DNA from: an uncultured virus (IMG/VR IMGVR_UViG_3300034815_000029)
Taxonomy: Duplodnaviria; Heunggongvirae; Uroviricota; Caudoviricetes
DNA: 64,000 nucleotides
Direction: 5' to 3' (one strand)
IMG/VR virus record: IMGVR_UViG_3300034815_000029
In this document: piece after piece, positions 1-64,000 of the stretch
How positions within the stretch are numbered: position 1 is the stretch's first letter
Layout: the number at the start of each line of letters is the position of its first letter
Translations under genes and position numbers: made by a program
Notes under the pieces: generated by a model
Told to the model about the DNA's origin: nothing
The model's database searches: none
What the model saw: only the letters and a program-made list of their open reading frames with translations

Positions 1-127
1 GAGCTATGTGCGGAGCATGACCGAATGGCTCATGCCCTGATGACGCTGCTCGGGGAAACCGAGGACAGCGACTACATGAGTGCGGCAGAACAGCGGGCGA
101 TGGCGCGGGATGCGCTGCCGCCTAACG
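1..127 (+). repeat. 127-bp exact direct repeat, copy 1 (3' part of cassette F)
   Basis: Identical to 35880-36006; diverges right after GCCTAACG. Confidence 0.97.
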
Positions 128-178
128 CTCTCAATGAGGGGCCGCCGAAGGCGGTCCCTCTCGATTGAGTGGTTGGCC
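120..178 (-). repeat. attC site 1 (59 bp)
   Basis: Minus strand reads GGCCAAC CACTC AAT[C]GAG[A]GGG[A]CCGCC TTCG GCGGCCCCTCATT GAGAGC GTTAGGC: R''/L''/L'/R' boxes with the canonical extrahelical bases. Confidence 0.9.
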
Positions 179-199
179 GGCAACGGAAAGGACGATGAC

Positions 200-691
200 A
201 TGAACGAACTGCAATACAACCGCTGGAAACAGATGAGCCTCGGCCTGGCGCGTACCTACACGAACCTGACGCCAGCGCGGAAGGCGAGGCTGCTCGACGA
301 GGTTGAGTGCTGCATCGACTGGGTAGTGTGCAACGGCCTGGAGACCGTGGCGGACTGGGACAGCGGCGTGCAGTACGGCAAGGGCTGGCGCGAGCGCTAC
401 GAGTCCGTGAGCGCACGGGTAGATACCTTCCTTTGGGACAACCGCTACAAGTTCGAGCGCGAGAACAAGCACGGCGTCGAGGTTGTGCGCGGGCGCTTCG
501 GAGACATGCTGTCAGCCTGCGTTCGCGCTGGTTTTGATGTGGCAGTGTCCCCTAGCGGAGGCGTGATCGGCTTCACGGTCGGCGACCTGCGCGACATCTT
601 CGACGGCTCGATACCGGATTGGGTGGCGTCGCACTTCGAGGACCCGGCGGCGGTGCTGGCTGCCGGCCGCGATGAGGGCGTGTGGCTTTGA
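200..691 (+). CDS. Hypothetical protein, cassette 1 (126-698)
   Basis: ATG at 200 after AAGGA; flanked by GTTGGCCG and CGGCCAAC. Confidence 0.75.
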   Translation: MNELQYNRWKQMSLGLARTYTNLTPARKARLLDEVECCIDWVVCNGLETVADWDSGVQYGKGWRERYESVSARVDTFLWDNRYKFERENKHGVEVVRGRFGDMLSACVRAGFDVAVSPSGGVIGFTVGDLRDIFDGSIPDWVASHFEDPAAVLAAGRDEGVWL

Positions 692-692
692 C

Positions 693-751
693 GGCCAACG
701 CAAAAAATGAGGGGCTTGCGCAGCAAGTCCCGCTCGATTGATGGGTTCGGC
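693..751 (-). repeat. attC site 2 (59 bp)
   Basis: GGCCAAC...AATGAGGGG...TCCCGCTCGATT...GTTCGGC imperfect palindrome. Confidence 0.9.
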
Positions 752-773
752 GGCACAGTTAAGCGGAGAGAAA

Positions 774-1040
774 ATGCGACCAACATTTACAGCAAAGAAC
801 ATGATTATTTTGGTAACAGTTCTGCCGATAAGGATAGCTGCTCTTGGTTTACTCTGGTTCATTTCTTGGATTGGCGAGTTGGCAGATGTTGCGGCAGATT
901 GGGTTAGCTACAAAATACCTGGCCTTGAATTTGTGAGAGAAACAGAGGCAGGACGGGAAGAAAGAATGAGGCGGATTGCTGGATTGAGAAAGACTTCGCA
1001 AGAGCGCATTGACGCTGAAATTGACATGATGCATCGGTGA
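774..1040 (+). CDS. Small membrane protein, cassette 2 (699-1047)
   Basis: GGAGA RBS, hydrophobic N-terminus; flanked by GTTCGGCG and CGCCGAAC. Confidence 0.7.
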   Translation: MRPTFTAKNMIILVTVLPIRIAALGLLWFISWIGELADVAADWVSYKIPGLEFVRETEAGREERMRRIAGLRKTSQERIDAEIDMMHR

Positions 1041-1047
1041 CGCCGAA

Positions 1048-1338
1048 CTTAAATTCTTTAAAGAAATGGGGCGTAGACCAGGCGCTGGTTATTCGCTCGA
1101 TAGAATAAATAATAATCTTGGTTACACCGCAGAAAATTGTAAGTGGGCAACCACCGCCGAGCAACAAAGAAATACCAGAACCACAAAGTTGACTTATGCA
1201 TCTGTTAACGCAATGAAGCTACGCAGAGAGGAAGGTGCAACATACAAACAAATTGCTGCCGAGTTTGGCGTTTCAAGAATGTGCGCCACTCACGCAATTA
1301 TCGGAAAAACATGGGCCAATCATGAAAAAACGGAATAA
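1048..1338 (+). pseudogene. N-terminally truncated HNH endonuclease with C-terminal HTH
   Basis: LKFFKEMGRRP..SLDRINNNLGY..ENCKWAT motif; the frame reaches the cassette crossover and no N-terminal half is present. Confidence 0.7.
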
Positions 1339-1801
1339 AAAGTACAAACCGCACCCGGTTTTATCATGGCTACACAATTCAGATCGCACAACGATTGAGA
1401 TTATGTCACGTGTCATGGTAAACAAATTGGTCAGCGGTACTTTTTCTGACATCGACGCCAACACCGTCGCCTACGAACTCAACATCACCCGGCGCCTCGC
1501 CGTGATCGGCGGGCACGAATCCGTCAGGCAAGCCGCCGACGAGTGCATGGCCGCCTACCTCGGCATCCGCGACCGCCAGATGAAAACCGGCAAGTGGGGC
1601 GCGAACGGGCAGGAATTCCAGACCTTCCGCCAGCACCTGGGCGGCTTGTCCGATTACTTCAGCCGCCAGCCCGTGCACCGCATCGAGTCGGCGCGGCAAT
1701 GGGTGCTTGCGATCAATCGGAAAATGCAGGAAGCCGGGGCGATGTCGGCGGATATTGGCGACGACATGAAGTTGGAAAACGTGGTGATGGTTGCGGCATG
1801 A
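1322..1801 (+). CDS. Phage hypothetical protein
   Basis: MKKRNKKYKP start, overlaps both neighbours. Confidence 0.7.
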   Translation: MKKRNKKYKPHPVLSWLHNSDRTTIEIMSRVMVNKLVSGTFSDIDANTVAYELNITRRLAVIGGHESVRQAADECMAAYLGIRDRQMKTGKWGANGQEFQTFRQHLGGLSDYFSRQPVHRIESARQWVLAINRKMQEAGAMSADIGDDMKLENVVMVAA

Positions 1802-2061
1802 CCACCCTGCTCCTCTTCGCCAGCAGCTTCCTCACCGTGTTCGCGCTCGGGTTCCAGCAGCAGAACGTCAGCGGCGGACACCATACCGCCGCCTTCGTCA
1901 CCAGCTTCCTGATCGGCACCGGCCAGCTCGGCATCCTCAAACTGGTGCCAAACACCGATGACCCGATGATGGTGCTGGCCTACCTCGCTGGCGGACCCGT
2001 CGCCATCGTCGCCAGCATGATCATCCACCCGAAAACCGTGGGAAGGAAGACCGCGCCGTGA
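1798..2061 (+). CDS. Small multi-TM phage membrane protein
   Basis: ATGA coupling, three hydrophobic segments. Confidence 0.7.
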   Translation: MTTLLLFASSFLTVFALGFQQQNVSGGHHTAAFVTSFLIGTGQLGILKLVPNTDDPMMVLAYLAGGPVAIVASMIIHPKTVGRKTAP

Positions 2062-2279
2062 GCATCTTCCTGGATTCCACAGAAATGCACGACCTGACCG
2101 GCTACGTGCGCCATGCCGATCAGCGCCGGTGGCTGACAGATCGCGGCTGGACATTCGAGCAGAACGCCAACGGACGCCCGATTGTGCTGCGATCCCACGC
2201 GGAATCCAGGATGGGTGGCGACACGGGGAAACAGGCGGAAAAACGCCCTAACTTTACTGCGATCAAGAAAGCAGCCTAA
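2058..2279 (+). CDS. DUF4224-like excisionase
   Basis: FL..EM.DLTGY....Q..WL...G......NGRP pattern directly upstream of the integrase. Confidence 0.8.
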   Translation: MSIFLDSTEMHDLTGYVRHADQRRWLTDRGWTFEQNANGRPIVLRSHAESRMGGDTGKQAEKRPNFTAIKKAA

Positions 2280-2282
2280 ACT

Positions 2283-3269
2283 ATGAGCATGGGCAGAACC
2301 AGACAATCGAATTTTGCACTCCCGCAACGCATGCACAAGAAGGGCGACGTCTACTATTACGTCACCTCCGGCACGCCGCGCAAGTGGATCAGGCTATCCG
2401 CCAGCCTGGCCGAAGCCAAGATGATGTGGGCACAACTGGAGGGCGGATATTCGGATGCGACCGGGTTGTTTTCTGCCTTGTCCGCGCGATACATCACCGA
2501 ATCACTCGACGCCCTGGCGGAATCCACCCGGCGCCAGTACCGCATCCAGGCCAACGTGCTGGAATCCGTGTTCGGCAGCATGAAGCTGTCCGAAATCAAG
2601 CCTATCCACATCGCCCAATACCTCGACAACCACAAGTCAAAAACCTCGGCCAACAACGAAATGGCGCTGATGTCAGCCATGTTCGAGAAAGCGCTGCGCT
2701 GGGGATTGACGGAAGCCAACCCGGTGAAAGGCGTCAAACGCAACACCGTGGGGAAACGCGACCGCTACATCACCGACGAGGAATTCAAGGCGATCCGGGA
2801 AGCCGCGCCGGACTACATCCGCTGCACCATGGACATCGGCTACCTGACCGGCATGCGGATCTCCGACATCCTGAATGTCTTGATGCAGGACGTGACGGCG
2901 GAAGGGCTGGCCGTCCGGCAAGAAAAAACCGGAAAGCGCCAGCTATTCACCCTGACACCAGAACTTGAAGGCGCCATCGCGGCGGCCAAAGGACTGCGCC
3001 GTACCGTCCGCAGCATGTACCTGATCTGCAACCGCAAGGGCCTGCAGGTAAATTACCGCACATTCCAGGAAGCCTTCGCCAAGGTATGCGCCAAGGTCGG
3101 CATCGAGGATGTCCACTTCCACGACATCCGGGCCAAAGCCGCCACCGACGCCAAAAAACTCGGCCAGGATTACCAGAGCCTGCTCGGCCACGCGAACCGG
3201 AACATGTCGGATCGGTACGTTAAAACAAGGGAAACTGAATCTGTTACACCGCTAAAACGGAAATTGTGA
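2283..3269 (+). CDS. int: Phage tyrosine integrase
   Basis: TGMRISD, HFHDIR, LLGH and Y catalytic motifs; N-terminal arm-binding-type region. Confidence 0.92.
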   Translation: MSMGRTRQSNFALPQRMHKKGDVYYYVTSGTPRKWIRLSASLAEAKMMWAQLEGGYSDATGLFSALSARYITESLDALAESTRRQYRIQANVLESVFGSMKLSEIKPIHIAQYLDNHKSKTSANNEMALMSAMFEKALRWGLTEANPVKGVKRNTVGKRDRYITDEEFKAIREAAPDYIRCTMDIGYLTGMRISDILNVLMQDVTAEGLAVRQEKTGKRQLFTLTPELEGAIAAAKGLRRTVRSMYLICNRKGLQVNYRTFQEAFAKVCAKVGIEDVHFHDIRAKAATDAKKLGQDYQSLLGHANRNMSDRYVKTRETESVTPLKRKL

Positions 3270-3293
3270 TTGTAAAATAATTTTAAAAACGGG

Positions 3294-3322
3294 TTGACTA
3301 ATACGTTCAATGCGCGTATATT
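3294..3322 (+). promoter_or_regulatory. sigma70-type promoter
   Basis: TTGACT-17 bp-TATATT. Confidence 0.7.
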
Positions 3323-3381
3323 TAAAACCGTCAGCACAACGCATGACACCGCGCCTCGGGAACCAGGGGCTGGAGAAGAAA

Positions 3382-3711
3382 ATGAAAGCCATTCACCGCG
3401 TCGCAATCGGCGGCACCCCACGGAACCCATCCCTGCAAGATCAACTTTTCGTCGGCTCGAATGTCTACGGAAAGCGCGGCGGGACGAGCGGGAATCCTGT
3501 TGACGCAGTGTGCGTTGCCACCGGAACCGCCTGCGGTCACCAAACCATCGCCAAGCTGCCAGAAGAAACCCTGCTGCGAATCACCGCCGCGATTGGCCCA
3601 ATCGATGGCCGCCGGGCTAAAAAACTGGCCGAACTCGGTCTGGAAAACGAACTTGTAGCCGAGGTGTTCATCATCAAACTCAACCAGGAGAACAGCTATG
3701 CCGGTATATAA
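3382..3711 (+). CDS. Hypothetical protein
   Basis: GGAGA RBS then ATG. Confidence 0.65.
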   Translation: MKAIHRVAIGGTPRNPSLQDQLFVGSNVYGKRGGTSGNPVDAVCVATGTACGHQTIAKLPEETLLRITAAIGPIDGRRAKKLAELGLENELVAEVFIIKLNQENSYAGI

Positions 3712-3955
3712 AATCGAAGGTGCCGTGGCCGACAAGTACCACGGCTGCGGTCAGGCGCTGGCCGCCGTTGCCGGCGGGCAGCTCGTTGACATTGTGTATT
3801 TGCGTGACGTGATCGATGAAATCGATGAAGAGGACGAGACTTCTGTCAGGCAGGCGCTAGACAGTGAGGAACTAGGCCCGACCGTGCGCTACCTGAGCGC
3901 CATCGGCGAGGTATTTGTCGGCATGTGTTCTTGCTACGAATTTGTGGTCCAGTAA
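3698..3955 (+). CDS. Hypothetical acidic protein
   Basis: AGGAG RBS, overlaps the previous ORF. Confidence 0.7.
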   Translation: MPVYKIEGAVADKYHGCGQALAAVAGGQLVDIVYLRDVIDEIDEEDETSVRQALDSEELGPTVRYLSAIGEVFVGMCSCYEFVVQ

Positions 3956-4182
3956 TGGCGAACCATCCCAACCGAAGCCGGTCAGGAAACTCATCCAGAA
4001 ACCCGGCGCCTGACGAAATCCGTGCCCACAGGGAAAGCGCCGGGCTATCCCAAACCGCAGCCGGTGAACTAGTGCATACCACCTGCAGAACCTGGCAACA
4101 GTGGGAAGCCGGAGACCGCAGAATGCATCCCGCGTTTTGGGAGCTATTCAGAATAAAATCATTACAGCCATCTACAAAATAG
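3955..4182 (+). CDS. XRE/Cro-like HTH protein
   Basis: IRAHRESAGLSQTAAGELV...WQQWEAGDRRM. Confidence 0.85.
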   Translation: MANHPNRSRSGNSSRNPAPDEIRAHRESAGLSQTAAGELVHTTCRTWQQWEAGDRRMHPAFWELFRIKSLQPSTK

Positions 4183-4378
4183 TAGAAAGCCGCCCGGAGA
4201 ACAAGCACTGGCGCGGTGCGCAGAAATTGCTTTATTTTGATACGAAAATGCTGCAACAGCATGAATTATAAACACAAAGACTATTTTTGCTTTCTACAAA
4301 AATCGCGTTTTCACGGTTTTTAATTCATTGTTTTATAAAACATAAAAAAGTTTTGTAGAAACTATTTGGCATATTTAG
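4171..4378. other. Putative attP region
   Basis: AT-rich intergenic DNA between convergent int-side and lysis genes; TCTACAAAA at 4171 and 4293, inverted copy TTTTGTAGA at 4351 (arm-type-like). Confidence 0.5.
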
Positions 4379-4867
4379 TCAAGGTCGCCCCACCTCAAAA
4401 TCAATCAGCGCGTTGATCCGCCAGGCGCAGGTTTCGTACTGTCCGCTGGCTTCGATGGCCCAGGCTTCGACATCGGTATCAGTGGCGGCAGGTGCTCCGG
4501 CATTTTCTGCAGGAGGTTGCCGGGCGGTTTCGCGCAGGGTGAGCTTGCCGGAACTGTTGAGCAGGCTGACAGCGTCAGCAGACAGGCAATCGCGGCCAGT
4601 GGTGACGTTTTTGACATGTTTTATCCTCTCGATGGTTTTTTCGTGGGTGATAGCTTCGGCGGCGGCGAGTCTGGCGGACAGGTCGTTTCCCCGTTCGACT
4701 TCGGCCCGGTATTTCAGGGTCGCCAGGCGCTCGGCGGCGATCTGTTCGGCGGCGTGGCGACCCTTGGTGACTTTGACGCCGTAGCCGAAGCCGGCGGCGA
4801 ACAGGGCGAGCACGATCAGCAATGCCCCGAGGATGCGGTACGGCAGCGGGATGAGTGAGAGCATCAT
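4379..4867 (-). CDS. Rz-like i-spanin
   Basis: N-terminal TM then coiled coil; last gene of the lysis cassette. Confidence 0.7.
   Translation of the reverse strand: MMLSLIPLPYRILGALLIVLALFAAGFGYGVKVTKGRHAAEQIAAERLATLKYRAEVERGNDLSARLAAAEAITHEKTIERIKHVKNVTTGRDCLSADAVSLLNSSGKLTLRETARQPPAENAGAPAATDTDVEAWAIEASGQYETCAWRINALIDFEVGRP
4405..4617 (-). CDS. Embedded Rz1-like o-spanin lipoprotein
   Basis: LTLSAC lipobox, Pro-rich, nested out of frame in Rz. Confidence 0.7.
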   Translation of the reverse strand: MSKTSPLAAIACLLTLSACSTVPASSPCAKPPGNLLQKMPEHLPPLIPMSKPGPSKPADSTKPAPGGSTR

Positions 4868-5079
4868 TTTTCTCCTTGTTCAACATCGCCATAAATCCAG
4901 GTGTATTCGTACTGCTGGCAGTCCCGGCGATAAGGGAACCCGGTCACGCTTTCAGAACAGAACTGTTCCGCCTGAGCCCACGACAGCGGCTTCGAAGTCA
5001 CGACCACGTCCCGTTTCGAACATGACCGGCACAGTACCGGGTGTGCATTGAACAGTGAGGCAAGCCACTCCGGGATCAT
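4864..5079 (-). CDS. Hypothetical protein
   Basis: Translationally coupled within the lysis operon. Confidence 0.5.
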   Translation of the reverse strand: MIPEWLASLFNAHPVLCRSCSKRDVVVTSKPLSWAQAEQFCSESVTGFPYRRDCQQYEYTWIYGDVEQGEK

Positions 5080-5489
5080 GGGTAGAAAATGTGACGACCA
5101 GATTTCGGCGCGCGAATCGACCAGTGGCTCCAGCCCTTGGTCGCGTCAGGATGCTCGATGTAGATCCCGCACAGTTCCAGCTTGTCCTGGTTGTCCAGGC
5201 ACCATTCATCGATGTTGCCCAGCGGGTCGAACAGGTCTACGGCCATCCCCTCTTTGTGGCTGGAATTCGGCGACCCTTGCGGACAATCCTGCGGCCTGAA
5301 CCCGCCGTACCGATGTCCGCTGACCCCTGATTTTGTTGCCGGGTTAGTCGGGAACGCGATCCCATCTGCGGCGGCCATGGCGGTCAGAAGCTCGCAGGCG
5401 ATGAGCAAGCGTTTGGCGTTGCCTTTTCTGGTTTCGTTGGCGTCTGGGTGGTCGATCCATTTACCAAAATATTGCTCGATGGTGATCAT
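5076..5489 (-). CDS. Endolysin, peptidase M15-like
   Basis: GFR...SSH..GMAVD...WSHW zinc peptidase motif. Confidence 0.8.
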   Translation of the reverse strand: MITIEQYFGKWIDHPDANETRKGNAKRLLIACELLTAMAAADGIAFPTNPATKSGVSGHRYGGFRPQDCPQGSPNSSHKEGMAVDLFDPLGNIDEWCLDNQDKLELCGIYIEHPDATKGWSHWSIRAPKSGRHIFYP

Positions 5490-5504
5490 CGGTTATCCCT
5501 CCAA

Positions 5505-5756
5505 TCAGGCATTTCCATTCCTCCGATCAGATACCAGTTTGACGGCCGCGCCGACAAGCAACAGCAAGGTGCCGTGATGCCAGCCCAGCACGATGCCGAC
5601 CGCACCGGCGGCGATAAGCGCATTGGCGGCGGCGATGCTGGCGAAGCGGAACAGGTGGCCGTTGAAATCGCGGGCGTTCATCTTCGCGGCCAGGCAGACG
5701 GTGCGCACCAGCACGATGCTGGCGGCGAGCAACATAATCGAGGCGGCGACGCTCAT
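5505..5756 (-). CDS. Membrane protein (holin/antiholin-like)
   Basis: About three TM segments, in the lysis cassette. Confidence 0.6.
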   Translation of the reverse strand: MSVAASIMLLAASIVLVRTVCLAAKMNARDFNGHLFRFASIAAANALIAAGAVGIVLGWHHGTLLLLVGAAVKLVSDRRNGNA

Positions 5757-6127
5757 GGCTTTGCCTCCCCGACTAGCTGCTTGAGTCTACGGACGGCCAC
5801 CGGGAACAGCGCCGGCGCCAGCGCGCCGATGCTCAGCGCCCCCAGCATGCGCAAACCGGATGATGCGCCGGCCATCCCCGCCACATGAGCAGCAGCCAGA
5901 TCGGCCAGCACAGGCGATCCATAACCCGCCAGCAAGGAGGAGAACAGCACCGCCGATCCGGCCTTGAGGCGGTTATCTATGGATTCCAGCCAGACCGAGA
6001 CGAACAGCGCGGCCAGCAACCCGGCCACCAGCGCGTCGATCTGCGCGCCGAGCAACAATCCCCCGCTGATGCTTATCCCTGCCCCGGCCAATGCCCCTAC
6101 TGCTATTGATGCGTGCGGCTCCGCCAT
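5753..6127 (-). CDS. Putative holin
   Basis: Several TM segments upstream of the endolysin; AGGAG RBS. Confidence 0.65.
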   Translation of the reverse strand: MAEPHASIAVGALAGAGISISGGLLLGAQIDALVAGLLAALFVSVWLESIDNRLKAGSAVLFSSLLAGYGSPVLADLAAAHVAGMAGASSGLRMLGALSIGALAPALFPVAVRRLKQLVGEAKP

Positions 6128-6142
6128 GTTTTCTCCTTTTTA

Positions 6143-6346
6143 TTAAACTTGCGCCACTATTCCCAGCACGCCGTCGCGCACCTCCCATTGGTGGGCATCC
6201 CTCCCCGCCCATTGCTGTTCGCTTGCCACTACCAGCTCGACGGTTCGGCGCGGCAAGGCGCTTACCGTTCCTGTCCTGTCTGGTTGGTCATACCATCCCA
6301 GCACGGGTGCCGGGTTGGTGCCTGGGCGGTAATAGGCGCACTTCAT
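6143..6346 (-). CDS. Small tail-fibre-associated protein
   Basis: Coupled to the upstream gene, downstream of the fibre. Confidence 0.5.
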   Translation of the reverse strand: MKCAYYRPGTNPAPVLGWYDQPDRTGTVSALPRRTVELVVASEQQWAGRDAHQWEVRDGVLGIVAQV

Positions 6347-6735
6347 TTGTTCCCGTCATCCATGAAAGTGGCCTGCCCGAAATTTGGGCCATCCATGCCA
6401 GCGGCAGAGCTTTCGTCGGTCTGAAAGCGGAGCAGAACCGCCAGCCTGCCGTTGCCCTTCCAGCCCGCCCCGCACTGAAAATATTTTTTAGTGAATGGCC
6501 GGATCTGAATCCCGATCCAGAAAGGCAGCCGCAACTGGAGGAATAAAACCCCGTTCATGAACAGGCTAGGGGGATCGCGGTAAATGACGCGCAGCAGATT
6601 AAAGCCGGGATAGATTAAATCGAAGAATCCGCATTGCAGGCTGATCAGGTGTACCGATCGCGCCTCCGGGATGGCGGTATGGTCGCCTAGCCAGTCGATT
6701 AATTTCCAGATTGGCGAACTTGCAAAGGGTCGCAT
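6343..6735 (-). CDS. Conserved hypothetical protein (homolog of 61368-61763)
   Basis: Shares WLGD.TAIPE, IYRDPPSLFMNG and ESSAAGMDGPN with the phage B copy. Confidence 0.85.
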   Translation of the reverse strand: MRPFASSPIWKLIDWLGDHTAIPEARSVHLISLQCGFFDLIYPGFNLLRVIYRDPPSLFMNGVLFLQLRLPFWIGIQIRPFTKKYFQCGAGWKGNGRLAVLLRFQTDESSAAGMDGPNFGQATFMDDGNK

Positions 6736-7595
6736 TACTGATCACCAAATACACTAAAACTGATTTGTGAAAAATCAGCGGCGACTACAGAGGAATTGTA
6801 CGTTTCAAGCCGGAATGTGCTGGCTGTCAATACCGTTGTCACACACGCAAAATAATTCCCACCAGGAATTACCGCATAGTTGGCAGATGACATTGCAGGG
6901 TTCAATGTGATTGTATATACACCTGGTCCACCATCGGTGATGGTTGCGCTTACACCAGACGAAATATCAAACGCAGGAGTGCCCGTACCGTTAAATCTTC
7001 CAAATGCCTTTGCAACCCCGGGATTGTGCTTTACCCCGCTCGGGGTGACGATGACAGCGGAGCTCGTTGCAGCCTCCATGTCGGCCTGAGATGCAAAGGC
7101 CATGGATTTCCCCACAGAAAAAAACGCCGTACCGTTGCAGATCAATATCCCGCTGTCGCCCGGCGCAACCGCCAGCGTCGCGGCGCCGTCTACCAGCTCG
7201 GTGGAATTCGGGTCGATGGTGATGGTGCCGCTGCCGGTGTTGCGGTAGAACACATGCCAGCCGTCGCCCAAAGTCGCGGCGGCGGTGAGGCCAAGCGGCC
7301 AGGTTCCGCTGCAATCGAGCAGTTTCGAGCGGTCTCCGGCGACCGCAGTATAGGCGCCAGTCTTGCTGGAGGTGGCAAATTTGAGTCGCAGCAGGTCGTT
7401 GTTTCCTGCTCCGGCCACGGTTTCGATTTCCACGCCGCCGCCGGTATCGAGCAGCGCCAGCGTGCCGAGTGCGGCCTTGAGCGCGTTGACCATGTCCACC
7501 ACGCCGGCCAGGTCGGTGAGCAGCGCCTGCTTGGGGTCGTCGGTGCTGGCGTCGCAGTTCGCTTTGGTGGCGTCAGCCGGGAGTGTCGTGCTCAT
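6735..7595 (-). CDS. Tail fibre protein
   Basis: Follows the J-like gene; ITIDPNSTELVDGA and ASQADMEAATS..VTP fibre motifs. Confidence 0.75.
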   Translation of the reverse strand: MSTTLPADATKANCDASTDDPKQALLTDLAGVVDMVNALKAALGTLALLDTGGGVEIETVAGAGNNDLLRLKFATSSKTGAYTAVAGDRSKLLDCSGTWPLGLTAAATLGDGWHVFYRNTGSGTITIDPNSTELVDGAATLAVAPGDSGILICNGTAFFSVGKSMAFASQADMEAATSSAVIVTPSGVKHNPGVAKAFGRFNGTGTPAFDISSGVSATITDGGPGVYTITLNPAMSSANYAVIPGGNYFACVTTVLTASTFRLETYNSSVVAADFSQISFSVFGDQ

Positions 7596-10411
7596 GATTT
7601 GGGTCCTTTTAATTCCACGTCGATGACGGCATTGGCCAGCGTGCCCGCGCTGTTATATACCTTGAATTCGGCGGCTGGCTGGCCGTTGACGGTGCTGGTT
7701 TTATTGATCAGCTCCCACGTCCACCCGGAACCGACGTTCTGGATGGCGCGAATGGTGGCGGAGGTGATGGAGGAAAGCTGACCGGAACTGCTGCCGATCT
7801 TGAAATGACCGGCGGCGGTGCTGGCGAACCAGGTGGCGGTCTCGGTGGCGGTGTTCACGTCCTCGAACTCGTCGATCTGGGTTTCGGCATCCAGCAGCAG
7901 CGTGGCGGTATCGATGCGCGGCGCGGTGTCGGCCATGCTGATCTTGAACTGCACGTAGCGCTTGCCGGTGACCGCAGCCAGCGCGGCATACGCCCCAACC
8001 ACCGTGCCGTCCGCCGTGGTGCCGGACTTCATGGTCAGGGTGGCGGAGCCGTTGCCAACCACGCTGAGGACGGGCGTGAAGCTGACGTCGGAGCCGATGT
8101 CGATCACCGGCGTCTCGTAGACGATCGGGCTGCGGTTGGTGCCGACATTGTCGATGGTCGCCGCCAGCGAACTGATCGCCGCGGCCAGTCCGGCGATGGT
8201 GGTGCTGCTCTTGGCCAGCAGCGAGCCGTTGTAGAGGAAGCAGTCGGTCAGCGTTCCGGGCCAGCCCAGGTCGTGCTCCATGCGCGACAGCAGCACGTTG
8301 CGCAGGCGAGGGTTGTCGAGCGTGACGGTGATGAATTTGGCGGTGGCGGACGGGTTACCGGAGCTGTCCACGGTCTTGATCGCCAGCGTCCAGGTGCCGG
8401 CGGCGAGCTCGTTGCTTTCGTAGGGACTGGCCAGCAGCAGGCCGGTATGGAGCGCGGTCATGGCATCCCAGTCCGAGGTGCTGCCGGACTTGTAGCGGAT
8501 CTGGTAGCCGCCGCCGGCGCGCACGTCGTTCGGCACTGTGCCCAGCGTCCAGGCATAGCGCCGGGTTCCGTCCGCCATCCGTGCCGCGGTGAAGGTGTCC
8601 GGAACAGGCGGGGCTTCGGTCTTGCCGATCACCACATGGTTGAGCGCATAAGCCCAGGTGGCGCTGCGCACGCCGATGGTGTTGACCGCGCGCACGCGCA
8701 CGTCGTATGAATTCCCGTCGCTGACCGGCGAGATGTAGACCGCGACCCCGTCCTTGACCGGCGGCGCGGGCGTCCATTCGGTGGCGGACGAGAGCTTGTA
8801 TTCCACGTCGAAATCGTTGGCAAAAGCATCATCCATCGCATTCCAGGTCGCATGGATGCGCGAGATCACCGAGCCGGTTCCGGTTTCAAGCAGGTGGGCC
8901 GAACCGGACGACAGGGTCAGGCCGGACACCGCGCCGACGGTGAACGGGTTGGGCAGGTTGGTATCCGGTGCCGGGTCGACCGTGGTTTCCTCGCCGCTGT
9001 TCCAGTCGAAGCAGGTGGAGGCGGTTTCGCGCAGAGACAGGTCGCAACCCATGCGCTCGCCGTCGAACACCAGTCCGGACTGGATCACCTCGAAGATTTT
9101 CTCCGACCAGCCCAGCATGGCGAAGGTGATCTTCACCGTGTCGCCGGCCTTGAGGCGGTAGCAGGTCATCTTCCCCGGCCATTCCACGCTGATCTGCTGG
9201 CGGATGCGCTCCAGCTCGATCTTGGCGATGCGCTGGGCGGTGGCGGCGGATTTGGTGAAAGGCAGATCGAGTTCGCGCCAGGATCGCTCGGCGCCGTCTT
9301 CCGACAAATAGGTGGCATTGGTGACCGGCGGAAAGTCGGTGGCCTGCCACAGGTTCCCCTCGCTGACGTAGACGCCCTTGACCGCGTTGGCGAGGTCGGA
9401 ACCGGACAGGCGCGGAGTGATCGACGGCACGCCGCGCAGGTCGGACTCGGTCAGGGTGATGGTCGGCACCACGTAAACCGCCGGTTCGAGGCGGAACAGG
9501 CCGCCGATGTAGCGCATCTTGCCGGCATTGGCGGTGAGCATCTTGCCGAGTATGCCGTTGGGGGTGTCGTTGACCTCGAAGGTGCCGTGCAGGGTGTAGC
9601 GGTCCTCGGTGCCTCCGGCGGCCAGCGCGACATTCTCGTCGTCGATATTCGCGGCGGCGATGAGCTGGGTCTCGTCGATTTCCTGGGCATACACCGCCGC
9701 ATAGCCGGCATGGTGGTCGCAGATGAAGTCGGCCTGGCACAGCGACGGATTGGCGCTGTATACGGTGGTGGCGATGCGCGGGTCGTAGACCTTCTTGCCC
9801 TTGATGATGGCGGTGATGTTGGGGACGCCAGCCGGGAACAGGTCGACGCTGGGCGCGAGGCGCACATAAATCTTGGTGCGGCCGGTCTGGCGGTGCGCGT
9901 CGGTCCACTTTCCCTCCGATTGCGCAACAAGGAAAGGGAACGGCTGGCCGGCTTCGTTGCCGAGCGACTTGTGAATCAGCACGTAGCCGGCCCATTTCCC
10001 GGTCCCCTCGCCGTTAATGTCCAGCGGAACGACCTCGTCATTGAACTGGATCGATTCGATTTCCTCGCAGACATGCCCGGCCAGGGTGATCACCATGTGG
10101 AAATAATCGTCGGCGGATTCGTGTGCGAAAGTCATCGCCCCGCCCACCCGCATCCGGCCGTAGATGTAGCGCCAGTGCGTGATCGGCTGGCGCACCGTGA
10201 CCATGTTGTCGCGCAGCTGCTGCTCGAACTGGGGAGAAGCCGAGTCGCCGCTGTCTGAAAAGGCGGAATTCAGGGTGGAGCTGACGGCCATGGCCGTGAC
10301 GGCGCCGCCGATCGTTGCTGCGATGGCTGAACCCGTCATCAGGCCGACATAAGCGGCACCGACCGCCATGGCTTCGCTAGCTGCGATGGCAATAACCACG
10401 GATGTCGGCAT
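7592..10411 (-). CDS. Central tail tip / host-specificity J-like protein
   Basis: IYGR.RVGG, KGKKVYDPR, FN3-like YDVRVRAVN. Confidence 0.85.
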   Translation of the reverse strand: MPTSVVIAIAASEAMAVGAAYVGLMTGSAIAATIGGAVTAMAVSSTLNSAFSDSGDSASPQFEQQLRDNMVTVRQPITHWRYIYGRMRVGGAMTFAHESADDYFHMVITLAGHVCEEIESIQFNDEVVPLDINGEGTGKWAGYVLIHKSLGNEAGQPFPFLVAQSEGKWTDAHRQTGRTKIYVRLAPSVDLFPAGVPNITAIIKGKKVYDPRIATTVYSANPSLCQADFICDHHAGYAAVYAQEIDETQLIAAANIDDENVALAAGGTEDRYTLHGTFEVNDTPNGILGKMLTANAGKMRYIGGLFRLEPAVYVVPTITLTESDLRGVPSITPRLSGSDLANAVKGVYVSEGNLWQATDFPPVTNATYLSEDGAERSWRELDLPFTKSAATAQRIAKIELERIRQQISVEWPGKMTCYRLKAGDTVKITFAMLGWSEKIFEVIQSGLVFDGERMGCDLSLRETASTCFDWNSGEETTVDPAPDTNLPNPFTVGAVSGLTLSSGSAHLLETGTGSVISRIHATWNAMDDAFANDFDVEYKLSSATEWTPAPPVKDGVAVYISPVSDGNSYDVRVRAVNTIGVRSATWAYALNHVVIGKTEAPPVPDTFTAARMADGTRRYAWTLGTVPNDVRAGGGYQIRYKSGSTSDWDAMTALHTGLLLASPYESNELAAGTWTLAIKTVDSSGNPSATAKFITVTLDNPRLRNVLLSRMEHDLGWPGTLTDCFLYNGSLLAKSSTTIAGLAAAISSLAATIDNVGTNRSPIVYETPVIDIGSDVSFTPVLSVVGNGSATLTMKSGTTADGTVVGAYAALAAVTGKRYVQFKISMADTAPRIDTATLLLDAETQIDEFEDVNTATETATWFASTAAGHFKIGSSSGQLSSITSATIRAIQNVGSGWTWELINKTSTVNGQPAAEFKVYNSAGTLANAVIDVELKGPKS

Positions 10412-10818
10412 CAGCCCACCCTCCATGCGCACAGGCAGGACAGCGTCGGCAGGTAAACCAGCCCGTCATCGGCGAGCAGCGCCACCTCGGCTCCGAGGCA
10501 CACGCCCAGGTGCTTCTCCCCGTCCGGCGTCTGCAAGGCGCAGATGTCGCCGCGCCGGGCATGGCGCACGTCGATCCTGTCAGCACCGAAGAACCAGTCG
10601 CCTGCTTCCTCGAAGGTCTTGCCGTGTTTGGCGATGCTCACCTTGGACTGGCGCCTGGTCTTGTAGCCGCACAGCTCCGGCCAGCGGTCCACGCCGGTCA
10701 GTGATGCCACCACCATGCAGGCGACGCGGAAGCAGTCGTGCGAGCCGAGCACGTAGGGCTGATGGCGGGCGAACTCGATGATCTCGACCAGGCGCGATTC
10801 CCATCCCTCGATCCTCAT
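10411..10818 (-). CDS. NlpC/P60-like tail protein
   Basis: GSHDCF...RRGDI...HLGVC. Confidence 0.75.
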   Translation of the reverse strand: MRIEGWESRLVEIIEFARHQPYVLGSHDCFRVACMVVASLTGVDRWPELCGYKTRRQSKVSIAKHGKTFEEAGDWFFGADRIDVRHARRGDICALQTPDGEKHLGVCLGAEVALLADDGLVYLPTLSCLCAWRVG

Positions 10819-11375
10819 CGCCGCCCCCAGGTGAAGACGGCGTCCTGCAGGGATGGCACGTAGTCGAATCCGAGGTCGCCCGGGTGGTCGATCTGCTGGT
10901 CTTCCGAGGTATACCTGCGCTCGCGCCGGCGCGCGCCGTCGATCAGGCGCGACTCGTAGGCCACCGACACCGTGGCGTGGCTCGGGTCGGGGATGATGCT
11001 GGGCTTGTCGGCGCGGCCCTTGAAGCACAGGAACGGGTCGGCTAGCAGCGCGCCGGAACTATCCAGCAGTCCGAGCCAGACGCTTCCCGGCTTGCCGCGC
11101 CGCACCTGCGACAGCGCGGCGGAGATCACCGCCGGCATTTCGCCGTTCAGCGATACGGTGAAGTTGATCGCCTGCAGCTCGCTCACTTCCTGGATGTCGG
11201 TGATCTGCATCATGCCGGCGTCGCCGGTCCAGGTGTAGCCGTTCCAGCTCATGGTTCCGTAGCCGGAGAACAGGCGCAGCCAGCCGCCGGTGAACTCGCC
11301 CTCGTAAAAAAATACCGGCCTGAGATCGCCGGTGACGATGGCGGCGAGCATGGCCGCTGAAAGCGCGCGTGCCAT
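10815..11375 (-). CDS. Minor tail/hub protein
   Basis: RRYTSEDQQ..HPGDLGFDYV motif, tail gene order. Confidence 0.75.
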   Translation of the reverse strand: MARALSAAMLAAIVTGDLRPVFFYEGEFTGGWLRLFSGYGTMSWNGYTWTGDAGMMQITDIQEVSELQAINFTVSLNGEMPAVISAALSQVRRGKPGSVWLGLLDSSGALLADPFLCFKGRADKPSIIPDPSHATVSVAYESRLIDGARRRERRYTSEDQQIDHPGDLGFDYVPSLQDAVFTWGRR

Positions 11376-11998
11376 TACAGGGCCTCCACGGCGGAAAAGC
11401 TGATGCCGAAGATCTGCGCGGTCTGGATATCGTAGCTGCGCTCGTTGCCGGTCAGTCGCCACACGCTTTTGGTCGAGGCCACCACGATCGCCGCGTTGTC
11501 CGCCGGCGCGGTGCGCGGCCCCGGCCACAGTTCCAGCGTGGCGTTGCCGCTGCCGTCGCTGTTGGCGTCCTGGAGCACCTTGTGCAGGCGCGAGGTCGAG
11601 CCGCTGCCGAGCTGTATCCAGTCGCCCGCCTTGAGGATGCCGGTGGTGCTGATGGTCCATCCGTCGGTGAGCAGGGTGCCGCCGGTCTGGCCGGCGCCCT
11701 TCACCAGCGGCGTGCCGGTGGCGATGCCGCGCGCCGTCTGCCCGACCGGGTCGCCCAGCAGGAAAGTTCCGCGCCTCCCGCGCAAGGCGGCCAGGAATGC
11801 CACCCACTGCTCGGCATCGGCGCGGCGCATCGGGATCAGGTCGACCTCGATAGCGAAACGCTTGCCGGCATGCTCGTAGGTTTCCTGCGACAGGGTGTAG
11901 GGCGACTCGTTGCCGCCGACTACGTCGAGCAGGGTGAAGCGCACGCTGCGGATATGGTTAAGGTTCGGGACCGCCAGCGGGAAGGTCATCGCCATCAT
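11375..11998 (-). CDS. Distal tail protein
   Basis: AFLAALRGRRGTF; follows the tape measure gene. Confidence 0.75.
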   Translation of the reverse strand: MMAMTFPLAVPNLNHIRSVRFTLLDVVGGNESPYTLSQETYEHAGKRFAIEVDLIPMRRADAEQWVAFLAALRGRRGTFLLGDPVGQTARGIATGTPLVKGAGQTGGTLLTDGWTISTTGILKAGDWIQLGSGSTSRLHKVLQDANSDGSGNATLELWPGPRTAPADNAAIVVASTKSVWRLTGNERSYDIQTAQIFGISFSAVEAL

Positions 11999-13827
11999 GA
12001 CACCCCGCGCACGCGAGCCTGCGACATGGCGGTCAGGGCGCGCCGCTCGATGCTGCCGTTGACCTGCGCCACCATCTGCTCCAGGCGCTGCACGGCTTCG
12101 ATCGAAGCGCCGCGCATGTCGACGGTGAAGTGGTTGGTGGTTCCGCCGCCACCGCCGCCGGCGTTGTACTTGGCCGGCACGATGGCCTCGCCCTTGTGCA
12201 CCTTGGCGATCATGTCGCGCGGCACGTAGTTGGTGCCGACATCGAAGCTCGGCAGGATGTTTTTGAACCAGTCTCCGATGCCGGAAGAGGACACCGCGCT
12301 GCTCACAGAATTGCCCAGCGGCTCGGTGATCGACTTGCGCACGACGATGCGGGCGATGTCGGCGCTCAGGCTTTTCAGCATATCGCCGAACTCGGCGCCC
12401 TTGACGATGGAATCCTCGAAGGCGCTGGAGAAGGTCAGACCCATTTCCTTGCCGAAGTCGGCGGCTTCCTTGGTGGCAACACTGACGTTGTTCAGCGCAT
12501 CGATCTGCTCGTTGATGGCGAAGCGCGCCTCCATCGCCTGGTCCGCGTTGAAAATTCCGGCCTCTTGCAGCCGGTCGATATCATCCAGTTTTTTGCGGTA
12601 TTGCTCGACCGGGTCGATCAGGGCGATGAATTCGCTTTTCAGCGTGGCCAGCTCGTCCCGGTTTTTGCGGATGGCGTCATCGGCGCCTTCGATATTGCCC
12701 CAGTCGATGTCGAACTCGACCTTGGCGTTGCGCTCGTCCTGTTTGCGGTTTTCGTCAAAGATTTTTTTGGCTTTGTCGGCAGCAGCTTTGGCGGATTTGT
12801 CGTCATCCAAAAACACGCCATCTTTCTTAACCGGTTTCACTGGCTCTGAAACCGGTTCTAAAAATGACTGACGAAGGGAATTAATCCCTCTCATTCGCTT
12901 TTCTACATCATCCACATAACGCTGCTGCCTTGTGATATCTGCATCAGTGATTAAAAAACCAGAAACCCCACCGGCATCTTGTGTCGATTTCATTTCCCCC
13001 AGTTTTCTCTTCGCGTCCAATAGTTCTTTGAACAGATCCCTGGATTTGTTTTCCATTCTTTCCAATGGATTGATGGCCCCACCAAATCCGGCGACGACGC
13101 TGGCTCCAAGTCCAATCCACAGGGCCTTTAGGAGACCGCCTTCTTTGGCGGCTTTATTCATCGCTTTGGCGATGTCATCCAATACCGGTAGCATGTTAAC
13201 TGTCATGGACATGCCGGCCTGAGACGCGCTCTGTTTCAGAAGCGCCAATTTGTCATTGAATGCGTCCGCCATCGGGGCCGCTTTTTCCATTTGCTCGGCG
13301 AAAGCCCTGCTATCAGATGCGGCTTTTTTTAGAGCGTCGCCGCCCTCCAGCAGTAATGGCATCAAATCCTGATAGCTTTTCCCCAATATTTTGTTGGCAG
13401 TATTCGCCCGTTGCTGAGGCGATTCAATTTTTGATAGAGCATCTGATAGCTGGATGAAAGCCTGCACCGGGTCTTTTGCCGTTATGCCAAGTCGCTTTGC
13501 CTGATCCGCATTTTCAGCCATGAAGATAGACATTTTGTTAATGCCTTTGCCGACCGCTTCAAGGCTGGTTCCTGACTGCTCCGAAATTAGCTTCAAGCTT
13601 GCCAGTGCTGAAACTGTGGTTCCGGTTGATTTCGCCAGGTCGTTCAGATTATCGGCTGCGTCTATCGACGACTTTATAAAGCCGACGAAGGCGGCTCCAG
13701 ACAGCGTCACGCCCAACCCGGCGGCGGCGCCTTTCAGAGATGCGATGGAAGCCTGCGCCGACTTGAACGCGTTAACGGTCAGATCGGAGGCGCTGAGGAT
13801 GATTTTGGTTTCGTTCATGGAGGCCAT
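11995..13827 (-). CDS. Tail tape measure protein
   Basis: Ala-rich helical protein with C-terminal FDVGT.YVPRDM.A.VHKGEAIVP. Confidence 0.88.
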   Translation of the reverse strand: MASMNETKIILSASDLTVNAFKSAQASIASLKGAAAGLGVTLSGAAFVGFIKSSIDAADNLNDLAKSTGTTVSALASLKLISEQSGTSLEAVGKGINKMSIFMAENADQAKRLGITAKDPVQAFIQLSDALSKIESPQQRANTANKILGKSYQDLMPLLLEGGDALKKAASDSRAFAEQMEKAAPMADAFNDKLALLKQSASQAGMSMTVNMLPVLDDIAKAMNKAAKEGGLLKALWIGLGASVVAGFGGAINPLERMENKSRDLFKELLDAKRKLGEMKSTQDAGGVSGFLITDADITRQQRYVDDVEKRMRGINSLRQSFLEPVSEPVKPVKKDGVFLDDDKSAKAAADKAKKIFDENRKQDERNAKVEFDIDWGNIEGADDAIRKNRDELATLKSEFIALIDPVEQYRKKLDDIDRLQEAGIFNADQAMEARFAINEQIDALNNVSVATKEAADFGKEMGLTFSSAFEDSIVKGAEFGDMLKSLSADIARIVVRKSITEPLGNSVSSAVSSSGIGDWFKNILPSFDVGTNYVPRDMIAKVHKGEAIVPAKYNAGGGGGGTTNHFTVDMRGASIEAVQRLEQMVAQVNGSIERRALTAMSQARVRGVS

Positions 13828-14054
13828 CAGTCGCGGCCCTTGCTCTGGCGGTCGCGGATGGCGGCGAGCTGGGTTATCAGGATTTCCACGTCTTTCACCC
13901 CATGCATTTCACAGATGACCGGCAATGCTTCCCAGTCGATTTCGCCGCCCATCAGGTTCCAGATGCGGATGGCGGCGCCGGTCTCGTGGTCTTGTCCGCC
14001 TGGCCGGATGCTTTCCGGCAACTGCTGCGCTTCCAGCCAGGCGATCAGTTTTTT
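13827..14054 (-). CDS. Tail assembly chaperone T part (-1 frameshift extension of G)
   Basis: Slippery A AAA AAC at 14048-14054 leads into LIAWLEAQQLPESIR... Confidence 0.75.
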   Translation of the reverse strand, partial: KKLIAWLEAQQLPESIRPGGQDHETGAAIRIWNLMGGEIDWEALPVICEMHGVKDVEILITQLAAIRDRQSKGRD

Positions 14055-14392
14055 ACGGCGGCCTCGCGGCGGGCGACATAGGCTGTATAGCCTTCCTTGA
14101 TGGCCTTGGACAGATCACCCCAGTCGTCGGGGCGGTCCAGCATCCATTCCACCAGCAGGTCGGCGTCGAAATCTGCCGGAACCGGGTTTCCGCCGGGCAC
14201 CAGGTCGATTTCCTTCAGGTCCCAGCCGACCACGAAGCGGCGCAGCAGCTCCTTGACCGGCAGCTTCCCGCCCATCCCGGCGATCTCCGCCATGTCCATG
14301 TCGGTCGGGCGGCGCACGGTGTAGGCATGGCCGCCGACGCTGACTTGCGTCTCGCGCGCCTTGCGCATTTTTTCGATCAGGGACTGGCTCAT
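14045..14392 (-). CDS. Tail assembly chaperone G
   Basis: Between tail tube and tape measure; ends GTA AAA AAC TGA. Confidence 0.8.
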   Translation of the reverse strand: MSQSLIEKMRKARETQVSVGGHAYTVRRPTDMDMAEIAGMGGKLPVKELLRRFVVGWDLKEIDLVPGGNPVPADFDADLLVEWMLDRPDDWGDLSKAIKEGYTAYVARREAAVKN

Positions 14393-14397
14393 TCCGG

Positions 14398-15057
14398 TCA
14401 GCTCGCGTAGTAGGTCGGCGAACCGAAGGCGGTGATGACGGCCGGCGACACCACCTTGTCCTGTCCAGAACCAGTCGGCGCGCCGGCGAATCCGACATAG
14501 CCGTTGCACACCATGATCGGGCCGCCGGTGCCGAAGGTGATCTTGAACGCGCGGGTCGCCTGCGCGTCCGAGGCCGCTTTCATGGCGATCTGCCCGGCAT
14601 CGGATGGGTCCCACAGGTTGTCGAAGCTGTACTTGAGGGGATTGGCTACGCCGGGGATCTCGCTCTTGACGTTGGCGTGGATGGTGGTCGTATCGATGAA
14701 ATCGAAATCGCCACCGGAAGCCGACATCGAAGTCGCGGTGGTGATCGAGGTGCCGAAAGTGATCTTGTTGCAGGTTCCGGAGGTGAAGGCGTCGAAGCCG
14801 GTCGTGTCCAGGCTGGCACCGCCGGTACCTTCGATCACGAAGCTGACGGTGGTGGAAACCGACAGAACGCGGTACACCTCGCCGTTGATCTGGTGCATGC
14901 CGAGCACGTTGAAGACGACATAATCGCCCGCGCTGAAATCGTGCGTGGCGGTGACGGTCGCCGTTGCGCCGACGGCGATGGCGGTGATGGTTTTGTTCGC
15001 GCCCAGGGCGGACTGCATTGCCACCGCCACGTTGGACCACTTGCGGGCTGTTGCCAT
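14398..15057 (-). CDS. Major tail tube protein
   Basis: AAGGAG RBS; GGDFDFIDTT motif. Confidence 0.85.
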   Translation of the reverse strand: MATARKWSNVAVAMQSALGANKTITAIAVGATATVTATHDFSAGDYVVFNVLGMHQINGEVYRVLSVSTTVSFVIEGTGGASLDTTGFDAFTSGTCNKITFGTSITTATSMSASGGDFDFIDTTTIHANVKSEIPGVANPLKYSFDNLWDPSDAGQIAMKAASDAQATRAFKITFGTGGPIMVCNGYVGFAGAPTGSGQDKVVSPAVITAFGSPTYYAS

Positions 15058-15074
15058 GATGTATCTCCTTTAGA

Positions 15075-15521
15075 TTAGCGCGCCACGGTAGGCGCGTTGG
15101 ATGCGGTAACGTAGGTAACGCGGTAACTCAGGGTGGCCATGCCGACCGGGCTTTCCAGCCCGTCCTCCATGTCGATGCGCAGGCCGCTCAGTTCGATGGA
15201 CTTGATCAGGGTAGTCATGACGCTGGCGGCGCCCAGCACGGTCTCGACTTCCTTGGCCATGGTGTCGAGCGTGTCGTCCAGGTTGGCGGCGGCCTTGGCC
15301 ACGCAGCGCACCGAGAGTTCCAGCGTGCGCTCGATGTCCGGCGTGCTGTGCATGGTCAGCTGCTGGATTTCTTCGCTGTCGGTGTTCACCAGCAGGCCGG
15401 GCAGGTTGCTGTCGCGCAGCGCGTGCAGGCGCGACTGGTAGACGCGCGCGCCGCTGGTGGCCAGGCCGGTGAGCAGCGTGGCGGCGGCTTCGCGGATCTG
15501 CTGGCGGACGTGGTTGGCCAT
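15075..15521 (-). CDS. Tail terminator/completion protein
   Basis: HVRQQIREA...DTLDTMAKEVE. Confidence 0.75.
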   Translation of the reverse strand: MANHVRQQIREAAATLLTGLATSGARVYQSRLHALRDSNLPGLLVNTDSEEIQQLTMHSTPDIERTLELSVRCVAKAAANLDDTLDTMAKEVETVLGAASVMTTLIKSIELSGLRIDMEDGLESPVGMATLSYRVTYVTASNAPTVAR

Positions 15522-15814
15522 CAGGCTTTTTCCAGGAGCAGGCGGGTGAAGCCGTTGCCGTCCGGCTTGATCGCGGCGACGGTGTAGTTCACGGCGTTGA
15601 TGGTGATGGCGCTGCCTTCCACCAGGCTGGCCACGTCCGCGCTGGCGCAGGTGAATTCCGGCGCGCTGCCGGACACCATCCCGCCCGGGAATTCCGCATA
15701 GGCGTCGCCCAGCAGGCCGACGGCGCTGCCGCCGCTGAAAGTGGCGGTGTAATTGCCCAGCAGCGCCAGCGTGGCGGCGTTAAGCGTGGGCAGGATGTTG
15801 GCGAAAGCGGTCAT
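15521..15814 (-). CDS. Head-tail joining protein (FII-like)
   Basis: YTVAAIKPDGNGFTRLLL. Confidence 0.75.
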   Translation of the reverse strand: MTAFANILPTLNAATLALLGNYTATFSGGSAVGLLGDAYAEFPGGMVSGSAPEFTCASADVASLVEGSAITINAVNYTVAAIKPDGNGFTRLLLEKA

Positions 15815-15821
15815 GCAGACA

Positions 15822-15869
15822 GCATGGCTGCTGCGCGTCAACTACTTGGGCCGGATGGGTTGCGTTTTT
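15822..15869 (-). promoter_or_regulatory. Putative activator-dependent late promoter, copy 1
   Basis: 36-bp repeat (15834-15869 = 22697-22732) followed by CATGCT-N6-ATG. Confidence 0.65.
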
Positions 15870-15875
15870 GCGATG

Positions 15876-15896
15876 AAAAAACCCGCGCAAGGCGGG
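15876..15896 (-). terminator. Intrinsic terminator
   Basis: CCCGC-cttgc-GCGGG followed by T6 on the minus strand. Confidence 0.7.
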
Positions 15897-15933
15897 CCAT
15901 GGGAATCCGCCATTCGGCGGTCTGGCGGTTTAT

Positions 15934-17514
15934 CTAGGTTCTCGCAGTTCTAGCAATCTGGATTGAATCTCCACTACTAGGCTCATATGCACCAATACTA
16001 GGCGGAACCTGTCTGCGCCGACCTCTGTAGTCCTTTAGGCCAAATCTCGCTTTGCCAGTTCTCCACATTGGCGAGCCAGTAGCCAACTTATAATCCCCGC
16101 CAACAAAATCACTAAACAAAGGATTTACATTAAGGGCAGACGATTCTCGTGCCGCTATCCAAGCAGCTATACTTGCGTAATTTGTTCCAGCATAATGGAA
16201 CGGATTGGCTGGTAACGCGGCTGTTGAATAGTAATTGTTATTGGCAAAAGTTGCACTGTCCCCTGTGGATACCTGCGCAAATTTGACCAACGTCGAATCA
16301 GTGTAAATGATGTTGTTCTCGAAGATGATTCCAGATGCCGCTGTAGCGCTGTCAGCAGTGGTATACATCCCCGTATCGGCATACCCTCCAGCCGACATTA
16401 CCACTGTATTGCCGATAAATTTATCATTCACCCCTGCTTTTGAATACATGCAGAAATCAGTGCATTTTTCAACGACATTGCCGTAGATAAAATTGCCAGA
16501 TGTACCGCCTTTTGACAATAGTCCTATAGAGCAGTAGGAGACTTTGTTTCCCCACATGATGCCGTTATTTACAGACCCAAACATAATTGCGTGATTTGCT
16601 CCTGAGATAGTGTTCTGGTAAATATCAGCTCGAGTTATATTCGGTGTAACAAAGCTGTTGTCGTCTCCAATTCTAATTCCGATGCCAGCGGCAATTGTTC
16701 CAGCCGAAGCCAATGATCCGGTAATGCCGTATGTCTTTGCCACTGCAACCGTAATTGTTGTCGATACCGGCATGGCTGAAGCACATACAGTTGTAAACCC
16801 GCTAATATCGAATGTATGACCTCTCGAAATTTGCGATACAGAGCAGGCTTTTATATTGACACCAGTAAAGTTACTCGATCCGCCGGCGCCTGTTCCCGTG
16901 AAGGCGACATTGTAAATGTCTGCGCTACACCCACTCGCCGTTGGGATGACATAAAAACCGTAGAACGTGCCAGACAAATTGCTTACCGCCACACTTCCCG
17001 TAAGCGAGATTGTGGAAGCGCCGTCAGGAGTCACATTAACCCCCCCAATAGCTGCACCAGTGGCAATTACATGAATTGTCCCGGTCATGTTGCGGAATTT
17101 TGACCCCTTCACACCATACTGCGTGAAGTTCTGTACCCTGACTCCACTGAAAGTAATGTCATTAATGGCTGTCGTGAACTCTGACCCGATGGCATATGTG
17201 GCAGATGAATTTGCATCAACAATAATGTCACCTAGTATCGTTCCGGTAGCAGTAGACTGGACATAAATAGCATTCGATGCGTGGGATGGGCCGCATTTCA
17301 AAGTTCCAGAGTAGGGAGTGTAAGATTGAATTGAGAGGTTGGATTTATCAAGAGAAAAATACCCAGTAGTAGCTAGTGCAATAACCCCATCTACGATTAT
17401 GGTTCCTCCATTCCCAGCCGCAGTATTTGCCGCAGAAAAAGATAGTTTTGATGCCCCGCGAGTTAGACCATTATTAACGTCTGCACCATCAGATGATAAG
17501 TATATGGTAGCCAT
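15934..17514 (-). CDS. Right-handed beta-helix (pectate-lyase-like) virion protein
   Basis: N/G/T-rich repeats; NPLF..GDYKL..GSP and PSIGAYE C-terminus; lower GC than flanks. Confidence 0.75.
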   Translation of the reverse strand: MATIYLSSDGADVNNGLTRGASKLSFSAANTAAGNGGTIIVDGVIALATTGYFSLDKSNLSIQSYTPYSGTLKCGPSHASNAIYVQSTATGTILGDIIVDANSSATYAIGSEFTTAINDITFSGVRVQNFTQYGVKGSKFRNMTGTIHVIATGAAIGGVNVTPDGASTISLTGSVAVSNLSGTFYGFYVIPTASGCSADIYNVAFTGTGAGGSSNFTGVNIKACSVSQISRGHTFDISGFTTVCASAMPVSTTITVAVAKTYGITGSLASAGTIAAGIGIRIGDDNSFVTPNITRADIYQNTISGANHAIMFGSVNNGIMWGNKVSYCSIGLLSKGGTSGNFIYGNVVEKCTDFCMYSKAGVNDKFIGNTVVMSAGGYADTGMYTTADSATAASGIIFENNIIYTDSTLVKFAQVSTGDSATFANNNYYSTAALPANPFHYAGTNYASIAAWIAARESSALNVNPLFSDFVGGDYKLATGSPMWRTGKARFGLKDYRGRRRQVPPSIGAYEPSSGDSIQIARTART

Positions 17515-17524
17515 GTCCTAACCC

Positions 17525-18022
17525 TTAAGAAAAGCGGCCAACGGCAGTGCAGGAAGTCGCCGCTGCCGTGGTGATATTCCACGCACCCACTACCGATACC
17601 AGATTAATAGGCCAGACACCTAATGCCCCGGCAGGAATTACAACAACAGCTGTCGCCCCATCGAAAATCGTAATTGTTCCTGTTGAAGCAGTGATAATTA
17701 TTGAGTGTAGGAAATCTCCTATCGCACCAACTGCGCCGAGTGCTTGGGTTGTTTGCGAAGCAGCGACAGTTTCATATTCAAACTGCTGCTCGACTGCGAT
17801 TACATCAGCGGTTACACGTTCCCCAGCAGTCAGGGTAGATTGGGTGACACACACCGCGCCGTTGATGCTTTTCAGTATCCACTCGGCGCCATTCCACTCA
17901 TATTCCGAATTCGTGTCCGTCTCGTAAAAAATGACGGCCACGCTTGCATACCCGGCGAAAGCCAAGCGGTCCGCATTCGTTCCATGCATTCTCTTGACTT
18001 CATTAACGGTCGTTATGGTCAT
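17525..18022 (-). CDS. Putative head fibre/decoration-associated protein
   Basis: FYETDT..EYEWNG.EW; head operon position. Confidence 0.55.
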   Translation of the reverse strand: MTITTVNEVKRMHGTNADRLAFAGYASVAVIFYETDTNSEYEWNGAEWILKSINGAVCVTQSTLTAGERVTADVIAVEQQFEYETVAASQTTQALGAVGAIGDFLHSIIITASTGTITIFDGATAVVVIPAGALGVWPINLVSVVGAWNITTAAATSCTAVGRFS

Positions 18023-18046
18023 GGCCTGGCCTCTTTGTGCTGGGGG

Positions 18047-18427
18047 TTAGATGATTTTCTTGGCGCCGATGGCGGACACGCCGACGATGGCCGGGCCGGT
18101 GGTGATGGTGCCGACGTAGCGCAGGTACTTTTTCAGGTTCGGCGCGAACACGGTGAGGCTGGCGGTGGCGAGGTCGGTCGCGGTGCCTACGCTGGTGAAG
18201 GCGGCGTCGGTGATGTCGGCGGCGTCGGAGCCGTCGGCGGCATCGCCGTGCTGCAGCTTGCCGACTATGGTGCCGGCGGTGACCACGCCGGTCTGCTGGG
18301 TGACGACGATGTAGCCGTCGTAATCCGTGATGTCCACCGCCGTGCCGGTGGCGGCGGCGGTGTTGGCGTGATCGGCCGGTGACAGCAGGGTGAAGGCGGT
18401 GACGCCGGTGGCGGAGTTCTGGATCAT
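18047..18427 (-). CDS. Capsid decoration/cement protein
   Basis: GTAVDITDY...KLQHGD...KKYLR; downstream of the capsid gene. Confidence 0.65.
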   Translation of the reverse strand: MIQNSATGVTAFTLLSPADHANTAAATGTAVDITDYDGYIVVTQQTGVVTAGTIVGKLQHGDAADGSDAADITDAAFTSVGTATDLATASLTVFAPNLKKYLRYVGTITTGPAIVGVSAIGAKKII

Positions 18428-18690
18428 GATTCTTTCCCTTCATGGGGCGCTGCTGCGGGCGGTTTCGCAGCGGCTGGTTTATTTGTTCCGGCTTTGGGCG
18501 CCTTGCCAGAAACCGCGCCGGCGGCGGTTTCTGTGGTCATCGGGCCGCGTTGTTCCACCGCTCCCACGTATGCGGCCTTCTGCTCGTGAACCAGGGCAGA
18601 GGCGAACACGCGGTCGTCGGTGGAGAACTCGGTGCCGACTTCCTGGCGCTGGCCCTTCACGAGGAAGGGCCGGAGCACGCGCAGCTTCAT
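18424..18690 (-). CDS. Small head-associated hypothetical protein
   Basis: MKLRVLRPF... directly after the capsid gene. Confidence 0.65.
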   Translation of the reverse strand: MKLRVLRPFLVKGQRQEVGTEFSTDDRVFASALVHEQKAAYVGAVEQRGPMTTETAAGAVSGKAPKAGTNKPAAAKPPAAAPHEGKES

Positions 18691-18692
18691 GA

Positions 18693-20558
18693 TCAGGTGA
18701 TCGAGGTGGCGACGCTGAAGGCGCCGGGAACCCGCACGCCCACGTCCATGGCGTAGAGGGCGCGGACGCCGATCAGGCCGGCCTGGAAGTTGGCGAACGG
18801 GTTGACCTCGATCGCCAGGCTGCCCCATTCGGCCATCACCAGCTGCGACCAGTCGCCGAACACCATGGCGGCGGCGGTCATCTGCGCCGAGGACATGCCG
18901 CGGAAGCCGCAGGCGTTGGCGTCCAGGATCGAACCGTCCCACAGCGGGCTGTAGGTGCTGGCGACCTTGACCCGCGCCATCAGCAGCGCGGCGACGGCGG
19001 CGGTAGTGACATAGCCGCAGGTCGGCGACAGGGCGTTGCCGATGTCGGTCTGGAATTCCAGCATGTCCGCATATTCCAGCGAGGTGCCGGTCACGCTGCC
19101 GACGCCGGAGGTGCCGATGATGCCGGTGGGCTGGCCGGAAGAACCGGAACCGGCGAGGCCGGCCAGGTCGGCGGCCAGCGCGACGGCCTTGGCGAGGTCG
19201 TTCATCACCAGGGATTCGGCGTCCGGCGAGGACTGCAGCGCCAGCAGGCGGCTGATCTCGGTATAGGCGCCGATGTGCTTGGGCGTCAGCGACAACTGGC
19301 CGATGGTGGGCTGGCTCTCGGTGATCGAGGTGCCTTCGTTGGTCAGCCAGTAGGTGGTGGCGGCGGCGGTTTCGCGCGGGATGGTGACGTTGCCCATCAG
19401 GCCGCCCATCTTGGTGGCGCCCATCTGCATGCACACCGAGCGGTTGCGCAGCAGGTCGATGAAGGACATGTTCTCCGTGCCGACCAGGTAGTTGGAACCG
19501 GACGCGCCGGCGACGGTCATGTCGCGGACTTCCTGGTGGCGCTTGATGGTCTGCGCCTCCACCGGGACGAAGAAGGTCTGCTCGTTGAGCGGGTTGCCGC
19601 CCAGGCGGCGCTGGATCTCCTGGTGGGCTTCCAGCTCCAGCCCGGCTTTCTGCCAGTTCTTGTCGAGGATGGCGCGCACCGCCTTGAACATCGAATATTC
19701 CTTGGCCTCGCGCTTGCTCAGGCCGAGTTCGCTCGGGTTGACGGCAGTCGGTCCGGAACCGGCGCGGGCGACCAGGATGTCCAGCACCGAGCGGGCGCCG
19801 TCGTCCGGCGTGAAGCGCTCGTTGTCGATCCAGCTGCGCACGGTCTGCTCGTCCACCTTGTGCTGGCGGCCGAGGTCGGTCAGGGTCTTGATGCGCAGGC
19901 GCTCCATCGAAGCGGAATCCGGCGCGCGGGGGTCGGCGGTAGCGCCCGCCTGGACGTTGGTATCTTGAGTCATGGTGATGCTCCTTGTGATAATGGCGGG
20001 TGCCGCCGGGGTGGGGTTTTCTTCGCTTGCCTGTTCTCCGCTGCGCGTCACGCGCACCGGCTTGATGCTGTCTTCATCGCTGCGGCCCAGCCCGACGGAC
20101 GGGTCGGCCGGCACGGTGACAATGCTGGTTTCCAGCAGCTGCCAGTCGGTGGCGGTGAAGGTGTTGGTCTTGGTGTTTTCCTCCACGGTGCGGATGTCGT
20201 AGCCGATGGACACGTTGCGCAGCCCGCCCTCGATCATGGCGCGCACTTCCTGCGCGCGCGGCGTGTCGAACAGGTGCGCGTCGACGATCAGGCGCCCGCC
20301 TTCCAGCCGGCCGCCGTCGAGCATGCCGATGGGGTCGCCCCAGTCGTGGTTGAACAGCAGCGGCGCGGCGCCGCTGTTCAGGCGCCCCATGTCCAGCGCG
20401 CCGGGCGCGTGGCTCAGGATCTCGGTGCCGAACCAGCGGTCCACCGGCAGCTCGGAGCTGGCGGCGAAGCTCAGGGTGTAGACCCCGGCGGCATCGCGCT
20501 TGGTGATCTCCGTGGCGCAGAAATCCCGCGCCAGGCGGGGCAGTTTGAGTTCGCTCAT
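18693..20558 (-). CDS. Prohead protease-major capsid fusion (HK97 fold)
   Basis: LLFNHD, NVSIGY and SIVTVPAD protease motifs followed by the capsid domain. Confidence 0.9.
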   Translation of the reverse strand: MSELKLPRLARDFCATEITKRDAAGVYTLSFAASSELPVDRWFGTEILSHAPGALDMGRLNSGAAPLLFNHDWGDPIGMLDGGRLEGGRLIVDAHLFDTPRAQEVRAMIEGGLRNVSIGYDIRTVEENTKTNTFTATDWQLLETSIVTVPADPSVGLGRSDEDSIKPVRVTRSGEQASEENPTPAAPAIITRSITMTQDTNVQAGATADPRAPDSASMERLRIKTLTDLGRQHKVDEQTVRSWIDNERFTPDDGARSVLDILVARAGSGPTAVNPSELGLSKREAKEYSMFKAVRAILDKNWQKAGLELEAHQEIQRRLGGNPLNEQTFFVPVEAQTIKRHQEVRDMTVAGASGSNYLVGTENMSFIDLLRNRSVCMQMGATKMGGLMGNVTIPRETAAATTYWLTNEGTSITESQPTIGQLSLTPKHIGAYTEISRLLALQSSPDAESLVMNDLAKAVALAADLAGLAGSGSSGQPTGIIGTSGVGSVTGTSLEYADMLEFQTDIGNALSPTCGYVTTAAVAALLMARVKVASTYSPLWDGSILDANACGFRGMSSAQMTAAAMVFGDWSQLVMAEWGSLAIEVNPFANFQAGLIGVRALYAMDVGVRVPGAFSVATSIT

Positions 20559-22126
20559 TCGTAGTCCCTCTTGAAATTGACCAGCCGTCCGCGCGCTTCC
20601 TCTTCGGCGGGGACGGCGGGCGGGTTGGACGGGTCAGCCTCGACTTGCTCCGCCAGCGGGTCGGTGTCGGTCTGGATGTCGGCGGCCCCCATCAGGTCCA
20701 GCTCGCGGCGGCGTTCCTTGATCACGTCTTCCAGGTCCTGGCCGCTGCCGGTCTGCGCGATCACCGCCGACACGGTGGTGAAGCCGCAGCGCACCGCTTC
20801 CTTGTAGGCGTTGACCTCCTTGGTGGGATCGACCCAGGACCAGCCGCGCGGCTTCCAGGTGACGGCGCGGAAATACTCGGGGTTGGCGACGTAGGCCGGC
20901 ACGCTGACGCGCGGCACGGCGCGGGACAGCACGGCGGCTTCGAGCCAGATTTTGTGCAGGCGGGCGCGGAACACGCGTATCCACCACTGCTGCAGCACGC
21001 GCCAGCCTTCGCGGTCGTCCACCAGCGCCATGCGGCTGCTGCTGTAGTTGCTCTGGCTGTAGTCGCGGCTGAGGGATTCGTAGCTGATGCCGAAGGCGGC
21101 GGCGATGTCGCGCAGCGCGGCGCGCACGAAGGGGTCGAAGTTCTCGTTCGGGTAGGTCGGGTTCCAGTCGGCCAGCTTGGTGCCTGACGGCAGGATGTCC
21201 ACCTGTCCCTTGGCGCTGTTCCAGGTCAGGGTGCCATCATTCTCGGAATCGTCGCCCAGGCTTTCGGCGAGCCCGCCGCCCTCGGTTTCTTCCAGCACCA
21301 TGACTTTTTCCGCGCCGATACGCGCCGCGACCACGGCGGCGTCCTGGAATTCTCCCAGCTGGTTGAGGCGCAGCATCGCCGCGTGCATCCACGGCACCCC
21401 GCGCACCTGCGGCCAGCGGTCGATCTGGCGCAGGTGGATGATGTCCTCCGCCGGGACGCGCACCAGCCGGTCGGACACGCGGTCGCGGCGCGGGTCGCCG
21501 GGGTGGTATTCGTGCAGCCAGTAGGCCACCGGGCGGTTGTAGCTGTCGCACTCGACGCCCTGGCGCACCAGGTTGCCGTTGACGCTGGGCGCTTCCCATT
21601 CGTCGGCCAGCCGTTCCGCCTCGATCACTTCCAGCGACAGCGGCACCTTGCCGCGCCCGCTGCGGTGGACGCGGATCAGTACGTCGCCGGCCTCGAACAC
21701 CTCCGCCATGCACAGCCGCTCCAGGTCGGAAAAGTGCAGGCTGCCGCCGATATGGCAGTGTTCCGCCTGCATCCAGTCTTCCCAGGCGGCCTCGATGTCG
21801 GTGTTGAATTCTTCCATCAGGCGCGCGCGGTTGTTGACGATGGCAGCCTGCATGCCGATGCCCTGGCCGATCACGTTGTTCACCACCACGGTGCGGGCGC
21901 GCTTGGCGTGGGCGTTGTCGCGCACCAGGGCGCGGGAGCGGTTGCGCAGCGCGGCCAGGCTGCTGACGGATTCCATGTCGGCGCTGCTGGTGCCGGAACT
22001 CCAGCCGCTGGTCAGGTTGGACTGGCGGGCGGCGGCAAACATGCGCTTGGAATGGCCGGCCACGGTAGAGCGCGGCTGGGCCTTGCCACGGAAATCGAAC
22101 AGGCGGCTGATCCAGTTTTTTGCCAT
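20555..22126 (-). CDS. Lambda-family portal protein
   Basis: LRNRSRALVRDN, QVRGVPW, NYSSSR, WVDPTKE. Confidence 0.92.
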   Translation of the reverse strand: MAKNWISRLFDFRGKAQPRSTVAGHSKRMFAAARQSNLTSGWSSGTSSADMESVSSLAALRNRSRALVRDNAHAKRARTVVVNNVIGQGIGMQAAIVNNRARLMEEFNTDIEAAWEDWMQAEHCHIGGSLHFSDLERLCMAEVFEAGDVLIRVHRSGRGKVPLSLEVIEAERLADEWEAPSVNGNLVRQGVECDSYNRPVAYWLHEYHPGDPRRDRVSDRLVRVPAEDIIHLRQIDRWPQVRGVPWMHAAMLRLNQLGEFQDAAVVAARIGAEKVMVLEETEGGGLAESLGDDSENDGTLTWNSAKGQVDILPSGTKLADWNPTYPNENFDPFVRAALRDIAAAFGISYESLSRDYSQSNYSSSRMALVDDREGWRVLQQWWIRVFRARLHKIWLEAAVLSRAVPRVSVPAYVANPEYFRAVTWKPRGWSWVDPTKEVNAYKEAVRCGFTTVSAVIAQTGSGQDLEDVIKERRRELDLMGAADIQTDTDPLAEQVEADPSNPPAVPAEEEARGRLVNFKRDYE

Positions 22127-22677
22127 CAGCCGAACCTCACCAGCACGCGACGCACGTCGGTGCCTTTTTGCGCCGCCGCCTCGCGCCGGACTTCAGTCAG
22201 CAGCCGGGAGCGCAGCGCCATCAGCGTGGCGGGGTTGTATTCCATGCTGCGATCGGCCAGCGCGGCCTTGACGATGTCGAGCTGCGAGGCCGTGGCCTTG
22301 GAGGTCAGCGCGGCCTCCACCGCATCCAGCATGGTGCGGGCGAAGCTGCGCGCGTCATAGACGGCGTCGGTCTCGAAGTTGTGCAGCACCCTGAGCCGGC
22401 CGGCATCCACCTGGACCCGCTCGCTCGCCGATTCCGCCAGCGCCACCCAGTCGTAGTCGCCGACCGTGTAGGCGGACGTGGTCGCCATGGCCACGGAAAC
22501 GGCATGGTTCACGCCGTCGGCGGCGGCGGCAATGGCAAATTTGGCGGTGGCGTTGCGGAAGTAATACGTCAGCACCCAGGTCGGGGCCGGGTAGTCAGCC
22601 AGATCCTCGCGGCGCCATTTCCAGGTGTCGCCAGCGCGCGCGGAGGTCGGTTCGGTAGTCGGGACGGTTGCGGTCAT
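22126..22677 (-). CDS. Head completion/joining protein
   Basis: AGDTWKW...; between terminase and portal. Confidence 0.65.
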   Translation of the reverse strand: MTATVPTTEPTSARAGDTWKWRREDLADYPAPTWVLTYYFRNATAKFAIAAAADGVNHAVSVAMATTSAYTVGDYDWVALAESASERVQVDAGRLRVLHNFETDAVYDARSFARTMLDAVEAALTSKATASQLDIVKAALADRSMEYNPATLMALRSRLLTEVRREAAAQKGTDVRRVLVRFG

Positions 22678-22684
22678 GTCGAAA

Positions 22685-22732
22685 GCATGGCCTCACCGCG
22701 TCAACTACTTGGGCCGGATGGGTTGCGTTTTT
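22685..22732 (-). promoter_or_regulatory. Putative activator-dependent late promoter, copy 2
   Basis: Same 36-bp element plus CATGCT-N6-ATG. Confidence 0.65.
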
Positions 22733-22761
22733 AGCAACTCCGGAATAGGGGCTATTTTAAG

Positions 22762-23517
22762 TTAGCCGTCAAAGCATCCGCACGGTATTTCGACCGCGCC
22801 CCTAAACATATCCATCTGTGCATCGTCGTACCTCACTAGGTCGGCCCACGCATACGAGCGGCCAAGACCTTTCACGCTGGTTAGTTTCGCGCCTGCTTCC
22901 ATCGCCAGCGCCCGCTGAATCAAATCCGGGTGCTGGCGCTTCAGTTCCAAAATCTCATGCGGCTTGCTGCTCGGGCAAAAGAAGCAGGCGCTTTTCCCCG
23001 GTTGCGGCAGTCCTGCGCGCCGGATCGCTTCCACACATTCATCGCGTCCCCAATCCCACTCAATCAACGGGTAGCGCGTTTCCTCGTACTTCGCTCGGTG
23101 CGCCTCGCCTGCATCAATGCCGACCCAAAACCACGGCGCGGCTATTCCCTGCGCTTTGAGCCACCGCTTCTGCGGCCTGATCTTGTAGTGGTCGCTGCAA
23201 CTCTTAAAGCCATACGCAATTCCAGGCAGTGCGCCGCGTGTAAGGCAGTCGGCTTCAAGGCTTACCGCTTCCGCTACAGTTACGATCCGAGGAAAACCAA
23301 CCCCTTCGCACCAATCGCTTACCGCGTCCTTGTGGCGGTAGGTTTCCGGCCTCTCGCCTCCGGTATCAGCGAACAAAATCAAGTCAGGTCGCTCGCCGCG
23401 TTCGTGCATGCCTATCAGCATGGCCGTGCTGTTCGTACCAGCTCCGTAGCTCACCACAATAGTCGGCGCTGGCAGTACGGCGGCGTTACTCTCAGTTTCT
23501 TGCAAGTTGTTCTCCAA
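22762..23517 (-). CDS. PAPS-reductase-like (PP-loop, Cys-rich) protein, solitary cassette K (22762-23575)
   Basis: SYGAGTNS, FADTGGE, KSACFFCP, CGCFDG; stop codon inside the GTTAGCC core; start codon uncertain. Confidence 0.8.
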   Translation of the reverse strand: MENNLQETESNAAVLPAPTIVVSYGAGTNSTAMLIGMHERGERPDLILFADTGGERPETYRHKDAVSDWCEGVGFPRIVTVAEAVSLEADCLTRGALPGIAYGFKSCSDHYKIRPQKRWLKAQGIAAPWFWVGIDAGEAHRAKYEETRYPLIEWDWGRDECVEAIRRAGLPQPGKSACFFCPSSKPHEILELKRQHPDLIQRALAMEAGAKLTSVKGLGRSYAWADLVRYDDAQMDMFRGAVEIPCGCFDG

Positions 23518-23521
23518 TGCC

Positions 23522-23581
23522 GGCTAACAAGTCATTCCACCGGACGGCCTTCGGCCGCGCGGTGAATTCCGAGCGTTATCG
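23522..23581 (+). repeat. attC site K (60 bp)
   Basis: GGCTAAC AAGTC ATT[C]CACCG...CGGTGAAT TCCGAGC GTTATCG; R'' complements GTTAGCCG at 22761. Confidence 0.88.
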
Positions 23582-23842
23582 GCGCCGGGTGATCTTGTGC
23601 ACGTACTGCCGGCTGACCCCGAAGCGTTCCACCACCACGGCGGTCGGCAACTTCTTGGCCGCCTCGACGATTTCGCGCTTCTTGCCGGTGTCCGGCGCCG
23701 GGATGTAGACCCGCTCGCCCGGCAGGCTGCGCCGGATGGTCTGCTCCAGCTCGCGCGCGCACTGCTCGCCGAAACTCACCGCCGGATGCCGGGCGCGCAG
23801 GAAATTGAGGATCAGGTCGATCTGTTCGTTCAGCGTCGCCAT
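23576..23842 (-). CDS. Mor/C-like transcription activator
   Basis: GERVYIP then C-terminal HTH (RFGVSRQYVHKI). Confidence 0.75.
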   Translation of the reverse strand: MATLNEQIDLILNFLRARHPAVSFGEQCARELEQTIRRSLPGERVYIPAPDTGKKREIVEAAKKLPTAVVVERFGVSRQYVHKITRRR

Positions 23843-23843
23843 C

Positions 23844-25829
23844 CTACCTCCTCCTCACGATGCCGCGCGGGCCGGGTTTTTGTTTTACTGCTGGCGGTGG
23901 TGGAGGGATATTTGTTACATCGAACAGGTCGCCGACCACAGGCTGGAAACGGGTCTCCAGATCGCTCCAGTATTTCGCGCTTTTTTTCGATAATTCAAAA
24001 TAGGTCTCCAGCCACACGGCGTAAACGGTGCAGTCCCAGGCTTCGACACGCTTCCTGATCGCCGTCCAGGTGGACTCCTCACCGCGCACGGTGCGGCGGG
24101 TGGTGCGGGCTTCGCCGGTGAATTGCCTGAAGAATTCGTCGCTGAGTTCGTTGCTGAAATGCATGTACCCGGGACCGGGACGGGTGATTTGCAGGCGCCC
24201 GTAGATCAGGTCTTTGGCGTGGTTGGTGCCGACCCACCACAGCACCAGTCCGTTTTTGCGCAGCCTGCCCTTCCAGTCGATGTCCACTTTGCTGGCGCCG
24301 TCGCGGATGTGTTTTTCACGCCCGGACCGTCCGCCAATGGCGAACACTTTGCGGCGGCTGTGCTTGGCGCAGAAATTGTAAACGGCGTGGGTGTTGTGGC
24401 CGCGAGTATCGATGGCCGTGCCGGATATGCGCAGGCGCTGTCCGCTGGCATGGTTGAATTCTGTCTCGAAGATGAATTCTTCCAGGTCTTGCCAGACTTC
24501 GTCCTCGTCCGGGTTGCCGAAGAAGATGCGGTGGGCGATGGCCCATTTCTCGCAGCCGCGCCCGTATCCCCATACGACGCACTCCAGACGGTTGGGCTGG
24601 GTGTCTACCCCGGCCAGCAACAGCACGGCTCCCATCGGGACGCGCTCCAGCGGGTAGGGTTCGGCGCGGGCGCGGAGTTCGTTTTCGTCCGACTTCTCGA
24701 AGGCTTCTGCCCAGTATTCGCCGAGGGTGGTGTTCCAGAATGCCTGGAGTTTTTCTTTCTTGCCCTCTCCGCCTTCGCGGTAGGCGGCGATAAAGTCGCG
24801 GGCAATGCTCACCCAGGAGACGTTCGGGCTGTAGGCGCTCCAGGTGTGGAAGGCGATGCGCGCCGGAGGGCGGACAAATTGTCCGGTGGCGTCCCTGAAT
24901 ATCCCGGAAGTGTCGCAGGTGGTGCCATCTTCGGACTGGTAGTGGCCCTGGTCGCAAATGGCCAGGTATTGTGCCTGCTCGATCAGCGCACCGCAGTGCG
25001 GGCACAGATGGCGGACCGTCTCCGGGTTGTCGTCTGTCCACTTGAATCCATGGGGCTCGTCCTTGCCGCCCCAGGTTAGCGGATGAAACTCGCCGCATTC
25101 CGGGCAGGGGATGTGCGGCTGCATGAACAGGTCCGCATCGCGCTCGCGCTTTTCGATGTTGGAGAAGCCCTTGAGCTTCGGTGTGCTGCCGATCACCAGC
25201 TTGGGGAAGGTGGCGCCCTCGATGCGCTTTGCCGCGAGCGTTCCGGGGTCTCCCTCCTTTTCGATGTTGCTGTCGAAGGCGTCGTATTCGTCCAGGTAGC
25301 CCGTATCGGCGCTGATGCGGCGGTAATTCTTGGCCGCCTTGCCGCCCTTCAGGTGGGCCATCGATCCGAGGAACTTCTTGGCCTGGAGCGTGTTGTCCTT
25401 GTCGCGCTTGAGGTAGGCAGGGAAAACGCCCTCCATCACCGCTACGTCGCGCAGCATAGGGTCGAGTTCGGTCTTGACAAACTCGTCGCGGTCGTCGTCG
25501 GTAGGCTGCCAAAGGACCTGATTCCGGCGCTTATGCTGGGCAAAGTAACCCATTGCCGCCAGAATGATCTTGGTATATCCGACCCGCGCTGATTTTCTCC
25601 AGATCACCTCGCGGATGTCGTCGTTGCTGATGCAGGCCATGATGGCGCGCTGGAACCACCAGGGCGTCCAGGACTGCTCGACGTAGGATGACTCAGCCGA
25701 TAGATAAAAATGCTTGCACGCCCACTCGTCCAGGCTCATCGGTTCAGGCACACCGAAAGCGGATAGCCCTTTCGCCAGGTGCAGCTGCATGGCAGGCAGA
25801 ATGAATCGGCTGTGCTCGCTCAGGTCCAT
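23844..25829 (-). CDS. Terminase large subunit, lambda gpA family
   Basis: KSARVGYTK Walker A, LDEYD, CPECGE, AGVDTQ. Confidence 0.95.
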   Translation of the reverse strand: MDLSEHSRFILPAMQLHLAKGLSAFGVPEPMSLDEWACKHFYLSAESSYVEQSWTPWWFQRAIMACISNDDIREVIWRKSARVGYTKIILAAMGYFAQHKRRNQVLWQPTDDDRDEFVKTELDPMLRDVAVMEGVFPAYLKRDKDNTLQAKKFLGSMAHLKGGKAAKNYRRISADTGYLDEYDAFDSNIEKEGDPGTLAAKRIEGATFPKLVIGSTPKLKGFSNIEKRERDADLFMQPHIPCPECGEFHPLTWGGKDEPHGFKWTDDNPETVRHLCPHCGALIEQAQYLAICDQGHYQSEDGTTCDTSGIFRDATGQFVRPPARIAFHTWSAYSPNVSWVSIARDFIAAYREGGEGKKEKLQAFWNTTLGEYWAEAFEKSDENELRARAEPYPLERVPMGAVLLLAGVDTQPNRLECVVWGYGRGCEKWAIAHRIFFGNPDEDEVWQDLEEFIFETEFNHASGQRLRISGTAIDTRGHNTHAVYNFCAKHSRRKVFAIGGRSGREKHIRDGASKVDIDWKGRLRKNGLVLWWVGTNHAKDLIYGRLQITRPGPGYMHFSNELSDEFFRQFTGEARTTRRTVRGEESTWTAIRKRVEAWDCTVYAVWLETYFELSKKSAKYWSDLETRFQPVVGDLFDVTNIPPPPPAVKQKPGPRGIVRRR

Positions 25830-26332
25830 CAGACTGGGGTTTCCTCGGTGAGTTCAGGCGCATCGGTATCCTCTGGCGCTTCGTCCAGATCAGCCAGCGA
25901 CATGGCGGCAACCGAGTTGCGCGCCTTGGCAATCTCTCCGGCGATAAGCTCGATGTCGCCAGCAGTCAGCAGCGGAACCCGGCGCCGGATCATGCCCGGT
26001 ATTGCATCCAGAACCCCCGCCACTTTCGACGCGGCCTTGGTCAACACCTCCTCGATCAAGATCACCGGCGCCAGCTCGCCGCGCGTCACGGCATTCTGCA
26101 TTTCGATCCGCACCCGCTGCTCCCGTGCCAACATCGCCCGCTCAGTCGCCAGGTCAAGATCGCCGGCAGCGGCACGGCCAGCCGCTTGCTCGCGGAGGCG
26201 GCGGATGTAAGCCACGCGGATCTGATCAAGTTCTGTCGTTTTCCAGTCAATGCCAAGCTCTGCCATCAGCGTGCTAACCGCCGCCTGGCTCATGTCAAGA
26301 TGCTCCGCAATGTCTAACTGAATCAACAACAT
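25829..26332 (-). CDS. Terminase small subunit (Nu1-like)
   Basis: N-terminal HTH; YIRRLREQAAGR...RGELAP. Confidence 0.85.
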   Translation of the reverse strand: MLLIQLDIAEHLDMSQAAVSTLMAELGIDWKTTELDQIRVAYIRRLREQAAGRAAAGDLDLATERAMLAREQRVRIEMQNAVTRGELAPVILIEEVLTKAASKVAGVLDAIPGMIRRRVPLLTAGDIELIAGEIAKARNSVAAMSLADLDEAPEDTDAPELTEETPV

Positions 26333-26414
26333 AACCCCCTTACAATAACCCCATATCTAGCGCCATGCCGCGCTGCTTCATACCCGTAAAACAAAGCATC
26401 AGGGAGTACCTTTT

Positions 26415-27038
26415 CTATCTGGCACGGTCCATCACCATCTTGATGGCGCGATCCACTTCGATTGGAAGATCACGGCTGATCTTATCCATCACACGCTTGC
26501 TGATGCGCTTCGAGTTGAACATCTGGGAGAATCCGATTACCTGCAGTGGCTTGATAGGCAAACGCCCATCACCTTCACGGGTGAATATGGTGCGGCCTTT
26601 ATTGCCAATGAACGCGCCGTTGATCTTCTTCATCCCTCCACCCTTTTTGATGAGGAATCCCAACTGCTTTTGCAGCGCGGCCAATTCAGACCTCCTACCC
26701 TTTGCCCCGCGCACCTTGATTGCCCTGCCTAATGCCTGAACTGAATTTAGGAAATGGATCATGTTCATTGATCTACCTCTGCGACTCTTCGACCCAAACA
26801 CGCTGATGACCGCCTCAAGCGTTCCACTCCTGGCCCTGCGCAGATCGATGGCGTTCCTCACCTCGCTGGCCTTGACGTTGAACTCTTGGGGAATCGCCCG
26901 GTTGATTTCTGCCCTGGCCTTATCCGCAACCTTGTTGATGGCCGGCTGTAAAACCTTTGGCCGAAGATCGCGCTGGATTGAGTTGAGCTTGCGTTTCACC
27001 TCATCGAATCCACGCACATCAATCTTCATGCCCATCAT
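26415..27038 (-). CDS. Phage minor tail Z-like basic protein
   Basis: AINKVADKAR..., GAFIGNKGRTIF.R. Confidence 0.6.
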   Translation of the reverse strand: MMGMKIDVRGFDEVKRKLNSIQRDLRPKVLQPAINKVADKARAEINRAIPQEFNVKASEVRNAIDLRRARSGTLEAVISVFGSKSRRGRSMNMIHFLNSVQALGRAIKVRGAKGRRSELAALQKQLGFLIKKGGGMKKINGAFIGNKGRTIFTREGDGRLPIKPLQVIGFSQMFNSKRISKRVMDKISRDLPIEVDRAIKMVMDRAR

Positions 27039-27694
27039 GCTTGCGGCCTCGCAACGAATTGGCCTTTACTCTGTGCCGCACGATCAGCGGCACGACTAAA
27101 CCAGTTCAACAGGAATCGGGAATAGTTTTTCTTGCGCTTCCTTGGATTAGCCTTCAGCCATGCCTCTGCTTTCTCAATTTCAGCCATCACATCGATTTTC
27201 TTGAACAAAGATTCCCACTCAATGAATTGGCTTTCAGAAATCTCTCTAAACTCGCCGGCAACAACATCGAAAACCATATTCCCATCGGGCGGTTTTTTAG
27301 TGGCCGAGCTTTTGCTCGGTGCACTATCTGATGATTCAACTGATGGTTCATCCTTATATGTAACCGGCACCGTGTTCCGGGGGGGGGTGGCACCTTGTGC
27401 CGGTAGGGGGGTGGCACCTTGTGCCGGTAGGGGGTGTTCTACCAATTTATACAGGTTGGTTTTTCTCTGACTGCCATCATATCTATGCTCTATGCAAAGC
27501 AGCCCCATTTCCTGAAGCTCTGACAGCGCCTTGCGCACTCCCCTATCACTCAAGCTGCACTTATCCGCCAAACTCTGTTGACCAGGCCAACATTCCCAGT
27601 CATCGTTGGCCCGATCTGCCAGAGCCACCATCACAATCTTTTGTGTGGCAGTCAGATTCAGCTTCCACGCCCAGTTCATCACCTCGATGCTCAT
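27035..27694 (-). CDS. Replication initiator (HTH, lambda O-like)
   Basis: K.VMVALADRAND..CWPGQ.SLA; internal 24-bp repeats. Confidence 0.8.
   Translation of the reverse strand: MSIEVMNWAWKLNLTATQKIVMVALADRANDDWECWPGQQSLADKCSLSDRGVRKALSELQEMGLLCIEHRYDGSQRKTNLYKLVEHPLPAQGATPLPAQGATPPRNTVPVTYKDEPSVESSDSAPSKSSATKKPPDGNMVFDVVAGEFREISESQFIEWESLFKKIDVMAEIEKAEAWLKANPRKRKKNYSRFLLNWFSRAADRAAQSKGQFVARPQA
27366..27434. repeat. Iteron-like 24-bp direct repeats inside the rep gene (putative ori)
   Basis: GGGGGGTGGCACCTTGTGCCGGTA twice plus a degenerate copy. Confidence 0.65.
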
Positions 27695-27948
27695 TTCTTT
27701 TCCTTCCCCTGCCTTCTGTTTTTCTGCTCGAACTCAATCAATTTGCTAATCCTTAACCACTGCTCAAACTTCATCGAAAACGTGCCAACCGGCCGGAAAT
27801 TTCCGATTTTTTTGCCGTTTTCTTCTGCATTAATCAGCTTCACATCACTGCCAAAAGCCGCACGAAACTCAGCCAATACCCCAGCCGCAAACGGAAAGTT
27901 GCGCCGGTTTTCGGCGGCCTGATCTTCCTTGTCACATGTCGACGCCAC
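27691..27948 (-). CDS. Hypothetical protein
   Basis: AGGAGG RBS with GTG start, between dnaB and rep. Confidence 0.6.
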   Translation of the reverse strand: MASTCDKEDQAAENRRNFPFAAGVLAEFRAAFGSDVKLINAEENGKKIGNFRPVGTFSMKFEQWLRISKLIEFEQKNRRQGKEKK

Positions 27949-29371
27949 CGCTGGCCTCCTGATACGGCCTGCCCGCCGAAGCGGTCCTACCGCGCATCTT
28001 CTCCATGCGCGCCAATTTCGACGGAACAGGGGCGCTTCTGTGCCGGTCGTCGAAACGGGTATACTCACCAGCAAAGGTCACATGCACCGTCCCCGTTGGG
28101 CCATTGCGTTGCTTGCCGATGATGATTTCGGCAATCCCCTTGTCCGGGCTGTCCTCGTTGTAAACTTCGTCGCGGTAGATGAACAAAACAATGTCCGCGT
28201 CCTGCTCGATGCTGCCGGAGTCGCGCAAATCGGAAAGAATCGGCCGCTTGTTGGGGCGGGATTCCAGGCCGCGATTGAGCTGAGCCAACGCGATCACCGG
28301 AATGTGCAGCTCCTTCGCCAGCAGCTTCAGCGCGCGGGAAATTTCCGCCATTTCATAGGCGCGGTTGTCCGACTTGCCGGAGCCTTCCATCAGTCCGATA
28401 TAGTCGATCACCACCATATGCAGCCCGCCGCACTCACGGTGCAGCCGCCGCGCCCGAGCGCGCAGCTCGTTGGCCGTCAAGGAGCCTTCCTCGTCCAGAA
28501 ACAGGTGGGTCTCGCGCAGATCACTGGAGGCTTTGTAGAGCTTGGCGAATTCGGCCTCATTCAGGCGCCCGATCTTCACCCGCTGCTGGTTCAGGCGCGC
28601 CACCGAAGCCAGCAGGCGCACGCCCAGTTGATTGTTGGCCATCTCCAGGGAGAAGAAAGCCACGTTCTTGCCGCTCTTCAGCGCCACGTGTTCCGCGATA
28701 TTCAGGGACAACGCCGTCTTGCCCATCGCCGGCCGCGCCGCCACGATGATCAGCTCGCCCGCCTGAAACCCCGTCGTCATCCGGTCCAGTTCCTCGAACC
28801 CCGTCGCCAGCCCGGTCACATCCGTCCGGTTCGGGTTGCCGGAAAGGTCATCGATCTGGCGCAACACATCATCCAGCACCGAACCCACATGCTGCGGACC
28901 CTCCGAACCATTGGCAGCCGACTCGCTCACCGCCATCACCTTGCTTTGCACAAAGTCGAGCAGATCCTTCGCACTGCGCCCGGCCCGGTTGGAAATCGCC
29001 TCCGCCCCCTCGCCCAAAGCCCTGCCCAGCGAACGGATCACCGAACGCTCGCGCACAATCTCCGCATAGCGCTTGATATTCGCCGCGCTCGGCGTGTTCT
29101 GCATCAGCCCGGCCAGAGAGGACAGCCCGCCCACATTCTCCAGCTCGTGGTGCGTTTCAAGGAACTCCGAAACCGTGATTACGTCGGCGGTCTTTCCGGC
29201 CTCCAGCAGGCGCGTGAAGGCCCGGTAAATCTTGCGGTTTTCGATAGCGTAGAAATCGCTCTCGCTGACCACATCCGCGATCTTGTCCCAGGCATTGTTG
29301 TCCAGAAAAAGACCTCCAAGAACAGAGTGTTCGGCATCCAGGCTGAATGAAGCATCCTGCTCATTCGCCAT
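27932..29371 (-). CDS. dnaB: Replicative DNA helicase
   Basis: AARPAMGKT, FSLEM, VIDYI, LRDSGSIEQDAD, KQRNGPTG. Confidence 0.97.
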   Translation of the reverse strand: MANEQDASFSLDAEHSVLGGLFLDNNAWDKIADVVSESDFYAIENRKIYRAFTRLLEAGKTADVITVSEFLETHHELENVGGLSSLAGLMQNTPSAANIKRYAEIVRERSVIRSLGRALGEGAEAISNRAGRSAKDLLDFVQSKVMAVSESAANGSEGPQHVGSVLDDVLRQIDDLSGNPNRTDVTGLATGFEELDRMTTGFQAGELIIVAARPAMGKTALSLNIAEHVALKSGKNVAFFSLEMANNQLGVRLLASVARLNQQRVKIGRLNEAEFAKLYKASSDLRETHLFLDEEGSLTANELRARARRLHRECGGLHMVVIDYIGLMEGSGKSDNRAYEMAEISRALKLLAKELHIPVIALAQLNRGLESRPNKRPILSDLRDSGSIEQDADIVLFIYRDEVYNEDSPDKGIAEIIIGKQRNGPTGTVHVTFAGEYTRFDDRHRSAPVPSKLARMEKMRGRTASAGRPYQEASGGVDM

Positions 29372-29561
29372 TGCGCGACCTCGCATCCTGCTGCTTCTGC
29401 CAGTCGTCCCTGCACTCCGGGCCGCAGAACTGTTCCTCGACGGGGGAGTGGCACCAGTGGCAGGCGCCGATTGACGGCAGGGAATGAATCGACCGGGCGG
29501 CTTTCAAGGCGCGATCCCGGTCGGCTTCCTCGCGGTCACTTGCTCGGTCGGCTTCGTCCAT
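29361..29561 (-). CDS. TraR/DksA-like C4 zinc-finger protein
   Basis: MDEADRA...CHWC...FCGPEC. Confidence 0.7.
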   Translation of the reverse strand: MDEADRASDREEADRDRALKAARSIHSLPSIGACHWCHSPVEEQFCGPECRDDWQKQQDARSRNGE

Positions 29562-29699
29562 GGTCTCTCCCCAGGTTGAGCAATGCCAGAAGGCGTTCGC
29601 ACACGGTATGCGCCGCCTGTTTCTTGTTGAGCTCGACGGGTATCCGCTTGGCCAGTGAGTTGGCCTTGCTGAATACGAAGGTCTCTTGTGCGCGGATGC

Positions 29700-30080
29700 T
29701 CACGCCATCCCCTTGCCCACTGCCTTGATCAGCGCCAGCACGTCCGGCAGCTGCTTCGCCAGTTCAGCCAGAGCGCGGCGCTGCTTCACATCCTCATCTG
29801 TCAGGTATTTCTCGACCAGGTAATAGATCGGGGTCATATCCCCGGTTGCGGCGATGAACTTCTCCAGATCCTCGACCGTAAACCGGCGGTGGTCTTCCGG
29901 ATTCCCGGATAGCTTCCGGGACAGCTCGGACTGGCTCAAGTCCATGTCCGCTGCGATGGTCTTGAGCGGGTTGCGATGCGTATAGGTCGCGGCCCTGACG
30001 CAATCCAGAATGGTCGCGTGGCGCTCGGAAAGTCCGGGCGTGAAATCAAGGGTAAGCTGGCTATTGGAAACTGTTGTCAT
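29700..30080 (-). CDS. CII-like regulator
   Basis: HTH (IAADMDLSQSELSRKL), downstream of cro. Confidence 0.65.
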   Translation of the reverse strand: MTTVSNSQLTLDFTPGLSERHATILDCVRAATYTHRNPLKTIAADMDLSQSELSRKLSGNPEDHRRFTVEDLEKFIAATGDMTPIYYLVEKYLTDEDVKQRRALAELAKQLPDVLALIKAVGKGMA

Positions 30081-30137
30081 GATTCTTTCCCTTACTTTCC
30101 TATAGGAAATCTGGCGAAAAAAAGAAGATAGCCTCAG

Positions 30138-30407
30138 TCATGCCGCAGCCCGTTGATTTGGGTTTTCGCCAAAAACATCCGAGCGCAGGTCATAGCGGGT
30201 TACTTGTCCGCCAGTCGCGTCCTCGATAGCACGGCAGTGCTCTGCGGGCGGCATTGGAGTCTTGGTGGTGTTCAGCCAGTTCCAGACGTGGCCCTGGGCA
30301 ACGCGCACTTCGCGCCCATTCGCCTGGTGCCATTCACGGATGGCGGTCGCCAATGCGACTTGACCTCCGACGAGTTCGATTGCTTTTTGGAGTGGGGTAA
30401 TCATCAT
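30138..30407 (-). CDS. Cro/YdaS-like regulator
   Basis: GGQVALA...AIEDATGGQVTRYDLRSDVFG. Confidence 0.85.
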   Translation of the reverse strand: MMITPLQKAIELVGGQVALATAIREWHQANGREVRVAQGHVWNWLNTTKTPMPPAEHCRAIEDATGGQVTRYDLRSDVFGENPNQRAAA

Positions 30408-30409
30408 GG

Positions 30410-30492
30410 AAACAAATTACCATCATCGTAGTAACGATGTCAACCATCATTGTTGTTTTACACAATACAAGCACGGTTGTATTGTTCAATCC
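30410..30492. promoter_or_regulatory. Divergent cro/cI operator region
   Basis: ACCATCATCGT and ACCATCATTGT near-palindromes; related ACAATCATCGT at ~31898. Confidence 0.6.
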
Positions 30493-30843
30493 ATGAATCT
30501 TGCAGAGCGGATACAGACAGCCAGAAAGCATGCCGCCCTTACACAGGGAGGATTAGCCGAAAAAGCGGGGATTTCTCAGCAGGCCATATCTCGCCTTGAA
30601 ACTGGCGAACAAAAAACCACCACCGATATTGTGCAGATCGCCGTTGCCTGCGGAGTCCGTCCTGAGTGGCTGGCAATGGAATCTGGCGATATGGTGGATG
30701 GGTTGTACGTGCATGACGAAAAGCTCAAGCAGTTGCTCAAAATCGCTCAGGAGTTGCCAGAGTACGGAAAAGACAAGGCGATACGGGAAGTTACTGAGAT
30801 TGTTGAATTCATCGAACAGGCAGCCAAGGCGGCGAAGCAATAA
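30493..30843 (+). CDS. CI-like XRE repressor without peptidase domain
   Basis: LAERIQTARK..LTQ.LAEKAGISQQAISRLE. Confidence 0.85.
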   Translation: MNLAERIQTARKHAALTQGGLAEKAGISQQAISRLETGEQKTTTDIVQIAVACGVRPEWLAMESGDMVDGLYVHDEKLKQLLKIAQELPEYGKDKAIREVTEIVEFIEQAAKAAKQ

Positions 30844-30945
30844 CGTGATCCAGCTTCAAATACAGCTCGCCTTTTGCTTCGACAAGGACACTTATGGCGC
30901 TTAAAAAGCGCGGAAGGCAGTAAACCGAAACGGAGGAATATCGTA

Positions 30946-31458
30946 ATGCGTAAAATTTGTTTCGTTATTTTATGTGCCATTTTAGGCGGCTGCGTTGCTC
31001 CTCAAAAGATAAGCATTTCATCACCGTTCGATCCCGTTCTAACGAAGAAATTGCTTGCGGATGGGATAAACACTATTCAGGGAAGCGCCCTTATCAGGCA
31101 AAGAGGGGGTGGCGTCGTCACCTGCGCAGGACAGGAGGTAACACTTACCCCTGCAACAGCTTACTCATCCGAAAGGGTAAAGGCGCTCTTTGGGTCATCG
31201 CTGGGCGGCTATGCCCCCGCTTTTGGTGGGCGACGAGTCGAATTTGAAAGTACAGCACCAGAATATTGGTCATCCTCAAGATCGACAATATGTGACGCTC
31301 AAGGTAATTTCAGGTTCGATAAAATGGCCGATGGATCATTTTATGTAAATACTCAAATCACCTGGAACGTCAGCCCTTACGCGACGGAAGGGGGAAGCAT
31401 AACCCGTTTAATCACATTATCCGGCGGGGAAACTAAGAATATCGTGCTTACCCCTTGA
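30946..31458 (+). CDS. Lipoprotein (moron)
   Basis: ILGGC lipobox; GGAGG RBS. Confidence 0.8.
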   Translation: MRKICFVILCAILGGCVAPQKISISSPFDPVLTKKLLADGINTIQGSALIRQRGGGVVTCAGQEVTLTPATAYSSERVKALFGSSLGGYAPAFGGRRVEFESTAPEYWSSSRSTICDAQGNFRFDKMADGSFYVNTQITWNVSPYATEGGSITRLITLSGGETKNIVLTP

Positions 31459-31539
31459 TGCTGAAATTGCCCACCAACCCCAGCAACATGCAATGGCAGA
31501 CCACCGCAGAGGCCAGGGCCAAGGATAAATGGGAATAAT

Positions 31540-31779
31540 ATGAGCGCTCATGACTATACGGTCGAGTTTGACTATCTGACTGGCGGGGCTATTTCGGCGA
31601 CTGCAACCCCGGACGGCAGCCTGGTTGCGATTGATTTTGTCCTGCTTCATGACCCATCAATGGCAGTCCGCCTCGCTGTCCCCGCAGAGAAATTAGAAAG
31701 TCTGACCAACGCTTTACTTCAGATTCAGAAGGCCCTGGACGATCCGGAAAGCGGAATACATATTCGCCCTTCGCATTAA
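31540..31779 (+). CDS. Hypothetical protein
   Basis: ORF followed by a terminator. Confidence 0.55.
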   Translation: MSAHDYTVEFDYLTGGAISATATPDGSLVAIDFVLLHDPSMAVRLAVPAEKLESLTNALLQIQKALDDPESGIHIRPSH

Positions 31780-31809
31780 TCTTCATATCTAGCATTTCAC
31801 TCTCCCCAT

Positions 31810-31834
31810 AACCCGCTTCGGCGGGTTTTTTGTT
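31810..31834 (+). terminator. Intrinsic terminator
   Basis: ACCCGC-TTCG-GCGGGT followed by a T run. Confidence 0.85.
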
Positions 31835-31885
31835 GCCCGCGATTTGCGGGTTTTTTCATTGTAGCAAATAAAACAATGATAATGG

Positions 31886-31915
31886 TTGACACATAAACAA
31901 TCATCGTTGTATATT
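31886..31915 (+). promoter_or_regulatory. PL-like early promoter upstream of the cassette array
   Basis: TTGACA-18 bp-TATATT with an operator-like motif in the spacer. Confidence 0.7.
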
Positions 31916-32135
31916 GAACCCCATCGCACCATGAACACCGCCCCTACCGGCAATGACCAGCACCAAGGCACGGCCCACGGGTAGACAGCGCGACAGGCCG
32001 CAGGGCGGGCAGCACAGAACTGAAGAACCCGGTAGGCCGGGCGGTAGCTGGACCGTAACAGCCGACTCGGGGGTCCGAAAAATCCCGCCCTGGCCAGGGA
32101 AAACGGCACCAGACAACCCATAACAGGAGAAAACC

Positions 32136-32522
32136 ATGAGCCTGCTACAAAAAACCCTCGACAGCATCGAAGCCGAAGCCGACAAGAAAAGCGCCATCGC
32201 CGTGGCTCACGCCGGGACCATCCATGAACTGGAAACGCTCACCGGAATCCTGAGCGGACTGGGAGCCGGAGAACTCCGGCCCGTCGTGACTTTTCATGAA
32301 CGCACAGAAGACATCCACTCCGCGATGGCGATCGATGTCCGCATCCTGGTGTTCCAGGATCAAGCCGCCACGCTCCGGGCGGTGGATAAATCGGGGCGTA
32401 GCCATACGCTGGAGATCGGCAAAGGCTATGACGGCAGACCCGAAACTACCGTGCGCTTCGAGGGACTGTCCAGCTACATCACGATAATCGACTACGTGCA
32501 CGCAATGGAACAGGCGGCCTGA
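32136..32522 (+). CDS. Early hypothetical protein
   Basis: AGGAG RBS. Confidence 0.7.
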   Translation: MSLLQKTLDSIEAEADKKSAIAVAHAGTIHELETLTGILSGLGAGELRPVVTFHERTEDIHSAMAIDVRILVFQDQAATLRAVDKSGRSHTLEIGKGYDGRPETTVRFEGLSSYITIIDYVHAMEQAA

Positions 32523-32720
32523 ATGCAGACCCTGATCGGCATCCTCGTCCAGCCCTACGAAGAACAGCGCATCAGCCTGCTGATCGAGGGTATGCAGGCG
32601 CAGAAGCACTGGCTGAGTGTGGATGATTGCCTATACGAGATTCTAAACAACGGAATCATCACCTCCGAGGCGCTTTACCGCGCATCGATTAAAAATATGG
32701 AGAACGACCATGCCTATTGA
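32523..32720 (+). CDS. Early hypothetical protein
   Basis: Abuts the previous ORF. Confidence 0.6.
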   Translation: MQTLIGILVQPYEEQRISLLIEGMQAQKHWLSVDDCLYEILNNGIITSEALYRASIKNMENDHAY

Positions 32721-32901
32721 CCAAGTCATCCCGCTCGGCACCGAAACCCGCCCTGAAATCGCGGCCCGCATGGCGCAGGCGCGCGGACTCATGCTGCTGG
32801 TAAAGCAAGCCACCGGACAGATGATCCTGTGCAGCCGCAAACTTCCCGGCTGGCAGCGCTGGATTGTCGCCATTCACACCTACTCACCGGAGGCCGCATG
32901 A
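32710..32901 (+). CDS. Early hypothetical protein
   Basis: GGAG RBS, coupled. Confidence 0.6.
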   Translation: MPIDQVIPLGTETRPEIAARMAQARGLMLLVKQATGQMILCSRKLPGWQRWIVAIHTYSPEAA

Positions 32902-33125
32902 AGCTCATCATCACCGGATTGATTGTTCTCGCCGTCGCTGCCGCCCTGATCGTCAAGAATGCCGATGCGATCGATAGCTATCAGCTCCACAACGACGGCG
33001 TCACCGCCTGCAAACCGCCGCGCAACGAAGCCGAGAAGCTCGTCGCTACGCTCTACAAAAGCGCCGATGGCGGGCCGCTTACGCTGCATTGCGCCTACCA
33101 CGCCACTGTGAGCTTTGCGCTATGA
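32898..33125 (+). CDS. Early protein with signal/TM segment
   Basis: GGAGG RBS, ATGA overlap. Confidence 0.6.
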   Translation: MKLIITGLIVLAVAAALIVKNADAIDSYQLHNDGVTACKPPRNEAEKLVATLYKSADGGPLTLHCAYHATVSFAL

Positions 33126-33346
33126 GCGTAACCCGCTTCCAGATGCTGACACAGGCACAGCGCAACTTGGACATGGCCGACCTGCTGGCAGCCAATGGAG
33201 ACTATGACGGCGCAGCCAGGAACACGGCCGCAGCCAGAGCACTGATTTTCACCGAGAGCACCAACCCGCCCAGCCGGAGCGTGGCGGCAAGCCCGAATAA
33301 CACCGGCAGCTGCAGCGCTGGCCGAGAAAGCCTCCTTACAGCGTGA
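33122..33346 (+). CDS. Early hypothetical protein
   Basis: ATGA overlap. Confidence 0.55.
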   Translation: MSVTRFQMLTQAQRNLDMADLLAANGDYDGAARNTAAARALIFTESTNPPSRSVAASPNNTGSCSAGRESLLTA

Positions 33347-33383
33347 TGCAACCGGCCGCCGGGAGCCGTAATCCCGGCACTTA

Positions 33384-33461
33384 TTTGAACGTAGAGCTAA
33401 CCGGCGGCGCTTTAGCGCCGTCCAGCGACCGAAGGGAGCGAGGTTGAGCGCCTTGTTAGGG
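33384..33461 (-). repeat. attC A (78 bp)
   Basis: Minus strand CCCTAAC AAGGC GCT[C]AACC...GGTTAGC TCTAC GTTCAAA. Confidence 0.88.
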
Positions 33462-33474
33462 GCCAACTGCACGG

Positions 33475-34173
33475 ATGATTGAACTGCTACACACCGACTG
33501 CATGACTTACATGGCGGCGCTGCCAGATGCGGCCTTTGACTTGGCGATTGTTGACCCGCCATACGGGCGCGGCGAGGACGGCGGCACAAACCGATGCCAC
33601 GGCGTGAAGCAGAAGAACGGCGCGGTGCTGCGGTGCCTCGATGGCGGCTACGCGAAGAAGGCTTGGGACAAGGAACCGCCACCGCCTGAGTATTTCGCGG
33701 AACTGCGCAGGGTGGCAAAGCACCAGATTGTTTGGGGTGCGAACTACATGCCGGTGAAACTGCAAGGCGGGGCAATTGTTTGGGACAAGGTGAATGACGG
33801 AGCCGACCAGAGCGGCGCGGAAATAGCCTACTGCAGCTTGAACGAGCGCGTGGACGTGGTGCGCTATATGTGGCGCGGGATGATGCAGGGAGAGGCGGTA
33901 GGCAGCCAACGCCAGCAGGGAAACAAGGCGCTGAACGAGCGCCGGATTCACCCGACACAGAAGCCGGTTAAGTTGTACGAATGGTTGCTGCAGCAGTACG
34001 CGCAGCCGGGAATGAAGGTTTTAGATACCCACCTTGGCAGCGGGAGCGCGGCGATTGCAGCGCACTACTACGGGGTGGATTTTGTGGGGTGCGAGATAGA
34101 TGCCGACTACTGGCTAGCAGCCAAGGAACGGTTTGAGGCTGAAACCCGGCAGATGGCGTTACTTGGCCCCTAA
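33475..34173 (+). CDS. N4C/N6A DNA methyltransferase, cassette A
   Basis: DPPY, HPTQKP, LDTHLGSGS. Confidence 0.9.
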   Translation: MIELLHTDCMTYMAALPDAAFDLAIVDPPYGRGEDGGTNRCHGVKQKNGAVLRCLDGGYAKKAWDKEPPPPEYFAELRRVAKHQIVWGANYMPVKLQGGAIVWDKVNDGADQSGAEIAYCSLNERVDVVRYMWRGMMQGEAVGSQRQQGNKALNERRIHPTQKPVKLYEWLLQQYAQPGMKVLDTHLGSGSAAIAAHYYGVDFVGCEIDADYWLAAKERFEAETRQMALLGP

Positions 34174-34229
34174 CGCATAGGTAAGGGGACTGAGCAACGC
34201 GAAGTTCCCGCTTGACCGCTGAGTTAGGC
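34168..34229 (-). repeat. attC B (62 bp)
   Basis: CCCTAAC...GGTAAGGGGA...TCCCGCTTGACC...GTTAGGC. Confidence 0.9.
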
Positions 34230-34253
34230 GGAATTTTGAAAAAGGAGATGGTC

Positions 34254-34427
34254 GTGGCAAAACTAATAACGTTGAACATTGAGCGATTTGTGGTTTGCAG
34301 CACTGGCGAGGAAATGGAAATACCAGAACCGGCAGACAGTCTTGAAGCCGCGATAAAACTTCGAGACGATAAGCAGGCTGGTGATGAATATGAGACATGG
34401 GAAATTGTGGCGGAAGTTGCCGCCTAA
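34254..34427 (+). CDS. Hypothetical protein, cassette B
   Basis: AAGGAG RBS; stop codon in GCCTAAC. Confidence 0.65.
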   Translation: MAKLITLNIERFVVCSTGEEMEIPEPADSLEAAIKLRDDKQAGDEYETWEIVAEVAA

Positions 34428-34512
34428 CGGCGAAGCTAAGGGGCGCGAGCGATGACAAAACAACGAAGTGAGCCGGATGTTCGAGCGTCACGCCTTGAGC
34501 GCCTTGTTGGGC
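34422..34512 (-). repeat. attC C (91 bp)
   Basis: GCCTAAC...GCTAAGG...CCTTGAGC...GTTGGGC. Confidence 0.82.
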
Positions 34513-34676
34513 GATTGTGGGCATTAGTCTGGAGGCGATGGATGACTGGCCCAGGTGGGCAACCTCGCCGTGTGGTGCGCGTGAAGGGGTGGCGCACTGC
34601 GATTATTGAGAGCGATTGGGAAATGCGGCAGACCATTACGCCATGTTTCTCGATTTTTGGATGGCGGTTTGATTGA
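34452..34676 (+). CDS. Hypothetical protein, cassette C (starts inside the attC loop)
   Basis: ATG at 34452 lies within attC C. Confidence 0.55.
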   Translation: MTKQRSEPDVRASRLERLVGRLWALVWRRWMTGPGGQPRRVVRVKGWRTAIIESDWEMRQTITPCFSIFGWRFD

Positions 34677-34680
34677 TGAC

Positions 34681-34747
34681 GCCCAACGCCTGATTTCACC
34701 GGCCTGAGCGGCTTTTTGCTCAGGTCCGGTGGAATGATTGGTTGGCC
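34681..34747 (-). repeat. attC D (67 bp)
   Basis: GCCCAAC...TTCACCGGCCTGAGC...GCTCAGGTCCGGTGGAA...GTTGGCC. Confidence 0.9.
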
Positions 34748-34775
34748 GGCTGGTAGCTACGAAGTGAGGAATTAA

Positions 34776-35483
34776 ATGGCTGAAAAAGTAACGATAGGGA
34801 CCGCTGAATTGTGGCACGGAGACTGCAGGGAAGTTCTGCCGTTGCTGCCAGACTGCGACCTGATTTTGACAGACCCGCCATACGGCCTGAACGAAGCGGC
34901 CGGAAAGAACCGAAGCCGTGGAAGCGCTGCAGGCGCGAACAAGTGGAAAGGCTCGCGCAACACGACAGGTGTTGGCGTTGCCTCGACGGACTTTGGCGAG
35001 CCGAGCGAATGGGATAGTGCGCCGCCCCCGACGTGGGTGATTGAGATGATGCGCGCCAAGGGGAAATGGCAAGTGATGTTCGGCGGCAACTATTACCCGC
35101 TGCCGCCGGCCAGGTGCTGGCTTGTGTGGGACAAGGACAACGGGGAAACCGATTTCGCGGACTGCGAACTTGCGTGGACGAACTTGCCGAAAGCGGTGCG
35201 CCGGCTGCGCTGGATGTGGAACGGCATGCTGCAGCAGGACATGGCGAACAAGGAAGAACGACAGCACCCGACGCAGAAGCCGGTGCCGGTGATGCGGTGG
35301 GCTTTGCTTCAAGTTCCCGACGCCGAGACGGTTTGCGACCCATTCATGGGCAGCGGAACAACAGGGGTGGCGTGTTGGATGGAAGGGCGGCGGTTCGTCG
35401 GCATTGAGCGCGAACGCCGGTATTTCGATATTGCTTGCGAGCGGATTGCCCGCGCACAGGCACAAGAGCGGCTGTTCGCATGA
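34776..35483 (+). CDS. N4C/N6A DNA methyltransferase, cassette D
   Basis: TDPPY, HPTQKP, DPFMGSGTTG. Confidence 0.92.
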   Translation: MAEKVTIGTAELWHGDCREVLPLLPDCDLILTDPPYGLNEAAGKNRSRGSAAGANKWKGSRNTTGVGVASTDFGEPSEWDSAPPPTWVIEMMRAKGKWQVMFGGNYYPLPPARCWLVWDKDNGETDFADCELAWTNLPKAVRRLRWMWNGMLQQDMANKEERQHPTQKPVPVMRWALLQVPDAETVCDPFMGSGTTGVACWMEGRRFVGIERERRYFDIACERIARAQAQERLFA

Positions 35484-35487
35484 AGAC

Positions 35488-35556
35488 GGCCAACGCAGAG
35501 GTAAGCCGATGACAAAAGCGCAGCTTTTGGCAGTCGGCTTGACCGCCGGGTTAGCC
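35488..35556 (-). repeat. attC E (69 bp)
   Basis: GGCCAAC...GGTAAGCCGA...TCGGCTTGACC...GTTAGCC. Confidence 0.9.
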
Positions 35557-35736
35557 GGGGGCCGAGCCGCACACGAACAATGGGAGCGCACCCGAGGCGA
35601 TGAAAACGAGTGCGATGCAGAGAAACGGCTACACGAAGAGGTTTCAGAAAGTGGCAACACGATACCGAGTGAGTGGTGGCATGGATGGCTCGAACGCTCC
35701 GATGAGTGGCGAGACGAAATCGAACATGCCGGCTAA
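35509..35736 (+). CDS. Hypothetical protein, cassette E (starts inside attC)
   Basis: GAGGT RBS and ATG within attC E; stop codon in GGCTAAC. Confidence 0.55.
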   Translation: MTKAQLLAVGLTAGLAGGRAAHEQWERTRGDENECDAEKRLHEEVSESGNTIPSEWWHGWLERSDEWRDEIEHAG

Positions 35737-35790
35737 CGATTAGCTTAAGGGGCGGCTGTTAAGCCGTCCCGCTTGAAGCGCCGGTTAGGC
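35731..35790 (-). repeat. attC F (60 bp)
   Basis: GGCTAAC...CTTAAGGGGCGGC...GCCGTCCCGCTTGAAG...GTTAGGC. Confidence 0.9.
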
Positions 35791-35804
35791 GCAGAAAGGT
35801 GAAT

Positions 35805-36047
35805 ATGACAGCAAGGCACGAAATAGGGAAGTGGCTGAATGAACAGCCGAACCGCGAGATTGACCGGCGGGTATTGGCCGAGCTATGTGCGGAGCATGAC
35901 CGAATGGCTCATGCCCTGATGACGCTGCTCGGGGAAACCGAGGACAGCGACTACATGAGTGCGGCAGAACAGCGGGCGATGGCGCGGGATGCGCTGCCGC
36001 CTAACGTCGGCGGTAACCGGCTTGCGCCCGCACAGGAGCAACGATGA
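35805..36047 (+). CDS. Hypothetical protein, cassette F (reads into the next attC)
   Basis: AAGGTG RBS; its 3' part is also present at 1-127. Confidence 0.7.
   Translation: MTARHEIGKWLNEQPNREIDRRVLAELCAEHDRMAHALMTLLGETEDSDYMSAAEQRAMARDALPPNVGGNRLAPAQEQR
35880..36006 (+). repeat. 127-bp exact direct repeat, copy 2
   Basis: Identical to 1-127. Confidence 0.97.
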
Positions 36048-36092
36048 AGAACACCCTTGCCGGCGCAAGTCCGGTTGACCAACCAGTTAGGG
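35999..36092 (-). repeat. attC G (94 bp)
   Basis: GCCTAAC...GGTAACCGGCTTGCGCC...GGCGCAAGTCCGGTTGACC...GTTAGGG. Confidence 0.88.
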
Positions 36093-36349
36093 CGCTGCCT
36101 GAGCCGTTGCCGTGCCCGTTTTGTGGGCGACAGCCGGAGCTAGACAACCCGGACACTCTTTACCCGAACGGCACCGGGTGGAAGCCTTGGCGAGGCTTCC
36201 GTTCTTATGTAGGGTTCCGCGAAGTGCCGAAGGAACAATGGTGCTACGGGATGCACTGCTGCGAGTGCTGCGGTGGATGCGGGGCAGAGATTCACGGCGA
36301 TAGTGCAGCCGAGGCGGTAGAGAAGTGGAACCGGCGCCCTAACGCATGA
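36044..36349 (+). CDS. Lar-family restriction alleviation protein, cassette G
   Basis: LPCPFCG...C..CGA...AVEKWNRR; AGGAG RBS and ATG in the attC loop. Confidence 0.8.
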   Translation: MKNTLAGASPVDQPVRALPEPLPCPFCGRQPELDNPDTLYPNGTGWKPWRGFRSYVGFREVPKEQWCYGMHCCECCGGCGAEIHGDSAAEAVEKWNRRPNA

Positions 36350-36401
36350 AATGAGGGGCAGCGCCGCTTTTGCGCTGTCCCGCTCGATTGACGGGTTGTG
36401 C
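36337..36401 (-). repeat. attC H (65 bp)
   Basis: CCCTAAC...AATGAGGGGCAGCGC...GCGCTGTCCCGCTCGATT...GTTGTGC. Confidence 0.9.
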
Positions 36402-36427
36402 GTCAAAACGTAACTACGGAGTGAGGA

Positions 36428-37432
36428 ATGAATGAGTTGGAGCTTTTCGCAGGCGCTGGTGGCGGAATACTCGGGTCAATGTTGCTCGGGCACAGAACCG
36501 TATGCGCCGTTGAATTCGATGCATATGCCAGATCAGTTTTATTGGCCAGACAAGCCGACGGAACATTCCCGACTTTCCCGGTTTGGGACGACGTGCGCAC
36601 CTTTGACGGAACACCGTGGCGCGGAATTGTTGACGTGGTTTCGGGAGGTTTCCCGTGCCAGGATTTGTCGGTTGCGGGGAAAGGGGCAGGACTTGATGGA
36701 AAGCGCAGCGGATTGTGGCGAGAAATGGCGCGGATCATTGGCGAAGTACGACCCCGCTACGCATTCATTGAAAACAGCCCAGCTCTCATTACTAGAGGAC
36801 TTGACCGGGTGCTCTGTGATCTTGCCGCGCTCGGGTTTGATGCGCGATGGGGTGTGCTCGGAGCTTCCGATGTTGGCGCTCCGCACAAGCGCGAGAGAAT
36901 CTGGATATTGGGCTACTCCCGCAGCTTCGGACGGGACACGGGGAGGAAAAATCACCGACAAGATGACGGGGCAATCATTGGTTCAGATGGTCAACACGCC
37001 AGCGAAGTGGCCGACACCAACGGCGAGCGACCACACGGGGCCGGGATATGCCGCGCAGGGCGGGTTGAATTTGAGGACGGCGGTTGCTCTATGGCCAACC
37101 CCGACAGTCTGCGGGAACTACAACCGCAATGGAGCGAGTGCATCGAGCGGGGATGGGTTGGCAACTGCTGTTCGGACGTGGCCAACAGCAACAGCATACA
37201 AGGGCTGGAGTCAGAAACACAACCGAGCGAACACGGACGACCGGCTGGATTATTCGGTGGAACGCGAGAATTTCAGCATTGGCCAGCAGACCCCGCCGAT
37301 GCGCCTGAATCCAAATTGGGTCGAGTGGTTGATGGGTTGGCCAATCGGGCAAACAGAATTAAAGCCATTGGAAACGGGCAGGTTCCGAGAGTTCGAGCAG
37401 CAGCATGGCGGATTTTGACGCACAACGGCTGA
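36428..37432 (+). CDS. C5 cytosine DNA methyltransferase (alpha polypeptide), cassette H
   Basis: LFAGAGG, GGFPCQD, IENS, HKRERIW, IGNGQVP. Confidence 0.92.
   Translation: MNELELFAGAGGGILGSMLLGHRTVCAVEFDAYARSVLLARQADGTFPTFPVWDDVRTFDGTPWRGIVDVVSGGFPCQDLSVAGKGAGLDGKRSGLWREMARIIGEVRPRYAFIENSPALITRGLDRVLCDLAALGFDARWGVLGASDVGAPHKRERIWILGYSRSFGRDTGRKNHRQDDGAIIGSDGQHASEVADTNGERPHGAGICRAGRVEFEDGGCSMANPDSLRELQPQWSECIERGWVGNCCSDVANSNSIQGLESETQPSEHGRPAGLFGGTREFQHWPADPADAPESKLGRVVDGLANRANRIKAIGNGQVPRVRAAAWRILTHNG
36432..37418 (+). CDS. Overlapping +1-frame ORF, putative beta polypeptide of the MTase
   Basis: Open along the whole gene; WPTP repeats; motif IX-like LNPNWVEWLMGWP. Confidence 0.65.
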   Translation: MSWSFSQALVAEYSGQCCSGTEPYAPLNSMHMPDQFYWPDKPTEHSRLSRFGTTCAPLTEHRGAELLTWFREVSRARICRLRGKGQDLMESAADCGEKWRGSLAKYDPATHSLKTAQLSLLEDLTGCSVILPRSGLMRDGVCSELPMLALRTSARESGYWATPAASDGTRGGKITDKMTGQSLVQMVNTPAKWPTPTASDHTGPGYAAQGGLNLRTAVALWPTPTVCGNYNRNGASASSGDGLATAVRTWPTATAYKGWSQKHNRANTDDRLDYSVERENFSIGQQTPPMRLNPNWVEWLMGWPIGQTELKPLETGRFREFEQQHGGF

Positions 37433-37504
37433 GGTAACCCGGCCGCGCCGCTTTTGGCGCGGTCCGGTGAGCGAAGCGAACGAAGGTTGACCGATGGGTT
37501 AGAA
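37420..37504 (-). repeat. attC I (85 bp)
   Basis: GCACAAC...GGTAACC...GGTTGACC...GTTAGAA. Confidence 0.85.
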
Positions 37505-37525
37505 GGCATTTTGATCGGAGCGAAC

Positions 37526-37864
37526 ATGAACATAGCAGAAGCGGCGGAGTGGCTTGAGCAAATGAGCAGCGAGAAGGCCGCACAGATTGTGCTTGAGCAC
37601 TACCACCTGAAACAGCACTTGTGCGCCCAACGCCTCGGCGTGCCGACCGGCTGCGACGATTGGGTTGCGCGCGCCATTGAACGCGGCGAACACCTGCGGG
37701 AATGCGAAATGCAACTGCGGCTGCTGCTCGACAAGGGGAGCGCGATGCTGGCGGAAGTGAAGTGGAAGACGCGCCACACGGAATGCACCAACTGCCGAGG
37801 CACCGGCCGCACTGGCGAAAATGCTTGCTGCATCTGTCGCGGGACGGGCGCTCGTGCCTTCTAA
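37526..37864 (+). CDS. Protein with DnaJ-type CxxCxGxG zinc finger, cassette I
   Basis: CTNCRGTG...CCICRGTG. Confidence 0.75.
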   Translation: MNIAEAAEWLEQMSSEKAAQIVLEHYHLKQHLCAQRLGVPTGCDDWVARAIERGEHLRECEMQLRLLLDKGSAMLAEVKWKTRHTECTNCRGTGRTGENACCICRGTGARAF

Positions 37865-37924
37865 CGCTGGCGTAACCGGCGCGGAGCCGAAGGCGGAGCG
37901 TCCGCGTTGACGCAAATGTTAGGC
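37859..37924 (-). repeat. attC J (66 bp)
   Basis: TTCTAAC...GCGTAAC...GTTGACGC...GTTAGGC. Confidence 0.85.
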
Positions 37925-37935
37925 ATGGAGTGACG

Positions 37936-38286
37936 ATGAAAGTAAAAGATTGGCACGAACCCAAAGACCAAATGTGCAACTTGGGGCGGCATAGTTGGAG
38001 CGTGCCGCGCCTGTTTGAGCTTGCGCGAGAACTCCCGGTGATGGACGTTCCGCTCAACCACCTGAGCCTGTACTACACCTACGAGAAGCTGACGCTTCGG
38101 GAAATGGTGATGCACATGCGTGCGGTCAATGACGCCGACCTAGAGAAGCCCATCATTTTGGACGAGGACGGGGAACTGATGGACGGACGGCATAGGCTGA
38201 TGAAGGCGATGCTGCTAGGAAACGAAACGATTAAGGCGGTACGGTTCGACGAAAACCCGTCGCCGTGCCAAGTGCGAGATGCCTAA
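37936..38286 (+). CDS. ParB/Srx N-terminal-like protein, cassette J
   Basis: PIILDEDGELMDGRHRL. Confidence 0.78.
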   Translation: MKVKDWHEPKDQMCNLGRHSWSVPRLFELARELPVMDVPLNHLSLYYTYEKLTLREMVMHMRAVNDADLEKPIILDEDGELMDGRHRLMKAMLLGNETIKAVRFDENPSPCQVRDA

Positions 38287-38346
38287 CTTAAAGTAGGCGT
38301 CATGCCGTGCATTAACTAATCGAGCAAAACCAATACAGGAGCCAAC

Positions 38347-38550
38347 ATGCCAAGCTTTAAGCCGGACTTGAGAATCACCGTACAAATTGGCGAAGCATCA
38401 TTCTCCATCGGCGGTTTGCTCCTGCCGGATGGCCGGTATCTTATCAAGCGAGGTCGGGTTATTTCCAAGAAAATGCCACGCGCCAGCCTGACAAAGATAT
38501 TTGAAGTGGCTCGTAAGTGGGCGGTTAATCAACGAAACATGGCTAGATAG
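38347..38550 (+). CDS. Hypothetical basic protein
   Basis: AGGAG RBS. Confidence 0.6.
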   Translation: MPSFKPDLRITVQIGEASFSIGGLLLPDGRYLIKRGRVISKKMPRASLTKIFEVARKWAVNQRNMAR

Positions 38551-38554
38551 TTTT

Positions 38555-38720
38555 CATGCTTACTTGATATATTGCCAGCTTGCTAGGCTGCCTTCTTGCT
38601 GGCTTGCAATCTTGCCAGCTTGCTGGTTGGCCTACTTACTGACTAGTTTTATTGCTTGCTGCATGGCTGGATTGCTGGCTTACAAAACGGCTTGCTTGTT
38701 ATCTGATTTGTCTGCTACAA
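38555..38720. repeat. Degenerate short-period repeat tract, putative parS centromere
   Basis: Many TTGC/TGCT/GGCT units directly upstream of parA. Confidence 0.6.
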
Positions 38721-38750
38721 ATACAGTATGTCGTCACCACTGGAAAAATA

Positions 38751-39395
38751 ATGGCTCAGATATTCGCCGTTGCAAACACCAAGGGGGGAGTGGGCAAGAC
38801 CACTACCGCCGTACATTTCGCCGCCTGGCTGTCGTACCGCGGCAGAACCCTGCTGATCGACACCGACAAGCAGGCCACGGCAGGCTCATGGTCGAGCTGG
38901 CGCCGGGATAACTCCCTGTCGCATAATCCCGACACCGTGCTGCTTCTCAATGACATGGTAGCCAAGGAGGGGAGGGCGCTGGCCAAGGGCTACGATTACG
39001 TGGTGATCGATGCCGGTGGCAAGGACAACCAGGGTATGCGCTACGCCATGCTGATCGCCGATAAGGTGATCGTGCCAATGTCGCACTCGAATTTCGATTC
39101 CGCAGCCTGGACCGACATGTCCGAGATCATCGAGGGCGCGAGGATCAATAACCCGAATCTGGCCGTTCAGGTGTTCATGTCCCGCATCGACACCCGGCGC
39201 CGGCCGCCGCAGGATCTGCGCGACTACCTGGCCGAGCAGCAGGTTTCCGTGGCTGATACACAGATCCCGGAGCGTGCCGCCGTCCTCGCCGCAACAGACC
39301 GGGGCATGGCTGTGTTCGAGATCCGCAAGTCGAGCCCGGAGGCGATCGCCTTCGATGATCTGTTCAACGAGATCATGGGAGGCCAGCATGGTTAA
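38751..39395 (+). CDS. parA: Short (type Ib) ParA ATPase
   Basis: KGGVGKTT, LIDTDKQ, YVVIDAGG; no N-terminal HTH. Confidence 0.9.
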   Translation: MAQIFAVANTKGGVGKTTTAVHFAAWLSYRGRTLLIDTDKQATAGSWSSWRRDNSLSHNPDTVLLLNDMVAKEGRALAKGYDYVVIDAGGKDNQGMRYAMLIADKVIVPMSHSNFDSAAWTDMSEIIEGARINNPNLAVQVFMSRIDTRRRPPQDLRDYLAEQQVSVADTQIPERAAVLAATDRGMAVFEIRKSSPEAIAFDDLFNEIMGGQHG

Positions 39396-39735
39396 GGGTA
39401 AGCCGGACTTATCGCACCTCACACCTTCAGCTATCGAGTTCGCCCAGGCCGCAGACAAGCCAATTATTCCGCCTCGAACAATGGCTGAGATTTTCTCTGC
39501 CGAAACAGAGCCGGCTGCGCGCAAGCACGATAAACAACAAGACCGCATTGCGCCACTCCAGGAGGGCAAGGTAGCCGCGCCGTTGCGTCTGGCCCCATCC
39601 GTACAGCAAAGAATCCGCCGGCTGGTATTCGAGCAGTCAGAGCGGCTAGGGGTGAGGGTGACGGCACAGGACTTCATGGAGTCGGCCATCATGGAAAGAT
39701 TGAGCCGGGAAGAAAAGAAGGTTGATCGTGCGTAG
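39388..39735 (+). CDS. Putative small centromere-binding protein (RHH-like)
   Basis: Overlaps the parA stop; flexible N-terminus and beta-alpha-alpha-like C-terminus. Confidence 0.6.
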   Translation: MVKGKPDLSHLTPSAIEFAQAADKPIIPPRTMAEIFSAETEPAARKHDKQQDRIAPLQEGKVAAPLRLAPSVQQRIRRLVFEQSERLGVRVTAQDFMESAIMERLSREEKKVDRA

Positions 39736-39739
39736 ACCG

Positions 39740-40033
39740 ATGGAGCGAAGCGAAATTATCAGGATGGCGCGCGAAGCTGGGATAAACTTTGACCCGGCCG
39801 GACCATCCGATGACGGTATAGATACTTGGTACGGAAACCAGTATCTACCAAGTGGGGCTATTCGGCGATTAATAGAAATCGCACAAGCAGCAGAGCGTGA
39901 GGCGTGTGCGAAGTTGTGCGAAGAACTGATTGCGCCACAGGGAACGGGCAGTCCAAGCGTGTACGAGGTTGCAACCATGGATTGCGCAGAGGCCATTCTG
40001 AATCGTGCGATGACCGATGATGTTCGGGCCTGA
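39740..40033 (+). CDS. Phage hypothetical protein
   Basis: IIRMAREAG...AEREACAKLCE...CAEAI. Confidence 0.7.
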   Translation: MERSEIIRMAREAGINFDPAGPSDDGIDTWYGNQYLPSGAIRRLIEIAQAAEREACAKLCEELIAPQGTGSPSVYEVATMDCAEAILNRAMTDDVRA

Positions 40034-40608
40034 GTCCATATTCGTCGTGCAACGACCGATATTCATCCGGGCAATGACCGATAAGGCTACAAGCCACAAG
40101 CCAGCAAGGGCAGGGCAGGGCGGTGAATTTTGAGTCACGCTAATCCGGTTTTAATACATCTTAATACCGGCGAACATCGGTCAACGCACGAAACATTGGA
40201 GAGCAACATGACAGACAGAGAACTGCTGGAATTGGCTGCAAAGGCATATTGGGGTGATGAAATAGGAGATGTAGTGTCGATCTGCTATAGCGAACTGGAT
40301 GAATCAATTGCATTCACTCATGGCGAAAACCAAGACCATAACGGGCATGACCGCACGCTTCTGTGGAACCCGCTCACAGATGACGGTGACGCGCTGAGGC
40401 TGGCTGTGAGGCTCAAGCTGGAGGTTGCTATCCATGAAACTGAATCCGGCGTAATCAACGGAAACCTGATCGGTGGAATAGAGAAACATGGCGACGACCC
40501 ATACGCCGCCACTCGCCGCGCAATCGTGCGAGCGGCAGCAGAGATTGGCAAAAGTGTAGTGGCGCCAAACTAACGGTCATTGCACGAAGATCAACGGTCA
40601 TTGCACGA
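40003..40608. repeat. Six 16-bp iterons, putative oriV
   Basis: Consensus AWCGGTCATTGCACGA: inverted at 40003, 40045, 40067; direct at 40176, 40572, 40593. Confidence 0.75.
40208..40573 (+). CDS. Phage hypothetical protein
   Basis: MTDRELLELAAKA...WNPLTDDGDALRLAV...ATRRAIVRAAAEIG. Confidence 0.8.
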   Translation: MTDRELLELAAKAYWGDEIGDVVSICYSELDESIAFTHGENQDHNGHDRTLLWNPLTDDGDALRLAVRLKLEVAIHETESGVINGNLIGGIEKHGDDPYAATRRAIVRAAAEIGKSVVAPN

Positions 40609-40659
40609 ATCCATGTCTTGCAGCTCTGCTATGATTCAGGCGTGAAGAAGGGGAGGGGT

Positions 40660-41496
40660 ATGGCATCGGAACTGGAAGAACGGGTTAAACAGATGGCCGC
40701 TCGTGCAAAGACCGTGGCTGTAGAGACTACGCTGCAGCTCCCGCTATGGCGCGAGGACGTGCGCGGACTGCCTAATTCGCTTGCCCGGTCCGCCCTGTTC
40801 AATGTCGCCAACAAGAAAAAACAGCGCGAGTTCTTCAAGAAGAAGCTGATCGCCTCGGTCAAGGGCGTCGAGATCGTCTACCAGGGCGAAGAGCTGCGCC
40901 AGATGGACGAGGATGTATTTCTGCAGATGCTGCACATATCCCGGATGCAACCGCTGGGCGAGTGGGTCGAGTTCAAGGCGCACGCCTTCCTGAAGGCCCT
41001 TGGCTGGTCACCGAACAGTCGATCCTATGACCGGCTGCGCGAGTGCCTGATACGCTTGTCTACCACGACTCTGACGGTGAAATTCGCGGACGGCAAGCAG
41101 GGCTACGGCGGCTCGCTGGTGCGGAAATTCGCCTGGACGGAAGAGGACGGCGCAACAAAGCTGCAATTCTGGCGCGTCTGGCTGGAAAAGGAAATCATCA
41201 GCCTGTTCGGGCCGGTTGATTACACCCGTCTGGATTGGGAGCAGCGCCTGAGTCTGCCGCCCCTGGCCAAGTGGTTACACGCTTTCTACTTCACCCACAG
41301 AGAACCGCTTCCGTACAAGGTGGAAACCCTGAAAACCCTGTGTGGATCTGACGCCAAGACGGTTTACCATTTCCGCAGCGACCTGAAAGCGGCACTGCAG
41401 ATCCTGAAGGACATCGCTTTCCTGTCAGACTGGCAGCTCGACAGCCGGACCGACACGGTACGCGTGGTGAGGAACTTCAAGAACCTCGTGCATTGA
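40660..41496 (+). CDS. trfA: TrfA-family plasmid replication initiator
   Basis: QLPLW clamp-type motif, PNSLARSALF, YQGEELRQ.DEDV, LAKWLHAFY.TH..P. Confidence 0.85.
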   Translation: MASELEERVKQMAARAKTVAVETTLQLPLWREDVRGLPNSLARSALFNVANKKKQREFFKKKLIASVKGVEIVYQGEELRQMDEDVFLQMLHISRMQPLGEWVEFKAHAFLKALGWSPNSRSYDRLRECLIRLSTTTLTVKFADGKQGYGGSLVRKFAWTEEDGATKLQFWRVWLEKEIISLFGPVDYTRLDWEQRLSLPPLAKWLHAFYFTHREPLPYKVETLKTLCGSDAKTVYHFRSDLKAALQILKDIAFLSDWQLDSRTDTVRVVRNFKNLVH

Positions 41497-41585
41497 CCGA
41501 GGCGGCGGTTTGTGTTAAAACAAGAAACGCATTTTTAATCAATTACTTAGTTCGTGTAATGTGCATTATGTTAAATGAGGTAAAA

Positions 41586-41852
41586 ATGAAAACGCTGCTG
41601 ATAACATCGCTCCTGATTTTGCTCGCCGGATGTGCGCCTGGCTTGCAACAAAAGCCCGTCACCTTGCCGAATGGGGCTCAAGGGTTATACATCTCTTGCA
41701 ATGGTTCGCGTTCTGACTGGACCATGTGCTATGAAATGGCGGCTAAATCCTGCGGCGGGAAATACACGATCATCGAGAAGAAGGAAACCAACACGCCTGA
41801 TGATGGCGGGCCTATCGTGAAGCGCTTCATGATGGTCGAGTGTCCAAGATAA
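41586..41852 (+). CDS. Small lipoprotein
   Basis: LLAGC lipobox; Cys pattern. Confidence 0.75.
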   Translation: MKTLLITSLLILLAGCAPGLQQKPVTLPNGAQGLYISCNGSRSDWTMCYEMAAKSCGGKYTIIEKKETNTPDDGGPIVKRFMMVECPR

Positions 41853-41857
41853 CGATC

Positions 41858-42046
41858 ATGGACAATGCCGTAATCCCGCTCTTTGTCGTCGCGTTTGCTG
41901 GCTATGTGTATTACGTGGCCAGGATGGACAAGAGCGACCAGGAGTCGCACCTGTTCAAAGTCTGGATAGGACTGGCCCTGATGGGCGTCGCTTCCCTGGT
42001 GCTGACAGCAATCTTCCCGGAATTACGGGGTAGCGGGGGTGGATAG
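41858..42046 (+). CDS. Small two-TM membrane protein
   Basis: Two hydrophobic segments. Confidence 0.5.
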   Translation: MDNAVIPLFVVAFAGYVYYVARMDKSDQESHLFKVWIGLALMGVASLVLTAIFPELRGSGGG

Positions 42047-45000
42047 CGCGCGCACCTTATCGTTGAACTTGGTCATCTTCGCGGTAATCTGCGCCTCGAT
42101 CTGCTTGATCTGCGCTCTCGGCGCTTCTTTTTCGATCAGCATCCGCTTCTGCTTGTTCAAGTGGCGCACAATATTCTCCGCTTCGTTGGCCGGTCCGATC
42201 AGTTTGGATTCTGGATTGTCGGTAATGTAGCTGCGGTACTCTTCGTGATGGGTGGCGCGCCCCTTGATTTCCGCTTCGTGGCCATTAATCCGCTTCAGGT
42301 TGTCGTAGAAGCGCCCAGCCTGGCTCGCGCCTTCTTCGGCGTCGCCGTATAACCTGCCCAGCAATGGGCGCTTGTAAGCCGGCAATTCCTCTCCACTGAA
42401 CATCGATTCCCCGGACTGTACTACCTTGGACGCCTCGCGTCCGACGCCGCCGGTTACCTGCCCGATCAGGTAGTCGATCTGGTCCGGCGTCGGGCTGGCC
42501 TTGCCGGGCTGGTAATCTGTGCCGCCGGTCAGGGTGTTGATCGCCTCCGCGGCCCAGCGCGCGTAGAAGCTGCTGGTATTTTTGGCACGGGTGAAGCCTG
42601 GCGTCGGGTTCATGCCGTTCCGTTCCTCACGGTAGATCGGCTTACCGGTCCAGTCCTTATTTTCAGCCAGCGCCGCAATCGGGTCGATCAGCGTCGGGGT
42701 GATGGTTTGCAATGCCGTTGCGCTGCCTATCGGGTTGAATGCGCTCATCAGTATACCGAGCAGCTGCGCCGCCTTGTCGCCTGGATGCCTGAATCCGCCC
42801 AGCGCCAGTTCGGTCGCCAGCCGTCCGATGTTGGGGATGACGTGCAGACCGAGCGGCATGGGGATAGTCAGGTAATTCTTTTTTCCGGATACCGGCGTGA
42901 GCGGAATAATGATGTTGCGCTCGCGCACGAATTCAGGTGGCTCGTCGTCATCGAATCCCGCCATCGCCAGCGCCAGCGCTTGCATCACGCCGATGGTCAG
43001 ACCGCCGAGGATGATCTTCTTACCGGCTGGCCCTTTGAGTGCTTCCGCCATCCGCGCCGTTCCCTGCATCGAGGCGTTGAAGAAGGCGTACAGCGCGCCG
43101 GCCTGTGAGCCCATTCTCCCCTTCCTATTAAAATTAACTGTCAGCGTCTTGGCCAGACTAGCGGCGCGCGGCTTGCTCATGCCGTTATCGATCGCCGTCT
43201 TGTAGGCTGCCAGGCGTACCGAGTTCTCCATGGTTTCGTTGTAGTCAGAAAGCCAATCAAATATCGCCCGGCCAGCGTGCTTGAGCTTTCCTTCGCTGAT
43301 CTGAGCAATCTCGCTTTGCAGCGCCTTGGCACGGTCCTCGCTGGTGCGGAACAGTTCGCTATAGCCAGTGGTGCCGCCTTCGTTCTGCATTTCTTCCCAC
43401 AGCGTCGCCCACTTCGAGGATGGGGTAACGCCCTTGCGGTGATCGCGGATATCCGAATAGATCCCGCGCATCGCAGACAGGGTGTGCTGCAGCACTTCTT
43501 TCTGGTGTCCGGCAATCGGCGTTGATGAAAGGTTGACCAGCGCCCCCTGGATGTCTCGGGTGACGTTCATCAGGCCGAAAATCGGATTGTATTGGGTATT
43601 GATGCTGGCGAAGTAGCGGGTACCCTTGGCGGCCAGCCCGAGTACATGGCCCAGGTCGTCCATGTCCAGGTTCTTCATCGCCGCCGCCATCCTCATGGCG
43701 CGCTCGTCGCGCTCGTTGAACACAACGGCATGCTCTTCCACCTTGCCGGTTTGCGGGTTGACCATGCGCGAAACCACGACATTCTCTCGGCTCTTGAATA
43801 GCGGGTCTGCCTGCGTTACAACGGTATTGGTATCCTCGTCCAGCACGCGCTGAGAGGGGGCCTTGTCGGCGGTCCAGAAGTCCGGGTTTGGGTTGGTCTT
43901 GGCCAGCCCGTACAGCGCCAGCGCCACCCGGTTCTTCTCGCCGCGGACTACGGCGCGCTCGCGCTGCATGGCGATGTTGCCGATGATGTCCACCACCTTG
44001 CGCTTGCTGCCCGTCCGCGCCTTGCTGGATGATCCGCGCACAGAGAAGCCCTGCCCGGTTCCCGGGCCACTGCCGACATCCTCGCGGAACAGCGGGACGT
44101 AATGCTGGTAGGCATCAGACCAGGATTGAATGGTATCGCCCGACTCGATCCGGTAGTCAACCAGTGTCTGGCGCGTCTTGGCGATCATCGCGTCCACCTT
44201 GCCGGCCAGCAGGGAGAGGGTTTTCTTGCGCTCCGGCGCCAGTCCATTCAGGTAGTCGTCGGCCTCCTGGTTGGTCATGCCTGAACCGCCGTCCTGCATA
44301 TCCGGGTTACCAGGATTGATGTCGGCAATGTGCTGGTTCGCTTCCTTGGCGTGGCGGGCGTGCAGATATTCCTCCATCTGCGCAATATCCACCCCGCGCT
44401 GAGTCATTTCCACCAGCAGCGGCTTCAGCTCCTGTGTCTGGAAATCGGAAACCCGCTTGGCGGTGCGTTTGTGGTACAACTCTTCCTGCAAGTAGGGGTC
44501 GAATGAATCCTTGATCTGTCCGTTCTTGTTGATCGCCTCGATCACGCGCTTGGTATCGACGTGCTTGTCCTGCAGCTCGTAGATGATGTTATCCATCTTC
44601 GACGCTTCAGGCGCATCCCAAGCGGATTGATTGACGTGAGGTGTTGCGTTGAGACCTAGACCGCCTTGACGCGGGGTAATGGGTGCAGGTTTGCCGGGGA
44701 TATTTAGGTTGGCTTGACGGCTGGCCAGCGCCACATTCTCCCCGCCAATAGCTTTCAGTTCGCCGCCATCGATGACGTGCCGCCCAGCTTTAGCCAGCAG
44801 CGCTATCACATCTGAATCCGTCCACTTGTCGGTAATGCCCCACTGGCGCAGCTTGCCCATGATGTAGGCAACAATCCTCTTCCAGCCGTTGAGCTTTTCG
44901 ATGGCGACTTCACCCGGCATGTCGGCCAAGACTTCTTCAGTGGCCAGCGCGGCATCATAGCCGTACTGCTTCATCAGCTTGTCAGCCTCGATGCGCACGC

Positions 45001-48000
45001 TCTTGTTGGTCAGGTAAATCTGGCGCATGACGGGCGCGATGCCGTCGCCGAATACCCCGCGCAGGCCGTGGTGGCCAATGGCCTCGTGGATTAGCACGAA
45101 CAAGGCACGTTGCGGCGTAGGAAGATGGTCGGCAACCAGATAGACCTGCTTGCTCTTTGGAAGATACACGCCTTCCATGTCGTTTTCGGCGTTGGCGGAA
45201 TAGACCTGATCGCGCAAGTCGGCAGGAAGATCCTCGATGGATTGAACCACCGTCAGGCTGGGCGCGTTCTTCCAGTGCGCCATGATCTTCTTGGCCATGG
45301 CTTCGACGGCCGCTTTGGGCTGGCCGCTTTGTGCGTTACCGCGCGACAACTTGGCTTCTTTATCTGCCGCAAGATCAATCAATTCTTGTGGCGTGTCATA
45401 GGCTCCGTCCAATGAATCAGCTTGCCCAATCTTTTCCCACTCTTTTATGATCGCAACCTGATAAGAGCCAACTCGAAGCTGTCCTGTTTTTTGAAGCCTA
45501 ACTTCGGCAAGTCCGAACGGTAAAGTTCTAGTGATTGTGGCGGCGCGTCCATCTGGAGTGCGGTACACATCACCCGGACGAACTGCATTGTCGCCTCTAC
45601 TATACAGCGCCGTGCCTTGGTCGGTTTCCTTGGCTACGTTGCTGCCAGAATACTCACGCAGCGCATCGCCGTAACCCATCTTCACCAGCTTGGCCTTTTG
45701 CGCCTCGATGCCGGCCGCCACGGCCGCCTTCTGTTCATCCGGTACGGCGGGGCCTTTCGCCATCAGTGCGCGCTGGACCTTCTTGTGTTCCTCCCGTGCG
45801 TGTTCCAGATCAGCCGACTGCGCAAACGGTTGCTTGGATTGCTCGACCATCGCTGCCGCGTCCTGCTTCGACTTCTCGATCTTGGCTTTGGAATCCTCCA
45901 GCGCAGCCGGCAGGCGGCCGGCATAGTTCACCAGTCGCTGAACGAATCCGCTGGCAGAGAACAATTCAGAGCCCGACCAGGTGCCGACACCACCGGTGGG
46001 GGAATCCAGAACCATGATATTAGCGTGCGGAGCGGACAGCCTGAACGATATGCCGCGGTAAACAATCGTCGCCGACTCGCGCAGCCCGGAGCGAACCAGC
46101 CCTGCAACACTTTCAATCTCCTTGATGGCCTTCTCTTTGTCGGCAAACTTCGAGGTGTTGACAGTGATTGGCGAGTAGCCATCCTTGTTCAGCGGGTGCT
46201 TCTTGATCTCGTCCAGCAGCTCCTGTAGCTCTGCCACATTCTTTGGACCGTAGGTATCGGCGTACTCCTGCGCTGCCTTGGCCTTGCGTGCCATCGCCAC
46301 CACTTCATCGGCGTGTCCGGCCTGCAATTGCTCCAGCCGGCGTACATCGTTGCGCAGTTTGGTTTCGTCCAGGATCAGCGGGTCGCCGGAAGCGGCTGCC
46401 TTCATGTCGGCTGAATTGGCGGCCTCGCCCTCGATGTCGTCGATCTCGTTGATGGTGCCGTCGAAATTGCGCAGTTGCTCGATGCCGCGAGCCTTGTGCT
46501 CCAGGATCTGCCAGCGCCGGGTGTCATAGGTCTGTTCGGTGGCATAGCGGCCGATGTAAATCTCGAAGCTGTCCGGGTTGCCGGCTTTGGCGGCGCGCTC
46601 GTAGAGCTTGTTGCCGCGGCGGATAATCCGCCCCTCGCGCTGCTCCAGATCAGACGGACGCCATGGCGCATCGATATGATGCAGGCCGACCAGCCGTTCC
46701 TGTACGTTGGTGCCGGCGCCCATCTTCGGGGTGGAGCCCAGCAGGAAGCGAATCGCGCCTTTGTTCACCGCCTTGAACAGTTTGTCCTTGGCGGCCGGTG
46801 TTGAGTAGTCATGAATGAAAGCGATTTCGCGTTCCGGTATCCCCTGCTTAATCAGCTTGGCCTTGATGTCATCGTACACGGAAAACCTGGAAGAACCGGA
46901 CATCCCGGCCACATCCTCGCGGCTGAAGAACTCGAAGCCTTCGGTTTCCACCTCGTTTTCATTGTTGTACTCGTCGATCTGCTCCTGGCTGATTTCGCCA
47001 AGCCGCTCGCGGTTTTCTATCCAGGTCTGGCGCTGGTCGGTGTTGGCCAGGATTTCATTGGCTCGGTCGCGCGCCTCCTGCTTGGTGCGCATGTCGCCGA
47101 ACAGCTTGCCGCCTGATACCGCATCGTAGGCATCGAAGCGCTTGGTATCCTTCTCGCCGCGCTGAACCACGAAGTAAGGCAGATCCTCATGCCCTTCCAG
47201 GGTGTGCAGGGTGCCGCGCTTCATTTCCAGCGCCTGATACTCGTCGCGCACATACAGCCGGCGCGCAGATGCGCCGAAGGTGGCACGGGCTGACAGGGGA
47301 ATCGACATGTCACAGAACACCAGTTGCGCGCCCTTGTCGGCGTCCCACTGGTGATAGACCTTGACCATTTTATCCACGGCCAGGTTGATCTTGCTGCCGG
47401 CGAAGTCTGGCGCGGACGGGTCAATCAGGCGATAATCCAGTCCCAGTTTGTTGGCTTCGCCCGTCAGTGACAGCGCATTGACCTTGCCCTTGGTGGCACG
47501 GGTCAGTTCGCGCAGTCTACCGAAGCGACCGAGGATAGATTCGGGGTCCACCGTCACCACCGGCGACAAGGCGCGCTCGACGATCTTCAGGCGCGCATCT
47601 TCTTCGGTGTCGAACTGGCCAATGTCGGTCAGGTATTCAATTCCTTCGCCGTTGATCTGCGTGGCCTTGGCGTGCCACTTGCCGGTATCCTTGACCTGCT
47701 CGATCTCCGGCAGCGCATTCGAGTTCAATGACAGGTCGAACTTGATGGCGCCGCTCTCGTCCTCTTCCGCGCGCGGTATGCCCATCCGTTCCGCCACCAT
47801 CGGCGAACGCTTGGCCACGACGATCTCCGGCCGGCCGCCAACCAGTTTCGGCACCGGGAAACGCTTGCCCTGCGCTTCTTCCTGCGCCTTCAAGTCGTCC
47901 AGCGTCACGGTGTCGGCGAAGGTGTTATACATGTTCATCAAGCCGGTCAGGTTGGTGAACTTGGCGAAGCGGGTAGACTGGCGATAGCCGCTGCCTGACG

Positions 48001-51000
48001 GCGAGACTTCGTAGACGTTTTCCACGCTGCCGAACTGCTTGGCCCAGGCGTCGAACACATGCAAGCCCTCTTTCTTCATGGTCGGGTACTGCATGTAACG
48101 CTGCATGTTATACATCTCGACCAGCGAGTTGGATACCGGCGTGCCAGTGGCCGAGATAAACGGCGTCTTGTCGCCGAAGGTGTCGAACAGCCAGCGCGTC
48201 TTGACGAACAGGTCGAAGGCTTTGGCTGATCCGGCCGGGTTGCCCATGCCGGGGTTGCGGTCCATCGTCGAATGGTAGGTAAGGTTCTTGAATTCGTGCA
48301 TTTCGTCGATGAACATGGCGTCTACGCCAAGCTCGTCGAACGTCACCATCTTGTCACGCTGCCCGATGTTGGCCAGCTTCTCCTTCATCTTGGCCTCCAG
48401 GTTCTTCCTGATCTTCTCCATGTCGCCGATGATGTTCCTGTCACCGCGGCCGCGCTTCATTTCCTCGATGGCCTCGGTGATCTCGTCAAGTTGCTCCTGC
48501 AATACTGCGCGCTCGGTGGCTTCAGGCAGGCCGATTTTCTTCAGAGAGGAATGGCCGATCACTACGGCGTCCCAATCCCCGGTGATGATCTTGGCGAACA
48601 TGCGCTCGCGGTTGCCCTTGCCGAAGTCCTCCGGCGTTGCCGCCAGGATATTCGAGCCGGGATACAGCCGGGTGAATTCGCTGCGCCATTGCAGGGTGAG
48701 GTGATTCGGCACCGCAAACAGCGGCTTGCGCGCAATCCCCATGCGGCGCATTTCCATCGCCAGTGCAGCCATTTCAAAGGTTTTGCCAGCCCCGACCACA
48801 TGGTCATAGAGCACCTGGTAGGATTGCAGCCCACGCCACACCCCGTTTTTCTGGTGCTCCAGCAGGGTGATGGCCGGGTTCATGCCGGGGAAAGTCATGT
48901 GTCCGCCGTCGAACTTGCGCTCCACGATACGGTTCATCTTGTCGTTGAAGATCGAGGCCACACGGTCGGCGCGTGCCGGTTCGCTCCATAGCCATTTCTG
49001 CCATTCGGCCTTGATCGCATTCTGCTTCTCGCGCGCAGCCTCAGTTTCCTTCTCCAGCAGGGTCGTCGTCGTTGAGCCGTCGCCGTTCTTGATGATCTTC
49101 TTGACCACGGCGCCGCGGCCCAACATGCTCAGACTGAACAGTTCCTGCGCGCTCAGGTGCGAGGTGCCGAACTTGCCGGTATTCAGCGCCGCATCCGCGC
49201 CGCCATGATAGGAAATCAGCCATTGCCCGGTTGCCTTGACGTAGGAGGCCGTCGCTGTGCCGCCAGATATCTGCTGGATGAACTGCTCGTAAATCTCGGC
49301 TGGGACGAAGGCCGCCCCGATAGCTGCCGAAATTTCGCTGGGTTTCTTGTCTGCGGGTATGACCGGTTCCAGCGCCTCGACGTTGCGCTTGTACTTGGGA
49401 TTGTCCAGGGCGGCCGCCTTGGCCTCGACCAGCTTGGTCTTGACATCGCCGGACAGGTATTCATCGGCGGTCACGATGCCGGATTGCGGGTCGTCAAACA
49501 CCACGTCGCCCAGCTCTTCGATAATCTCGTCGGCTGTCTTGTGGTAAACCTCAGTCATGTAATCACGGTCCACCTTGCCGCGGTAGTTGAGCGAGGCCAG
49601 CAGCGCATCCTTGGCCGTGGTCACGGTGATGAAGTCCTGCGGCGGGAAGGCGACGCGCTGCCTGAAGATATCCGCCTTGGTGGCGCTGGGCTCACGCAGC
49701 TCCAGATCTTCCTTGTCGGCAACGGCCTTGCTGATGCCCTTGTCGAAATCGAATTCCAGTCCTTGCATCAACGGCGCTTCGGTATCATCGAAGAACAGTT
49801 TGCGGTTGACCTGGCTGTTGACATGGCCGAACTGCTTGAGGAAAGTGTCGTACTGGTTGTTGAGGCGCTTGCGGTTCAGCTCGATTTCGTCCGCCGTCGC
49901 ATCAACCGATCGCTCCAGGCGCATCTGCTTGCGCATCGAATCACGCAGCCCGATCATGCCAGCCATGCGGTCCGTCGCCTTGCCATTGGGCGGGGTCCAT
50001 GGGGTTGCGGTCTTGTTGCCCATCACATCCTCGCCGCGCTGCATGATCTTGCCGCTGGCATCCATATAGTAGGAGCCCGGCTTGATCCCGTCGGGGATCG
50101 CCATATCGACGATGGCCTTGTCGGATTTGCGGTCGATGGTCTTGAAGATATCCTTCGGCAGCGTTTTTACCCATGCGTCGAGCTGGTCCTTCAGCTTGCC
50201 GCTGGCTTCGACGGTGTACTCATTGGCCGAATACATCGAACCAGCAGCAGATACCGTGCCAAGGATATTGTCAGGGTAGGCAATCAGGAACTTGTTGACC
50301 TTGTGGGTCACGGCCTCGCCGGTCTTGGGGTTGTGGTTGACCTGGTCCGCCACATCCACCCAATGCGCCGCGCCGCTAGCAGGCTCTCCGCTGTGTTTCT
50401 TCTGGAAGATCACGATGTCGGTCACAACCTCGGTGCCGGCGTTTTCCTTGAAGGCGGTATTCGGCAGGCGTGCCACCCCGATCAGGTTGGCGCGCTCGGC
50501 GATCCACTTGCGCGCGCGGTTATCCTGCGCGTCGAGGAAGTTGTGCGATACCACGACCTGCATAATTCCACCGGGACGCAGCTTGTCGATGGCCTTGGCG
50601 AGAAAGTAGTTATGGATTGAGAAACCGGAATACTGGCTGCGGTCACTGTCCACGATAGGCGAGCTGCCGAAAGGCGGATTTCCGACCACGACATCGAAGT
50701 ATTCAGCCGGGATATGGAAGTCCTCAAATCCGCTATGGGAGATTTTGGCTTTCGGGTACAGCGCCGTGACTAGCCGGCTGGTCAGAGAATCCAGTTCGAC
50801 GCCGTGCAGGTTGGACGCATTGCGCAGCGCGGCCGGCATCAGGCCGAAGAAGTTGCCCACACCGACGGAGGGCTCCAGGACGCGGCCGCCAGCAAACCCC
50901 ATGCGCTCAAGGCTGGAATACATCGCCTTGACCACATCCGGGCTGGTGTAGTGCGCGTCCAGGGTGGAAGCGCGAGCTGCTTTGAATTCAGCGTCGGTCA

Positions 51001-54000
51001 GCAGTCCTTTAAGTTCTTCGTGCTGCTTGGCCCACTGCTTGTTGGCAGGATCGAAAGCGCCCTTGAGTGCGCCCCATCCGGCATATTTGGCGATCAGCTT
51101 ACGTTCTTCTGGAGTGGCGACGCGGCTTTCTGCCTCCATCGCTTTGATGATCTTGATCGCGGCAATGTTGTCCCGGTACTTCTTGGTCAGTCCGCCCTTG
51201 CCGATTTCCTCGGCATCAATTACGAAGTCGTCGGTGGGCTCAGACTCAGGCCGTACTCCTGAATGATCTCGTGGCGCGCCAGGTGATTGTTCCCCGGATT
51301 GCTCAATACTTCCCGCTCCTGTTCCTCCTGGCTTTGCAGGGCTTCCAGATACTGCCCCGCTTCCACCAGCGCCTTCACGTCCTCCGGCCAGCCCAGCGCC
51401 CAGCGGTTGGCTATCTCGACTGCCAGTTGCGGCATCCGCTTGAGTTTCGCTTGCAGATCCTGCGGGTACTGACTCGGTTTGTATAGGGTTTGCATGGTCG
51501 TCACCATTGGTTGGTCCTGATTTGAGTGTAGCAGAATCAACGTGTTCTGCAATGTTTGCTGCATCCCATCCGCGATACCAGTCTTTTGGATTCTTACCAG
51601 ATGGCGTAGTGAAGTAGGACGGAAGCACGCGGGGCTTGCCGGCTTTGAAGTCAGCTTTTCCGGCTGCGTAGTGGGTGCCTTCGTTCGTGGCTGCTGGCTT
51701 TTGACCATCCTGCGCCAGTTCCTCGACCGTCTTGTACTCATCCTTGCGGTTGCGGATTTCAATGCCGCCGCCAGGGATGATACCGACTGACTCACTCACC
51801 CTGAATCCGCTGTCCGTGTAGAAGCGCACACCGCGCGCGTCCTGATAGATTGCCTTGCCATCCGTGTTGCGACCGACGAAGGTATCCTTGTCCGGTTCAT
51901 TCGCTGTTTGCGAACCGCGAACCTCTGGCCGGACCACATGCCGCATCCGGATGAACCAGCCGCCGTCTTTCTTGAACGTGCCGGTAGGGTCCAGCGTGCG
52001 CGCCTGCTTCTCGGTCAAGGTCTTGGCAATCACGCCTTTAATAGTCTTGCCGGCGCCGCCTTTGGTCACATGCTCGACTTCTGGCAGATTGGTTTCCAGC
52101 TTGTCGCCGACGATCTTCTCGATGTTCCCGAAGTTGGTTTCGGTAACATCCGTCTTGGATGGCGTTGTATCTTTAGTGAAATCATCAACCGGATTGGCCG
52201 CGGAATTAGCGCCATGCCAACCTGCGCTCCACTCATCCGCAGATTTTATTGTTTCACTTGCGCTTTTGCCTTTGATATAGGCGTCAATGTAATCCTTGTC
52301 CATGGCGGGTGAGGATAGCTTGCCAGCCTTGAATGCGGCGGCCCCCATTTCTCTGGCGGATAGCTTGGGTTTATCCTCTGCCTTTGGCTCCGGATTGATG
52401 GTTTTCGCGTAGGCGATAGCCGCCTCTTCCGTAGGGAATATCTTGGCCTCCAGCGTGAACTCGCCAGAATCCGTGTCCTTCTGGACCACATTGAACCGGC
52501 CATTCGTGCCGGTGACAACGTGAGACTCCATGCCGGTATCTTCATTGCGGAAGATATGGAGCGGCCCGGCAGGTTTATCTGCTTGCAGACTATCAACATC
52601 GACCGACTCGACCGAAGCAGCACTATCCATTTCACTTGAGAAGGCGGCAGCGCGTGGATCGAATTTAACCCCCAAAAACCAGCTTTTCAGGTAAGGCTTC
52701 ACCGCGTCGCCCAAATCCTCGATCATCGCCTTGGCGTAGGCCGTGAAGGTGCGTGCGCCTTTTTCTATATGATACCCGGCCAAAGTAATCCCGGCCTGCA
52801 TGACTTCCGGGTCCAGCCCGGTGTTGACCTGTCCGAGTTTCTTCTTCAGCAATGCGCGCGCAGCGGCGGCGGCATCTTCGGTGAATATGGTATTGGTAGA
52901 TGGCTTGCTAGATTGCTGGCTTGCTGGCTCATTGCGTAGATCAAACCCGCCCTGGGTGTTGAACATGTCCACTTGATCTGACGTAACGCTCGGACCGGTC
53001 GCCTTGTTGGCTTCGCGCTCGGCCTTGTCTGCGGCGGCTTTGGCTTTTCTTTCTGCTGCGGCTACCTGGCTTTCGGTTTGTCCTTCGAGGCTGAACTCTT
53101 GTGATGGGCTATCGACTCCTGCGCTTTCTCCAGGTGCTTCGCCCGGATGATCTTCTCCGCGACTTTCCGCGCCGCGGGTGTCAGCTTCGCCATGTCCGCC
53201 TTCAGTTCCTGTAGCCGTTCCTTCATCGGTGCTTTCATTGAAATCTCCAAAAATTGCCGCTTCTTCTTCCTCGATGGTCTTGAATTGCTTGCTGGTAATC
53301 TTGTTCGCCGTCCGGATGTCCATGAACGGGATGTCGTCCAGCATGTCCTCGTCGGCTGCGACCACTTCCGATACCGCGGACTGGTCCGCTTCGGTCAGGT
53401 CGTCGTAGCCATGGCGCACGCCTTCATGCTCCTGCTCCGGCTCTTCGCCGCGCTGGTGCTGTGCATACTTGCTGCCCTGATCCTTGTCATTATAGAGCTT
53501 GTCGAGCATGTCATTCATGTCGTGCTCATCCAGGTAGCCATGCTCATGCAGGGCGCCGGCCATGTCATCGGGCTTCTTGCCGTTCTTATTGAACAGGAAC
53601 ACCGGCAATCCGCTGCCGACCTGGATCTTCATGTTGCCCGTCACGCCCAGCAGGGTGCGGATATCGTTGGCTTCCACGCTGTCGGTATGGAATCCGCCCA
53701 GCTTGCCGATGGCGGTAATCAGGCTGTCGCGGGTATTATCCACGATGCGCTTGGCCTTGACCTTGGGCTTGGGCTCTTCCTTCTCGACGCCGAACACCTT
53801 GACGCCGCGGCCGATTGCGCCGGCTGCCTTCAGGGCATCGCGGATCTGCGCATTGCTCGCTCCCGGCTTGACAGTGATGTCCTCGCCAGTCTCGAAATGC
53901 TGCGCCGGATACTTTCCGATGAAGATCGCGCCGTCCTTGACGGTGATCGGCTCGGCATTGTTCGGCATGGTGCCGATAGACAAGACCTTGGGACCGGCTG

Positions 54001-55891
54001 GCACTTCGGCAACCGGTGCGGCTGCTTTCGGCGCTGGCGCTTTGGGCAGGTATTGACCTCCGGGCAAAGGTGCGGCAGGCGTTACTGTGTCATCCCGCAC
54101 TCCATTTCCAACAGGTCCACCCGCTCCAGCGCTTCCAGCATCCGGTCCGGCAATTCCAGGTCGTCCAGTTCCGTCAGCGACAGGAATTCCATTGCCATCC
54201 ACAGGAACGACATTTCCGCCAGTTCCTCCGGCGATATCGCTGCCTGCTGGTAGGCTTCCAGCATCCAGTCCTCCGTCTCCAGGTTCAGCAGTTGCGCCAT
54301 TTTGTTCCCCTTGGTAAGCGAGCCCTTGAACATCGGATAGCAGCGCGTCGTCTGCGGTTGTAACGGGCGCCGCTTGAGGCAATACGCCCGACCGTGCAGC
54401 CAGGTTCGCCGCTCGGGTAAGGATGCCGCGCTCCGGCACGATCTGGCCGGCGGGGACTTGCGGCGGGTTTGGTGACATCGAGGCGATCACACCGGCATCG
54501 ATGCCGCGCTTGGCAAAATTGGTGTTCCCGACTTCCTGATCGATAGCTTCGCCTATCTGCGCTCCCGCGCTCCGATCTTTGGTGGATTCTGTTGCCGCAC
54601 CACCAATGACGGCAGACCCGCCGCCCGCGATTGCGCCGATCAGCGCGGCCTCTCCGGCCCCTTCCATGAGCGGCCTGCCGGTCAGGTAGTTCTGAATCAT
54701 CTGCTGCGGCAATTCCTGCCAGGGGCCTTCTGATAATGCGCCGACGGCCCCCTTCTTGACGGCGTTGTCGAAAACGAACTTCCCGGCGTCATCAAACATC
54801 TTCAGGTCATTGAACAGGCCGATTTTGTTGGTGACGCCCAGCACGACCATGTTCGCCATGAAGCCTTTGTCTGCTTCGGCCATGGCCTGCTCATCGGTAT
54901 AGCCTTTGCGCTTTAGTTCCTTGAAAACGCCATCGGCCTCTGCTGCCGCCTCAATTGCCGACATTGTTCCGGCACCAGCCCATTTCGCCATCACCGGAGA
55001 AACGATAGATAGCGCACTGGCTCCCTTCATTACGCCGATGCCGGGAACGTAAAACGACGCCATCGATCCGACAGCGTTTACCAGCTTGTCTGTGAAATTC
55101 CCCTCTGCCGGTTGCTTCCCTTGCGCCCATGCGTCCATGCTGTCGCCGATATCGGACAGCGATTGCGCGTTGGTTTTTTTGCCTAGGTAGGACAGCGATG
55201 CGCCCGTAGAGCCGACAACACCACCGGTAAAGTCGTTCCAGTATCTTTCGACGCCACGCTGCGCCTCGAAATCCAGTTTTGAATTTTGAGCAATACCCGG
55301 CATGTCCACGGCGCTCCCCATGGCCACATCGGACCGCGCCTTGTTGTCTGCTGCTTCCGGCGTCATCCCGCCTGTCGTGATCAGGTTGCGACGGCGATCT
55401 TCAACACGGGCAGACATCCCATCGAGGGCTGGAAGCTCTGCCGCCATGGCATCCTGCTTCTGCCATGCCGCTACCTGCGGCGCGGCGACCTGGCCCACAT
55501 AATCAGGACGGCCCGCGATTTCTGCGCGCTTTTCTGGTGTGGCCGCTTCAAGGGTATGGGTGATACCAAGACGGGCTTCAGGTCGAACCGGGGCGCCAGC
55601 TGGGTAGGCGTTGCCTTTCTCTGCGGGCTTGCCGTGCATTACCGAGCCGGGAAGATTGATTGTTTCTGATTTTGCTTCTGCGGGTTGGTCAGACAGGCCG
55701 ACTGCATCCTTGAGATTGTCTATCGTGCCGCTTGCCGCTAGCTTGGCTGCAGATCCTACCTTGGACAGCAGGCTCTGCTTCGGAGCGAATTCTGGATACT
55801 CGCTCTGGATCGCGGTTTCGATATCCTTGTCCGCCATGCCATCAGGAAAATCAAGGTTATCGCCATTCGGCAAGACAATGCGTTGGGCCAT
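42023..55891 (-). CDS. Giant DarB-like polyvalent virion protein (N6 MTase, SNF2 helicase, metallopeptidase, LPD38-like C-terminus)
   Basis: VLEPSVGVGNF/NPPF; HVVGAGKT, DEMH, ATGTP, QREGRIIR; HEAIGHHGL; VNFNRKG. Confidence 0.9.
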   Translation of the reverse strand: MAQRIVLPNGDNLDFPDGMADKDIETAIQSEYPEFAPKQSLLSKVGSAAKLAASGTIDNLKDAVGLSDQPAEAKSETINLPGSVMHGKPAEKGNAYPAGAPVRPEARLGITHTLEAATPEKRAEIAGRPDYVGQVAAPQVAAWQKQDAMAAELPALDGMSARVEDRRRNLITTGGMTPEAADNKARSDVAMGSAVDMPGIAQNSKLDFEAQRGVERYWNDFTGGVVGSTGASLSYLGKKTNAQSLSDIGDSMDAWAQGKQPAEGNFTDKLVNAVGSMASFYVPGIGVMKGASALSIVSPVMAKWAGAGTMSAIEAAAEADGVFKELKRKGYTDEQAMAEADKGFMANMVVLGVTNKIGLFNDLKMFDDAGKFVFDNAVKKGAVGALSEGPWQELPQQMIQNYLTGRPLMEGAGEAALIGAIAGGGSAVIGGAATESTKDRSAGAQIGEAIDQEVGNTNFAKRGIDAGVIASMSPNPPQVPAGQIVPERGILTRAANLAARSGVLPQAAPVTTADDALLSDVQGLAYQGEQNGATAEPGDGGLDAGSLPAGSDIAGGTGGNVVPVDGNGIPVADGTGRPGIAGPDAGSAGAGGPVGNGVRDDTVTPAAPLPGGQYLPKAPAPKAAAPVAEVPAGPKVLSIGTMPNNAEPITVKDGAIFIGKYPAQHFETGEDITVKPGASNAQIRDALKAAGAIGRGVKVFGVEKEEPKPKVKAKRIVDNTRDSLITAIGKLGGFHTDSVEANDIRTLLGVTGNMKIQVGSGLPVFLFNKNGKKPDDMAGALHEHGYLDEHDMNDMLDKLYNDKDQGSKYAQHQRGEEPEQEHEGVRHGYDDLTEADQSAVSEVVAADEDMLDDIPFMDIRTANKITSKQFKTIEEEEAAIFGDFNESTDEGTATGTEGGHGEADTRGAESRGEDHPGEAPGESAGVDSPSQEFSLEGQTESQVAAAERKAKAAADKAEREANKATGPSVTSDQVDMFNTQGGFDLRNEPASQQSSKPSTNTIFTEDAAAAARALLKKKLGQVNTGLDPEVMQAGITLAGYHIEKGARTFTAYAKAMIEDLGDAVKPYLKSWFLGVKFDPRAAAFSSEMDSAASVESVDVDSLQADKPAGPLHIFRNEDTGMESHVVTGTNGRFNVVQKDTDSGEFTLEAKIFPTEEAAIAYAKTINPEPKAEDKPKLSAREMGAAAFKAGKLSSPAMDKDYIDAYIKGKSASETIKSADEWSAGWHGANSAANPVDDFTKDTTPSKTDVTETNFGNIEKIVGDKLETNLPEVEHVTKGGAGKTIKGVIAKTLTEKQARTLDPTGTFKKDGGWFIRMRHVVRPEVRGSQTANEPDKDTFVGRNTDGKAIYQDARGVRFYTDSGFRVSESVGIIPGGGIEIRNRKDEYKTVEELAQDGQKPAATNEGTHYAAGKADFKAGKPRVLPSYFTTPSGKNPKDWYRGWDAANIAEHVDSATLKSGPTNGDDHANPIQTESVPAGSASETQADAATGSRDSQPLGAGLAGGREGAGGSGAVSGSPAKPGGTGAGSIEQSGEQSPGAPRDHSGVRPESEPTDDFVIDAEEIGKGGLTKKYRDNIAAIKIIKAMEAESRVATPEERKLIAKYAGWGALKGAFDPANKQWAKQHEELKGLLTDAEFKAARASTLDAHYTSPDVVKAMYSSLERMGFAGGRVLEPSVGVGNFFGLMPAALRNASNLHGVELDSLTSRLVTALYPKAKISHSGFEDFHIPAEYFDVVVGNPPFGSSPIVDSDRSQYSGFSIHNYFLAKAIDKLRPGGIMQVVVSHNFLDAQDNRARKWIAERANLIGVARLPNTAFKENAGTEVVTDIVIFQKKHSGEPASGAAHWVDVADQVNHNPKTGEAVTHKVNKFLIAYPDNILGTVSAAGSMYSANEYTVEASGKLKDQLDAWVKTLPKDIFKTIDRKSDKAIVDMAIPDGIKPGSYYMDASGKIMQRGEDVMGNKTATPWTPPNGKATDRMAGMIGLRDSMRKQMRLERSVDATADEIELNRKRLNNQYDTFLKQFGHVNSQVNRKLFFDDTEAPLMQGLEFDFDKGISKAVADKEDLELREPSATKADIFRQRVAFPPQDFITVTTAKDALLASLNYRGKVDRDYMTEVYHKTADEIIEELGDVVFDDPQSGIVTADEYLSGDVKTKLVEAKAAALDNPKYKRNVEALEPVIPADKKPSEISAAIGAAFVPAEIYEQFIQQISGGTATASYVKATGQWLISYHGGADAALNTGKFGTSHLSAQELFSLSMLGRGAVVKKIIKNGDGSTTTTLLEKETEAAREKQNAIKAEWQKWLWSEPARADRVASIFNDKMNRIVERKFDGGHMTFPGMNPAITLLEHQKNGVWRGLQSYQVLYDHVVGAGKTFEMAALAMEMRRMGIARKPLFAVPNHLTLQWRSEFTRLYPGSNILAATPEDFGKGNRERMFAKIITGDWDAVVIGHSSLKKIGLPEATERAVLQEQLDEITEAIEEMKRGRGDRNIIGDMEKIRKNLEAKMKEKLANIGQRDKMVTFDELGVDAMFIDEMHEFKNLTYHSTMDRNPGMGNPAGSAKAFDLFVKTRWLFDTFGDKTPFISATGTPVSNSLVEMYNMQRYMQYPTMKKEGLHVFDAWAKQFGSVENVYEVSPSGSGYRQSTRFAKFTNLTGLMNMYNTFADTVTLDDLKAQEEAQGKRFPVPKLVGGRPEIVVAKRSPMVAERMGIPRAEEDESGAIKFDLSLNSNALPEIEQVKDTGKWHAKATQINGEGIEYLTDIGQFDTEEDARLKIVERALSPVVTVDPESILGRFGRLRELTRATKGKVNALSLTGEANKLGLDYRLIDPSAPDFAGSKINLAVDKMVKVYHQWDADKGAQLVFCDMSIPLSARATFGASARRLYVRDEYQALEMKRGTLHTLEGHEDLPYFVVQRGEKDTKRFDAYDAVSGGKLFGDMRTKQEARDRANEILANTDQRQTWIENRERLGEISQEQIDEYNNENEVETEGFEFFSREDVAGMSGSSRFSVYDDIKAKLIKQGIPEREIAFIHDYSTPAAKDKLFKAVNKGAIRFLLGSTPKMGAGTNVQERLVGLHHIDAPWRPSDLEQREGRIIRRGNKLYERAAKAGNPDSFEIYIGRYATEQTYDTRRWQILEHKARGIEQLRNFDGTINEIDDIEGEAANSADMKAAASGDPLILDETKLRNDVRRLEQLQAGHADEVVAMARKAKAAQEYADTYGPKNVAELQELLDEIKKHPLNKDGYSPITVNTSKFADKEKAIKEIESVAGLVRSGLRESATIVYRGISFRLSAPHANIMVLDSPTGGVGTWSGSELFSASGFVQRLVNYAGRLPAALEDSKAKIEKSKQDAAAMVEQSKQPFAQSADLEHAREEHKKVQRALMAKGPAVPDEQKAAVAAGIEAQKAKLVKMGYGDALREYSGSNVAKETDQGTALYSRGDNAVRPGDVYRTPDGRAATITRTLPFGLAEVRLQKTGQLRVGSYQVAIIKEWEKIGQADSLDGAYDTPQELIDLAADKEAKLSRGNAQSGQPKAAVEAMAKKIMAHWKNAPSLTVVQSIEDLPADLRDQVYSANAENDMEGVYLPKSKQVYLVADHLPTPQRALFVLIHEAIGHHGLRGVFGDGIAPVMRQIYLTNKSVRIEADKLMKQYGYDAALATEEVLADMPGEVAIEKLNGWKRIVAYIMGKLRQWGITDKWTDSDVIALLAKAGRHVIDGGELKAIGGENVALASRQANLNIPGKPAPITPRQGGLGLNATPHVNQSAWDAPEASKMDNIIYELQDKHVDTKRVIEAINKNGQIKDSFDPYLQEELYHKRTAKRVSDFQTQELKPLLVEMTQRGVDIAQMEEYLHARHAKEANQHIADINPGNPDMQDGGSGMTNQEADDYLNGLAPERKKTLSLLAGKVDAMIAKTRQTLVDYRIESGDTIQSWSDAYQHYVPLFREDVGSGPGTGQGFSVRGSSSKARTGSKRKVVDIIGNIAMQRERAVVRGEKNRVALALYGLAKTNPNPDFWTADKAPSQRVLDEDTNTVVTQADPLFKSRENVVVSRMVNPQTGKVEEHAVVFNERDERAMRMAAAMKNLDMDDLGHVLGLAAKGTRYFASINTQYNPIFGLMNVTRDIQGALVNLSSTPIAGHQKEVLQHTLSAMRGIYSDIRDHRKGVTPSSKWATLWEEMQNEGGTTGYSELFRTSEDRAKALQSEIAQISEGKLKHAGRAIFDWLSDYNETMENSVRLAAYKTAIDNGMSKPRAASLAKTLTVNFNRKGRMGSQAGALYAFFNASMQGTARMAEALKGPAGKKIILGGLTIGVMQALALAMAGFDDDEPPEFVRERNIIIPLTPVSGKKNYLTIPMPLGLHVIPNIGRLATELALGGFRHPGDKAAQLLGILMSAFNPIGSATALQTITPTLIDPIAALAENKDWTGKPIYREERNGMNPTPGFTRAKNTSSFYARWAAEAINTLTGGTDYQPGKASPTPDQIDYLIGQVTGGVGREASKVVQSGESMFSGEELPAYKRPLLGRLYGDAEEGASQAGRFYDNLKRINGHEAEIKGRATHHEEYRSYITDNPESKLIGPANEAENIVRHLNKQKRMLIEKEAPRAQIKQIEAQITAKMTKFNDKVRALSTPATP
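51220..51495 (-). CDS. Nested out-of-frame ORF in the giant gene
   Basis: Globular-looking IANRWALGWP...YLEAL over a low-complexity linker. Confidence 0.55.
   Translation of the reverse strand: MQTLYKPSQYPQDLQAKLKRMPQLAVEIANRWALGWPEDVKALVEAGQYLEALQSQEEQEREVLSNPGNNHLARHEIIQEYGLSLSPPTTS
53062..53238 (-). CDS. Nested out-of-frame ORF in the giant gene
   Basis: GGAG RBS; helical MKERLQELKADMAKLTP. Confidence 0.4.
   Translation of the reverse strand: MKAPMKERLQELKADMAKLTPAARKVAEKIIRAKHLEKAQESIAHHKSSASKDKPKAR
54082..54300 (-). CDS. Nested out-of-frame acidic ORF in the giant gene
   Basis: AAGGGG RBS; L/E-rich sequence. Confidence 0.5.
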   Translation of the reverse strand: MAQLLNLETEDWMLEAYQQAAISPEELAEMSFLWMAMEFLSLTELDDLELPDRMLEALERVDLLEMECGMTQ

Positions 55892-55960
55892 GCGGGACTC
55901 CAAAAGAAAATGGCGAGGTATCTACCCCGCCATTCTCCTGTTTAGGCCAGCATTGAAAGC

Positions 55961-57250
55961 CTACTTATCGACAAACCCCTTTCCTGGCACGTAGACTCGT
56001 GTTCTTGCTGCGGGTTGATCGGTTGGCGCTACAGCCACCCCGCCCTTCGCCTTGGTAGCCGGACGTACTACGGTCTTTGTTCCATCCGATGAAAAGCGAG
56101 TGATCTCCCCGGTCTGCGGGTCTGCCGTCGTGGTGTTGCCGTACTGGTCGGTCGTCACCTTCTCGTTGACCGCCTCGCCCAATTGGGTCGCCATCTTCCA
56201 GGCTTCCGCATCGGTCTTGGCGATTCCCCTCTCCTTCAGCCATTCCGCCGTGGCCACATGGGTAGGCTGCTTGCCGTTAAGCTCGCCGCGCTTGGCGCGT
56301 GTCTCAGCAACGCTCAACATGGCGGCGAACCGCTTGTCGTCACGCATGGCATTGGCGGTATTCCTCATTTCCTCTCGCGCCATCTTCCCGGCCTCGGTCT
56401 TGTCTAGCTGCGCCTGCTTCTGGGTCAATACCCCCATTTCCATATTATGCTTGGTAATCAGCTCGATGGCTTTTGCTGGCTCCAGGCCTTGTATTGCGCT
56501 GCCAGCAATTTCTTTCGCCGTGGCGGTTTTCGCGCCCAACTGATTGCCGGTCTCGTCGTACTGCGTCACCGTGAAAGCATCGCCTTCACCTTTAGTGACC
56601 TTGACGAATTTCCCGTCCGGCAGACTCTGGTTATATAACTTCTCCAACACCGGCAAAGCGGCCTCATAGTTTCCAGACTGGACGGCATTGTTCGCCGCCA
56701 TCCAGGTCTTGCCGTACTGCTGCAACTGGTTGCTCTCGCGCAGTTTCCTTACTGTTTCCGCTGCGGGTAGGTTGTTGTTCTTGATATGTTGCGCCTCAAG
56801 CCCTTGGGAGTATTCGTTCCAGAACATATCCTCCTTGGTGACTTTTGGCCGGTCGATGGTATCGGTGGCCGCTGAGGCAATCGGTGAGCGCAAATCCTGA
56901 GACACGCCAATCTGAGCCGCCATTGAACTGGGATTCGGTCCATAACTCGGCGCGTCAGGATTGGCCGCCATGGATTGAGGCGCGGAAACTGGCGACTCGG
57001 CATCTGGAGTTAAGGTTACGCGGGTCGATGAAGGCGACGGTAGCGCATTCCGCCTATTGGCCTCGGCCTCGGCATCGCTCATCGCCTTCTCGCTGGCGGC
57101 ATCTGCGGTATCCTCTTTGGCGTACTTCTTCTGCGCACGCTCGCGCTCGGTGCGCTTCCATTGGATATCTTCGTCCTGTGCCTGCATGTCCTTGGCAAAT
57201 TTGTACCCGGTGCCGGCGCCCCCGATGAAGGCAGCTAGATTGAAAGCCAT
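55961..57250 (-). CDS. Internal virion/ejection protein
   Basis: AFIGGAGTGY N-terminus, coiled coil, position in the operon. Confidence 0.65.
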   Translation of the reverse strand: MAFNLAAFIGGAGTGYKFAKDMQAQDEDIQWKRTERERAQKKYAKEDTADAASEKAMSDAEAEANRRNALPSPSSTRVTLTPDAESPVSAPQSMAANPDAPSYGPNPSSMAAQIGVSQDLRSPIASAATDTIDRPKVTKEDMFWNEYSQGLEAQHIKNNNLPAAETVRKLRESNQLQQYGKTWMAANNAVQSGNYEAALPVLEKLYNQSLPDGKFVKVTKGEGDAFTVTQYDETGNQLGAKTATAKEIAGSAIQGLEPAKAIELITKHNMEMGVLTQKQAQLDKTEAGKMAREEMRNTANAMRDDKRFAAMLSVAETRAKRGELNGKQPTHVATAEWLKERGIAKTDAEAWKMATQLGEAVNEKVTTDQYGNTTTADPQTGEITRFSSDGTKTVVRPATKAKGGVAVAPTDQPAARTRVYVPGKGFVDK

Positions 57251-57285
57251 ATTATTTTACCTCGCTCATTTTTCGCTAGTATTCT

Positions 57286-58155
57286 CTACCTGATCGATCC
57301 GCCGATTTTTGATCCGGCAGCAGCGCCGGCTGGTCCGCCAAAATAGAATCCTGCTGCGGTTCCGATTGCGGAACCAATTCCTGCGCTTGCCTGCCCGGAT
57401 GCCGCCGTGTTTGCCGCATAGCCGCGCATTTGTGCATCGTACTGGCCAAGATACAGATTCCCGCTTGCCGTATTCGCGCCGACTGAGGTGTTGAATCCTT
57501 GGTTCATCAACCCAGCACTGGCATTTGCCGCGGCACTTCCTGCGCCGACGTTCGCTGTCGCGCTGTTCCCGGCAGTCAAAGCCAGTCCGGCGCTGGTCGC
57601 CTGGCTGCTGGGCAGGTTGCGCCCAAGCCCGGCCGCGTCCATCTTCTTCGCCCAACTGATTTGCTTGGTAGCGAGCCGCGCCTTGTTCATCGCGTCGGCT
57701 TTGCTCGCCGCCTGCTGGTCGCCGGACTGCTGATTGACCGTCGCCCACTTTCCAGAATTCGGGTTGATCCCCAGCGAGGCCATGCCGCGCGCCGTGTTCT
57801 CGCGCTGCGCATTGAACTGCGTATCCACCCCAGCGCCTGCATCCGTGGCAGCCTGTTCCTGCTCGCCGGTCGTGTCCTTCATCGCCTCGCCAACAATGGC
57901 GCCTTCAACCGGCCGGAAGGTGCCTTTCATGTAGTCGGCGTAGTCCTTGGCCAGCGCGGTCGAACTGTCCATCGAAGCCAGCGAGGCGTCTGCCGCCTTG
58001 ATGCTGTATTCATCAGTCAGCGCCTGCCTTGGCTTGTTATCTTCGTAGACTTGCTTGTTGAAGGCTAGTGCTTCACGTCCGACCTCTGCATTGGCCTGGG
58101 CGGCGACTCCGATAGCTGGATCTGGTGCTGGTGCTGATGGGGTTGAGCTGCACAT
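57286..58155 (-). CDS. Internal virion/pilot protein
   Basis: APAPDP.IG, MASLGINPNSG, Gly/Ala-rich C-terminus. Confidence 0.7.
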   Translation of the reverse strand: MCSSTPSAPAPDPAIGVAAQANAEVGREALAFNKQVYEDNKPRQALTDEYSIKAADASLASMDSSTALAKDYADYMKGTFRPVEGAIVGEAMKDTTGEQEQAATDAGAGVDTQFNAQRENTARGMASLGINPNSGKWATVNQQSGDQQAASKADAMNKARLATKQISWAKKMDAAGLGRNLPSSQATSAGLALTAGNSATANVGAGSAAANASAGLMNQGFNTSVGANTASGNLYLGQYDAQMRGYAANTAASGQASAGIGSAIGTAAGFYFGGPAGAAAGSKIGGSIR

Positions 58156-58165
58156 AGTCTTTACC

Positions 58166-58651
58166 TCAAATAATCTTGCTGTACTGCACTGCGACGGCCT
58201 TGAATCCCATGCGCTCCAGTAGCACATTGGCCTTGTTCATGGTCTTGACGCTGACGATCACCTCCTTGACGCCAAAGGCTCTCAGTACGCGCTCGATATA
58301 TTTCTGGAACCGCAACGAGGCAAACCCGCCGCGGATTTCTTTCAGAAAAAACAGCGAATCCTCGGTCGCCATCGGAAGTTGCGTGTGCATACTTGTAGCC
58401 AGGTACATCGAGCAATCCCCTACCAGCCTTCCATCCTTGCGCACCGTGAACAGGATATAGCCGCCGTTCCGCTCGTAGGCGATCAGGCTTGCGTAGTTCG
58501 GGTTGAGTGCGATCCCCTGCATGTGGCCCTCGGTTTCTTCCCAATGCGCCAGGTGCAACGGCTTCAGTTCTTCAAGTACGGTTTCCATGCGCTCCACGGC
58601 GAACACCAGGCCGGAATACTCGGTACTCGGAATCTCGTCGTATGGAATCAT
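58166..58651 (-). CDS. GNAT-like acetyltransferase
   Basis: D.LFFLKEIRGG...LLERMGF; podovirus tail operon position. Confidence 0.7.
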   Translation of the reverse strand: MIPYDEIPSTEYSGLVFAVERMETVLEELKPLHLAHWEETEGHMQGIALNPNYASLIAYERNGGYILFTVRKDGRLVGDCSMYLATSMHTQLPMATEDSLFFLKEIRGGFASLRFQKYIERVLRAFGVKEVIVSVKTMNKANVLLERMGFKAVAVQYSKII

Positions 58652-58652
58652 G

Positions 58653-58832
58653 TCACCCCTGCAAAAGTTCGATTACCTCGTTCACTTTGGCTACGATATC
58701 AGCAAGGGTAGCATTAGCGGCCAATGGCGCGATTTTCACTCCAGCCCGACCGGTAATAATGTCCACGATCTGCGCAATCGCCTGGATGTTCTTCTTGGTC
58801 GGCTCGCTGCCTGGTATCGCTGGCTTCTTCAT
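58653..58832 (-). CDS. Small hypothetical virion protein (59 aa, below the ORF-track cutoff)
   Basis: MKKPAIP...IITGR...ATLADIVAKVNEVIELLQG fills the intergenic gap. Confidence 0.65.
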   Translation of the reverse strand: MKKPAIPGSEPTKKNIQAIAQIVDIITGRAGVKIAPLAANATLADIVAKVNEVIELLQG

Positions 58833-61030
58833 CAGGCGCCTTTCAGTCCGAGCATGGATTCGGCGGCGACCACCGCATAAACCCGGACATTCCCAGCCAG
58901 CCGGTGCGCCATCGTGTCGGACTTGTACCCGGCCGGCAACGAAAATGCCTTGCTGTCTACCACCTGCTTGGTGAACTTGAGCGCGCCCCCAATGTAAAGG
59001 CTGTACTGTAGCGAGTCGAACGTCAGCGGAGGCAGATCGGCCAGCGCGTCGCCTCCAAGCGGATAAGCGCCGATGGCAGAAGAGCCCAACGCACCGTACA
59101 GCAGCGCTGGATCGCCGAAGAATGCCAGCGTCGGAGTGGTCGAGGTCGTTGCCGCCGCGGTCAGGGTAATCTGCGTTGCGCTGTCCACGCTCTTGATCCG
59201 CGTGCTTGCCGGTATCCCAGAGCCAGTCACGTTAAGAGATGCGTATAGGTCCGCCGTGGTGGCCAGTCCCGTTACTATGGCGGTTGAGTTTGTCACGGCT
59301 GCGCGACTGATCGATGCCGCCCCGATTCTTACCTGGTTGGCCGTATAGACCGCATCGTAAGCTGTCTGCGCAGCCAGTTGCTCGGCTTCTGTCATGGTGA
59401 AGTCGGCATCAATCTTCACCGCTCCCATGTTGACTGGCGGGAGCGTCAGGAATTCCTTGCTCATCCAGTCGTACAATCGCCTTACCCCGGTATCGCCTTC
59501 CCATTCTAGGATCTCGATTCCGACTGCCACATACAGTTTTCCGGTTTCCGGGTCGTTCCATGCCGCGGTGATGGCATCATTGGCCTTGGCCAGAATCCCG
59601 TTTCCGCCGTCAAGGATCAGCATTCCGCTGACGGAGGCGCTTGCCTCGTAGTAAGCGTAATACTTGCTGTCATGCAGGGCGGCAATGAAAGAACTCGGAA
59701 CCAGCGGCAGCCACTCTGCCTGGGTGTAAAGCGGCTTTGTCAGAAGATTTGCGCCGCCCGCTCCAATAAACGCAATCCCGCTGTTGGTCGGATACATCAC
59801 CCCGCCATCACCGGACACCATGCCGCGCTTGGACAGGCACGGCCAGATATTGTCGATCCGGTCCATGCTCATCGCGTCCGGGCTCGATCCGCTCAGGGTG
59901 TAGGGCGTTCCGGTCGTGCCGATCACGATAGTCGTGCCAATCGAACCAAGTGCCACAATCGGGTAATCCGTGGTTTGCCGATACCCAACCGGCCAGGCAT
60001 TAGGATGCCACGGCTCGCACAGGCACATTTCATTGCCCGCGAATCCAGCCATCATGCCGTTTGGCAAGGAAATCAGCCCGAGCATGTCCGCGGGCGGCAT
60101 GTGGTAGCTGGTGCAGGTCATCTGCGCGCCGTTGGCCGTGCTGCCGGCCACGGTGTCGCTGGTCGTGGCGACGGCGATATTCTCTTTCACCAGCCAGTAG
60201 ACGCCATTATCTGACCAGTAGATGCGCTTGGTCATGCTGGCGATATTGTGCGGCGCCAACCGCGTCGACGTGCCGACACCATCCGTGACGGTGGGATCAA
60301 CTGCCATCGCCACGCGATAGGTGGTCGGGCTCGGCACGTCATAGACTTTCTGCTCGCCGTTGAGCGAGGCCGGCGCAAAGCCGGAATTGGTCACATACTC
60401 GTTCGCGCGCAAGCCGAAGGTGCTGGTGCAGGTGAAAGTCAGATAACCGCCCGACCATGCTACGCCAGTGACGACGTAGCTGTTCAGAGGCGCCGTGTCC
60501 ATGCTGGCAATGGTCCAGGTGCCGTCAACCTTGCCGGTAATCACTGCCGAAGCCGGTGACGGCGCGCTTTCCTCGCCCCATGCGGTGACGAAGGTATATT
60601 GAAACGATCTCGATACCGCCGCCCCCGTTCCACCCGCATGGCTGGGTGACGCCGCCGTAGTGGGCTGGAATACGCCCAGCACATAGAACGCCGTCGGGTA
60701 AGGCGCGGAAGATGTTGCCAGCGCGTAATTGGTGACACGGGGCTCGCCGGCACCGGTAAAGTAGGTACGGTACGACGTATCGCCGGCAATCGGTCCGCGG
60801 CAGGCGTTGACATCCTTGTTCCAGGCCACAAACTTGTCGTTGATGCGGAAAATCGACTTGATGATGCCGGAAATTCCTGGCGTATTGGCAACGGAATTCC
60901 CGTTAAGCGATTTCAACTCGCCGGACACCAGGTTGCAGTTGATGGCGACCTGCGCTTGGTTGTCAGCAAGCAGTCGCTTGGATAGGCGCGGTACTATACC
61001 GCCAAAACCGTGGACGCGGAAGGCTACCAT
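58832..61030 (-). CDS. Tail tubular B / DNA stabilisation protein
   Basis: FGGIVPRL, YTFVTAWGEES.PSP, CEPWHPNAWP. Confidence 0.78.
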   Translation of the reverse strand: MVAFRVHGFGGIVPRLSKRLLADNQAQVAINCNLVSGELKSLNGNSVANTPGISGIIKSIFRINDKFVAWNKDVNACRGPIAGDTSYRTYFTGAGEPRVTNYALATSSAPYPTAFYVLGVFQPTTAASPSHAGGTGAAVSRSFQYTFVTAWGEESAPSPASAVITGKVDGTWTIASMDTAPLNSYVVTGVAWSGGYLTFTCTSTFGLRANEYVTNSGFAPASLNGEQKVYDVPSPTTYRVAMAVDPTVTDGVGTSTRLAPHNIASMTKRIYWSDNGVYWLVKENIAVATTSDTVAGSTANGAQMTCTSYHMPPADMLGLISLPNGMMAGFAGNEMCLCEPWHPNAWPVGYRQTTDYPIVALGSIGTTIVIGTTGTPYTLSGSSPDAMSMDRIDNIWPCLSKRGMVSGDGGVMYPTNSGIAFIGAGGANLLTKPLYTQAEWLPLVPSSFIAALHDSKYYAYYEASASVSGMLILDGGNGILAKANDAITAAWNDPETGKLYVAVGIEILEWEGDTGVRRLYDWMSKEFLTLPPVNMGAVKIDADFTMTEAEQLAAQTAYDAVYTANQVRIGAASISRAAVTNSTAIVTGLATTADLYASLNVTGSGIPASTRIKSVDSATQITLTAAATTSTTPTLAFFGDPALLYGALGSSAIGAYPLGGDALADLPPLTFDSLQYSLYIGGALKFTKQVVDSKAFSLPAGYKSDTMAHRLAGNVRVYAVVAAESMLGLKGA

Positions 61031-61368
61031 CAGCGTTTCCCGCCTTCATACGGAACAGCCAGGCCCAGCGCCAGCATTTCCTGATTGATCGATCTCCACC
61101 CGCCATCAACCCGCTCCAGGATGTCTACCAGCCAGCGCCCGTATTTGTCCGCCTTGGCGGTTTCTACCTCTAGCCTGCTCAAGTCGTTGCCGATACGCCC
61201 GATCAGCCATTGCTTTGCCGCCTCGCCGCCGCTCGCCATTTCCGGCGTGTTAATATGTGCCATTCGGCAGATGGCCCGATAGCTCATTCTGAAACCACAA
61301 TCGAAGGTCATTTCTACGCTATCCCCGTCGATTACGCGAGCAGCAATGATTTTGTATCGGTAGGTCAC
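61030..61368 (-). CDS. Thermonuclease (SNase) family protein
   Basis: RVIDGDS, INTPE, DKYGRWL, YEGGKR. Confidence 0.85.
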   Translation of the reverse strand: MTYRYKIIAARVIDGDSVEMTFDCGFRMSYRAICRMAHINTPEMASGGEAAKQWLIGRIGNDLSRLEVETAKADKYGRWLVDILERVDGGWRSINQEMLALGLAVPYEGGKR

Positions 61369-61763
61369 TATTTTGCTCCGTCATTCATATATGTGGCCTG
61401 TCCATAATTTGGGCCGTCCATACCTGCTGCGCTGGATTCATCATGCTGAAACCGAATTGGGATGCCAAGCCTACCATTACCCTTCCACCCTATACCACAC
61501 TGGAAATAACGTTCTGTAAATGGGCGAATCTGAATCCCGATCCAGAATGGAAGGCGCATTTGCAGGAAGAAAACCCCATTCATGAACAGGCTGGGCGGAT
61601 CACGATAGATTAGTCGCGCCAACGTGAAACCCACATGGTCGAAGAACCCGCATTGCAGGCTCAACAGGTGGATGGAGTATCGTTCTGGTATAGCAGTGCG
61701 ATCACCGAGCCAGTCGATGATCTGCCAGAGCGTTGTAAGATTCTCGAATGGTCTGCTCATCAT
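61368..61763 (-). CDS. Conserved hypothetical protein (homolog of 6343-6735)
   Basis: Full-length similarity to the phage A gene. Confidence 0.85.
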   Translation of the reverse strand: MMSRPFENLTTLWQIIDWLGDRTAIPERYSIHLLSLQCGFFDHVGFTLARLIYRDPPSLFMNGVFFLQMRLPFWIGIQIRPFTERYFQCGIGWKGNGRLGIPIRFQHDESSAAGMDGPNYGQATYMNDGAK

Positions 61764-62830
61764 TGGTCGCCAAAGCAAACGAAATTAACATCCACAGGAT
61801 CAAAATACGCGCTGTCCGCTACGTTTCTGCAAAGAATTTGAAATGATCCTGCGGCGCGACTGGCATATATGACGAATCCGCTGTCGTGCATTGAAGCGAC
61901 AATGGTGTAATTCCCGCTAGACATATCGTCACCAAGTGTCACAGCGTAAATTCCAAGTGATGAGCGCACCACGCTGGTTATGTTGTGACCGGCTTGCAAT
62001 GTCCCAGCGCCAGTGAACATACCCCACGCCTTTGCTACACCGGGATTATGTTTTACTACGCTAGGTGTAACAACAACTGTTGCGCTAGTTGCCGCCTCCA
62101 TGTCGGCCTGAGATGCCACATTTGCAGTCAGTGCGCCCGCTGATAGCGATAGACCGGCTCCAACCGTCAATTCTTCAATAGCGCCTGTTGATGCTGTTGT
62201 CCGGCCAAGTATTCTCCCCGTTGCCTGCGTCAATCCAGACCCGGTTATTGCGCCAATGGCGGCGTACAGTGCATCGAAATAAGTCTTGAGCGTTGCCTTA
62301 ACATTTGCCCAGGTGACGTTCTTCAGCACACCGCCGACCATCACCGGCATTACGTTCGCATCGACAGGCGTTACCGCTGCGGCGGCCACAATATCCGCAT
62401 CCGTGATGACATTCCCGTCACGATCTGCAAAGGTATAGGTGCGTGCCGCCGTGTTGGTGTTAGTGAATACTGACTTGAAGGTCTTGGCCGCGTTGTAAAA
62501 ATTGTTCTTGAACTCGTACAGCAGATCCAGCAGCGAGGCGTTGACCGCGCACAACTCGATTACATCCCCAGCAACCCATGAAGCATAGGCCGTGCTGCCA
62601 TCAGCACCTCGTCCACCCGATGCGGGCGTCAGTGTGGTTCCAGCAATCGTGCCGATCTTGATGACTTCGCGCACTAGGGAAGAGTTCTTGATGACCACAT
62701 AGCACCAGTCGCCAGCGCCAAGAGTTGGCAGGTTTGAGGCGGAGGTGACGGTAAATGCGGCCTCGGTGGTGCCGGTCGGCGGTGTCGCAAGCGTCGTGGA
62801 AAAAAAGTTGCTGTGTTTGACTGCGCCCAT
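61760..62830 (-). CDS. Tail fibre protein
   Basis: C-terminal domain homologous to the phage A fibre (ASQADMEAATS...KHNPGVAKA...FGDQ). Confidence 0.78.
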   Translation of the reverse strand: MGAVKHSNFFSTTLATPPTGTTEAAFTVTSASNLPTLGAGDWCYVVIKNSSLVREVIKIGTIAGTTLTPASGGRGADGSTAYASWVAGDVIELCAVNASLLDLLYEFKNNFYNAAKTFKSVFTNTNTAARTYTFADRDGNVITDADIVAAAAVTPVDANVMPVMVGGVLKNVTWANVKATLKTYFDALYAAIGAITGSGLTQATGRILGRTTASTGAIEELTVGAGLSLSAGALTANVASQADMEAATSATVVVTPSVVKHNPGVAKAWGMFTGAGTLQAGHNITSVVRSSLGIYAVTLGDDMSSGNYTIVASMHDSGFVIYASRAAGSFQILCRNVADSAYFDPVDVNFVCFGDQ

Positions 62831-62840
62831 AACCTATCCC

Positions 62841-63485
62841 TTAGAAGTATTGCCCGCGCACGCGTAGCTTGGCGCGACCAAATCCAGTAGCGACTTTGTG
62901 CTTGGTGTTGTCGATCTCGGTATTGAAGAAAGCGAAGCACTGCGCCGCACCCGCGGGATCGGAATAGGGTTTGCCCACACTGATCTTCAGCCGATACAGC
63001 GCGCCGTTCTTGATCGCCTCCAAATACTCTTCATGGATGCGCTGCTCTATCGTTGTGGACGCGCGAGTCGGCTTGAGCGCAACCCGCATCTTCAACGCAC
63101 TGGCCAGGCTGGCAGAAGGGAATGGCACCAGCCGGATATTCGTTTCGTCGTCCTGGGTGTAATACAGCGGCGTCCCGGTTTCGTTGCGCCAGTCGCTCGA
63201 CGCATAGATGGCCTTCAGCTCGTCCGGCGTCTTGGGTGTAATCTCGATGCCGTTGTAGAACGCCTGCAGCACCTTGGCCACTACCGTTCCAGATGTCGGC
63301 ACAAAGGCATAGGTCGCCGTTGCCGCTACTGCGCTGATGGCCGGATGGTTGTAGATGTAGGCCAGTGTTTTCTGGCAAAACTCGATGGCCGCATTGCGAA
63401 TCGCATTCAGCGCGACGGCCTGCAGGCATCCCGGCACCTCGGGCAAGACCTCATCGTAAAAAGCCGTGTAGGCAACGGTCGTCAT
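62841..63485 (-). CDS. Head-tail adaptor / tail tubular A-like protein
   Basis: VPGC...AIRNAAIEFC...ALKPTR. Confidence 0.75.
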   Translation of the reverse strand: MTTVAYTAFYDEVLPEVPGCLQAVALNAIRNAAIEFCQKTLAYIYNHPAISAVAATATYAFVPTSGTVVAKVLQAFYNGIEITPKTPDELKAIYASSDWRNETGTPLYYTQDDETNIRLVPFPSASLASALKMRVALKPTRASTTIEQRIHEEYLEAIKNGALYRLKISVGKPYSDPAGAAQCFAFFNTEIDNTKHKVATGFGRAKLRVRGQYF

Positions 63486-63811
63486 ACTTGCCCCTTAACC
63501 AGATTGAAGAACAGGGCGGCACGCTCAGTCAGCACGCTCTCGTCGTTTTTCGTTTCTGCGCGCGCGGTCACGTAGTCGGCCAGCGCCGGCACAATCTCTG
63601 CATTCAGCGGGAAAGTGTCGTCCAGCGCCAGATTCTCAGTGGTTGACAGCGTGCCAAACAGCCCGAAGAACAGATCAGGGCGCTTGTTGCGCAGCAGCAG
63701 AATGCCGTCTTGGGCGAACACCAGCAGGGCCGCATCGGTGAAGCGCACCTTGTCGTCGTCGTTGATCGGGGTGCGTCCACGGTCAACGATATTTTGCATG
63801 GTGTAGCTCAT
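63482..63811 (-). CDS. Adaptor-like hypothetical protein
   Basis: RF.DA.LL...RPDLF...ALADYVTARA. Confidence 0.65.
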   Translation of the reverse strand: MSYTMQNIVDRGRTPINDDDKVRFTDAALLVFAQDGILLLRNKRPDLFFGLFGTLSTTENLALDDTFPLNAEIVPALADYVTARAETKNDESVLTERAALFFNLVKGQV

Positions 63812-64000
63812 GGCGCCCGCCCGTTCTCGAAGTCAATCAAGGTGTTCAGCCTGGTTGCGCAGGTATCGTAATATTGGCCGGCTTCGACGGCCCAAGTCGC
63901 AATGTCGGCGTCAGAGGCGGCAAGTGTTCTGGAACTTTCTGGCGTAGATTCCCCGGCGCCTCCACCTGTGGTGGTGCCGTTGGGCATGTCTCGCACCCCG
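63808..64000 (-). CDS. Rz-like spanin (5' end outside the window)
   Basis: C-terminus similar to 4379-4867 (WA.EA..Y.TCA.R.N.LIDFE.GR). Confidence 0.7.
   Translation of the reverse strand, partial: GVRDMPNGTTTGGGAGESTPESSRTLAASDADIATWAVEAGQYYDTCATRLNTLIDFENGRAP

Follow-up and report, generated by a model that had tools for sequence, protein, structure and literature searches.

What recombination brought a series of small genes, set between hairpins and bordered by complementary core sites, into an uncultured Caudoviricetes virus (IMG/VR record IMGVR_UViG_3300034815_000029), and which hairpin travels with which gene? Our analysis of the window, the whole 64,000-nucleotide stretch, makes it likely that these genes form three integrase-less integron-type insertions in lambda-like prophage operons (two CALINs and one single cassette), made of reversed, circle-derived cassettes that IntI inserted at AA|C. 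The sequence-only reading had listed 13 pairs of left and right cores as the signature of integrated circles. All 13 pairs were found at their positions, and they fall in three places: array 1, where the pairs of cassettes 1 (172-699) and 2 (745-1048) follow a partial copy of cassette F; the single cassette K (22761-23528), with its gene on the − strand; and array 2, which holds the pairs of cassettes A-J (33455-38287). In the feature list below, R1 denotes a covariance model built from four window attC sites read on the − strand; its E-values are rough.

1-125, + strand: 3′ portion of another cassette F copy in array 1, the remainder of which lies beyond the window start
120-178, − strand (the top strand): attC of cassette 1; R1 81 bits on −, 26 on +; folded
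126-698, + strand: cassette 1, attC and gene 200-691 (no match in Pfam and PHROG profile searches); cores GTTGGCCG / CGGCCAAC
693-751, − strand: attC of cassette 2; R1 75 bits on −
699-1047, + strand: cassette 2, hypothetical gene 774-1040; core pair
22762-23575, − strand (attC top strand +): cassette K, PAPS-reductase-like gene 22762-23517 (phrog_424, E 1e-37) and attC 23522-23590; R1 24.5 bits on +
31886-31915, + strand: promoter-like site (consensus match only, 11/12), after two terminator-like hairpins
33395-33461, − strand: attC of cassette A, identified by its fold; oldest (far) end of array 2
33401-34173, + strand: cassette A, N6/N4 DNA methyltransferase 33475-34173 (PF01555, phrog_23224); cores 12 bp
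34174-34427, + strand: cassette B, attC 34166-34229 and small ORF 34248-34427; R1 37.5 bits on −
34428-34686, + strand: cassette C, attC 34422-34512 and ORF 34452-34676, whose start lies inside the attC loop; R1 31.5 bits on −
34687-35493, + strand: cassette D, attC 34681-34747 and N6/N4 DNA methyltransferase 34776-35483 (PF01555, phrog_67); R1 32.5 bits on −
35494-35736, + strand: cassette E, attC 35488-35556 and ORF 35509-35736, whose start lies inside the attC; R1 29.2 bits on −
35737-36004, + strand: cassette F, attC 35731-35790 and ORF from 35805, which runs beyond its own AAC to a stop at 36047 within the next attC; R1 79 bits on −
36005-36342, + strand: cassette G, attC 35999-36092 and Lar-like restriction-alleviation gene 36044-36349 (PF14354, phrog_599), with RBS and ATG within the attC loop; R1 25.5 bits on −
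36343-37425, + strand: cassette H, attC 36337-36401 and C-5 cytosine DNA methyltransferase 36428-37432 (PF00145; phrog_363 match over residues 1-329); R1 68 bits on −; cores 14 bp
37426-37864, + strand: cassette I, attC 37420-37504 and hypothetical ORF 37526-37864; identified by fold and cores
37865-38286, + strand: cassette J, attC 37859-37924 and ORF 37936-38286 (phrog_17560); R1 21 bits on −

Anchored on GTT/AAC, the cores pair perfectly over 8-14 bp across each gene, exactly as had been claimed (8 and 8 bp for cassettes 1 and 2; 12, 9, 8, 8, 9, 8, 10, 14, 11 and 9 bp for A-J; 8 bp for K), and pairing within the in-array attC sites was, as also described, imperfect (mean 4.09, range 3-6, 11 pairings). 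Random re-pairing of the cores, set beforehand as the refuting test, did not yield equally long complementarity: 132 non-cognate pairings had a mean of 4.05 and a maximum of 9, of which 3 are the fixed GTT/AAC, and none of 100,000 permutations of 12 cassettes reached the observed sum of 114 (largest, 93). Among viral contigs, cognate pairing of at least 7 bp was found in 59 of 90 intervals between two consecutive attC matches, where non-cognate core pairs had a mean of 4.46; 18 of the 90 intervals showed only the fixed 3-bp pair, probably because an intervening attC was missed between the two matches. When the circles were rebuilt in silico, the folding energy of the attC fell in 12/12 cassettes, from a mean of about −18 to about −23 kcal/mol, with similar means for the downstream (−22.9 kcal/mol) and the upstream attC body (−22.8 kcal/mol). 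The cores are thus what site-specific insertion of integron cassettes as circles leaves behind, and each cassette probably owes its exactly complementary ends to an IntI crossover at AA|C in the right core.

The hairpins are genuine integron attC sites: R1 also matches those of phage TJE1 and of two integrons, one of class 1 and one in a Shewanella phage. Ten of the 12 sites of arrays 1 and 2 were matched on the − strand, at 81 to 21 bits, four of them also on the + strand at 26 to 10 bits; the sites preceding cassette A and between H and I were not matched at E<=10. The K site matched on the + strand, and the K gene is on the − strand. In the class 1 integron (IntI1, aadB, catB3) R1 hit the coding strand at both attC sites (35.2 and 23.8 bits, vs 9.2 on the opposite strand), and three sites of the Shewanella phage M16-3 integron and two of TJE1, the latter reported in PMC9892861 as validated with IntI1, were likewise matched on the coding strand. 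One attC of the relative L040, taken on the strand antisense to the genes there, shares 84% identity across 69 nt with the sense-read aadB attC, which occurs in at least 5000 plasmids. All ten window attC sites that fold as one continuous stem have more unpaired bases in the 5′ than in the 3′ arm on the gene-antisense strand. The canonical attC top strand is therefore the strand antisense to every cassette gene in the window. The same orientation recurred near homologous methylases: in viral sources, 158 of 162 R1 matches (present in 53 of 81 sources) were antisense to the methylase homologue, all four exceptions lying within an inverted segment of contig L070, and in bacterial loci 45/45 matches were antisense (15 of 20 loci). 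Cassette ORFs with a PHROG match numbered 24/58 in gene sense vs 1/57 on the opposite strand, and 14 of the 24 were not of the query family. Strand counts by longest ORF in the relatives are equivocal in this GC-rich DNA (25 clearly gene-sense, 6 opposite, 27 unclear).

Since the attC top strand is antisense to the genes, the crossover, G|TT on the gene-antisense strand, corresponds to AA|C in the right core. A gene moves together with the attC that precedes it, and each attC belongs to the gene downstream. The sequence-only reading had the circles opening at G|TT on integration. Circular insertion stands; the opening point, which is not the + strand left core, and the pairing of attC with gene had to be revised. 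Only the AA|C reading gives exactly one attC to each of the 13 cassettes, and the crossover at AA|C is also why, in the gene direction, all three arrays begin with a full attC and end with a bare AAC|TTAAA, which no other reading explains. Cassette F has three different right-hand neighbours, each diverging right after AACG. Positions 1-127 are 100% identical to 35880-36006 over 127 nt, the identity ending one base after AAC. In other sediment samples, compared as assembled contigs, A-F are contiguous and F is followed, after a break at 36006, by cassette 2 (samples X2 and X4, where the joint is based on 21 matching letters with unread letters between) or by the array-1 attC (X3). The contigs L071 and L072 share 99.75% identity across 2820 nt and part 2 nt past an AAC; in the pairs L006/L013 and L031/L070 the same genes have differing or absent downstream attC sites, and identity stops at AAC plus 1. 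Nearly identical attC bodies can be flanked by different genes on either side: the attC of cassette A, which is of a different attC subfamily, is 97% identical to one in L078, and the F-G attC has near-identical counterparts in L056 and L112. The linkage of attC and gene is therefore not directly seen as co-inherited sequence; three cassette pairs qualified for a co-inheritance test, of which one was informative.

On the top strand, all three array ends of the window read TTTAAG|TT. Array 1 ends AAC|TTAAA at 1048|1049, adjoining a truncated HNH endonuclease gene (1066-1338) whose match spans profile positions 58-127 only; this end could be a secondary site, or the product of a deletion, and not an attI. 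Array 2 ends in the same way at 38287|38288. Several related arrays have an rTAGrC box 5 nt past the terminal AAC, a hint that the target is a dedicated attI-like site and not just any GWT. Cassette K was inserted at the stop codon of a small late-operon phage gene (23576-23842), a spot that is empty in four relatives; the target, ...AAG|TTAT, is C|TT on the gene strand and G|TT on the opposite strand. None of the 33 open frames of at least 40 aa next to the array ends matched intI or a remnant of it, and there is no intI within the window; the cassette arrays are hence CALINs. A full intI (427 bits; cut-off 265) was found at locus L112 of a Burkholderiales MAG, where it begins 45 nt beyond an AAC|TTAAA-type end on the same strand as three reversed cassettes, and two viral contigs (L016, L074) have truncated intI pieces at the same place and strand. 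A full IntI was seen in 0/50 related viral records and in 10 of 11 genomes carrying related cassettes, vs 61 of 151 genomes sampled from one order, a tally that takes in the unpublished genome G088. Host IntI is a plausible source of the recombinase.

If each gene were instead followed by its own attC, as in ordinary integron cassettes whose circles open at the + strand left core (G|TT), complementary cores on the two sides of each gene would be predicted equally well, circles with the downstream attC would fold as well, and the stop codons that lie in an xTAAC core in 7/13 genes (A, B, E, I, J, K and the small gene before K) would resemble those of many classical cassettes. We consider this very improbable, as it is already contradicted: R1 matches are gene-antisense here but on the coding strand in the three comparison arrays, which are true integrons or validated; F is not tied to its downstream attC across the two window copies and three other samples; the last gene of each array would have no attC and an orphan attC would precede A; and intI in the relatives would be on the wrong side. 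The K target, with C|TT on the gene strand and G|TT on the other, also speaks against it.

Reversed cassettes inserted by IntI must also be weighed against a different mover acting on attC-like sites, either a phage or host Xer-like recombinase or homologous recombination or replication slippage between similar hairpins. The lack of intI in the window and of a full IntI in the related viral records would fit such a mover, and two cases resemble homologous exchange: mosaic methylase genes in L016/L021, with common bodies and differing ends, and an L040/L072 indel flanked by a 23-nt repeat extending into the attC. We nevertheless regard it as unlikely, because breakpoints are base-exact at the AAC core in several independent pairs, single-strand exchange of the IntI type is what specifically yields cognate cores of 8-14 bp, full IntI or fragments adjoin related arrays in canonical geometry, and IntI is common in the likely host order. 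That the hairpins are intergenic terminators or REP-like structural repeats of a phage operon, with incidental core matches, has next to no probability. They are intergenic and fold stably, and one terminator-like hairpin does lie directly before array 2 (33358-33378); however, in agreement with the earlier argument against terminators, none of the ten array-2 attC sites is terminator-like on the + strand and no attC is followed by a T run. This explanation is contradicted by the permutation test, which excludes chance pairing, by the likeness to class 1 integron attC in sequence and structure, and by gene content that differs among samples exactly at the cores.

The arrays resemble the phage arrays of PMC9892861, which reports attC-bounded cassettes lacking intI, often carrying orphan DNA methyltransferases, in both temperate and virulent phages; two of its phages, TJE1 and MW202573, were recovered in our searches. 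It describes the TJE1 and PH101 arrays as structured like typical bacterial arrays, and no mention of a gene-attC reversal was found in the passages searched. Unlike in TJE1, where R1 matches the coding strand, genes are antisense to attC in the window, in 52 of 80 IMG/VR loci and in MW202573 (R1 matches at 2067-2134 and 2279-2342, antisense to the annotated genes). With classical integrons, both class 1 and sedentary chromosomal, the arrays share attC architecture, cognate cores and growth at one end next to attI/intI, and intI diverges from the attC top strand in L112 and six host chromosomal integrons as it does there. Classical integrons have intI, attI, Pc and sense cassettes with attC downstream, whereas every gene here is antisense to the attC top strand; the genes thus read towards attI/intI and not away from it and could not be expressed from a promoter of the Pc type, and the window has no intI. 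In 'inverted integrase' integrons (e.g., Treponema), intI lies upstream, flipped relative to attI and attC, and the genes are sense to attC. As in that group, intI and cassette genes have the same direction, but the L112 intI is canonical relative to the attC strand and the genes are flipped instead. In the chromosomal integrons of related MAGs, most cassettes look sense and few reversed (e.g., a 365-aa ORF in L135), as judged from ORF length. According to a preprint by Loot et al. (10.1101/2022.09.11.507474), IntI also places cassettes outside integrons, where simple GWT sites serve as targets; single cassettes and small CALINs result. K at AAG|TTAT, with four relatives lacking it, resembles these attG insertions (SALINs); that work concerns bacterial chromosomes and classical cassettes, whereas one site here has grown to 10 cassettes.

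Taken as reversed cassettes, each unit consists of one attC and then one promoterless gene, antisense to the canonical attC top strand, and was formerly a circle, which IntI would have inserted at G|TT on the gene-antisense strand. New cassettes would join at the AAC|TTAAA terminus, which resembles attI or attG, so that related arrays have their far cassettes in common and differ at that end. As the window has no intI, we infer that recombination occurs in trans, by the IntI of the host. The cassette genes run in the direction of the phage operon, and read-through from phage promoters probably drives their expression; for the + strand operon leading into array 2, the site at 31886-31915 is a candidate promoter. 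To judge from the family names, the cargo, two N6/N4 methylases, a C5 methylase, Lar and a PAPS-reductase-like enzyme, points to a putative role in protecting phage DNA against host restriction.

Across its 64 kb the window carries lambda-like phage modules, into which the cassettes are set as two arrays and one single insertion:

1-1048: array 1, a partial copy of cassette F followed by cassettes 1 and 2
from the window start, + strand: a run of genes whose last members are a DUF4224 gene and a phage integrase (2283-3269)
on the - strand: tail, head, portal, Nu1, DnaB, DnaD-like replication genes, CII- and Cro-like genes
22761-23590, gene on the - strand: K, a single cassette within the late operon
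23844-25829, - strand: large terminase
30406-30843, + strand: repressor-like HTH gene, followed by small + strand genes up to 38286
33395-38287: array 2, cassettes A-J
38652-39395 and 40618-41496: ParA and a TrfA-type replication initiator, directly past array 2, with no integrase there

The prophage with array 2 is perhaps a phage-plasmid, or else has a plasmid-like element next to it. G001 is the same phage as the window at ~11.8-31.8 kb and ends short of the arrays. At least three phage-like modules lie within this one 64-kb window. A second phage structural gene set occupies 55961-64000 (SU10-type adaptor, SNase-like), where 61378-62116 resembles the tail region 6353-7094 in two stretches of 240 and 116 nt (73% identical). 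The ORF of 4626 aa at 42023-55903 (- strand) combines helicase, LPD38 and N6 methylase/Eco57I domains and belongs with the giant 'polyvalent' proteins known from conjugative and phage elements. At the end of array 1 lies a shortened HNH endonuclease gene (1066-1338, profile positions 58-127 of 196 only), the 5' part of which appears to have been removed by the array or by a deletion. A 63-nt element is present twice (15807-15869 and 22670-22732, 89% identical), immediately ahead of two late-operon genes whose start codons it includes, and may be a common translation or regulatory signal.

All 13 sites of the window folded into imperfect palindromes bounded by RYYYAAC ... GTTRRRY, and among 158 matches in related loci AAC was at the expected position in 152 and GTT in 136. 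Scanning the window with a regular expression for strict cores returned nothing, and a looser scan recovered the sites amid many GC-rich false hairpins; Rfam, searched at the gathering threshold, and a tRNA scan gave no matches in the window, Rfam being without a family for these sites. MAFFT alignments of 13 or 9 sites were misaligned and RNAalifold returned no structure. Because these larger alignments failed, the covariance model R1 was built from four well-aligned sites with a hand-written structure. It matched the K site and all but two of the 12 sites in arrays 1 and 2, as well as both attC sites of the class 1 integron on plasmid CP026281 (IntI1, aadB, catB3, qacEdelta1-sul1), at 23.8 bits for aadB and 35.2 bits for catB3. 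Shewanella phage M16-3, whose integron is complete, gave three R1 sites there, and Tetrasphaera phage TJE1 gave two; the attC sites of TJE1 were reported to be recombined experimentally into attI1 by IntI1 (PMC9892861). The Vibrio-type array of a Vibrio phage integron (L083) gave no R1 match because the model is too narrow. One related contig, L040, has an attC that is 84% identical over 69 nt to the aadB attC as present in at least 5000 plasmids. The sequence-only reading had argued that the hairpins are not just terminators, and the terminator search agreed: none of the 10 array-2 attC sites was called on the + strand, a T run was absent from every site of the window, and terminator-like sites numbered 13 in 9 kb, compared with 10.6 expected from shuffles. 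The hairpins are integron attC sites.

Exact core complementarity is a textbook feature of integron cassettes. The 13 core pairs quoted in the sequence-only reading were all present in their places, and GTT/AAC-anchored pairing across the genes was perfect, spanning 8-14 bp in arrays 1 and 2 (mean 9.5, 12 cassettes) and 8 bp in K, while pairing within the in-array attC sites was imperfect, with a mean of 4.09 bp (n=11 pairings). The 132 non-cognate combinations obtained by random re-pairing averaged 4.05 bp, with a maximum of 9, and none of 100,000 permutations matched the observed total, which is far beyond chance. Among relatives, cognate pairing reached at least 7 bp in 59 of 90 intervals between consecutive attC matches, the non-cognate mean being 4.46 (viral contigs). 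With cognate cores of 8-14 bp against ~4 bp, the two ends of each window cassette derive from one attC, and the proposal that the cassettes are integrated circles was right in kind. When the circles were rebuilt in silico, the attC of all 12 cassettes was stabilised, by ~5 kcal/mol on average; the folding energies did not separate the models with an upstream and a downstream attC.

The same reading had placed the crossover at G|TT of the left core, with the attC after the gene. This part was wrong, as indicated by the attC strand, the array ends, the neighbours of cassette F and the side on which intI lies. The sites from which R1 was built had been read antisense to the cassette genes. All three control arrays gave matches on the coding strand, immediately 3' of the genes, whereas in the window arrays R1 favoured the gene-antisense strand (for example, 81 vs 26, 79 vs 11 and 32.5 vs 11 bits), and for K, with its gene on the - strand, the match was on the +. 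The alignment of the L040 and aadB attC sites gave the same polarity, reversed in L040. For each of the 10 window sites with a single stem, it is the 5' arm of the gene-antisense strand that bears the single-base bulges, and these line up with those in the attC sites of aadB and catB3. It is established that the extrahelical bases of an attC select the recombining strand, and that one strand, the 'bottom' strand, recombines (PMC5027507). This rule, taken with the R1 strand and the bulge side, makes the coding strand of the cassettes the bottom strand, which is predicted to be the one that should recombine. The true G|TT crossover therefore falls on the other strand; in arrays 1 and 2, read on the + strand, this point corresponds to AA|C of the right core. 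In classical integrons the gene is sense to the attC top strand, its attC lies downstream and expression comes from Pc; by orientation, none of these is seen in the window, where every one of the 13 genes runs antisense to the attC top strand, with its own attC upstream. The window cassettes are a reversed form of known integron cassette arrays.

The two ways of assigning attC sites to genes lead to different array ends. Followed in the gene direction, each array begins with a full attC and finishes with a bare AAC|TTAAA (1048; 38287; 22761 on the - strand). Read with the attC ahead of its gene, exactly one attC falls to every cassette (13/13); the opposite assignment leaves J, 2 and K without an attC and an orphan attC ahead of A. 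Variation among neighbours points the same way. The two window copies of F are identical to one base past AAC and then wholly different. In X2 and X4, contigs from other sediment samples, A-F are contiguous, with a joint from 36006 to 36377 followed by the start of cassette 2, and in a third such contig, X3, F is followed by the array-1 attC. F thus has three different right-hand neighbours and keeps no downstream attC. Its breakpoint is 36006 in all the sediment-sample contigs; the piece in X5 is 34854-36006, the pieces in X3 are short, and array-2 parts without cover in X3-X5 are uninformative. These sample sequences are assembled contigs from sediment, wastewater and aquatic metagenomes, not reads. 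Similar breaks were found in relatives: L071 and L072, 99.75% identical over 2820 nt, diverge 2 nt past AAC; the gene common to L031 and L070 loses identity at AAC plus 1; and a methylase common to L006 and L013 (96% identical) is terminal in one array and has an attC after it in the other. Co-conservation of a gene with its upstream or downstream attC could be followed in three qualifying pairs, of which one was informative. The far cassettes are common to array 1 (...F-1-2), array 2 (...F-G-H-I-J) and X2/X4 (...F-2), and the AAC|TTAAA ends differ, as expected if new cassettes enter there.

No intI (TIGR02249 above cut-off) was found in the window, and since none lies beside the arrays they are classed as CALIN. 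A complete arrangement was found in L112, a Burkholderiales MAG locus with three reversed cassettes ending GGCCTAAC|TTGAATTC. Its full-length intI (427 bits vs a cut-off of 265) starts 45 nt past the array end on the gene strand, a position that corresponds to the canonical divergent geometry relative to the attC top strand. Open frames in the viral contigs L016 and L074 (120 and 80 aa) gave partial IntI matches only, N-terminal (6-73) or C-terminal (271-315); their best family is the integron integrase, and they lie at the array end and on the strand of the L112 intI, the fragment of L074 being just ahead of an excisionase and a phage integrase. On the top strand the insertion ends of the three window arrays read TTTAAG|TT. 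An rTAGrC box stands 5 nt past AAC in array 2, K and about six relatives, but neither in array 1 nor in L112, where the spacer differs from those elsewhere; the box could be a half-site for integrase binding, part of an attI-like site. The box sites are at 38288-38300 and 22749-22760 in the window and at the ends of L006, L017, L044, L071 and L077.

Cassette K is consistent with an off-site insertion. The genes that flank it are adjacent in four related phages, which have ATAAC-TTTAC at this spot; the empty site is approximate, with flanks only about 70% alike. The target, ...AAG|TTAT when read on the attC top strand (the gene strand would read C|TT), is of GWT type, like the attG sites at which cassettes were described as inserted off-site (preprint 10.1101/2022.09.11.507474). 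K stands alone, at a GWT site and remote from any integron, which are the features by which SALIN/attG insertions are recognised.

As for the cargo, A and D encode N6/N4 methylases, H a full-length C5 methylase, G a Lar-like and K a PAPS-reductase-like protein, and J matches phrog_17560, a family without assigned function. Pfam and PHROG searches gave no match for cassettes 1, 2, B, C, E and F, and one weak PHROG match, with function unassigned, for I. For ORFs C, E and G, the loop of the cassette's own attC contains a Shine-Dalgarno-like sequence and an ATG in frame, and a promoter-like site with 11 of 12 consensus positions lies ahead of the operon (31886-31915). We infer that the cassettes are expressed by read-through and that their cargo has an anti-restriction role. 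One attC type holds a ribosome-binding site, ATG and about 16 codons, the peptide starting M..LAGASPVDQPVR; it heads two different proteins, in the window (35999-36092) and in L112 (4216-4320), and an attC 95% identical to the window type is followed by different DNA in L056 (9890-9987). ORF F (35805-36047; 1-166) has no stop inside its own cassette: in array 2 it ends in an ATGA overlap with the G start codon, within the next attC loop, and in array 1 its stop would fall in another attC. Which C-terminal tail it has therefore depends on the cassette next to it. In the viral contigs L016, L021 and L032 the methylase bodies are 90-93% identical, and the 5' leader with the left core and the 3' tail with the right core vary together; the cores of L032 are not even cognate. 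Besides site-specific shuffling, homologous exchange between cassettes seems to be at work.

The reversed layout was followed through homologues of methylase D (40-73% identical) in 80 IMG/VR loci, or 81 sources with MW202573. R1 (E up to 0.1) gave 162 matches in 53 of these sources, antisense to the methylase in 158; the four exceptions belong to a stretch of L070 in which the methylase copy has been inverted along with them. Twenty bacterial contigs, mostly Burkholderiales with Xanthomonadales and other MAGs, gave 45 R1 matches at 15 loci, all antisense. As ORF length is ambiguous for strand counting in GC-rich DNA, PHROG matches (E up to 1e-5) were used instead: within bounded cassettes they were obtained for 24 of 58 gene-sense ORFs vs 1 of 57 on the opposite strand, the latter weak and under a strong methylase. 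Fourteen of the 24 were not of the query family and included a C5 methylase, PAPS reductase, RNase H, RNA ligase and DHH phosphoesterase. The closest methylase homologues (L003 and L004, 72-73% identical) lie outside arrays, and a search of a phage collection gave scattered methylase matches only, with no close relative of the array. In related MAGs, intI and attC of the host chromosomal integrons (L134, L135 and L139 among them) are in canonical geometry, and by ORF length only these integrons seem to contain mostly sense cassettes with few reversed. A reversed 365-aa ORF in L135 (3559-4673) is one example, and the same array region has a partial methylase-D match in L118; this is a possible link of the host and phage cassette pools.

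Among 50 related viral records none had IntI above the cut-off, and the 10 records at least 90% complete had no match of any kind; L088 and L089 have other tyrosine-recombinase matches, of 33 and 28 bits, in long open frames. Full IntI was present in 10 of 11 bacterial genomes carrying related cassettes and in 61 of 151 genomes sampled from one order (a tally that includes the unpublished genome G088), a rough comparison because the 11 genomes span several orders. Most likely, host IntI acts in trans on the prophage arrays; for recombination of the sites by IntI, the variants that break at the cores are indirect evidence only.

Phage CALINs with methyltransferases have been published (PMC9892861). 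Uniform gene reversal, or a complete integron so arranged, was not described in the literature searched, and may possibly be in print. What is seen here is whole arrays, with every gene reversed, in phage operons; viral contigs by the dozen have them, as do MAGs of Burkholderiales and Xanthomonadales, with one complete integron of this layout (L112). Phages of this kind could take anti-restriction genes from the host integron cassette pool and give them back to it. For part of that pool the rule of expression from Pc would fail, and pipelines that assume the gene to precede its attC would assign genes the wrong sites. It is conceivable, if rather doubtful, that 'reverse-polarity' integrons are a distinct, widespread lineage specialised for temperate phages, in which the attC stands ahead of the gene and some attC loops give the ribosome-binding site, ATG and first ~16 codons, the phage early promoter reads through to attI/intI, the recombining strand is the non-template strand exposed by transcription, and the same cassettes are silent in host integrons. 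If so, prophage induction would switch on the anti-restriction cargo and the integrase together, and the cassette pool would be common to phage and host.

Follow-up and report, generated by a model that had tools for sequence, protein, structure and literature searches.

The window analysed here, a stretch of 64,000 nt, is most likely a chimera of a complete circular phage (phage A) and part of a second phage (phage B). The two probably came to lie in one contig through an assembly-graph walk, which would have gone once round the phage A circle, met a repeat for the second time and then left it by the other out-edge into phage B; the point of passage is an integron-type cassette common to both phages (cassette F), and the place at which they part would be an IntI-type recombination joint. 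Both phages carry CALINs with cassettes for DNA methyltransferases, a Lar-like protein and small ORFs, and F precedes two different next cassettes, the contexts parting after the AA/C of an attC site, then one G, then divergence (slashes mark cuts or joints). The cassettes would have passed between A and B when an IntI provided in trans, from a related prophage or the host, recombined attC with attC on folded bottom strands. IntI presumably made this A/B junction, and the adjacency of A-in, F and B-out would not belong to one molecule.

Comparison of the window with itself gives 127/127 identical bases between 1-127 and 35880-36006, with a first mismatch of C at 128 against T at 36007, and no other exact long direct repeat within the 64,000 nt. 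The repeated stretch is the 3' part of ORF F and ends in ...GCCTAACG; beyond it copy 1 enters a hairpin element of 59 nt and copy 2 a different one of 94 nt (Table 1). The predicted cut of the attC behind F lies at 36004/36005 (125/126 in copy 1), and the identity extends 2 nt past it, over a C that is invariant and a G present in 15 of 17 aligned sites, so that the copies part at the first position able to vary. The left limit of the repeat looks like an assembly artefact: k=127 is the top k of SPAdes and is used in JGI pipelines, a walk through a k=127 graph should leave just such a 127-base repeat from base 1 onward, and copy 1 probably marks the contig start at such a graph node. De Bruijn k-mer overlap repeats are likewise exact and start from base 1; unlike circular contigs that end in a k-base repeat, however, the second copy here lies inside the contig, not at its end. 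The right limit has a biological origin, as a recombination joint at the attC cut.

Thirteen public runs hold part of 33000-39000, ten of them sediment metagenomes of 2020, and the Logan contigs (k=31, not reads) of four runs, X1-X4, were placed on 28000-44000; these are perhaps from one campaign, with X1 perhaps the source sample, and so are not independent. Natural breaks at 36006, 34688 and 33388/9 all lie ≤2 nt from an attC crossover. In X1, a contig ends at 34688, 2 nt beyond the cut 34686/34687 of site 34681-34747, where depth goes from 64.7 to 48.3, and a loose end has ...GAGGCCC joined to AAC at 33388, the cut being at 33389/33390. The initial annotation had described the identity of the two copies and their divergence directly after it, which is borne out in full, and its predicted recombination point, the cut GCCTAA/CG, does coincide with the branch, 2 nt past the AA/C of the attC sites. 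That cut implies that the + strand is the attC bottom strand, in agreement with the strand matches of the covariance model given below, and the two array contexts proposed for F were recovered as two right-hand neighbours in the sample, one in phage A and one in phage B.

Table 1. Features of the window and of the related prophage piece L030 (rows marked L030 use the coordinates of that piece).
Feature	Position	Strand	Remark
Repeat copy 1	1-127	+	3' part of ORF F, R box GCCTAAC (120-126) and one extra G
Repeat copy 2	35880-36006	+	within complete cassette F
Cassette F	35737-36004	+	attC E6 and ORF F; bounded by two AA/C crossovers
ORF F	35805-36047	+	80 codons, no stop ahead of crossover
Phage A	128-36006		circle of 35,879 bp; complete lambdoid temperate siphovirus gene set
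Phage A xis/int	2058-3269		
Phage A TerL	23844-25829	-	TerS also present
Phage A repressor region	30138-30843		
Phage A array, part 1	33384-36006	+	continues over circle junction into 1-1053
Phage A attC	33384-33461	+	
Phage A attC	34168-34229	+	
Phage A attC	34422-34512	+	
Phage A attC	34681-34747	+	
Phage A attC	35488-35556	+	
Phage A attC E6	35731-35790	+	
Phage A cassettes, N6/N4 methyltransferases	33475-34173, 34776-35483	+	
Phage A cassettes, small ORFs	34248-34427, 34452-34676, 35509-35736	+	
Phage A array, part 2	1-1053	+	ends GCCGAAC/TTAAA (1042-1053)
attC E7' ('attC 1' of the initial annotation)	120-178	+	neighbour of F in phage A; 52.9 bits
Phage A attC	693-751	+	
Phage A cassette ORFs	200-691, 774-1040	+	
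Lone phage A cassette	22756-23581	-	attC 23522-23581 (-), 32.5 bits, outside training set
PAPS-reductase-like ORF of lone cassette	22762-23517	-	ends GGCTAAC/TTAAA
Phage B, part	36007-64000		distant Bcep22-like, plasmid-type
Phage B array, visible part	35999-38292	+	ends GCCTAAC/TTAAA (38281-38292)
attC E7 ('attC G' of the initial annotation)	35999-36092	+	neighbour of F in phage B; 46.7 bits
Phage B attC sites	36337-36401, 37420-37504, 37859-37924	+	
Phage B cassette, Lar-like	36044-36349	+	
Phage B cassette, C5 methyltransferase	36428-37432	+	
Phage B cassette ORFs	37526-37864, 37936-38286	+	
Phage B ParA	38652-39395		
Phage B TrfA-like initiator	40618-41496		
Phage B single ORF of 4626 aa	42023-55903	-	
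Phage B internal virion protein	58832-61030	-	35-36% identity to cultured relatives
L030 IntI	2102-3121	-	480.8 bits (cut-off 265); between holin-like and excisionase-like genes
L030 attC (R1)	1754-1825, 3604-3666, 3900-3966	intI strand	flank IntI

In the early regions of the + strand a hairpin element lies behind nearly every small ORF. An alignment of 17 such elements, 12 from the window and 5 from the metagenome contigs L005 and L006, which carry relatives of F, has AAC and GTT invariant in 17/17, and the flanking positions of the RYYYAAC and GTTRRRY boxes pair in 10-12 of the 17. The stem has 22 pairs, with 69.9% of cells paired versus 61.3% after shuffling and 27-47% with slid partners; double-sided changes number 49 against 24.9 expected, 15 pairs show compensatory changes, and the covariation score of the alignment was reached by none of 500 shuffles. 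Two simpler searches were rejected. A strict RYYYAAC...GTTRRRY regular expression returned 1 site only and was replaced by the curated alignment and a covariance model, and an energy-based scan for AAC...GTT hairpins, with 18 matches mostly in coding GC-rich DNA, was unspecific and was dropped.

The covariance model, R1, was trained on the 17 phage elements alone, with no known attC among them. No IntI above cut-off was found in the control genomes, and real attC controls were therefore taken from class 1 integron plasmids, namely R100 (NC_002134) and three more class 1 arrays. The only R1 match below E = 0.01 in the 50 kb of R100 is the aadA1 attC (46.2 bits), the opposite strand of the same site (16.3 bits) being the only other match listed; in the three further arrays R1 detects the sites of aadA2, a HAD-hydrolase cassette, aac(6')-IIa and cmlA1, and misses those of blaIMP-1, dfrA14 and estX. 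Altogether, 5 of 8 known attC sites are found with E from 4e-5 to 6.5e-11, and nothing elsewhere in ~89 kb of plasmid DNA. There is no R1 match in Bcep22, DC1 and a Ralstonia prophage (166 kb together) and none in 11 of 12 loci of TerL relatives, and an attC-subtype motif has 0 matches in the collection genome_contigs. The bottom strand of the aadA1 attC aligns arm for arm with L005:1407-1466 and has the same extrahelical layout as the phage elements, which carry an extra G/T on the 3' arm of the + strand and a T-G-A that is invariant or nearly so. No T-run follows the hairpins, and ORF F and the Lar-like and C5 methyltransferase genes read into them, so that they do not have the form of intrinsic terminators. 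Since a model built from the phage elements finds known attC sites and nothing else in the plasmid DNA, the elements are, by sequence and predicted fold, attC sites, and it is natural variation that speaks for their cutting by IntI.

The polarity of the sites relative to their genes is reversed. R1 matches the 5 detected real attC sites, all 5, on the strand opposite their genes (the bottom strand), and matches 13/13 window sites, the 12 training sites and 23522-23581 (-), on the coding strand; the arm facing AAC carries the unpaired extra bases. In the attC bottom strand, as characterised in PMC5027507, RYYYAAC lies in R', the cut falls between A and C, and the extrahelical bases are on the other arm. 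The strand matches and the extrahelical arm thus place the cut of the window's + strand at the 5' end of each hairpin, and the predicted mobile unit would so consist of C, attC, the downstream ORF and RYYYAA, with phage genes on the recombining strand. ORF starts with a Shine-Dalgarno sequence lie inside attC loops at 34452, 35509 and 36044, the last being the ATG of the Lar-like gene in the loop of E7, and five ORFs, ending at 34173, 34427, 35736, 37864 and 38286, stop on the TAA of YTAA/C. These starts and stops fit inverted polarity, as does the attC downstream of F: canonical polarity would give the two copies a common one, and they differ there. At none of the 13 sites is a top-strand ORF followed by its own attC.

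Class 1 arrays have top-strand genes, each with its own attC behind, that are read from Pc away from intI; the phage cassettes have bottom-strand genes, each with its attC ahead, that are predicted to be read from phage early promoters. The RYYYAAC and GTTRRRY boxes, the imperfect hairpin and the unpaired bases on one arm are common to both, as comparison with the aadA1 attC of R100 (NC_002134) indicates.

ORF F reads through the breakpoint and acquires two different 13-residue tails, the one in the phage A context ending at TGA 166-168, inside attC 120-178. Comparison of ORF F with Pfam, PHROG and NCBIfam returned no family, and its matches in a protein atlas are just unnamed small phage protein clusters. 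Relatives of protein F are absent from viral_contigs apart from the window's own record, and number three in metagenome_contigs. In those of L005 (79%) and L006 (64%), homology stops at residue 67, the AAC codon, and a new attC follows. The F-like cassette of L006 lies three cassettes behind a C5 methyltransferase and F of phage B two ahead of one, so cassette order differs between relatives.

The window holds 13 attC sites, 8 in the phage A array, a lone ninth in A and 4 in B. Both arrays are CALINs: no intI lies nearby, and sites of a single orientation (+) are packed close together, 8 within 3.2 kb of circular A and 4 within 1.9 kb of B. The lone attC, sited between terL and the head-tail joining gene, immediately precedes a PAPS-reductase-like gene and forms with it a single cassette inserted in the structural module of phage A. 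All three attC arrays end in AAC/TTAAA without a following hairpin, at 1046-1053 (+), 38285-38292 (+) and 22756-22763 (-). The window has 4 occurrences of AACTTAAA where 0.47 are expected, 4 being reached in 0 of 100 shuffles, and 3 of these occurrences are at array ends. The prophage piece L030 has CCCAAC/TCAAATTC ~85 nt before the start of its intI, and the AAC/TTAAA array end may represent an insertion site, secondary or attI-like, that the arrays have in common.

None of the 81 window ORFs scanned is an IntI, and the window thus has no complete integron; the integrase of phage A scores 30 bits against the IntI profile (cut-off 265) and is without the IntI insertion. A possible source is found among relatives. 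L030 (G002:C31, 1-19698), on a Rhodocyclaceae MAG contig, is a prophage piece whose TerL is 65% identical to that of phage A, and which contains an intI flanked by attC sites (Table 1). Four more R1 sites follow its terL on the coding strand, at a place equivalent to that of the lone phage A cassette, with ORFs that include a MazG-like gene and phrog_1017. L030 contains a complete integron within the prophage of a phage A relative, and its cassette ORFs appear to be read towards intI, unlike those of class 1. In the MAG that contains the 85% TerL relative, a second candidate host, an IntI of 454.3 bits is encoded on the chromosome, next to a carbamoyltransferase gene and a single R1 site; the placement of phage contigs in MAG bins is uncertain. 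Both intI and prophages are induced by the SOS response.

An alternative, which we consider unlikely, is that the hairpins are mere conserved boundary or linker sequences (terminators, processing sites) and that ordinary mosaicism, through homologous or illegitimate recombination and then selection for intact genes, without IntI, produced the joint. Temperate phages often have mosaic joints at gene ends, and this reading would sit well with a window that has no IntI. Two groups of joints off the crossovers would also suit it. In X1 a contig breaks at 35739 and the extra depth on F, by arithmetic from contig depths, is ~74; A/B sharing may start at 35710; with the E6 crossover still 27 nt ahead, such a start would not agree with a cleanly delimited cassette. 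Loose ends at 33419, with at least 2 different upstream sequences, occur in 4/4 runs, and this position, in the loop of the first attC, does not fit a cut at AA/C; depth is raised over 33340-33873, to 86 in X1 and to 21.9 versus ~5 in X3. Against ordinary mosaicism, the elements detect real attC sites and do so with a strand preference, they have no T-run, and ORFs read through the hairpins and start inside them. ORF F, moreover, is not kept intact at the joint and has two different tails, the copies break apart at the first base after AA/C that varies, and a related prophage has IntI beside such sites. PeSL cassettes of T4-type phages and the 'boundary sequences' of lambdoid phages are short joints that shuffle small early genes and are thought to act via homologous recombination between repeats. 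The phage elements resemble them as short conserved elements between small early genes, and differ in being attC sites with a defined integrase cut.

The preferred reading, a graph walk from A into B, requires two phages, and the gene content on the two sides of 36006 agrees with this. Phage A has, besides the genes in Table 1, genes for lysis, tail, tape measure, a fused protease/capsid and portal, and for O-like and DnaB-like replication proteins. Its TerL is closest to those of Ralstonia prophages (~52% identity), and in genome contigs the relatives are betaproteobacterial, from Alcaligenaceae and Rhodocyclaceae, with one MAG contig at 85%. G001, an independent viral record of 20,189 bp, matches 11642-31830 with 100% identity; its completeness rating of 51% fits a phage A genome of ~36-40 kb. 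The closest cultured relatives of the phage B internal virion protein are those of the Burkholderia phages CSP3, DC1, BcepIL02, JC1 and Bcep22 (35-36%), with genomes of 61-64 kb; phage B also has the Lar-like protein, the C5 methyltransferase, tail-fibre genes and a second spanin. Bcep22-type phages have a virion protein of a size similar to that of the 4626-aa ORF. Megablast of 30001-42000 against a phage collection gave no match.

Contig depth changes exactly where the repeat ends. In X1 it is 48-86 over 28000-35475 and 68.7 over 35476-36009, and after 36010 it is 13.8-21.5 in 15/15 bins, a drop of about threefold at 36006/7. In X4 it is ~9-14 over the phage A part and 0-3.5 over the B part, 9/15 bins of which are at zero, and X2 and X3 have the same step. 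The phage A circle closes in all four runs. Record 26 of X4 (7128 nt) spans 33419-36006 and extends 4540 nt more, a loose end of X3 past 36006 equals window 128-157 letter for letter, and in X1, X2 and X4 a contig exits 36006 and later matches window 748-777. The initial annotation had cautioned that the contig might consist of phage A as a circle, joined at a graph branch to phage B, and had proposed to compare coverage on either side of 36006; the comparison gives a contig depth of ~49-69 that falls to ~16 exactly at 36006/7 in X1, and the caution is upheld by this step, the circle-closing contigs and the completeness of G001. An apparent joint from 36006 to 36377, which skips 370, was rejected as a deletion: it is a 21-nt match arising from the likeness of phage A site 693-751 to phage B site 36337-36401, and the contigs that show this spurious joint follow the phage A path.

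The edge from F to B-out is real at the k-mer level, and record 12 of X2 (35977-36344, depth 5.9) begins 30 nt ahead of the branch. As a branch would lead one to expect, none of the contigs of runs X1-X4 spans F into B-out by more than 30 nt on each side, and the exact 40- and 43-base junction stretches have 0 matches in viral_contigs. As evidence from contigs of perhaps one campaign, these data give the chimeric join good, not decisive, support. The A:B depth ratio is roughly 3:1 in every run where B is detectable, which leaves room for a physical or host link between the phages. A cointegrate, with A inserted in a phage or plasmid B by homologous or IntI recombination at F so that F flanks A, would account for this ratio, for the presence of F in both A and B and for the contig order F (part), A, F, B-out. 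It is nonetheless quite improbable, as the threefold depth difference at the junction allows at most a minority of A copies to be inserted, a single X4 contig closes the A circle, the repeat is exactly 127 nt from base 1 as the graph walk predicts, and the bridging contigs into B-out are lacking. That the sequence past 36006 is an alternative arm of phage A is barely credible: the initial annotation had left 'polymorphic in the population' open and the phage A early region does have several variant joints, but 36007-64000 has its own replication/partition genes, second spanin and tail-fibre genes, with podovirus-type virion genes whose relatives are in Bcep22-like phages of 61-64 kb, and phage A is complete within 35.9 kb.

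Clusters of attC sites in phages are already published. As described in Qi et al. 2023 (PMC9892861), phage CALINs are attC arrays with one ORF between sites, found in temperate and virulent phages, and they carry methyltransferase cassettes, have no IntI in cis and include sites proven with IntI1. The arrays of the window resemble those described there in their single-ORF structure, methyltransferase cassettes and lack of IntI in cis, and differ from them in that every cassette ORF here is on the attC bottom strand and that an identical cassette, its identity broken at the crossover, is present in two unrelated phages of the same sediment community; the phages here are, in addition, uncultured and known from sequence alone, whereas that report has IntI1-proven sites. 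Among the passages of PMC9892861 that contain orientation terms, none concerns ORF orientation relative to attC polarity. The same report describes a complete integron inside a Shewanella prophage, and L030 is like it, so far as described, in having an IntI, an attI-side junction and attC cassettes in a lambdoid prophage. L030 differs in being a relative (65% TerL) of the window phage and not that phage itself, in its second attC array after terL and in an IntI co-oriented with the cassette ORFs. Neither reversed gene polarity nor phage-to-phage cassette sharing was found in the attC literature searched, which offers a thin basis, and both appear to be new.

The practical consequence is that a probable two-phage chimera is flagged at a shared cassette, and viral databases based on k=127 may contain more of this kind. 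One cassette in two phages, parting at the integrase cut, also provides natural, population-level support for the use of attC sites in phages and turns their published presence into a testable route of phage-to-phage gene flow. Reversed polarity at 13/13 sites and in relatives, together with a prophage IntI, suggests a phage-adapted form of integron, one that would serve anti-restriction genes. Anti-phage cassettes are reported in bacterial integrons (bioRxiv 10.1101/2024.07.02.601686), and the anti-restriction cassettes of phages would mirror those described there. Tentatively, and with slightly less than even confidence, a wider picture can be drawn, in which a betaproteobacterial temperate phage lineage and an unrelated phage-plasmid of a shared host community use integron recombination to shuffle accessory genes, with reversed polarity, reading from early promoters towards intI in those that have it, an integrase in some members, traded anti-restriction cassettes and insertion at secondary sites of the AAC/TTAAA type.

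Some further features of the two phages were noted. Upstream of the phage B parA, 38560-38700 contains several short TTGC-rich direct repeats (TTGCCAGCTTGCT/GGCTTGC variants), which have the look of partition or iteron sites and, next to the ParA and TrfA-like genes, suggest plasmid-like maintenance of phage B. Phages A and B have 73% nucleotide identity at 6353-6592 / 61378-61617 and 6979-7094 / 62001-62116, in parts of two neighbouring minus-strand genes beside the tail-fibre genes, an identity that fits a common host. Phage A has a 63-nt direct repeat of 89% identity between structural genes (15807-15869 / 22670-22732), which is not an attC and of which both copies are also present in G001. 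Finally, an X2 contig (depth 11.9) links 29704 to 32523, omitting or replacing a 2.8-kb immunity region; since this join skips the cII-like gene, the repressor pair and two ORFs, it represents a variant of phage A.

What the first reader, a model, noticed from the sequence alone, without database searches (positions are those of the whole stretch)
22741..23581. Solitary cassette inserted exactly at the stop codon of the Mor-like gene in the packaging operon
Seen: a PAPS-reductase-like gene with its own attC sits between the Mor-like activator and the head genes, about 10 kb from the main array. Removing 22762-23575 restores TTTTAAG|TTATCGG and keeps the Mor TAA intact. GTTAT fits the GWTMW consensus I recall for IntI secondary (attG) sites. 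Inference: this is an independent, non-disruptive insertion, showing that cassettes can land outside arrays and seed new ones.
Basis: partly seen in the sequence, partly recalled or inferred. Interest (0 to 1): 0.8.

Follow-up and report, generated by a model that had tools for sequence, protein, structure and literature searches.

The report
Backward integron cassette in phage operon
A bacterial virus carries a single portable gene cassette of the integron type, with its gene facing backwards, slotted in right after a stop codon among its DNA-packaging genes, a spot where other phages have also picked up such cassettes.

Summary
Window 22762-23575 is an 814-bp integron-type cassette: canonical attC, R'' complementary to the cassette's own first bases, and the same gene sits in attC arrays of other phages with homology ending exactly at 22761. 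Unrelated phages also carry cassettes between terminase and the head-tail gene (L111 at the same Mor TAA|C, L053, L145). The window has no integron integrase, but other viral contigs do. The 'plain attG' reading is only partly supported. No exact empty site was found. Distant empty relatives lack about 30-42 further bases. The target shares TTTAAG|TT with both array ends in the window, and a weak signature with attI sites beside phage intI genes. An attI-like preferred site is slightly favoured over a random secondary site. Solitary cassettes and phage attC clusters are published; I found no paper on antisense phage cassettes. This scan has noted them on many other genomes, once at a terminase stop. 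The cargo is a PAPS-reductase-fold protein with six invariant cysteines, probably modifying nucleic acid.

The parts
22762..23575 (+). Integron-type gene cassette, 814 bp (attC top strand on +, gene on -)
   Evidence: R''/start complementarity 8 of 8; homology to L002, L003, L009 ends at 22761; GC 0.59 against 0.68 and 0.62 in the flanks
22762..23505 (-). Cargo ORF, 247 aa from TTG 23505 (GGAG at 23515-23512; alternative TTG 23517). PAPS-reductase/PP-loop fold, six invariant Cys; stop TAA is part of the crossover core
   Evidence: start inferred from likeness to the L020 5' end
23522..23575 (+). attC: R'' 23522-28, L'' 23534-41, variable stem 23542-60, L' 23561-67, crossover after G 23575
22737..22761 (+). 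Left half of the target: inverted core-like box GGCTATT 22750-56, 4-nt spacer, G 22761; part of 30-42 nt that distant empty relatives lack
   Evidence: attI-like status is inference
23576..23842 (-). Mor-like HTH gene, 88 aa; its TAA (23578-23576) abuts the crossover
22670..22734 (-). Putative head-gene promoter module, downstream of the cassette and intact; second copy at 15807-15869 (89% over 63 bp)
   Evidence: promoter role inferred from position and conservation; no sigma-70 match found
22126..22677 (-). Head-tail joining gene, 183 aa
   Evidence: phrog_5774 E 1.5e-33
23844..25829 (-). Large terminase gpA
   Evidence: Pfam
33390..36004 (-). attC array of phage A, first part (six cassettes, ORFs on +, two DNA methyltransferases)
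126..1047 (-). attC array of phage A, continuation across the circle junction (two cassettes); ends at GAA|CTTAAA
36005..38286 (-). attC array part of the second element B (Lar-like, DNA methyltransferase, two small ORFs); ends at TAA|CTTAAA

Best explanation
This is one cassette of a phage-adapted pool in which the gene runs antisense to attC, so the attC sits in front of the gene on the transcribed strand and the gene ends at TAA|C. An integron integrase supplied in trans (host integron or a phage that encodes IntI) recombined the folded attC of the circular cassette with the G|TT at the Mor-like stop codon. Because the core read backwards is TAA|C, the stop survives and the cargo joins the terminase-Mor transcript, upstream of the head-gene promoter module. 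The target is not an arbitrary GWT: it is a preferred, attI-like site (inverted core-like box four bases from the crossover), probably a short foreign piece or a selected hot spot. Shown: cassette anatomy, mobility of the gene, exact ends, recurrence at this locus, IntI in other viral contigs. Inferred: the enzyme source, co-transcription, the origin of the target. Cargo: most likely an Fe-S-binding adenylating enzyme that modifies phage DNA or nucleotides against host restriction (about 0.4); true sulfate reduction about 0.15.
For: Same gene at 90% (L002) and 80% (L003, L009) DNA identity inside attC arrays, homology ending at 22761. Model R1: 37 of 37 hits outside the window lie antisense to the gene, in 13 of 78 viral loci; 20 of 20 hits in 5 of 20 genome loci. 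19 of 99 homologue loci have an end core matched by an inverse core near the start, control 40 of 986. IntI above the TIGR02249 cut-off beside such arrays in L021, L026, L028. Same locus occupied in L111 (exactly at Mor TAA|C, other cargo), L145 (two cassettes at the stop of a Q-like gene after terL) and L053 (two cassettes, one a 54% homologue). AACTTAAA occurs 4 times in the window against 0.47 expected, 3 of 4 at cassette or array ends. Purine at +6 with T at +8 after AA|C: 13 of 13 intI-adjacent sites, 6 of 10 intI-less ends (T at +8 alone 9 of 10), 3 of 3 window ends, 1 of 13 internal attC junctions, 8.3% of background. Only 30 of 751 GWT sites on that strand of the late region are outside ORFs and 2 are at a stop.
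Against: No empty allele or excised form seen. The attI-like signature is low in information: a profile from intI-adjacent sites ranks this site only in the top 6.1% of background, and two internal attC junctions score as well or nearly so. The segment was not found as an attI elsewhere: 35 other exact 16-18-mer matches had no attC or intI, and 6 matches to a wider motif had no attC. TAA|CTT at the Mor stop in three relatives fits a native site. The signature may be the unseen 'left motif' of attG hot spots. No IntI in the window. No expression or enzyme data.
Confidence: 0.55

Rival explanations
1. One reading: same IntI-mediated insertion, but into a native secondary (attG) site that happened to overlap the Mor stop; selection against gene disruption explains the position, and the extra bases come from ordinary phage mosaicism.
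For: GTTAT fits GWT and GWTMW. TAA|CTT at the Mor stop in L103, L104, L114, and a longer look-alike of the reconstructed site at the terminase end of L082-L084. The segment is not found beside any intI.
Against: Shared TTTAAG|TT at three ends in one window and in L145; 30-42 extra bases against relatives; the CRGM hot-spot motif reported at +6 to +9 sits here at +5 to +8.
Confidence: 0.33
2. The extra segment is the collapsed attC of an older cassette, so the present cassette entered by attC x attC recombination and the locus is an eroded two-cassette array; or the whole block was copied in from another phage by homologous or illegitimate recombination.
For: The segment holds AAC, 5 nt, a 5-bp stem, 4 nt, GTT (sequence). 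Truncated attC-like ends occur in L053 and L078. The cassette is itself mosaic: body like L002, 5' end like L020, attC like the array site at 34681.
Against: That hairpin is not predicted to form (z -0.24); the +6/+8 signature is typical of attI-side ends and rare at attC junctions (1 of 13).
Confidence: 0.1
3. Not an integron cassette: an ordinary moron next to a chance hairpin, or moved by the phage's own integrase.
For: Whole-site folding is not better than shuffles; 80 of 99 homologue loci fail the inverse-core test; the homologue in phage PARCL1pr has no clear attC.
Against: Exact box geometry, end-to-end core match, identical end point in array copies; the phage integrase scores 30 bits against a 265 cut-off for IntI.
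Confidence: 0.02

Closest known systems
SALIN / attG insertion (Loot et al., bioRxiv 10.1101/2022.09.11.507474)
   Same: Single attC with its gene, no integrase nearby, crossover at G|WT, expression expected from a resident promoter.
   Different: Here in a phage packaging operon, gene antisense to attC, target with an attI-like signature; that study screened bacterial genomes, and 'phage' occurs twice in its main text.
Phage CALINs (Qi et al. 2023, PMC9892861)
   Same: attC clusters without intI in phage genomes, DNA methyltransferase cargo; five of six tested phage attC recombined with attI1.
   Different: They required two or more attC, so single sites were not examined; they describe typical cassette structure and do not report uniformly antisense cargo or a recurring late-operon locus in the main text.
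Canonical integrons (intI, attI, attC array)
   Same: attC geometry; in L021, L026, L028 intI lies on the strand opposite the attC top strand.
   Different: Cargo faces the same way as intI and phage transcription; the inverted box at the array end sits 4 nt from the core.
PAPS/APS reductase (CysH) and related PP-loop enzymes (LarE, TtuA, DndC/SspD/BrxP)
   Same: Fold: Foldseek E 5e-6 to 1e-4, TM about 0.4-0.48 to LarE and to PAPS/APS reductases; N-terminal SYGxGxNS loop.
   Different: 13-22% identity only; below Pfam and NCBIfam cut-offs; ends in PCGCFDG; no partner NTPase in the cassette, which phosphorothioation needs.

Membership tests
Integron gene cassette | attC with R''-L''-L'-R' boxes, spacers and extra-helical base | tested here: met
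Integron gene cassette | R'' complementary to the cassette's own first bases; ends at G|TT | tested here: met
   8 of 8; circle folds 4 kcal/mol better
Integron gene cassette | Same unit found in other contexts with the same end | tested here: met
   L002, L003, L009 end at 22761; their attCs differ
Integron gene cassette | ORF on the attC top strand (usual, not obligatory; from my own knowledge) | tested here: not met
   ORF antisense here and in all model hits near homologues
Integron gene cassette | IntI-dependent excision or integration | not testable with these tools
   no joint listed; needs an assay
SALIN | Single attC, no other att site or intI nearby | tested here: inconclusive
   nearest attC 9.8 kb away and no intI, but the target may be attI-like
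attG secondary site | GWT at -1 to +2 | tested here: met
   GTT
attG secondary site | Hot-spot CRGM at +6 to +9 | tested here: not met
   CGGC lies at +5 to +8; defined for IntI1 in E. coli hot spots only
attG secondary site | Native sequence present uninterrupted in relatives | tested here: inconclusive
attI | Adjacent intI | tested here: not met
attI | Inverted second binding box near the core, as in intI-adjacent phage sites | tested here: inconclusive
   +6/+8 signature met, profile rank top 6.1%
PAPS/APS reductase | Profile score above curated cut-off | tested here: not met
   19 against 22.5 bits; 15.5 against 553
PAPS/APS reductase | PP-loop alpha/beta fold | tested here: met
   model pLDDT 90; Foldseek
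PAPS/APS reductase | Catalytic activity on APS or PAPS | not testable with these tools
   none

The most novel reading that the evidence does not exclude
Phages make new cassettes in place. IntI plants inverted attC sites at TAA|C stop codons of resident genes; two such events around a gene, followed by loss of the first cargo, turn that phage gene into a mobile antisense cassette. The terminase/Mor-head-tail junction is a recurring nursery for this, seeded by short attI-like pieces, and co-infecting phages trade the cassettes. This would explain why the cargo is ordinary phage genes that also exist without attC (80 of 99 loci fail the cassette test) and why near-identical genes carry different attC sites.
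Probability: 0.22. Interest if true: 0.85.

Novelty: new variant of a known kind. Interest (0 to 1): 0.56.

Why it matters
It shows integron-type recombination used by phages as a gene-swapping system that reaches into the essential packaging operon without breaking it, and gives a natural single-cassette site with a repeatable locus to test. If stop-codon targeting converts resident genes into cassettes, the open question of how cassettes are born becomes testable. The single insertion by itself is an expected product of known IntI chemistry.

Tried and rejected
Exact empty site: 0 matches in viral and metagenome contigs. No whole genome held. No Rfam match, no tRNA. No RNA holder listed. Four of ten runs laid: depth over the cassette equals the flanks (50.2 against 49-52 in X1); the 23575 junction is bridged in X1, X4, X5; no piece bridging 22761 is among those shown; 4 joints and 584 pieces were not shown; X1 may be the source sample. 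L001 is identical to the window and not counted as independent. Head-tail search in genome contigs with the single protein found nothing. Search for the target segment as an attI elsewhere: negative. An alternative left end at G22727 was considered, since it would give native spacing, and rejected because the T-run is also in the second promoter copy. No sigma-70 promoter or terminator match in 22500-24000. Cultured-phage collection: best homologue 51% (PARCL1pr), not a clean cassette. Rows dropped: for the end motif, L261 (candidate 804 nt from intI), L110 (uncertain), L009, L046, L151 (no end found), L038, L039, L053, L187 (next junction another attC, unclear or cut); L206, L215 and L244 sites were picked by eye; 54 of 63 IntI loci were scanned. 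For Mor spacing 26 of 34 Mor-positive loci were used (seven near-duplicates and L160 left out). R1 was built from 13 window sites and 2 L002 sites, which match by construction. Part of the output was cut. The ORF list behind the GWT count was hand-made.

Full report
Setting. The window is phage DNA. Bases 1-127 equal 35880-36006, so 1-36006 is a circle of about 35.9 kb (phage A) with lambda-like terminase, portal and capsid genes on the minus strand. The rest (element B: ParA, TrfA-type replicase, a 4626-aa methylase-helicase protein) has about a third of the depth in run X1. The finding lies in phage A between a Mor-like gene and the head-tail joining gene.

Anatomy. The attC reads on the plus strand with standard boxes and the extra C in L''. 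Its R'' matches the first bases of the insert at 22761-22768 in 8 of 8 positions, the signature of a cassette that was a circle; the circle junction folds at -18.9 against -14.9 kcal/mol in place. Energy alone would not have singled it out (z -0.69). The ORF is on the minus strand, antisense to the attC, so on the transcribed strand the order is Mor stop TAA|C, attC, ribosome-binding site, gene, TAA|C. All 12 array attC sites in the window have the same reversed relation to their ORFs.

Mobility. The gene occurs at 90% DNA identity in L002 and about 80% in L003 and L009, inside attC arrays, with homology stopping at window 22761. Their attC sites differ from this one; the 5' end here resembles L020 and the attC resembles the array site at 34681. 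With model R1, 13 of 78 viral homologue loci had hits and all 37 hits were antisense to the gene; 5 of 20 genome loci likewise. A model-free test found 19 of 99 loci with a matched end core and inverse core, against 40 of 986 for controls. Most homologues are therefore plain phage genes and a minority are cassettes.

Recombinase. The phage A integrase is not an IntI (30 bits, cut-off 265) and tblastn finds no IntI in the window. Three homologue loci carry IntI above the cut-off. A scan gave 63 viral loci related to these; 14 of 54 scanned had attC hits upstream on the strand opposite intI and one (L230) had hits on the other strand. Supply in trans is inference.

The locus recurs. Among 84 head-tail loci scanned, two have antisense attC between terminase and head-tail gene: L111, where a different cassette starts exactly at the Mor TAA|C, and L145, with two cassettes at the stop of a Q-like gene. 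L053, found through the cargo, has two cassettes there, one a 54% identical homologue; since the window's gene is 95% identical to an early-array cassette, I infer separate arrivals. Of 25 other Mor-positive loci examined, 20 have about 23-60 nt between Mor stop and head-tail start, two have attC cassettes, and three have 116-325 nt without an R1 hit. So the locus tolerates cassettes and can hold small arrays. A stop codon is favoured because the core read backwards is TAA|C, and only 30 of 751 GWT sites on that strand are outside ORFs, 2 at a stop.

The target. The reconstructed spacing is 85 nt; alignments with L092, L112 and others leave 30-42 extra bases at the junction. AACTTAAA occurs 4 times in the window against 0.47 expected, three times at ends of cassette blocks, and L145 ends the same way. 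Sites beside phage intI genes all have purine +6 and T +8 after AA|C (13 of 13), as do the three window ends, 6 of 10 other intI-less ends, 1 of 13 internal attC junctions and 8.3% of background sites. Against this: the signature is weak, the segment was not found beside an intI or attC elsewhere, and L103, L104, L114 show TAA|CTT natively. I put attI-like at 0.55, plain attG at 0.33, eroded attC or block transfer at 0.10; that it is a cassette with these ends is about 0.95.

Expression and cargo. No sigma-70 promoter or terminator match lies in 22500-24000. A conserved module repeated at 15807-15869 lies between cassette and head-tail gene, so head genes probably keep their own promoter while the cargo rides on the terminase-Mor transcript (inference). 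The protein models well (pLDDT 90) and matches LarE and PAPS/APS reductases at 13-22% identity. Six cysteines are invariant in 51 aligned homologues (one row with a stop was dropped). It is below family cut-offs. Array neighbours are DNA methyltransferases and a Lar-like protein, so I favour nucleic-acid modification against restriction, but phosphorothioation needs a partner NTPase (PMC12914056, passages) that the cassette lacks. Phage homologues are of unknown function (PMC11437467, one passage).

Literature. Loot et al. (bioRxiv 10.1101/2022.09.11.507474; passages and sections 33 and 35; supplements not seen) define SALIN and attG with GWT. GWTMW appears in PMC4618277 (one passage). Qi et al. 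(PMC9892861; main text read; supplements not read, and they may show orientations) describe phage CALINs with methyltransferases. PMC12901181 and PMC8876359 were seen as passages. Seven searches (listings only for the other papers) showed no paper on uniformly antisense phage cassettes or on this locus; subscription journals are largely outside the library. Earlier notes of this scan report antisense phage cassettes on at least eight other genomes and one solitary cassette at a terminase stop; these are unchecked notes and I did not re-test their loci.

Verdict. Real, a new variant of a known kind. The single insertion is expected IntI chemistry; the reversed cargo, the recurring late-operon locus and the attI-like target are the parts worth following. 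Interest 0.56.

Noticed in passing
window 1-127 and 35880-36006: 127-bp exact repeat: phage A closes as a circle and its array continues at 126-1047. The window is probably a chimera or co-integrate with element B; the break at 36006 is 2 nt past an attC crossover.
   Followed up: partly
window 33423-34688 and about 35740-36006: In run X1 depth is 64.7 here against 48-49 in phage A and 12-17 in element B, as expected if two different phages share identical cassettes, which hints at recent cassette exchange (contig depths only).
   Followed up: partly
window 1048-1338: A truncated HNH endonuclease ORF begins right after the end of the phage A array.
   Followed up: no
window 15934-18022: Low-GC (46-48%) two-gene insert in the head-tail region, followed by a terminator-like hairpin and the second copy of the promoter module; weak DUF5123 match.
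   Followed up: no
window 36428-37432: The cytosine methyltransferase ORF (334 aa) overlaps a 328-aa ORF on the same strand in another frame over nearly its whole length; the same layout appears in L028.
   Followed up: no
window 6343-7595 and 61368-62830: Phage A and element B share related tail-region genes (about 71-80% DNA identity in two stretches).
   Followed up: no
L053 1191-1538: The other cassette at the Mor locus encodes a 115-aa protein with a weak Arr-ms ADP-ribosyltransferase match, below cut-off; its attC appears largely deleted.
   Followed up: no
L026, L028, L038, L039, L053, L078: In several homologous cassettes the ORF starts inside the attC loop; in the window's cassette it starts just outside.
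   Followed up: partly
L021 4786-5832, L026 5871-6875, L028 4861-5898, L206-L268: Viral contigs with their own IntI, co-oriented with the antisense cargo; their attI-side box lies 4 nt from the core.
   Followed up: partly
L082-L084, terminase end and Mor end: Both gene ends carry a similar GATAACTT-type motif, and the terminase-end copy resembles the window's Mor end over about 20 nt; unexplained.
   Followed up: no
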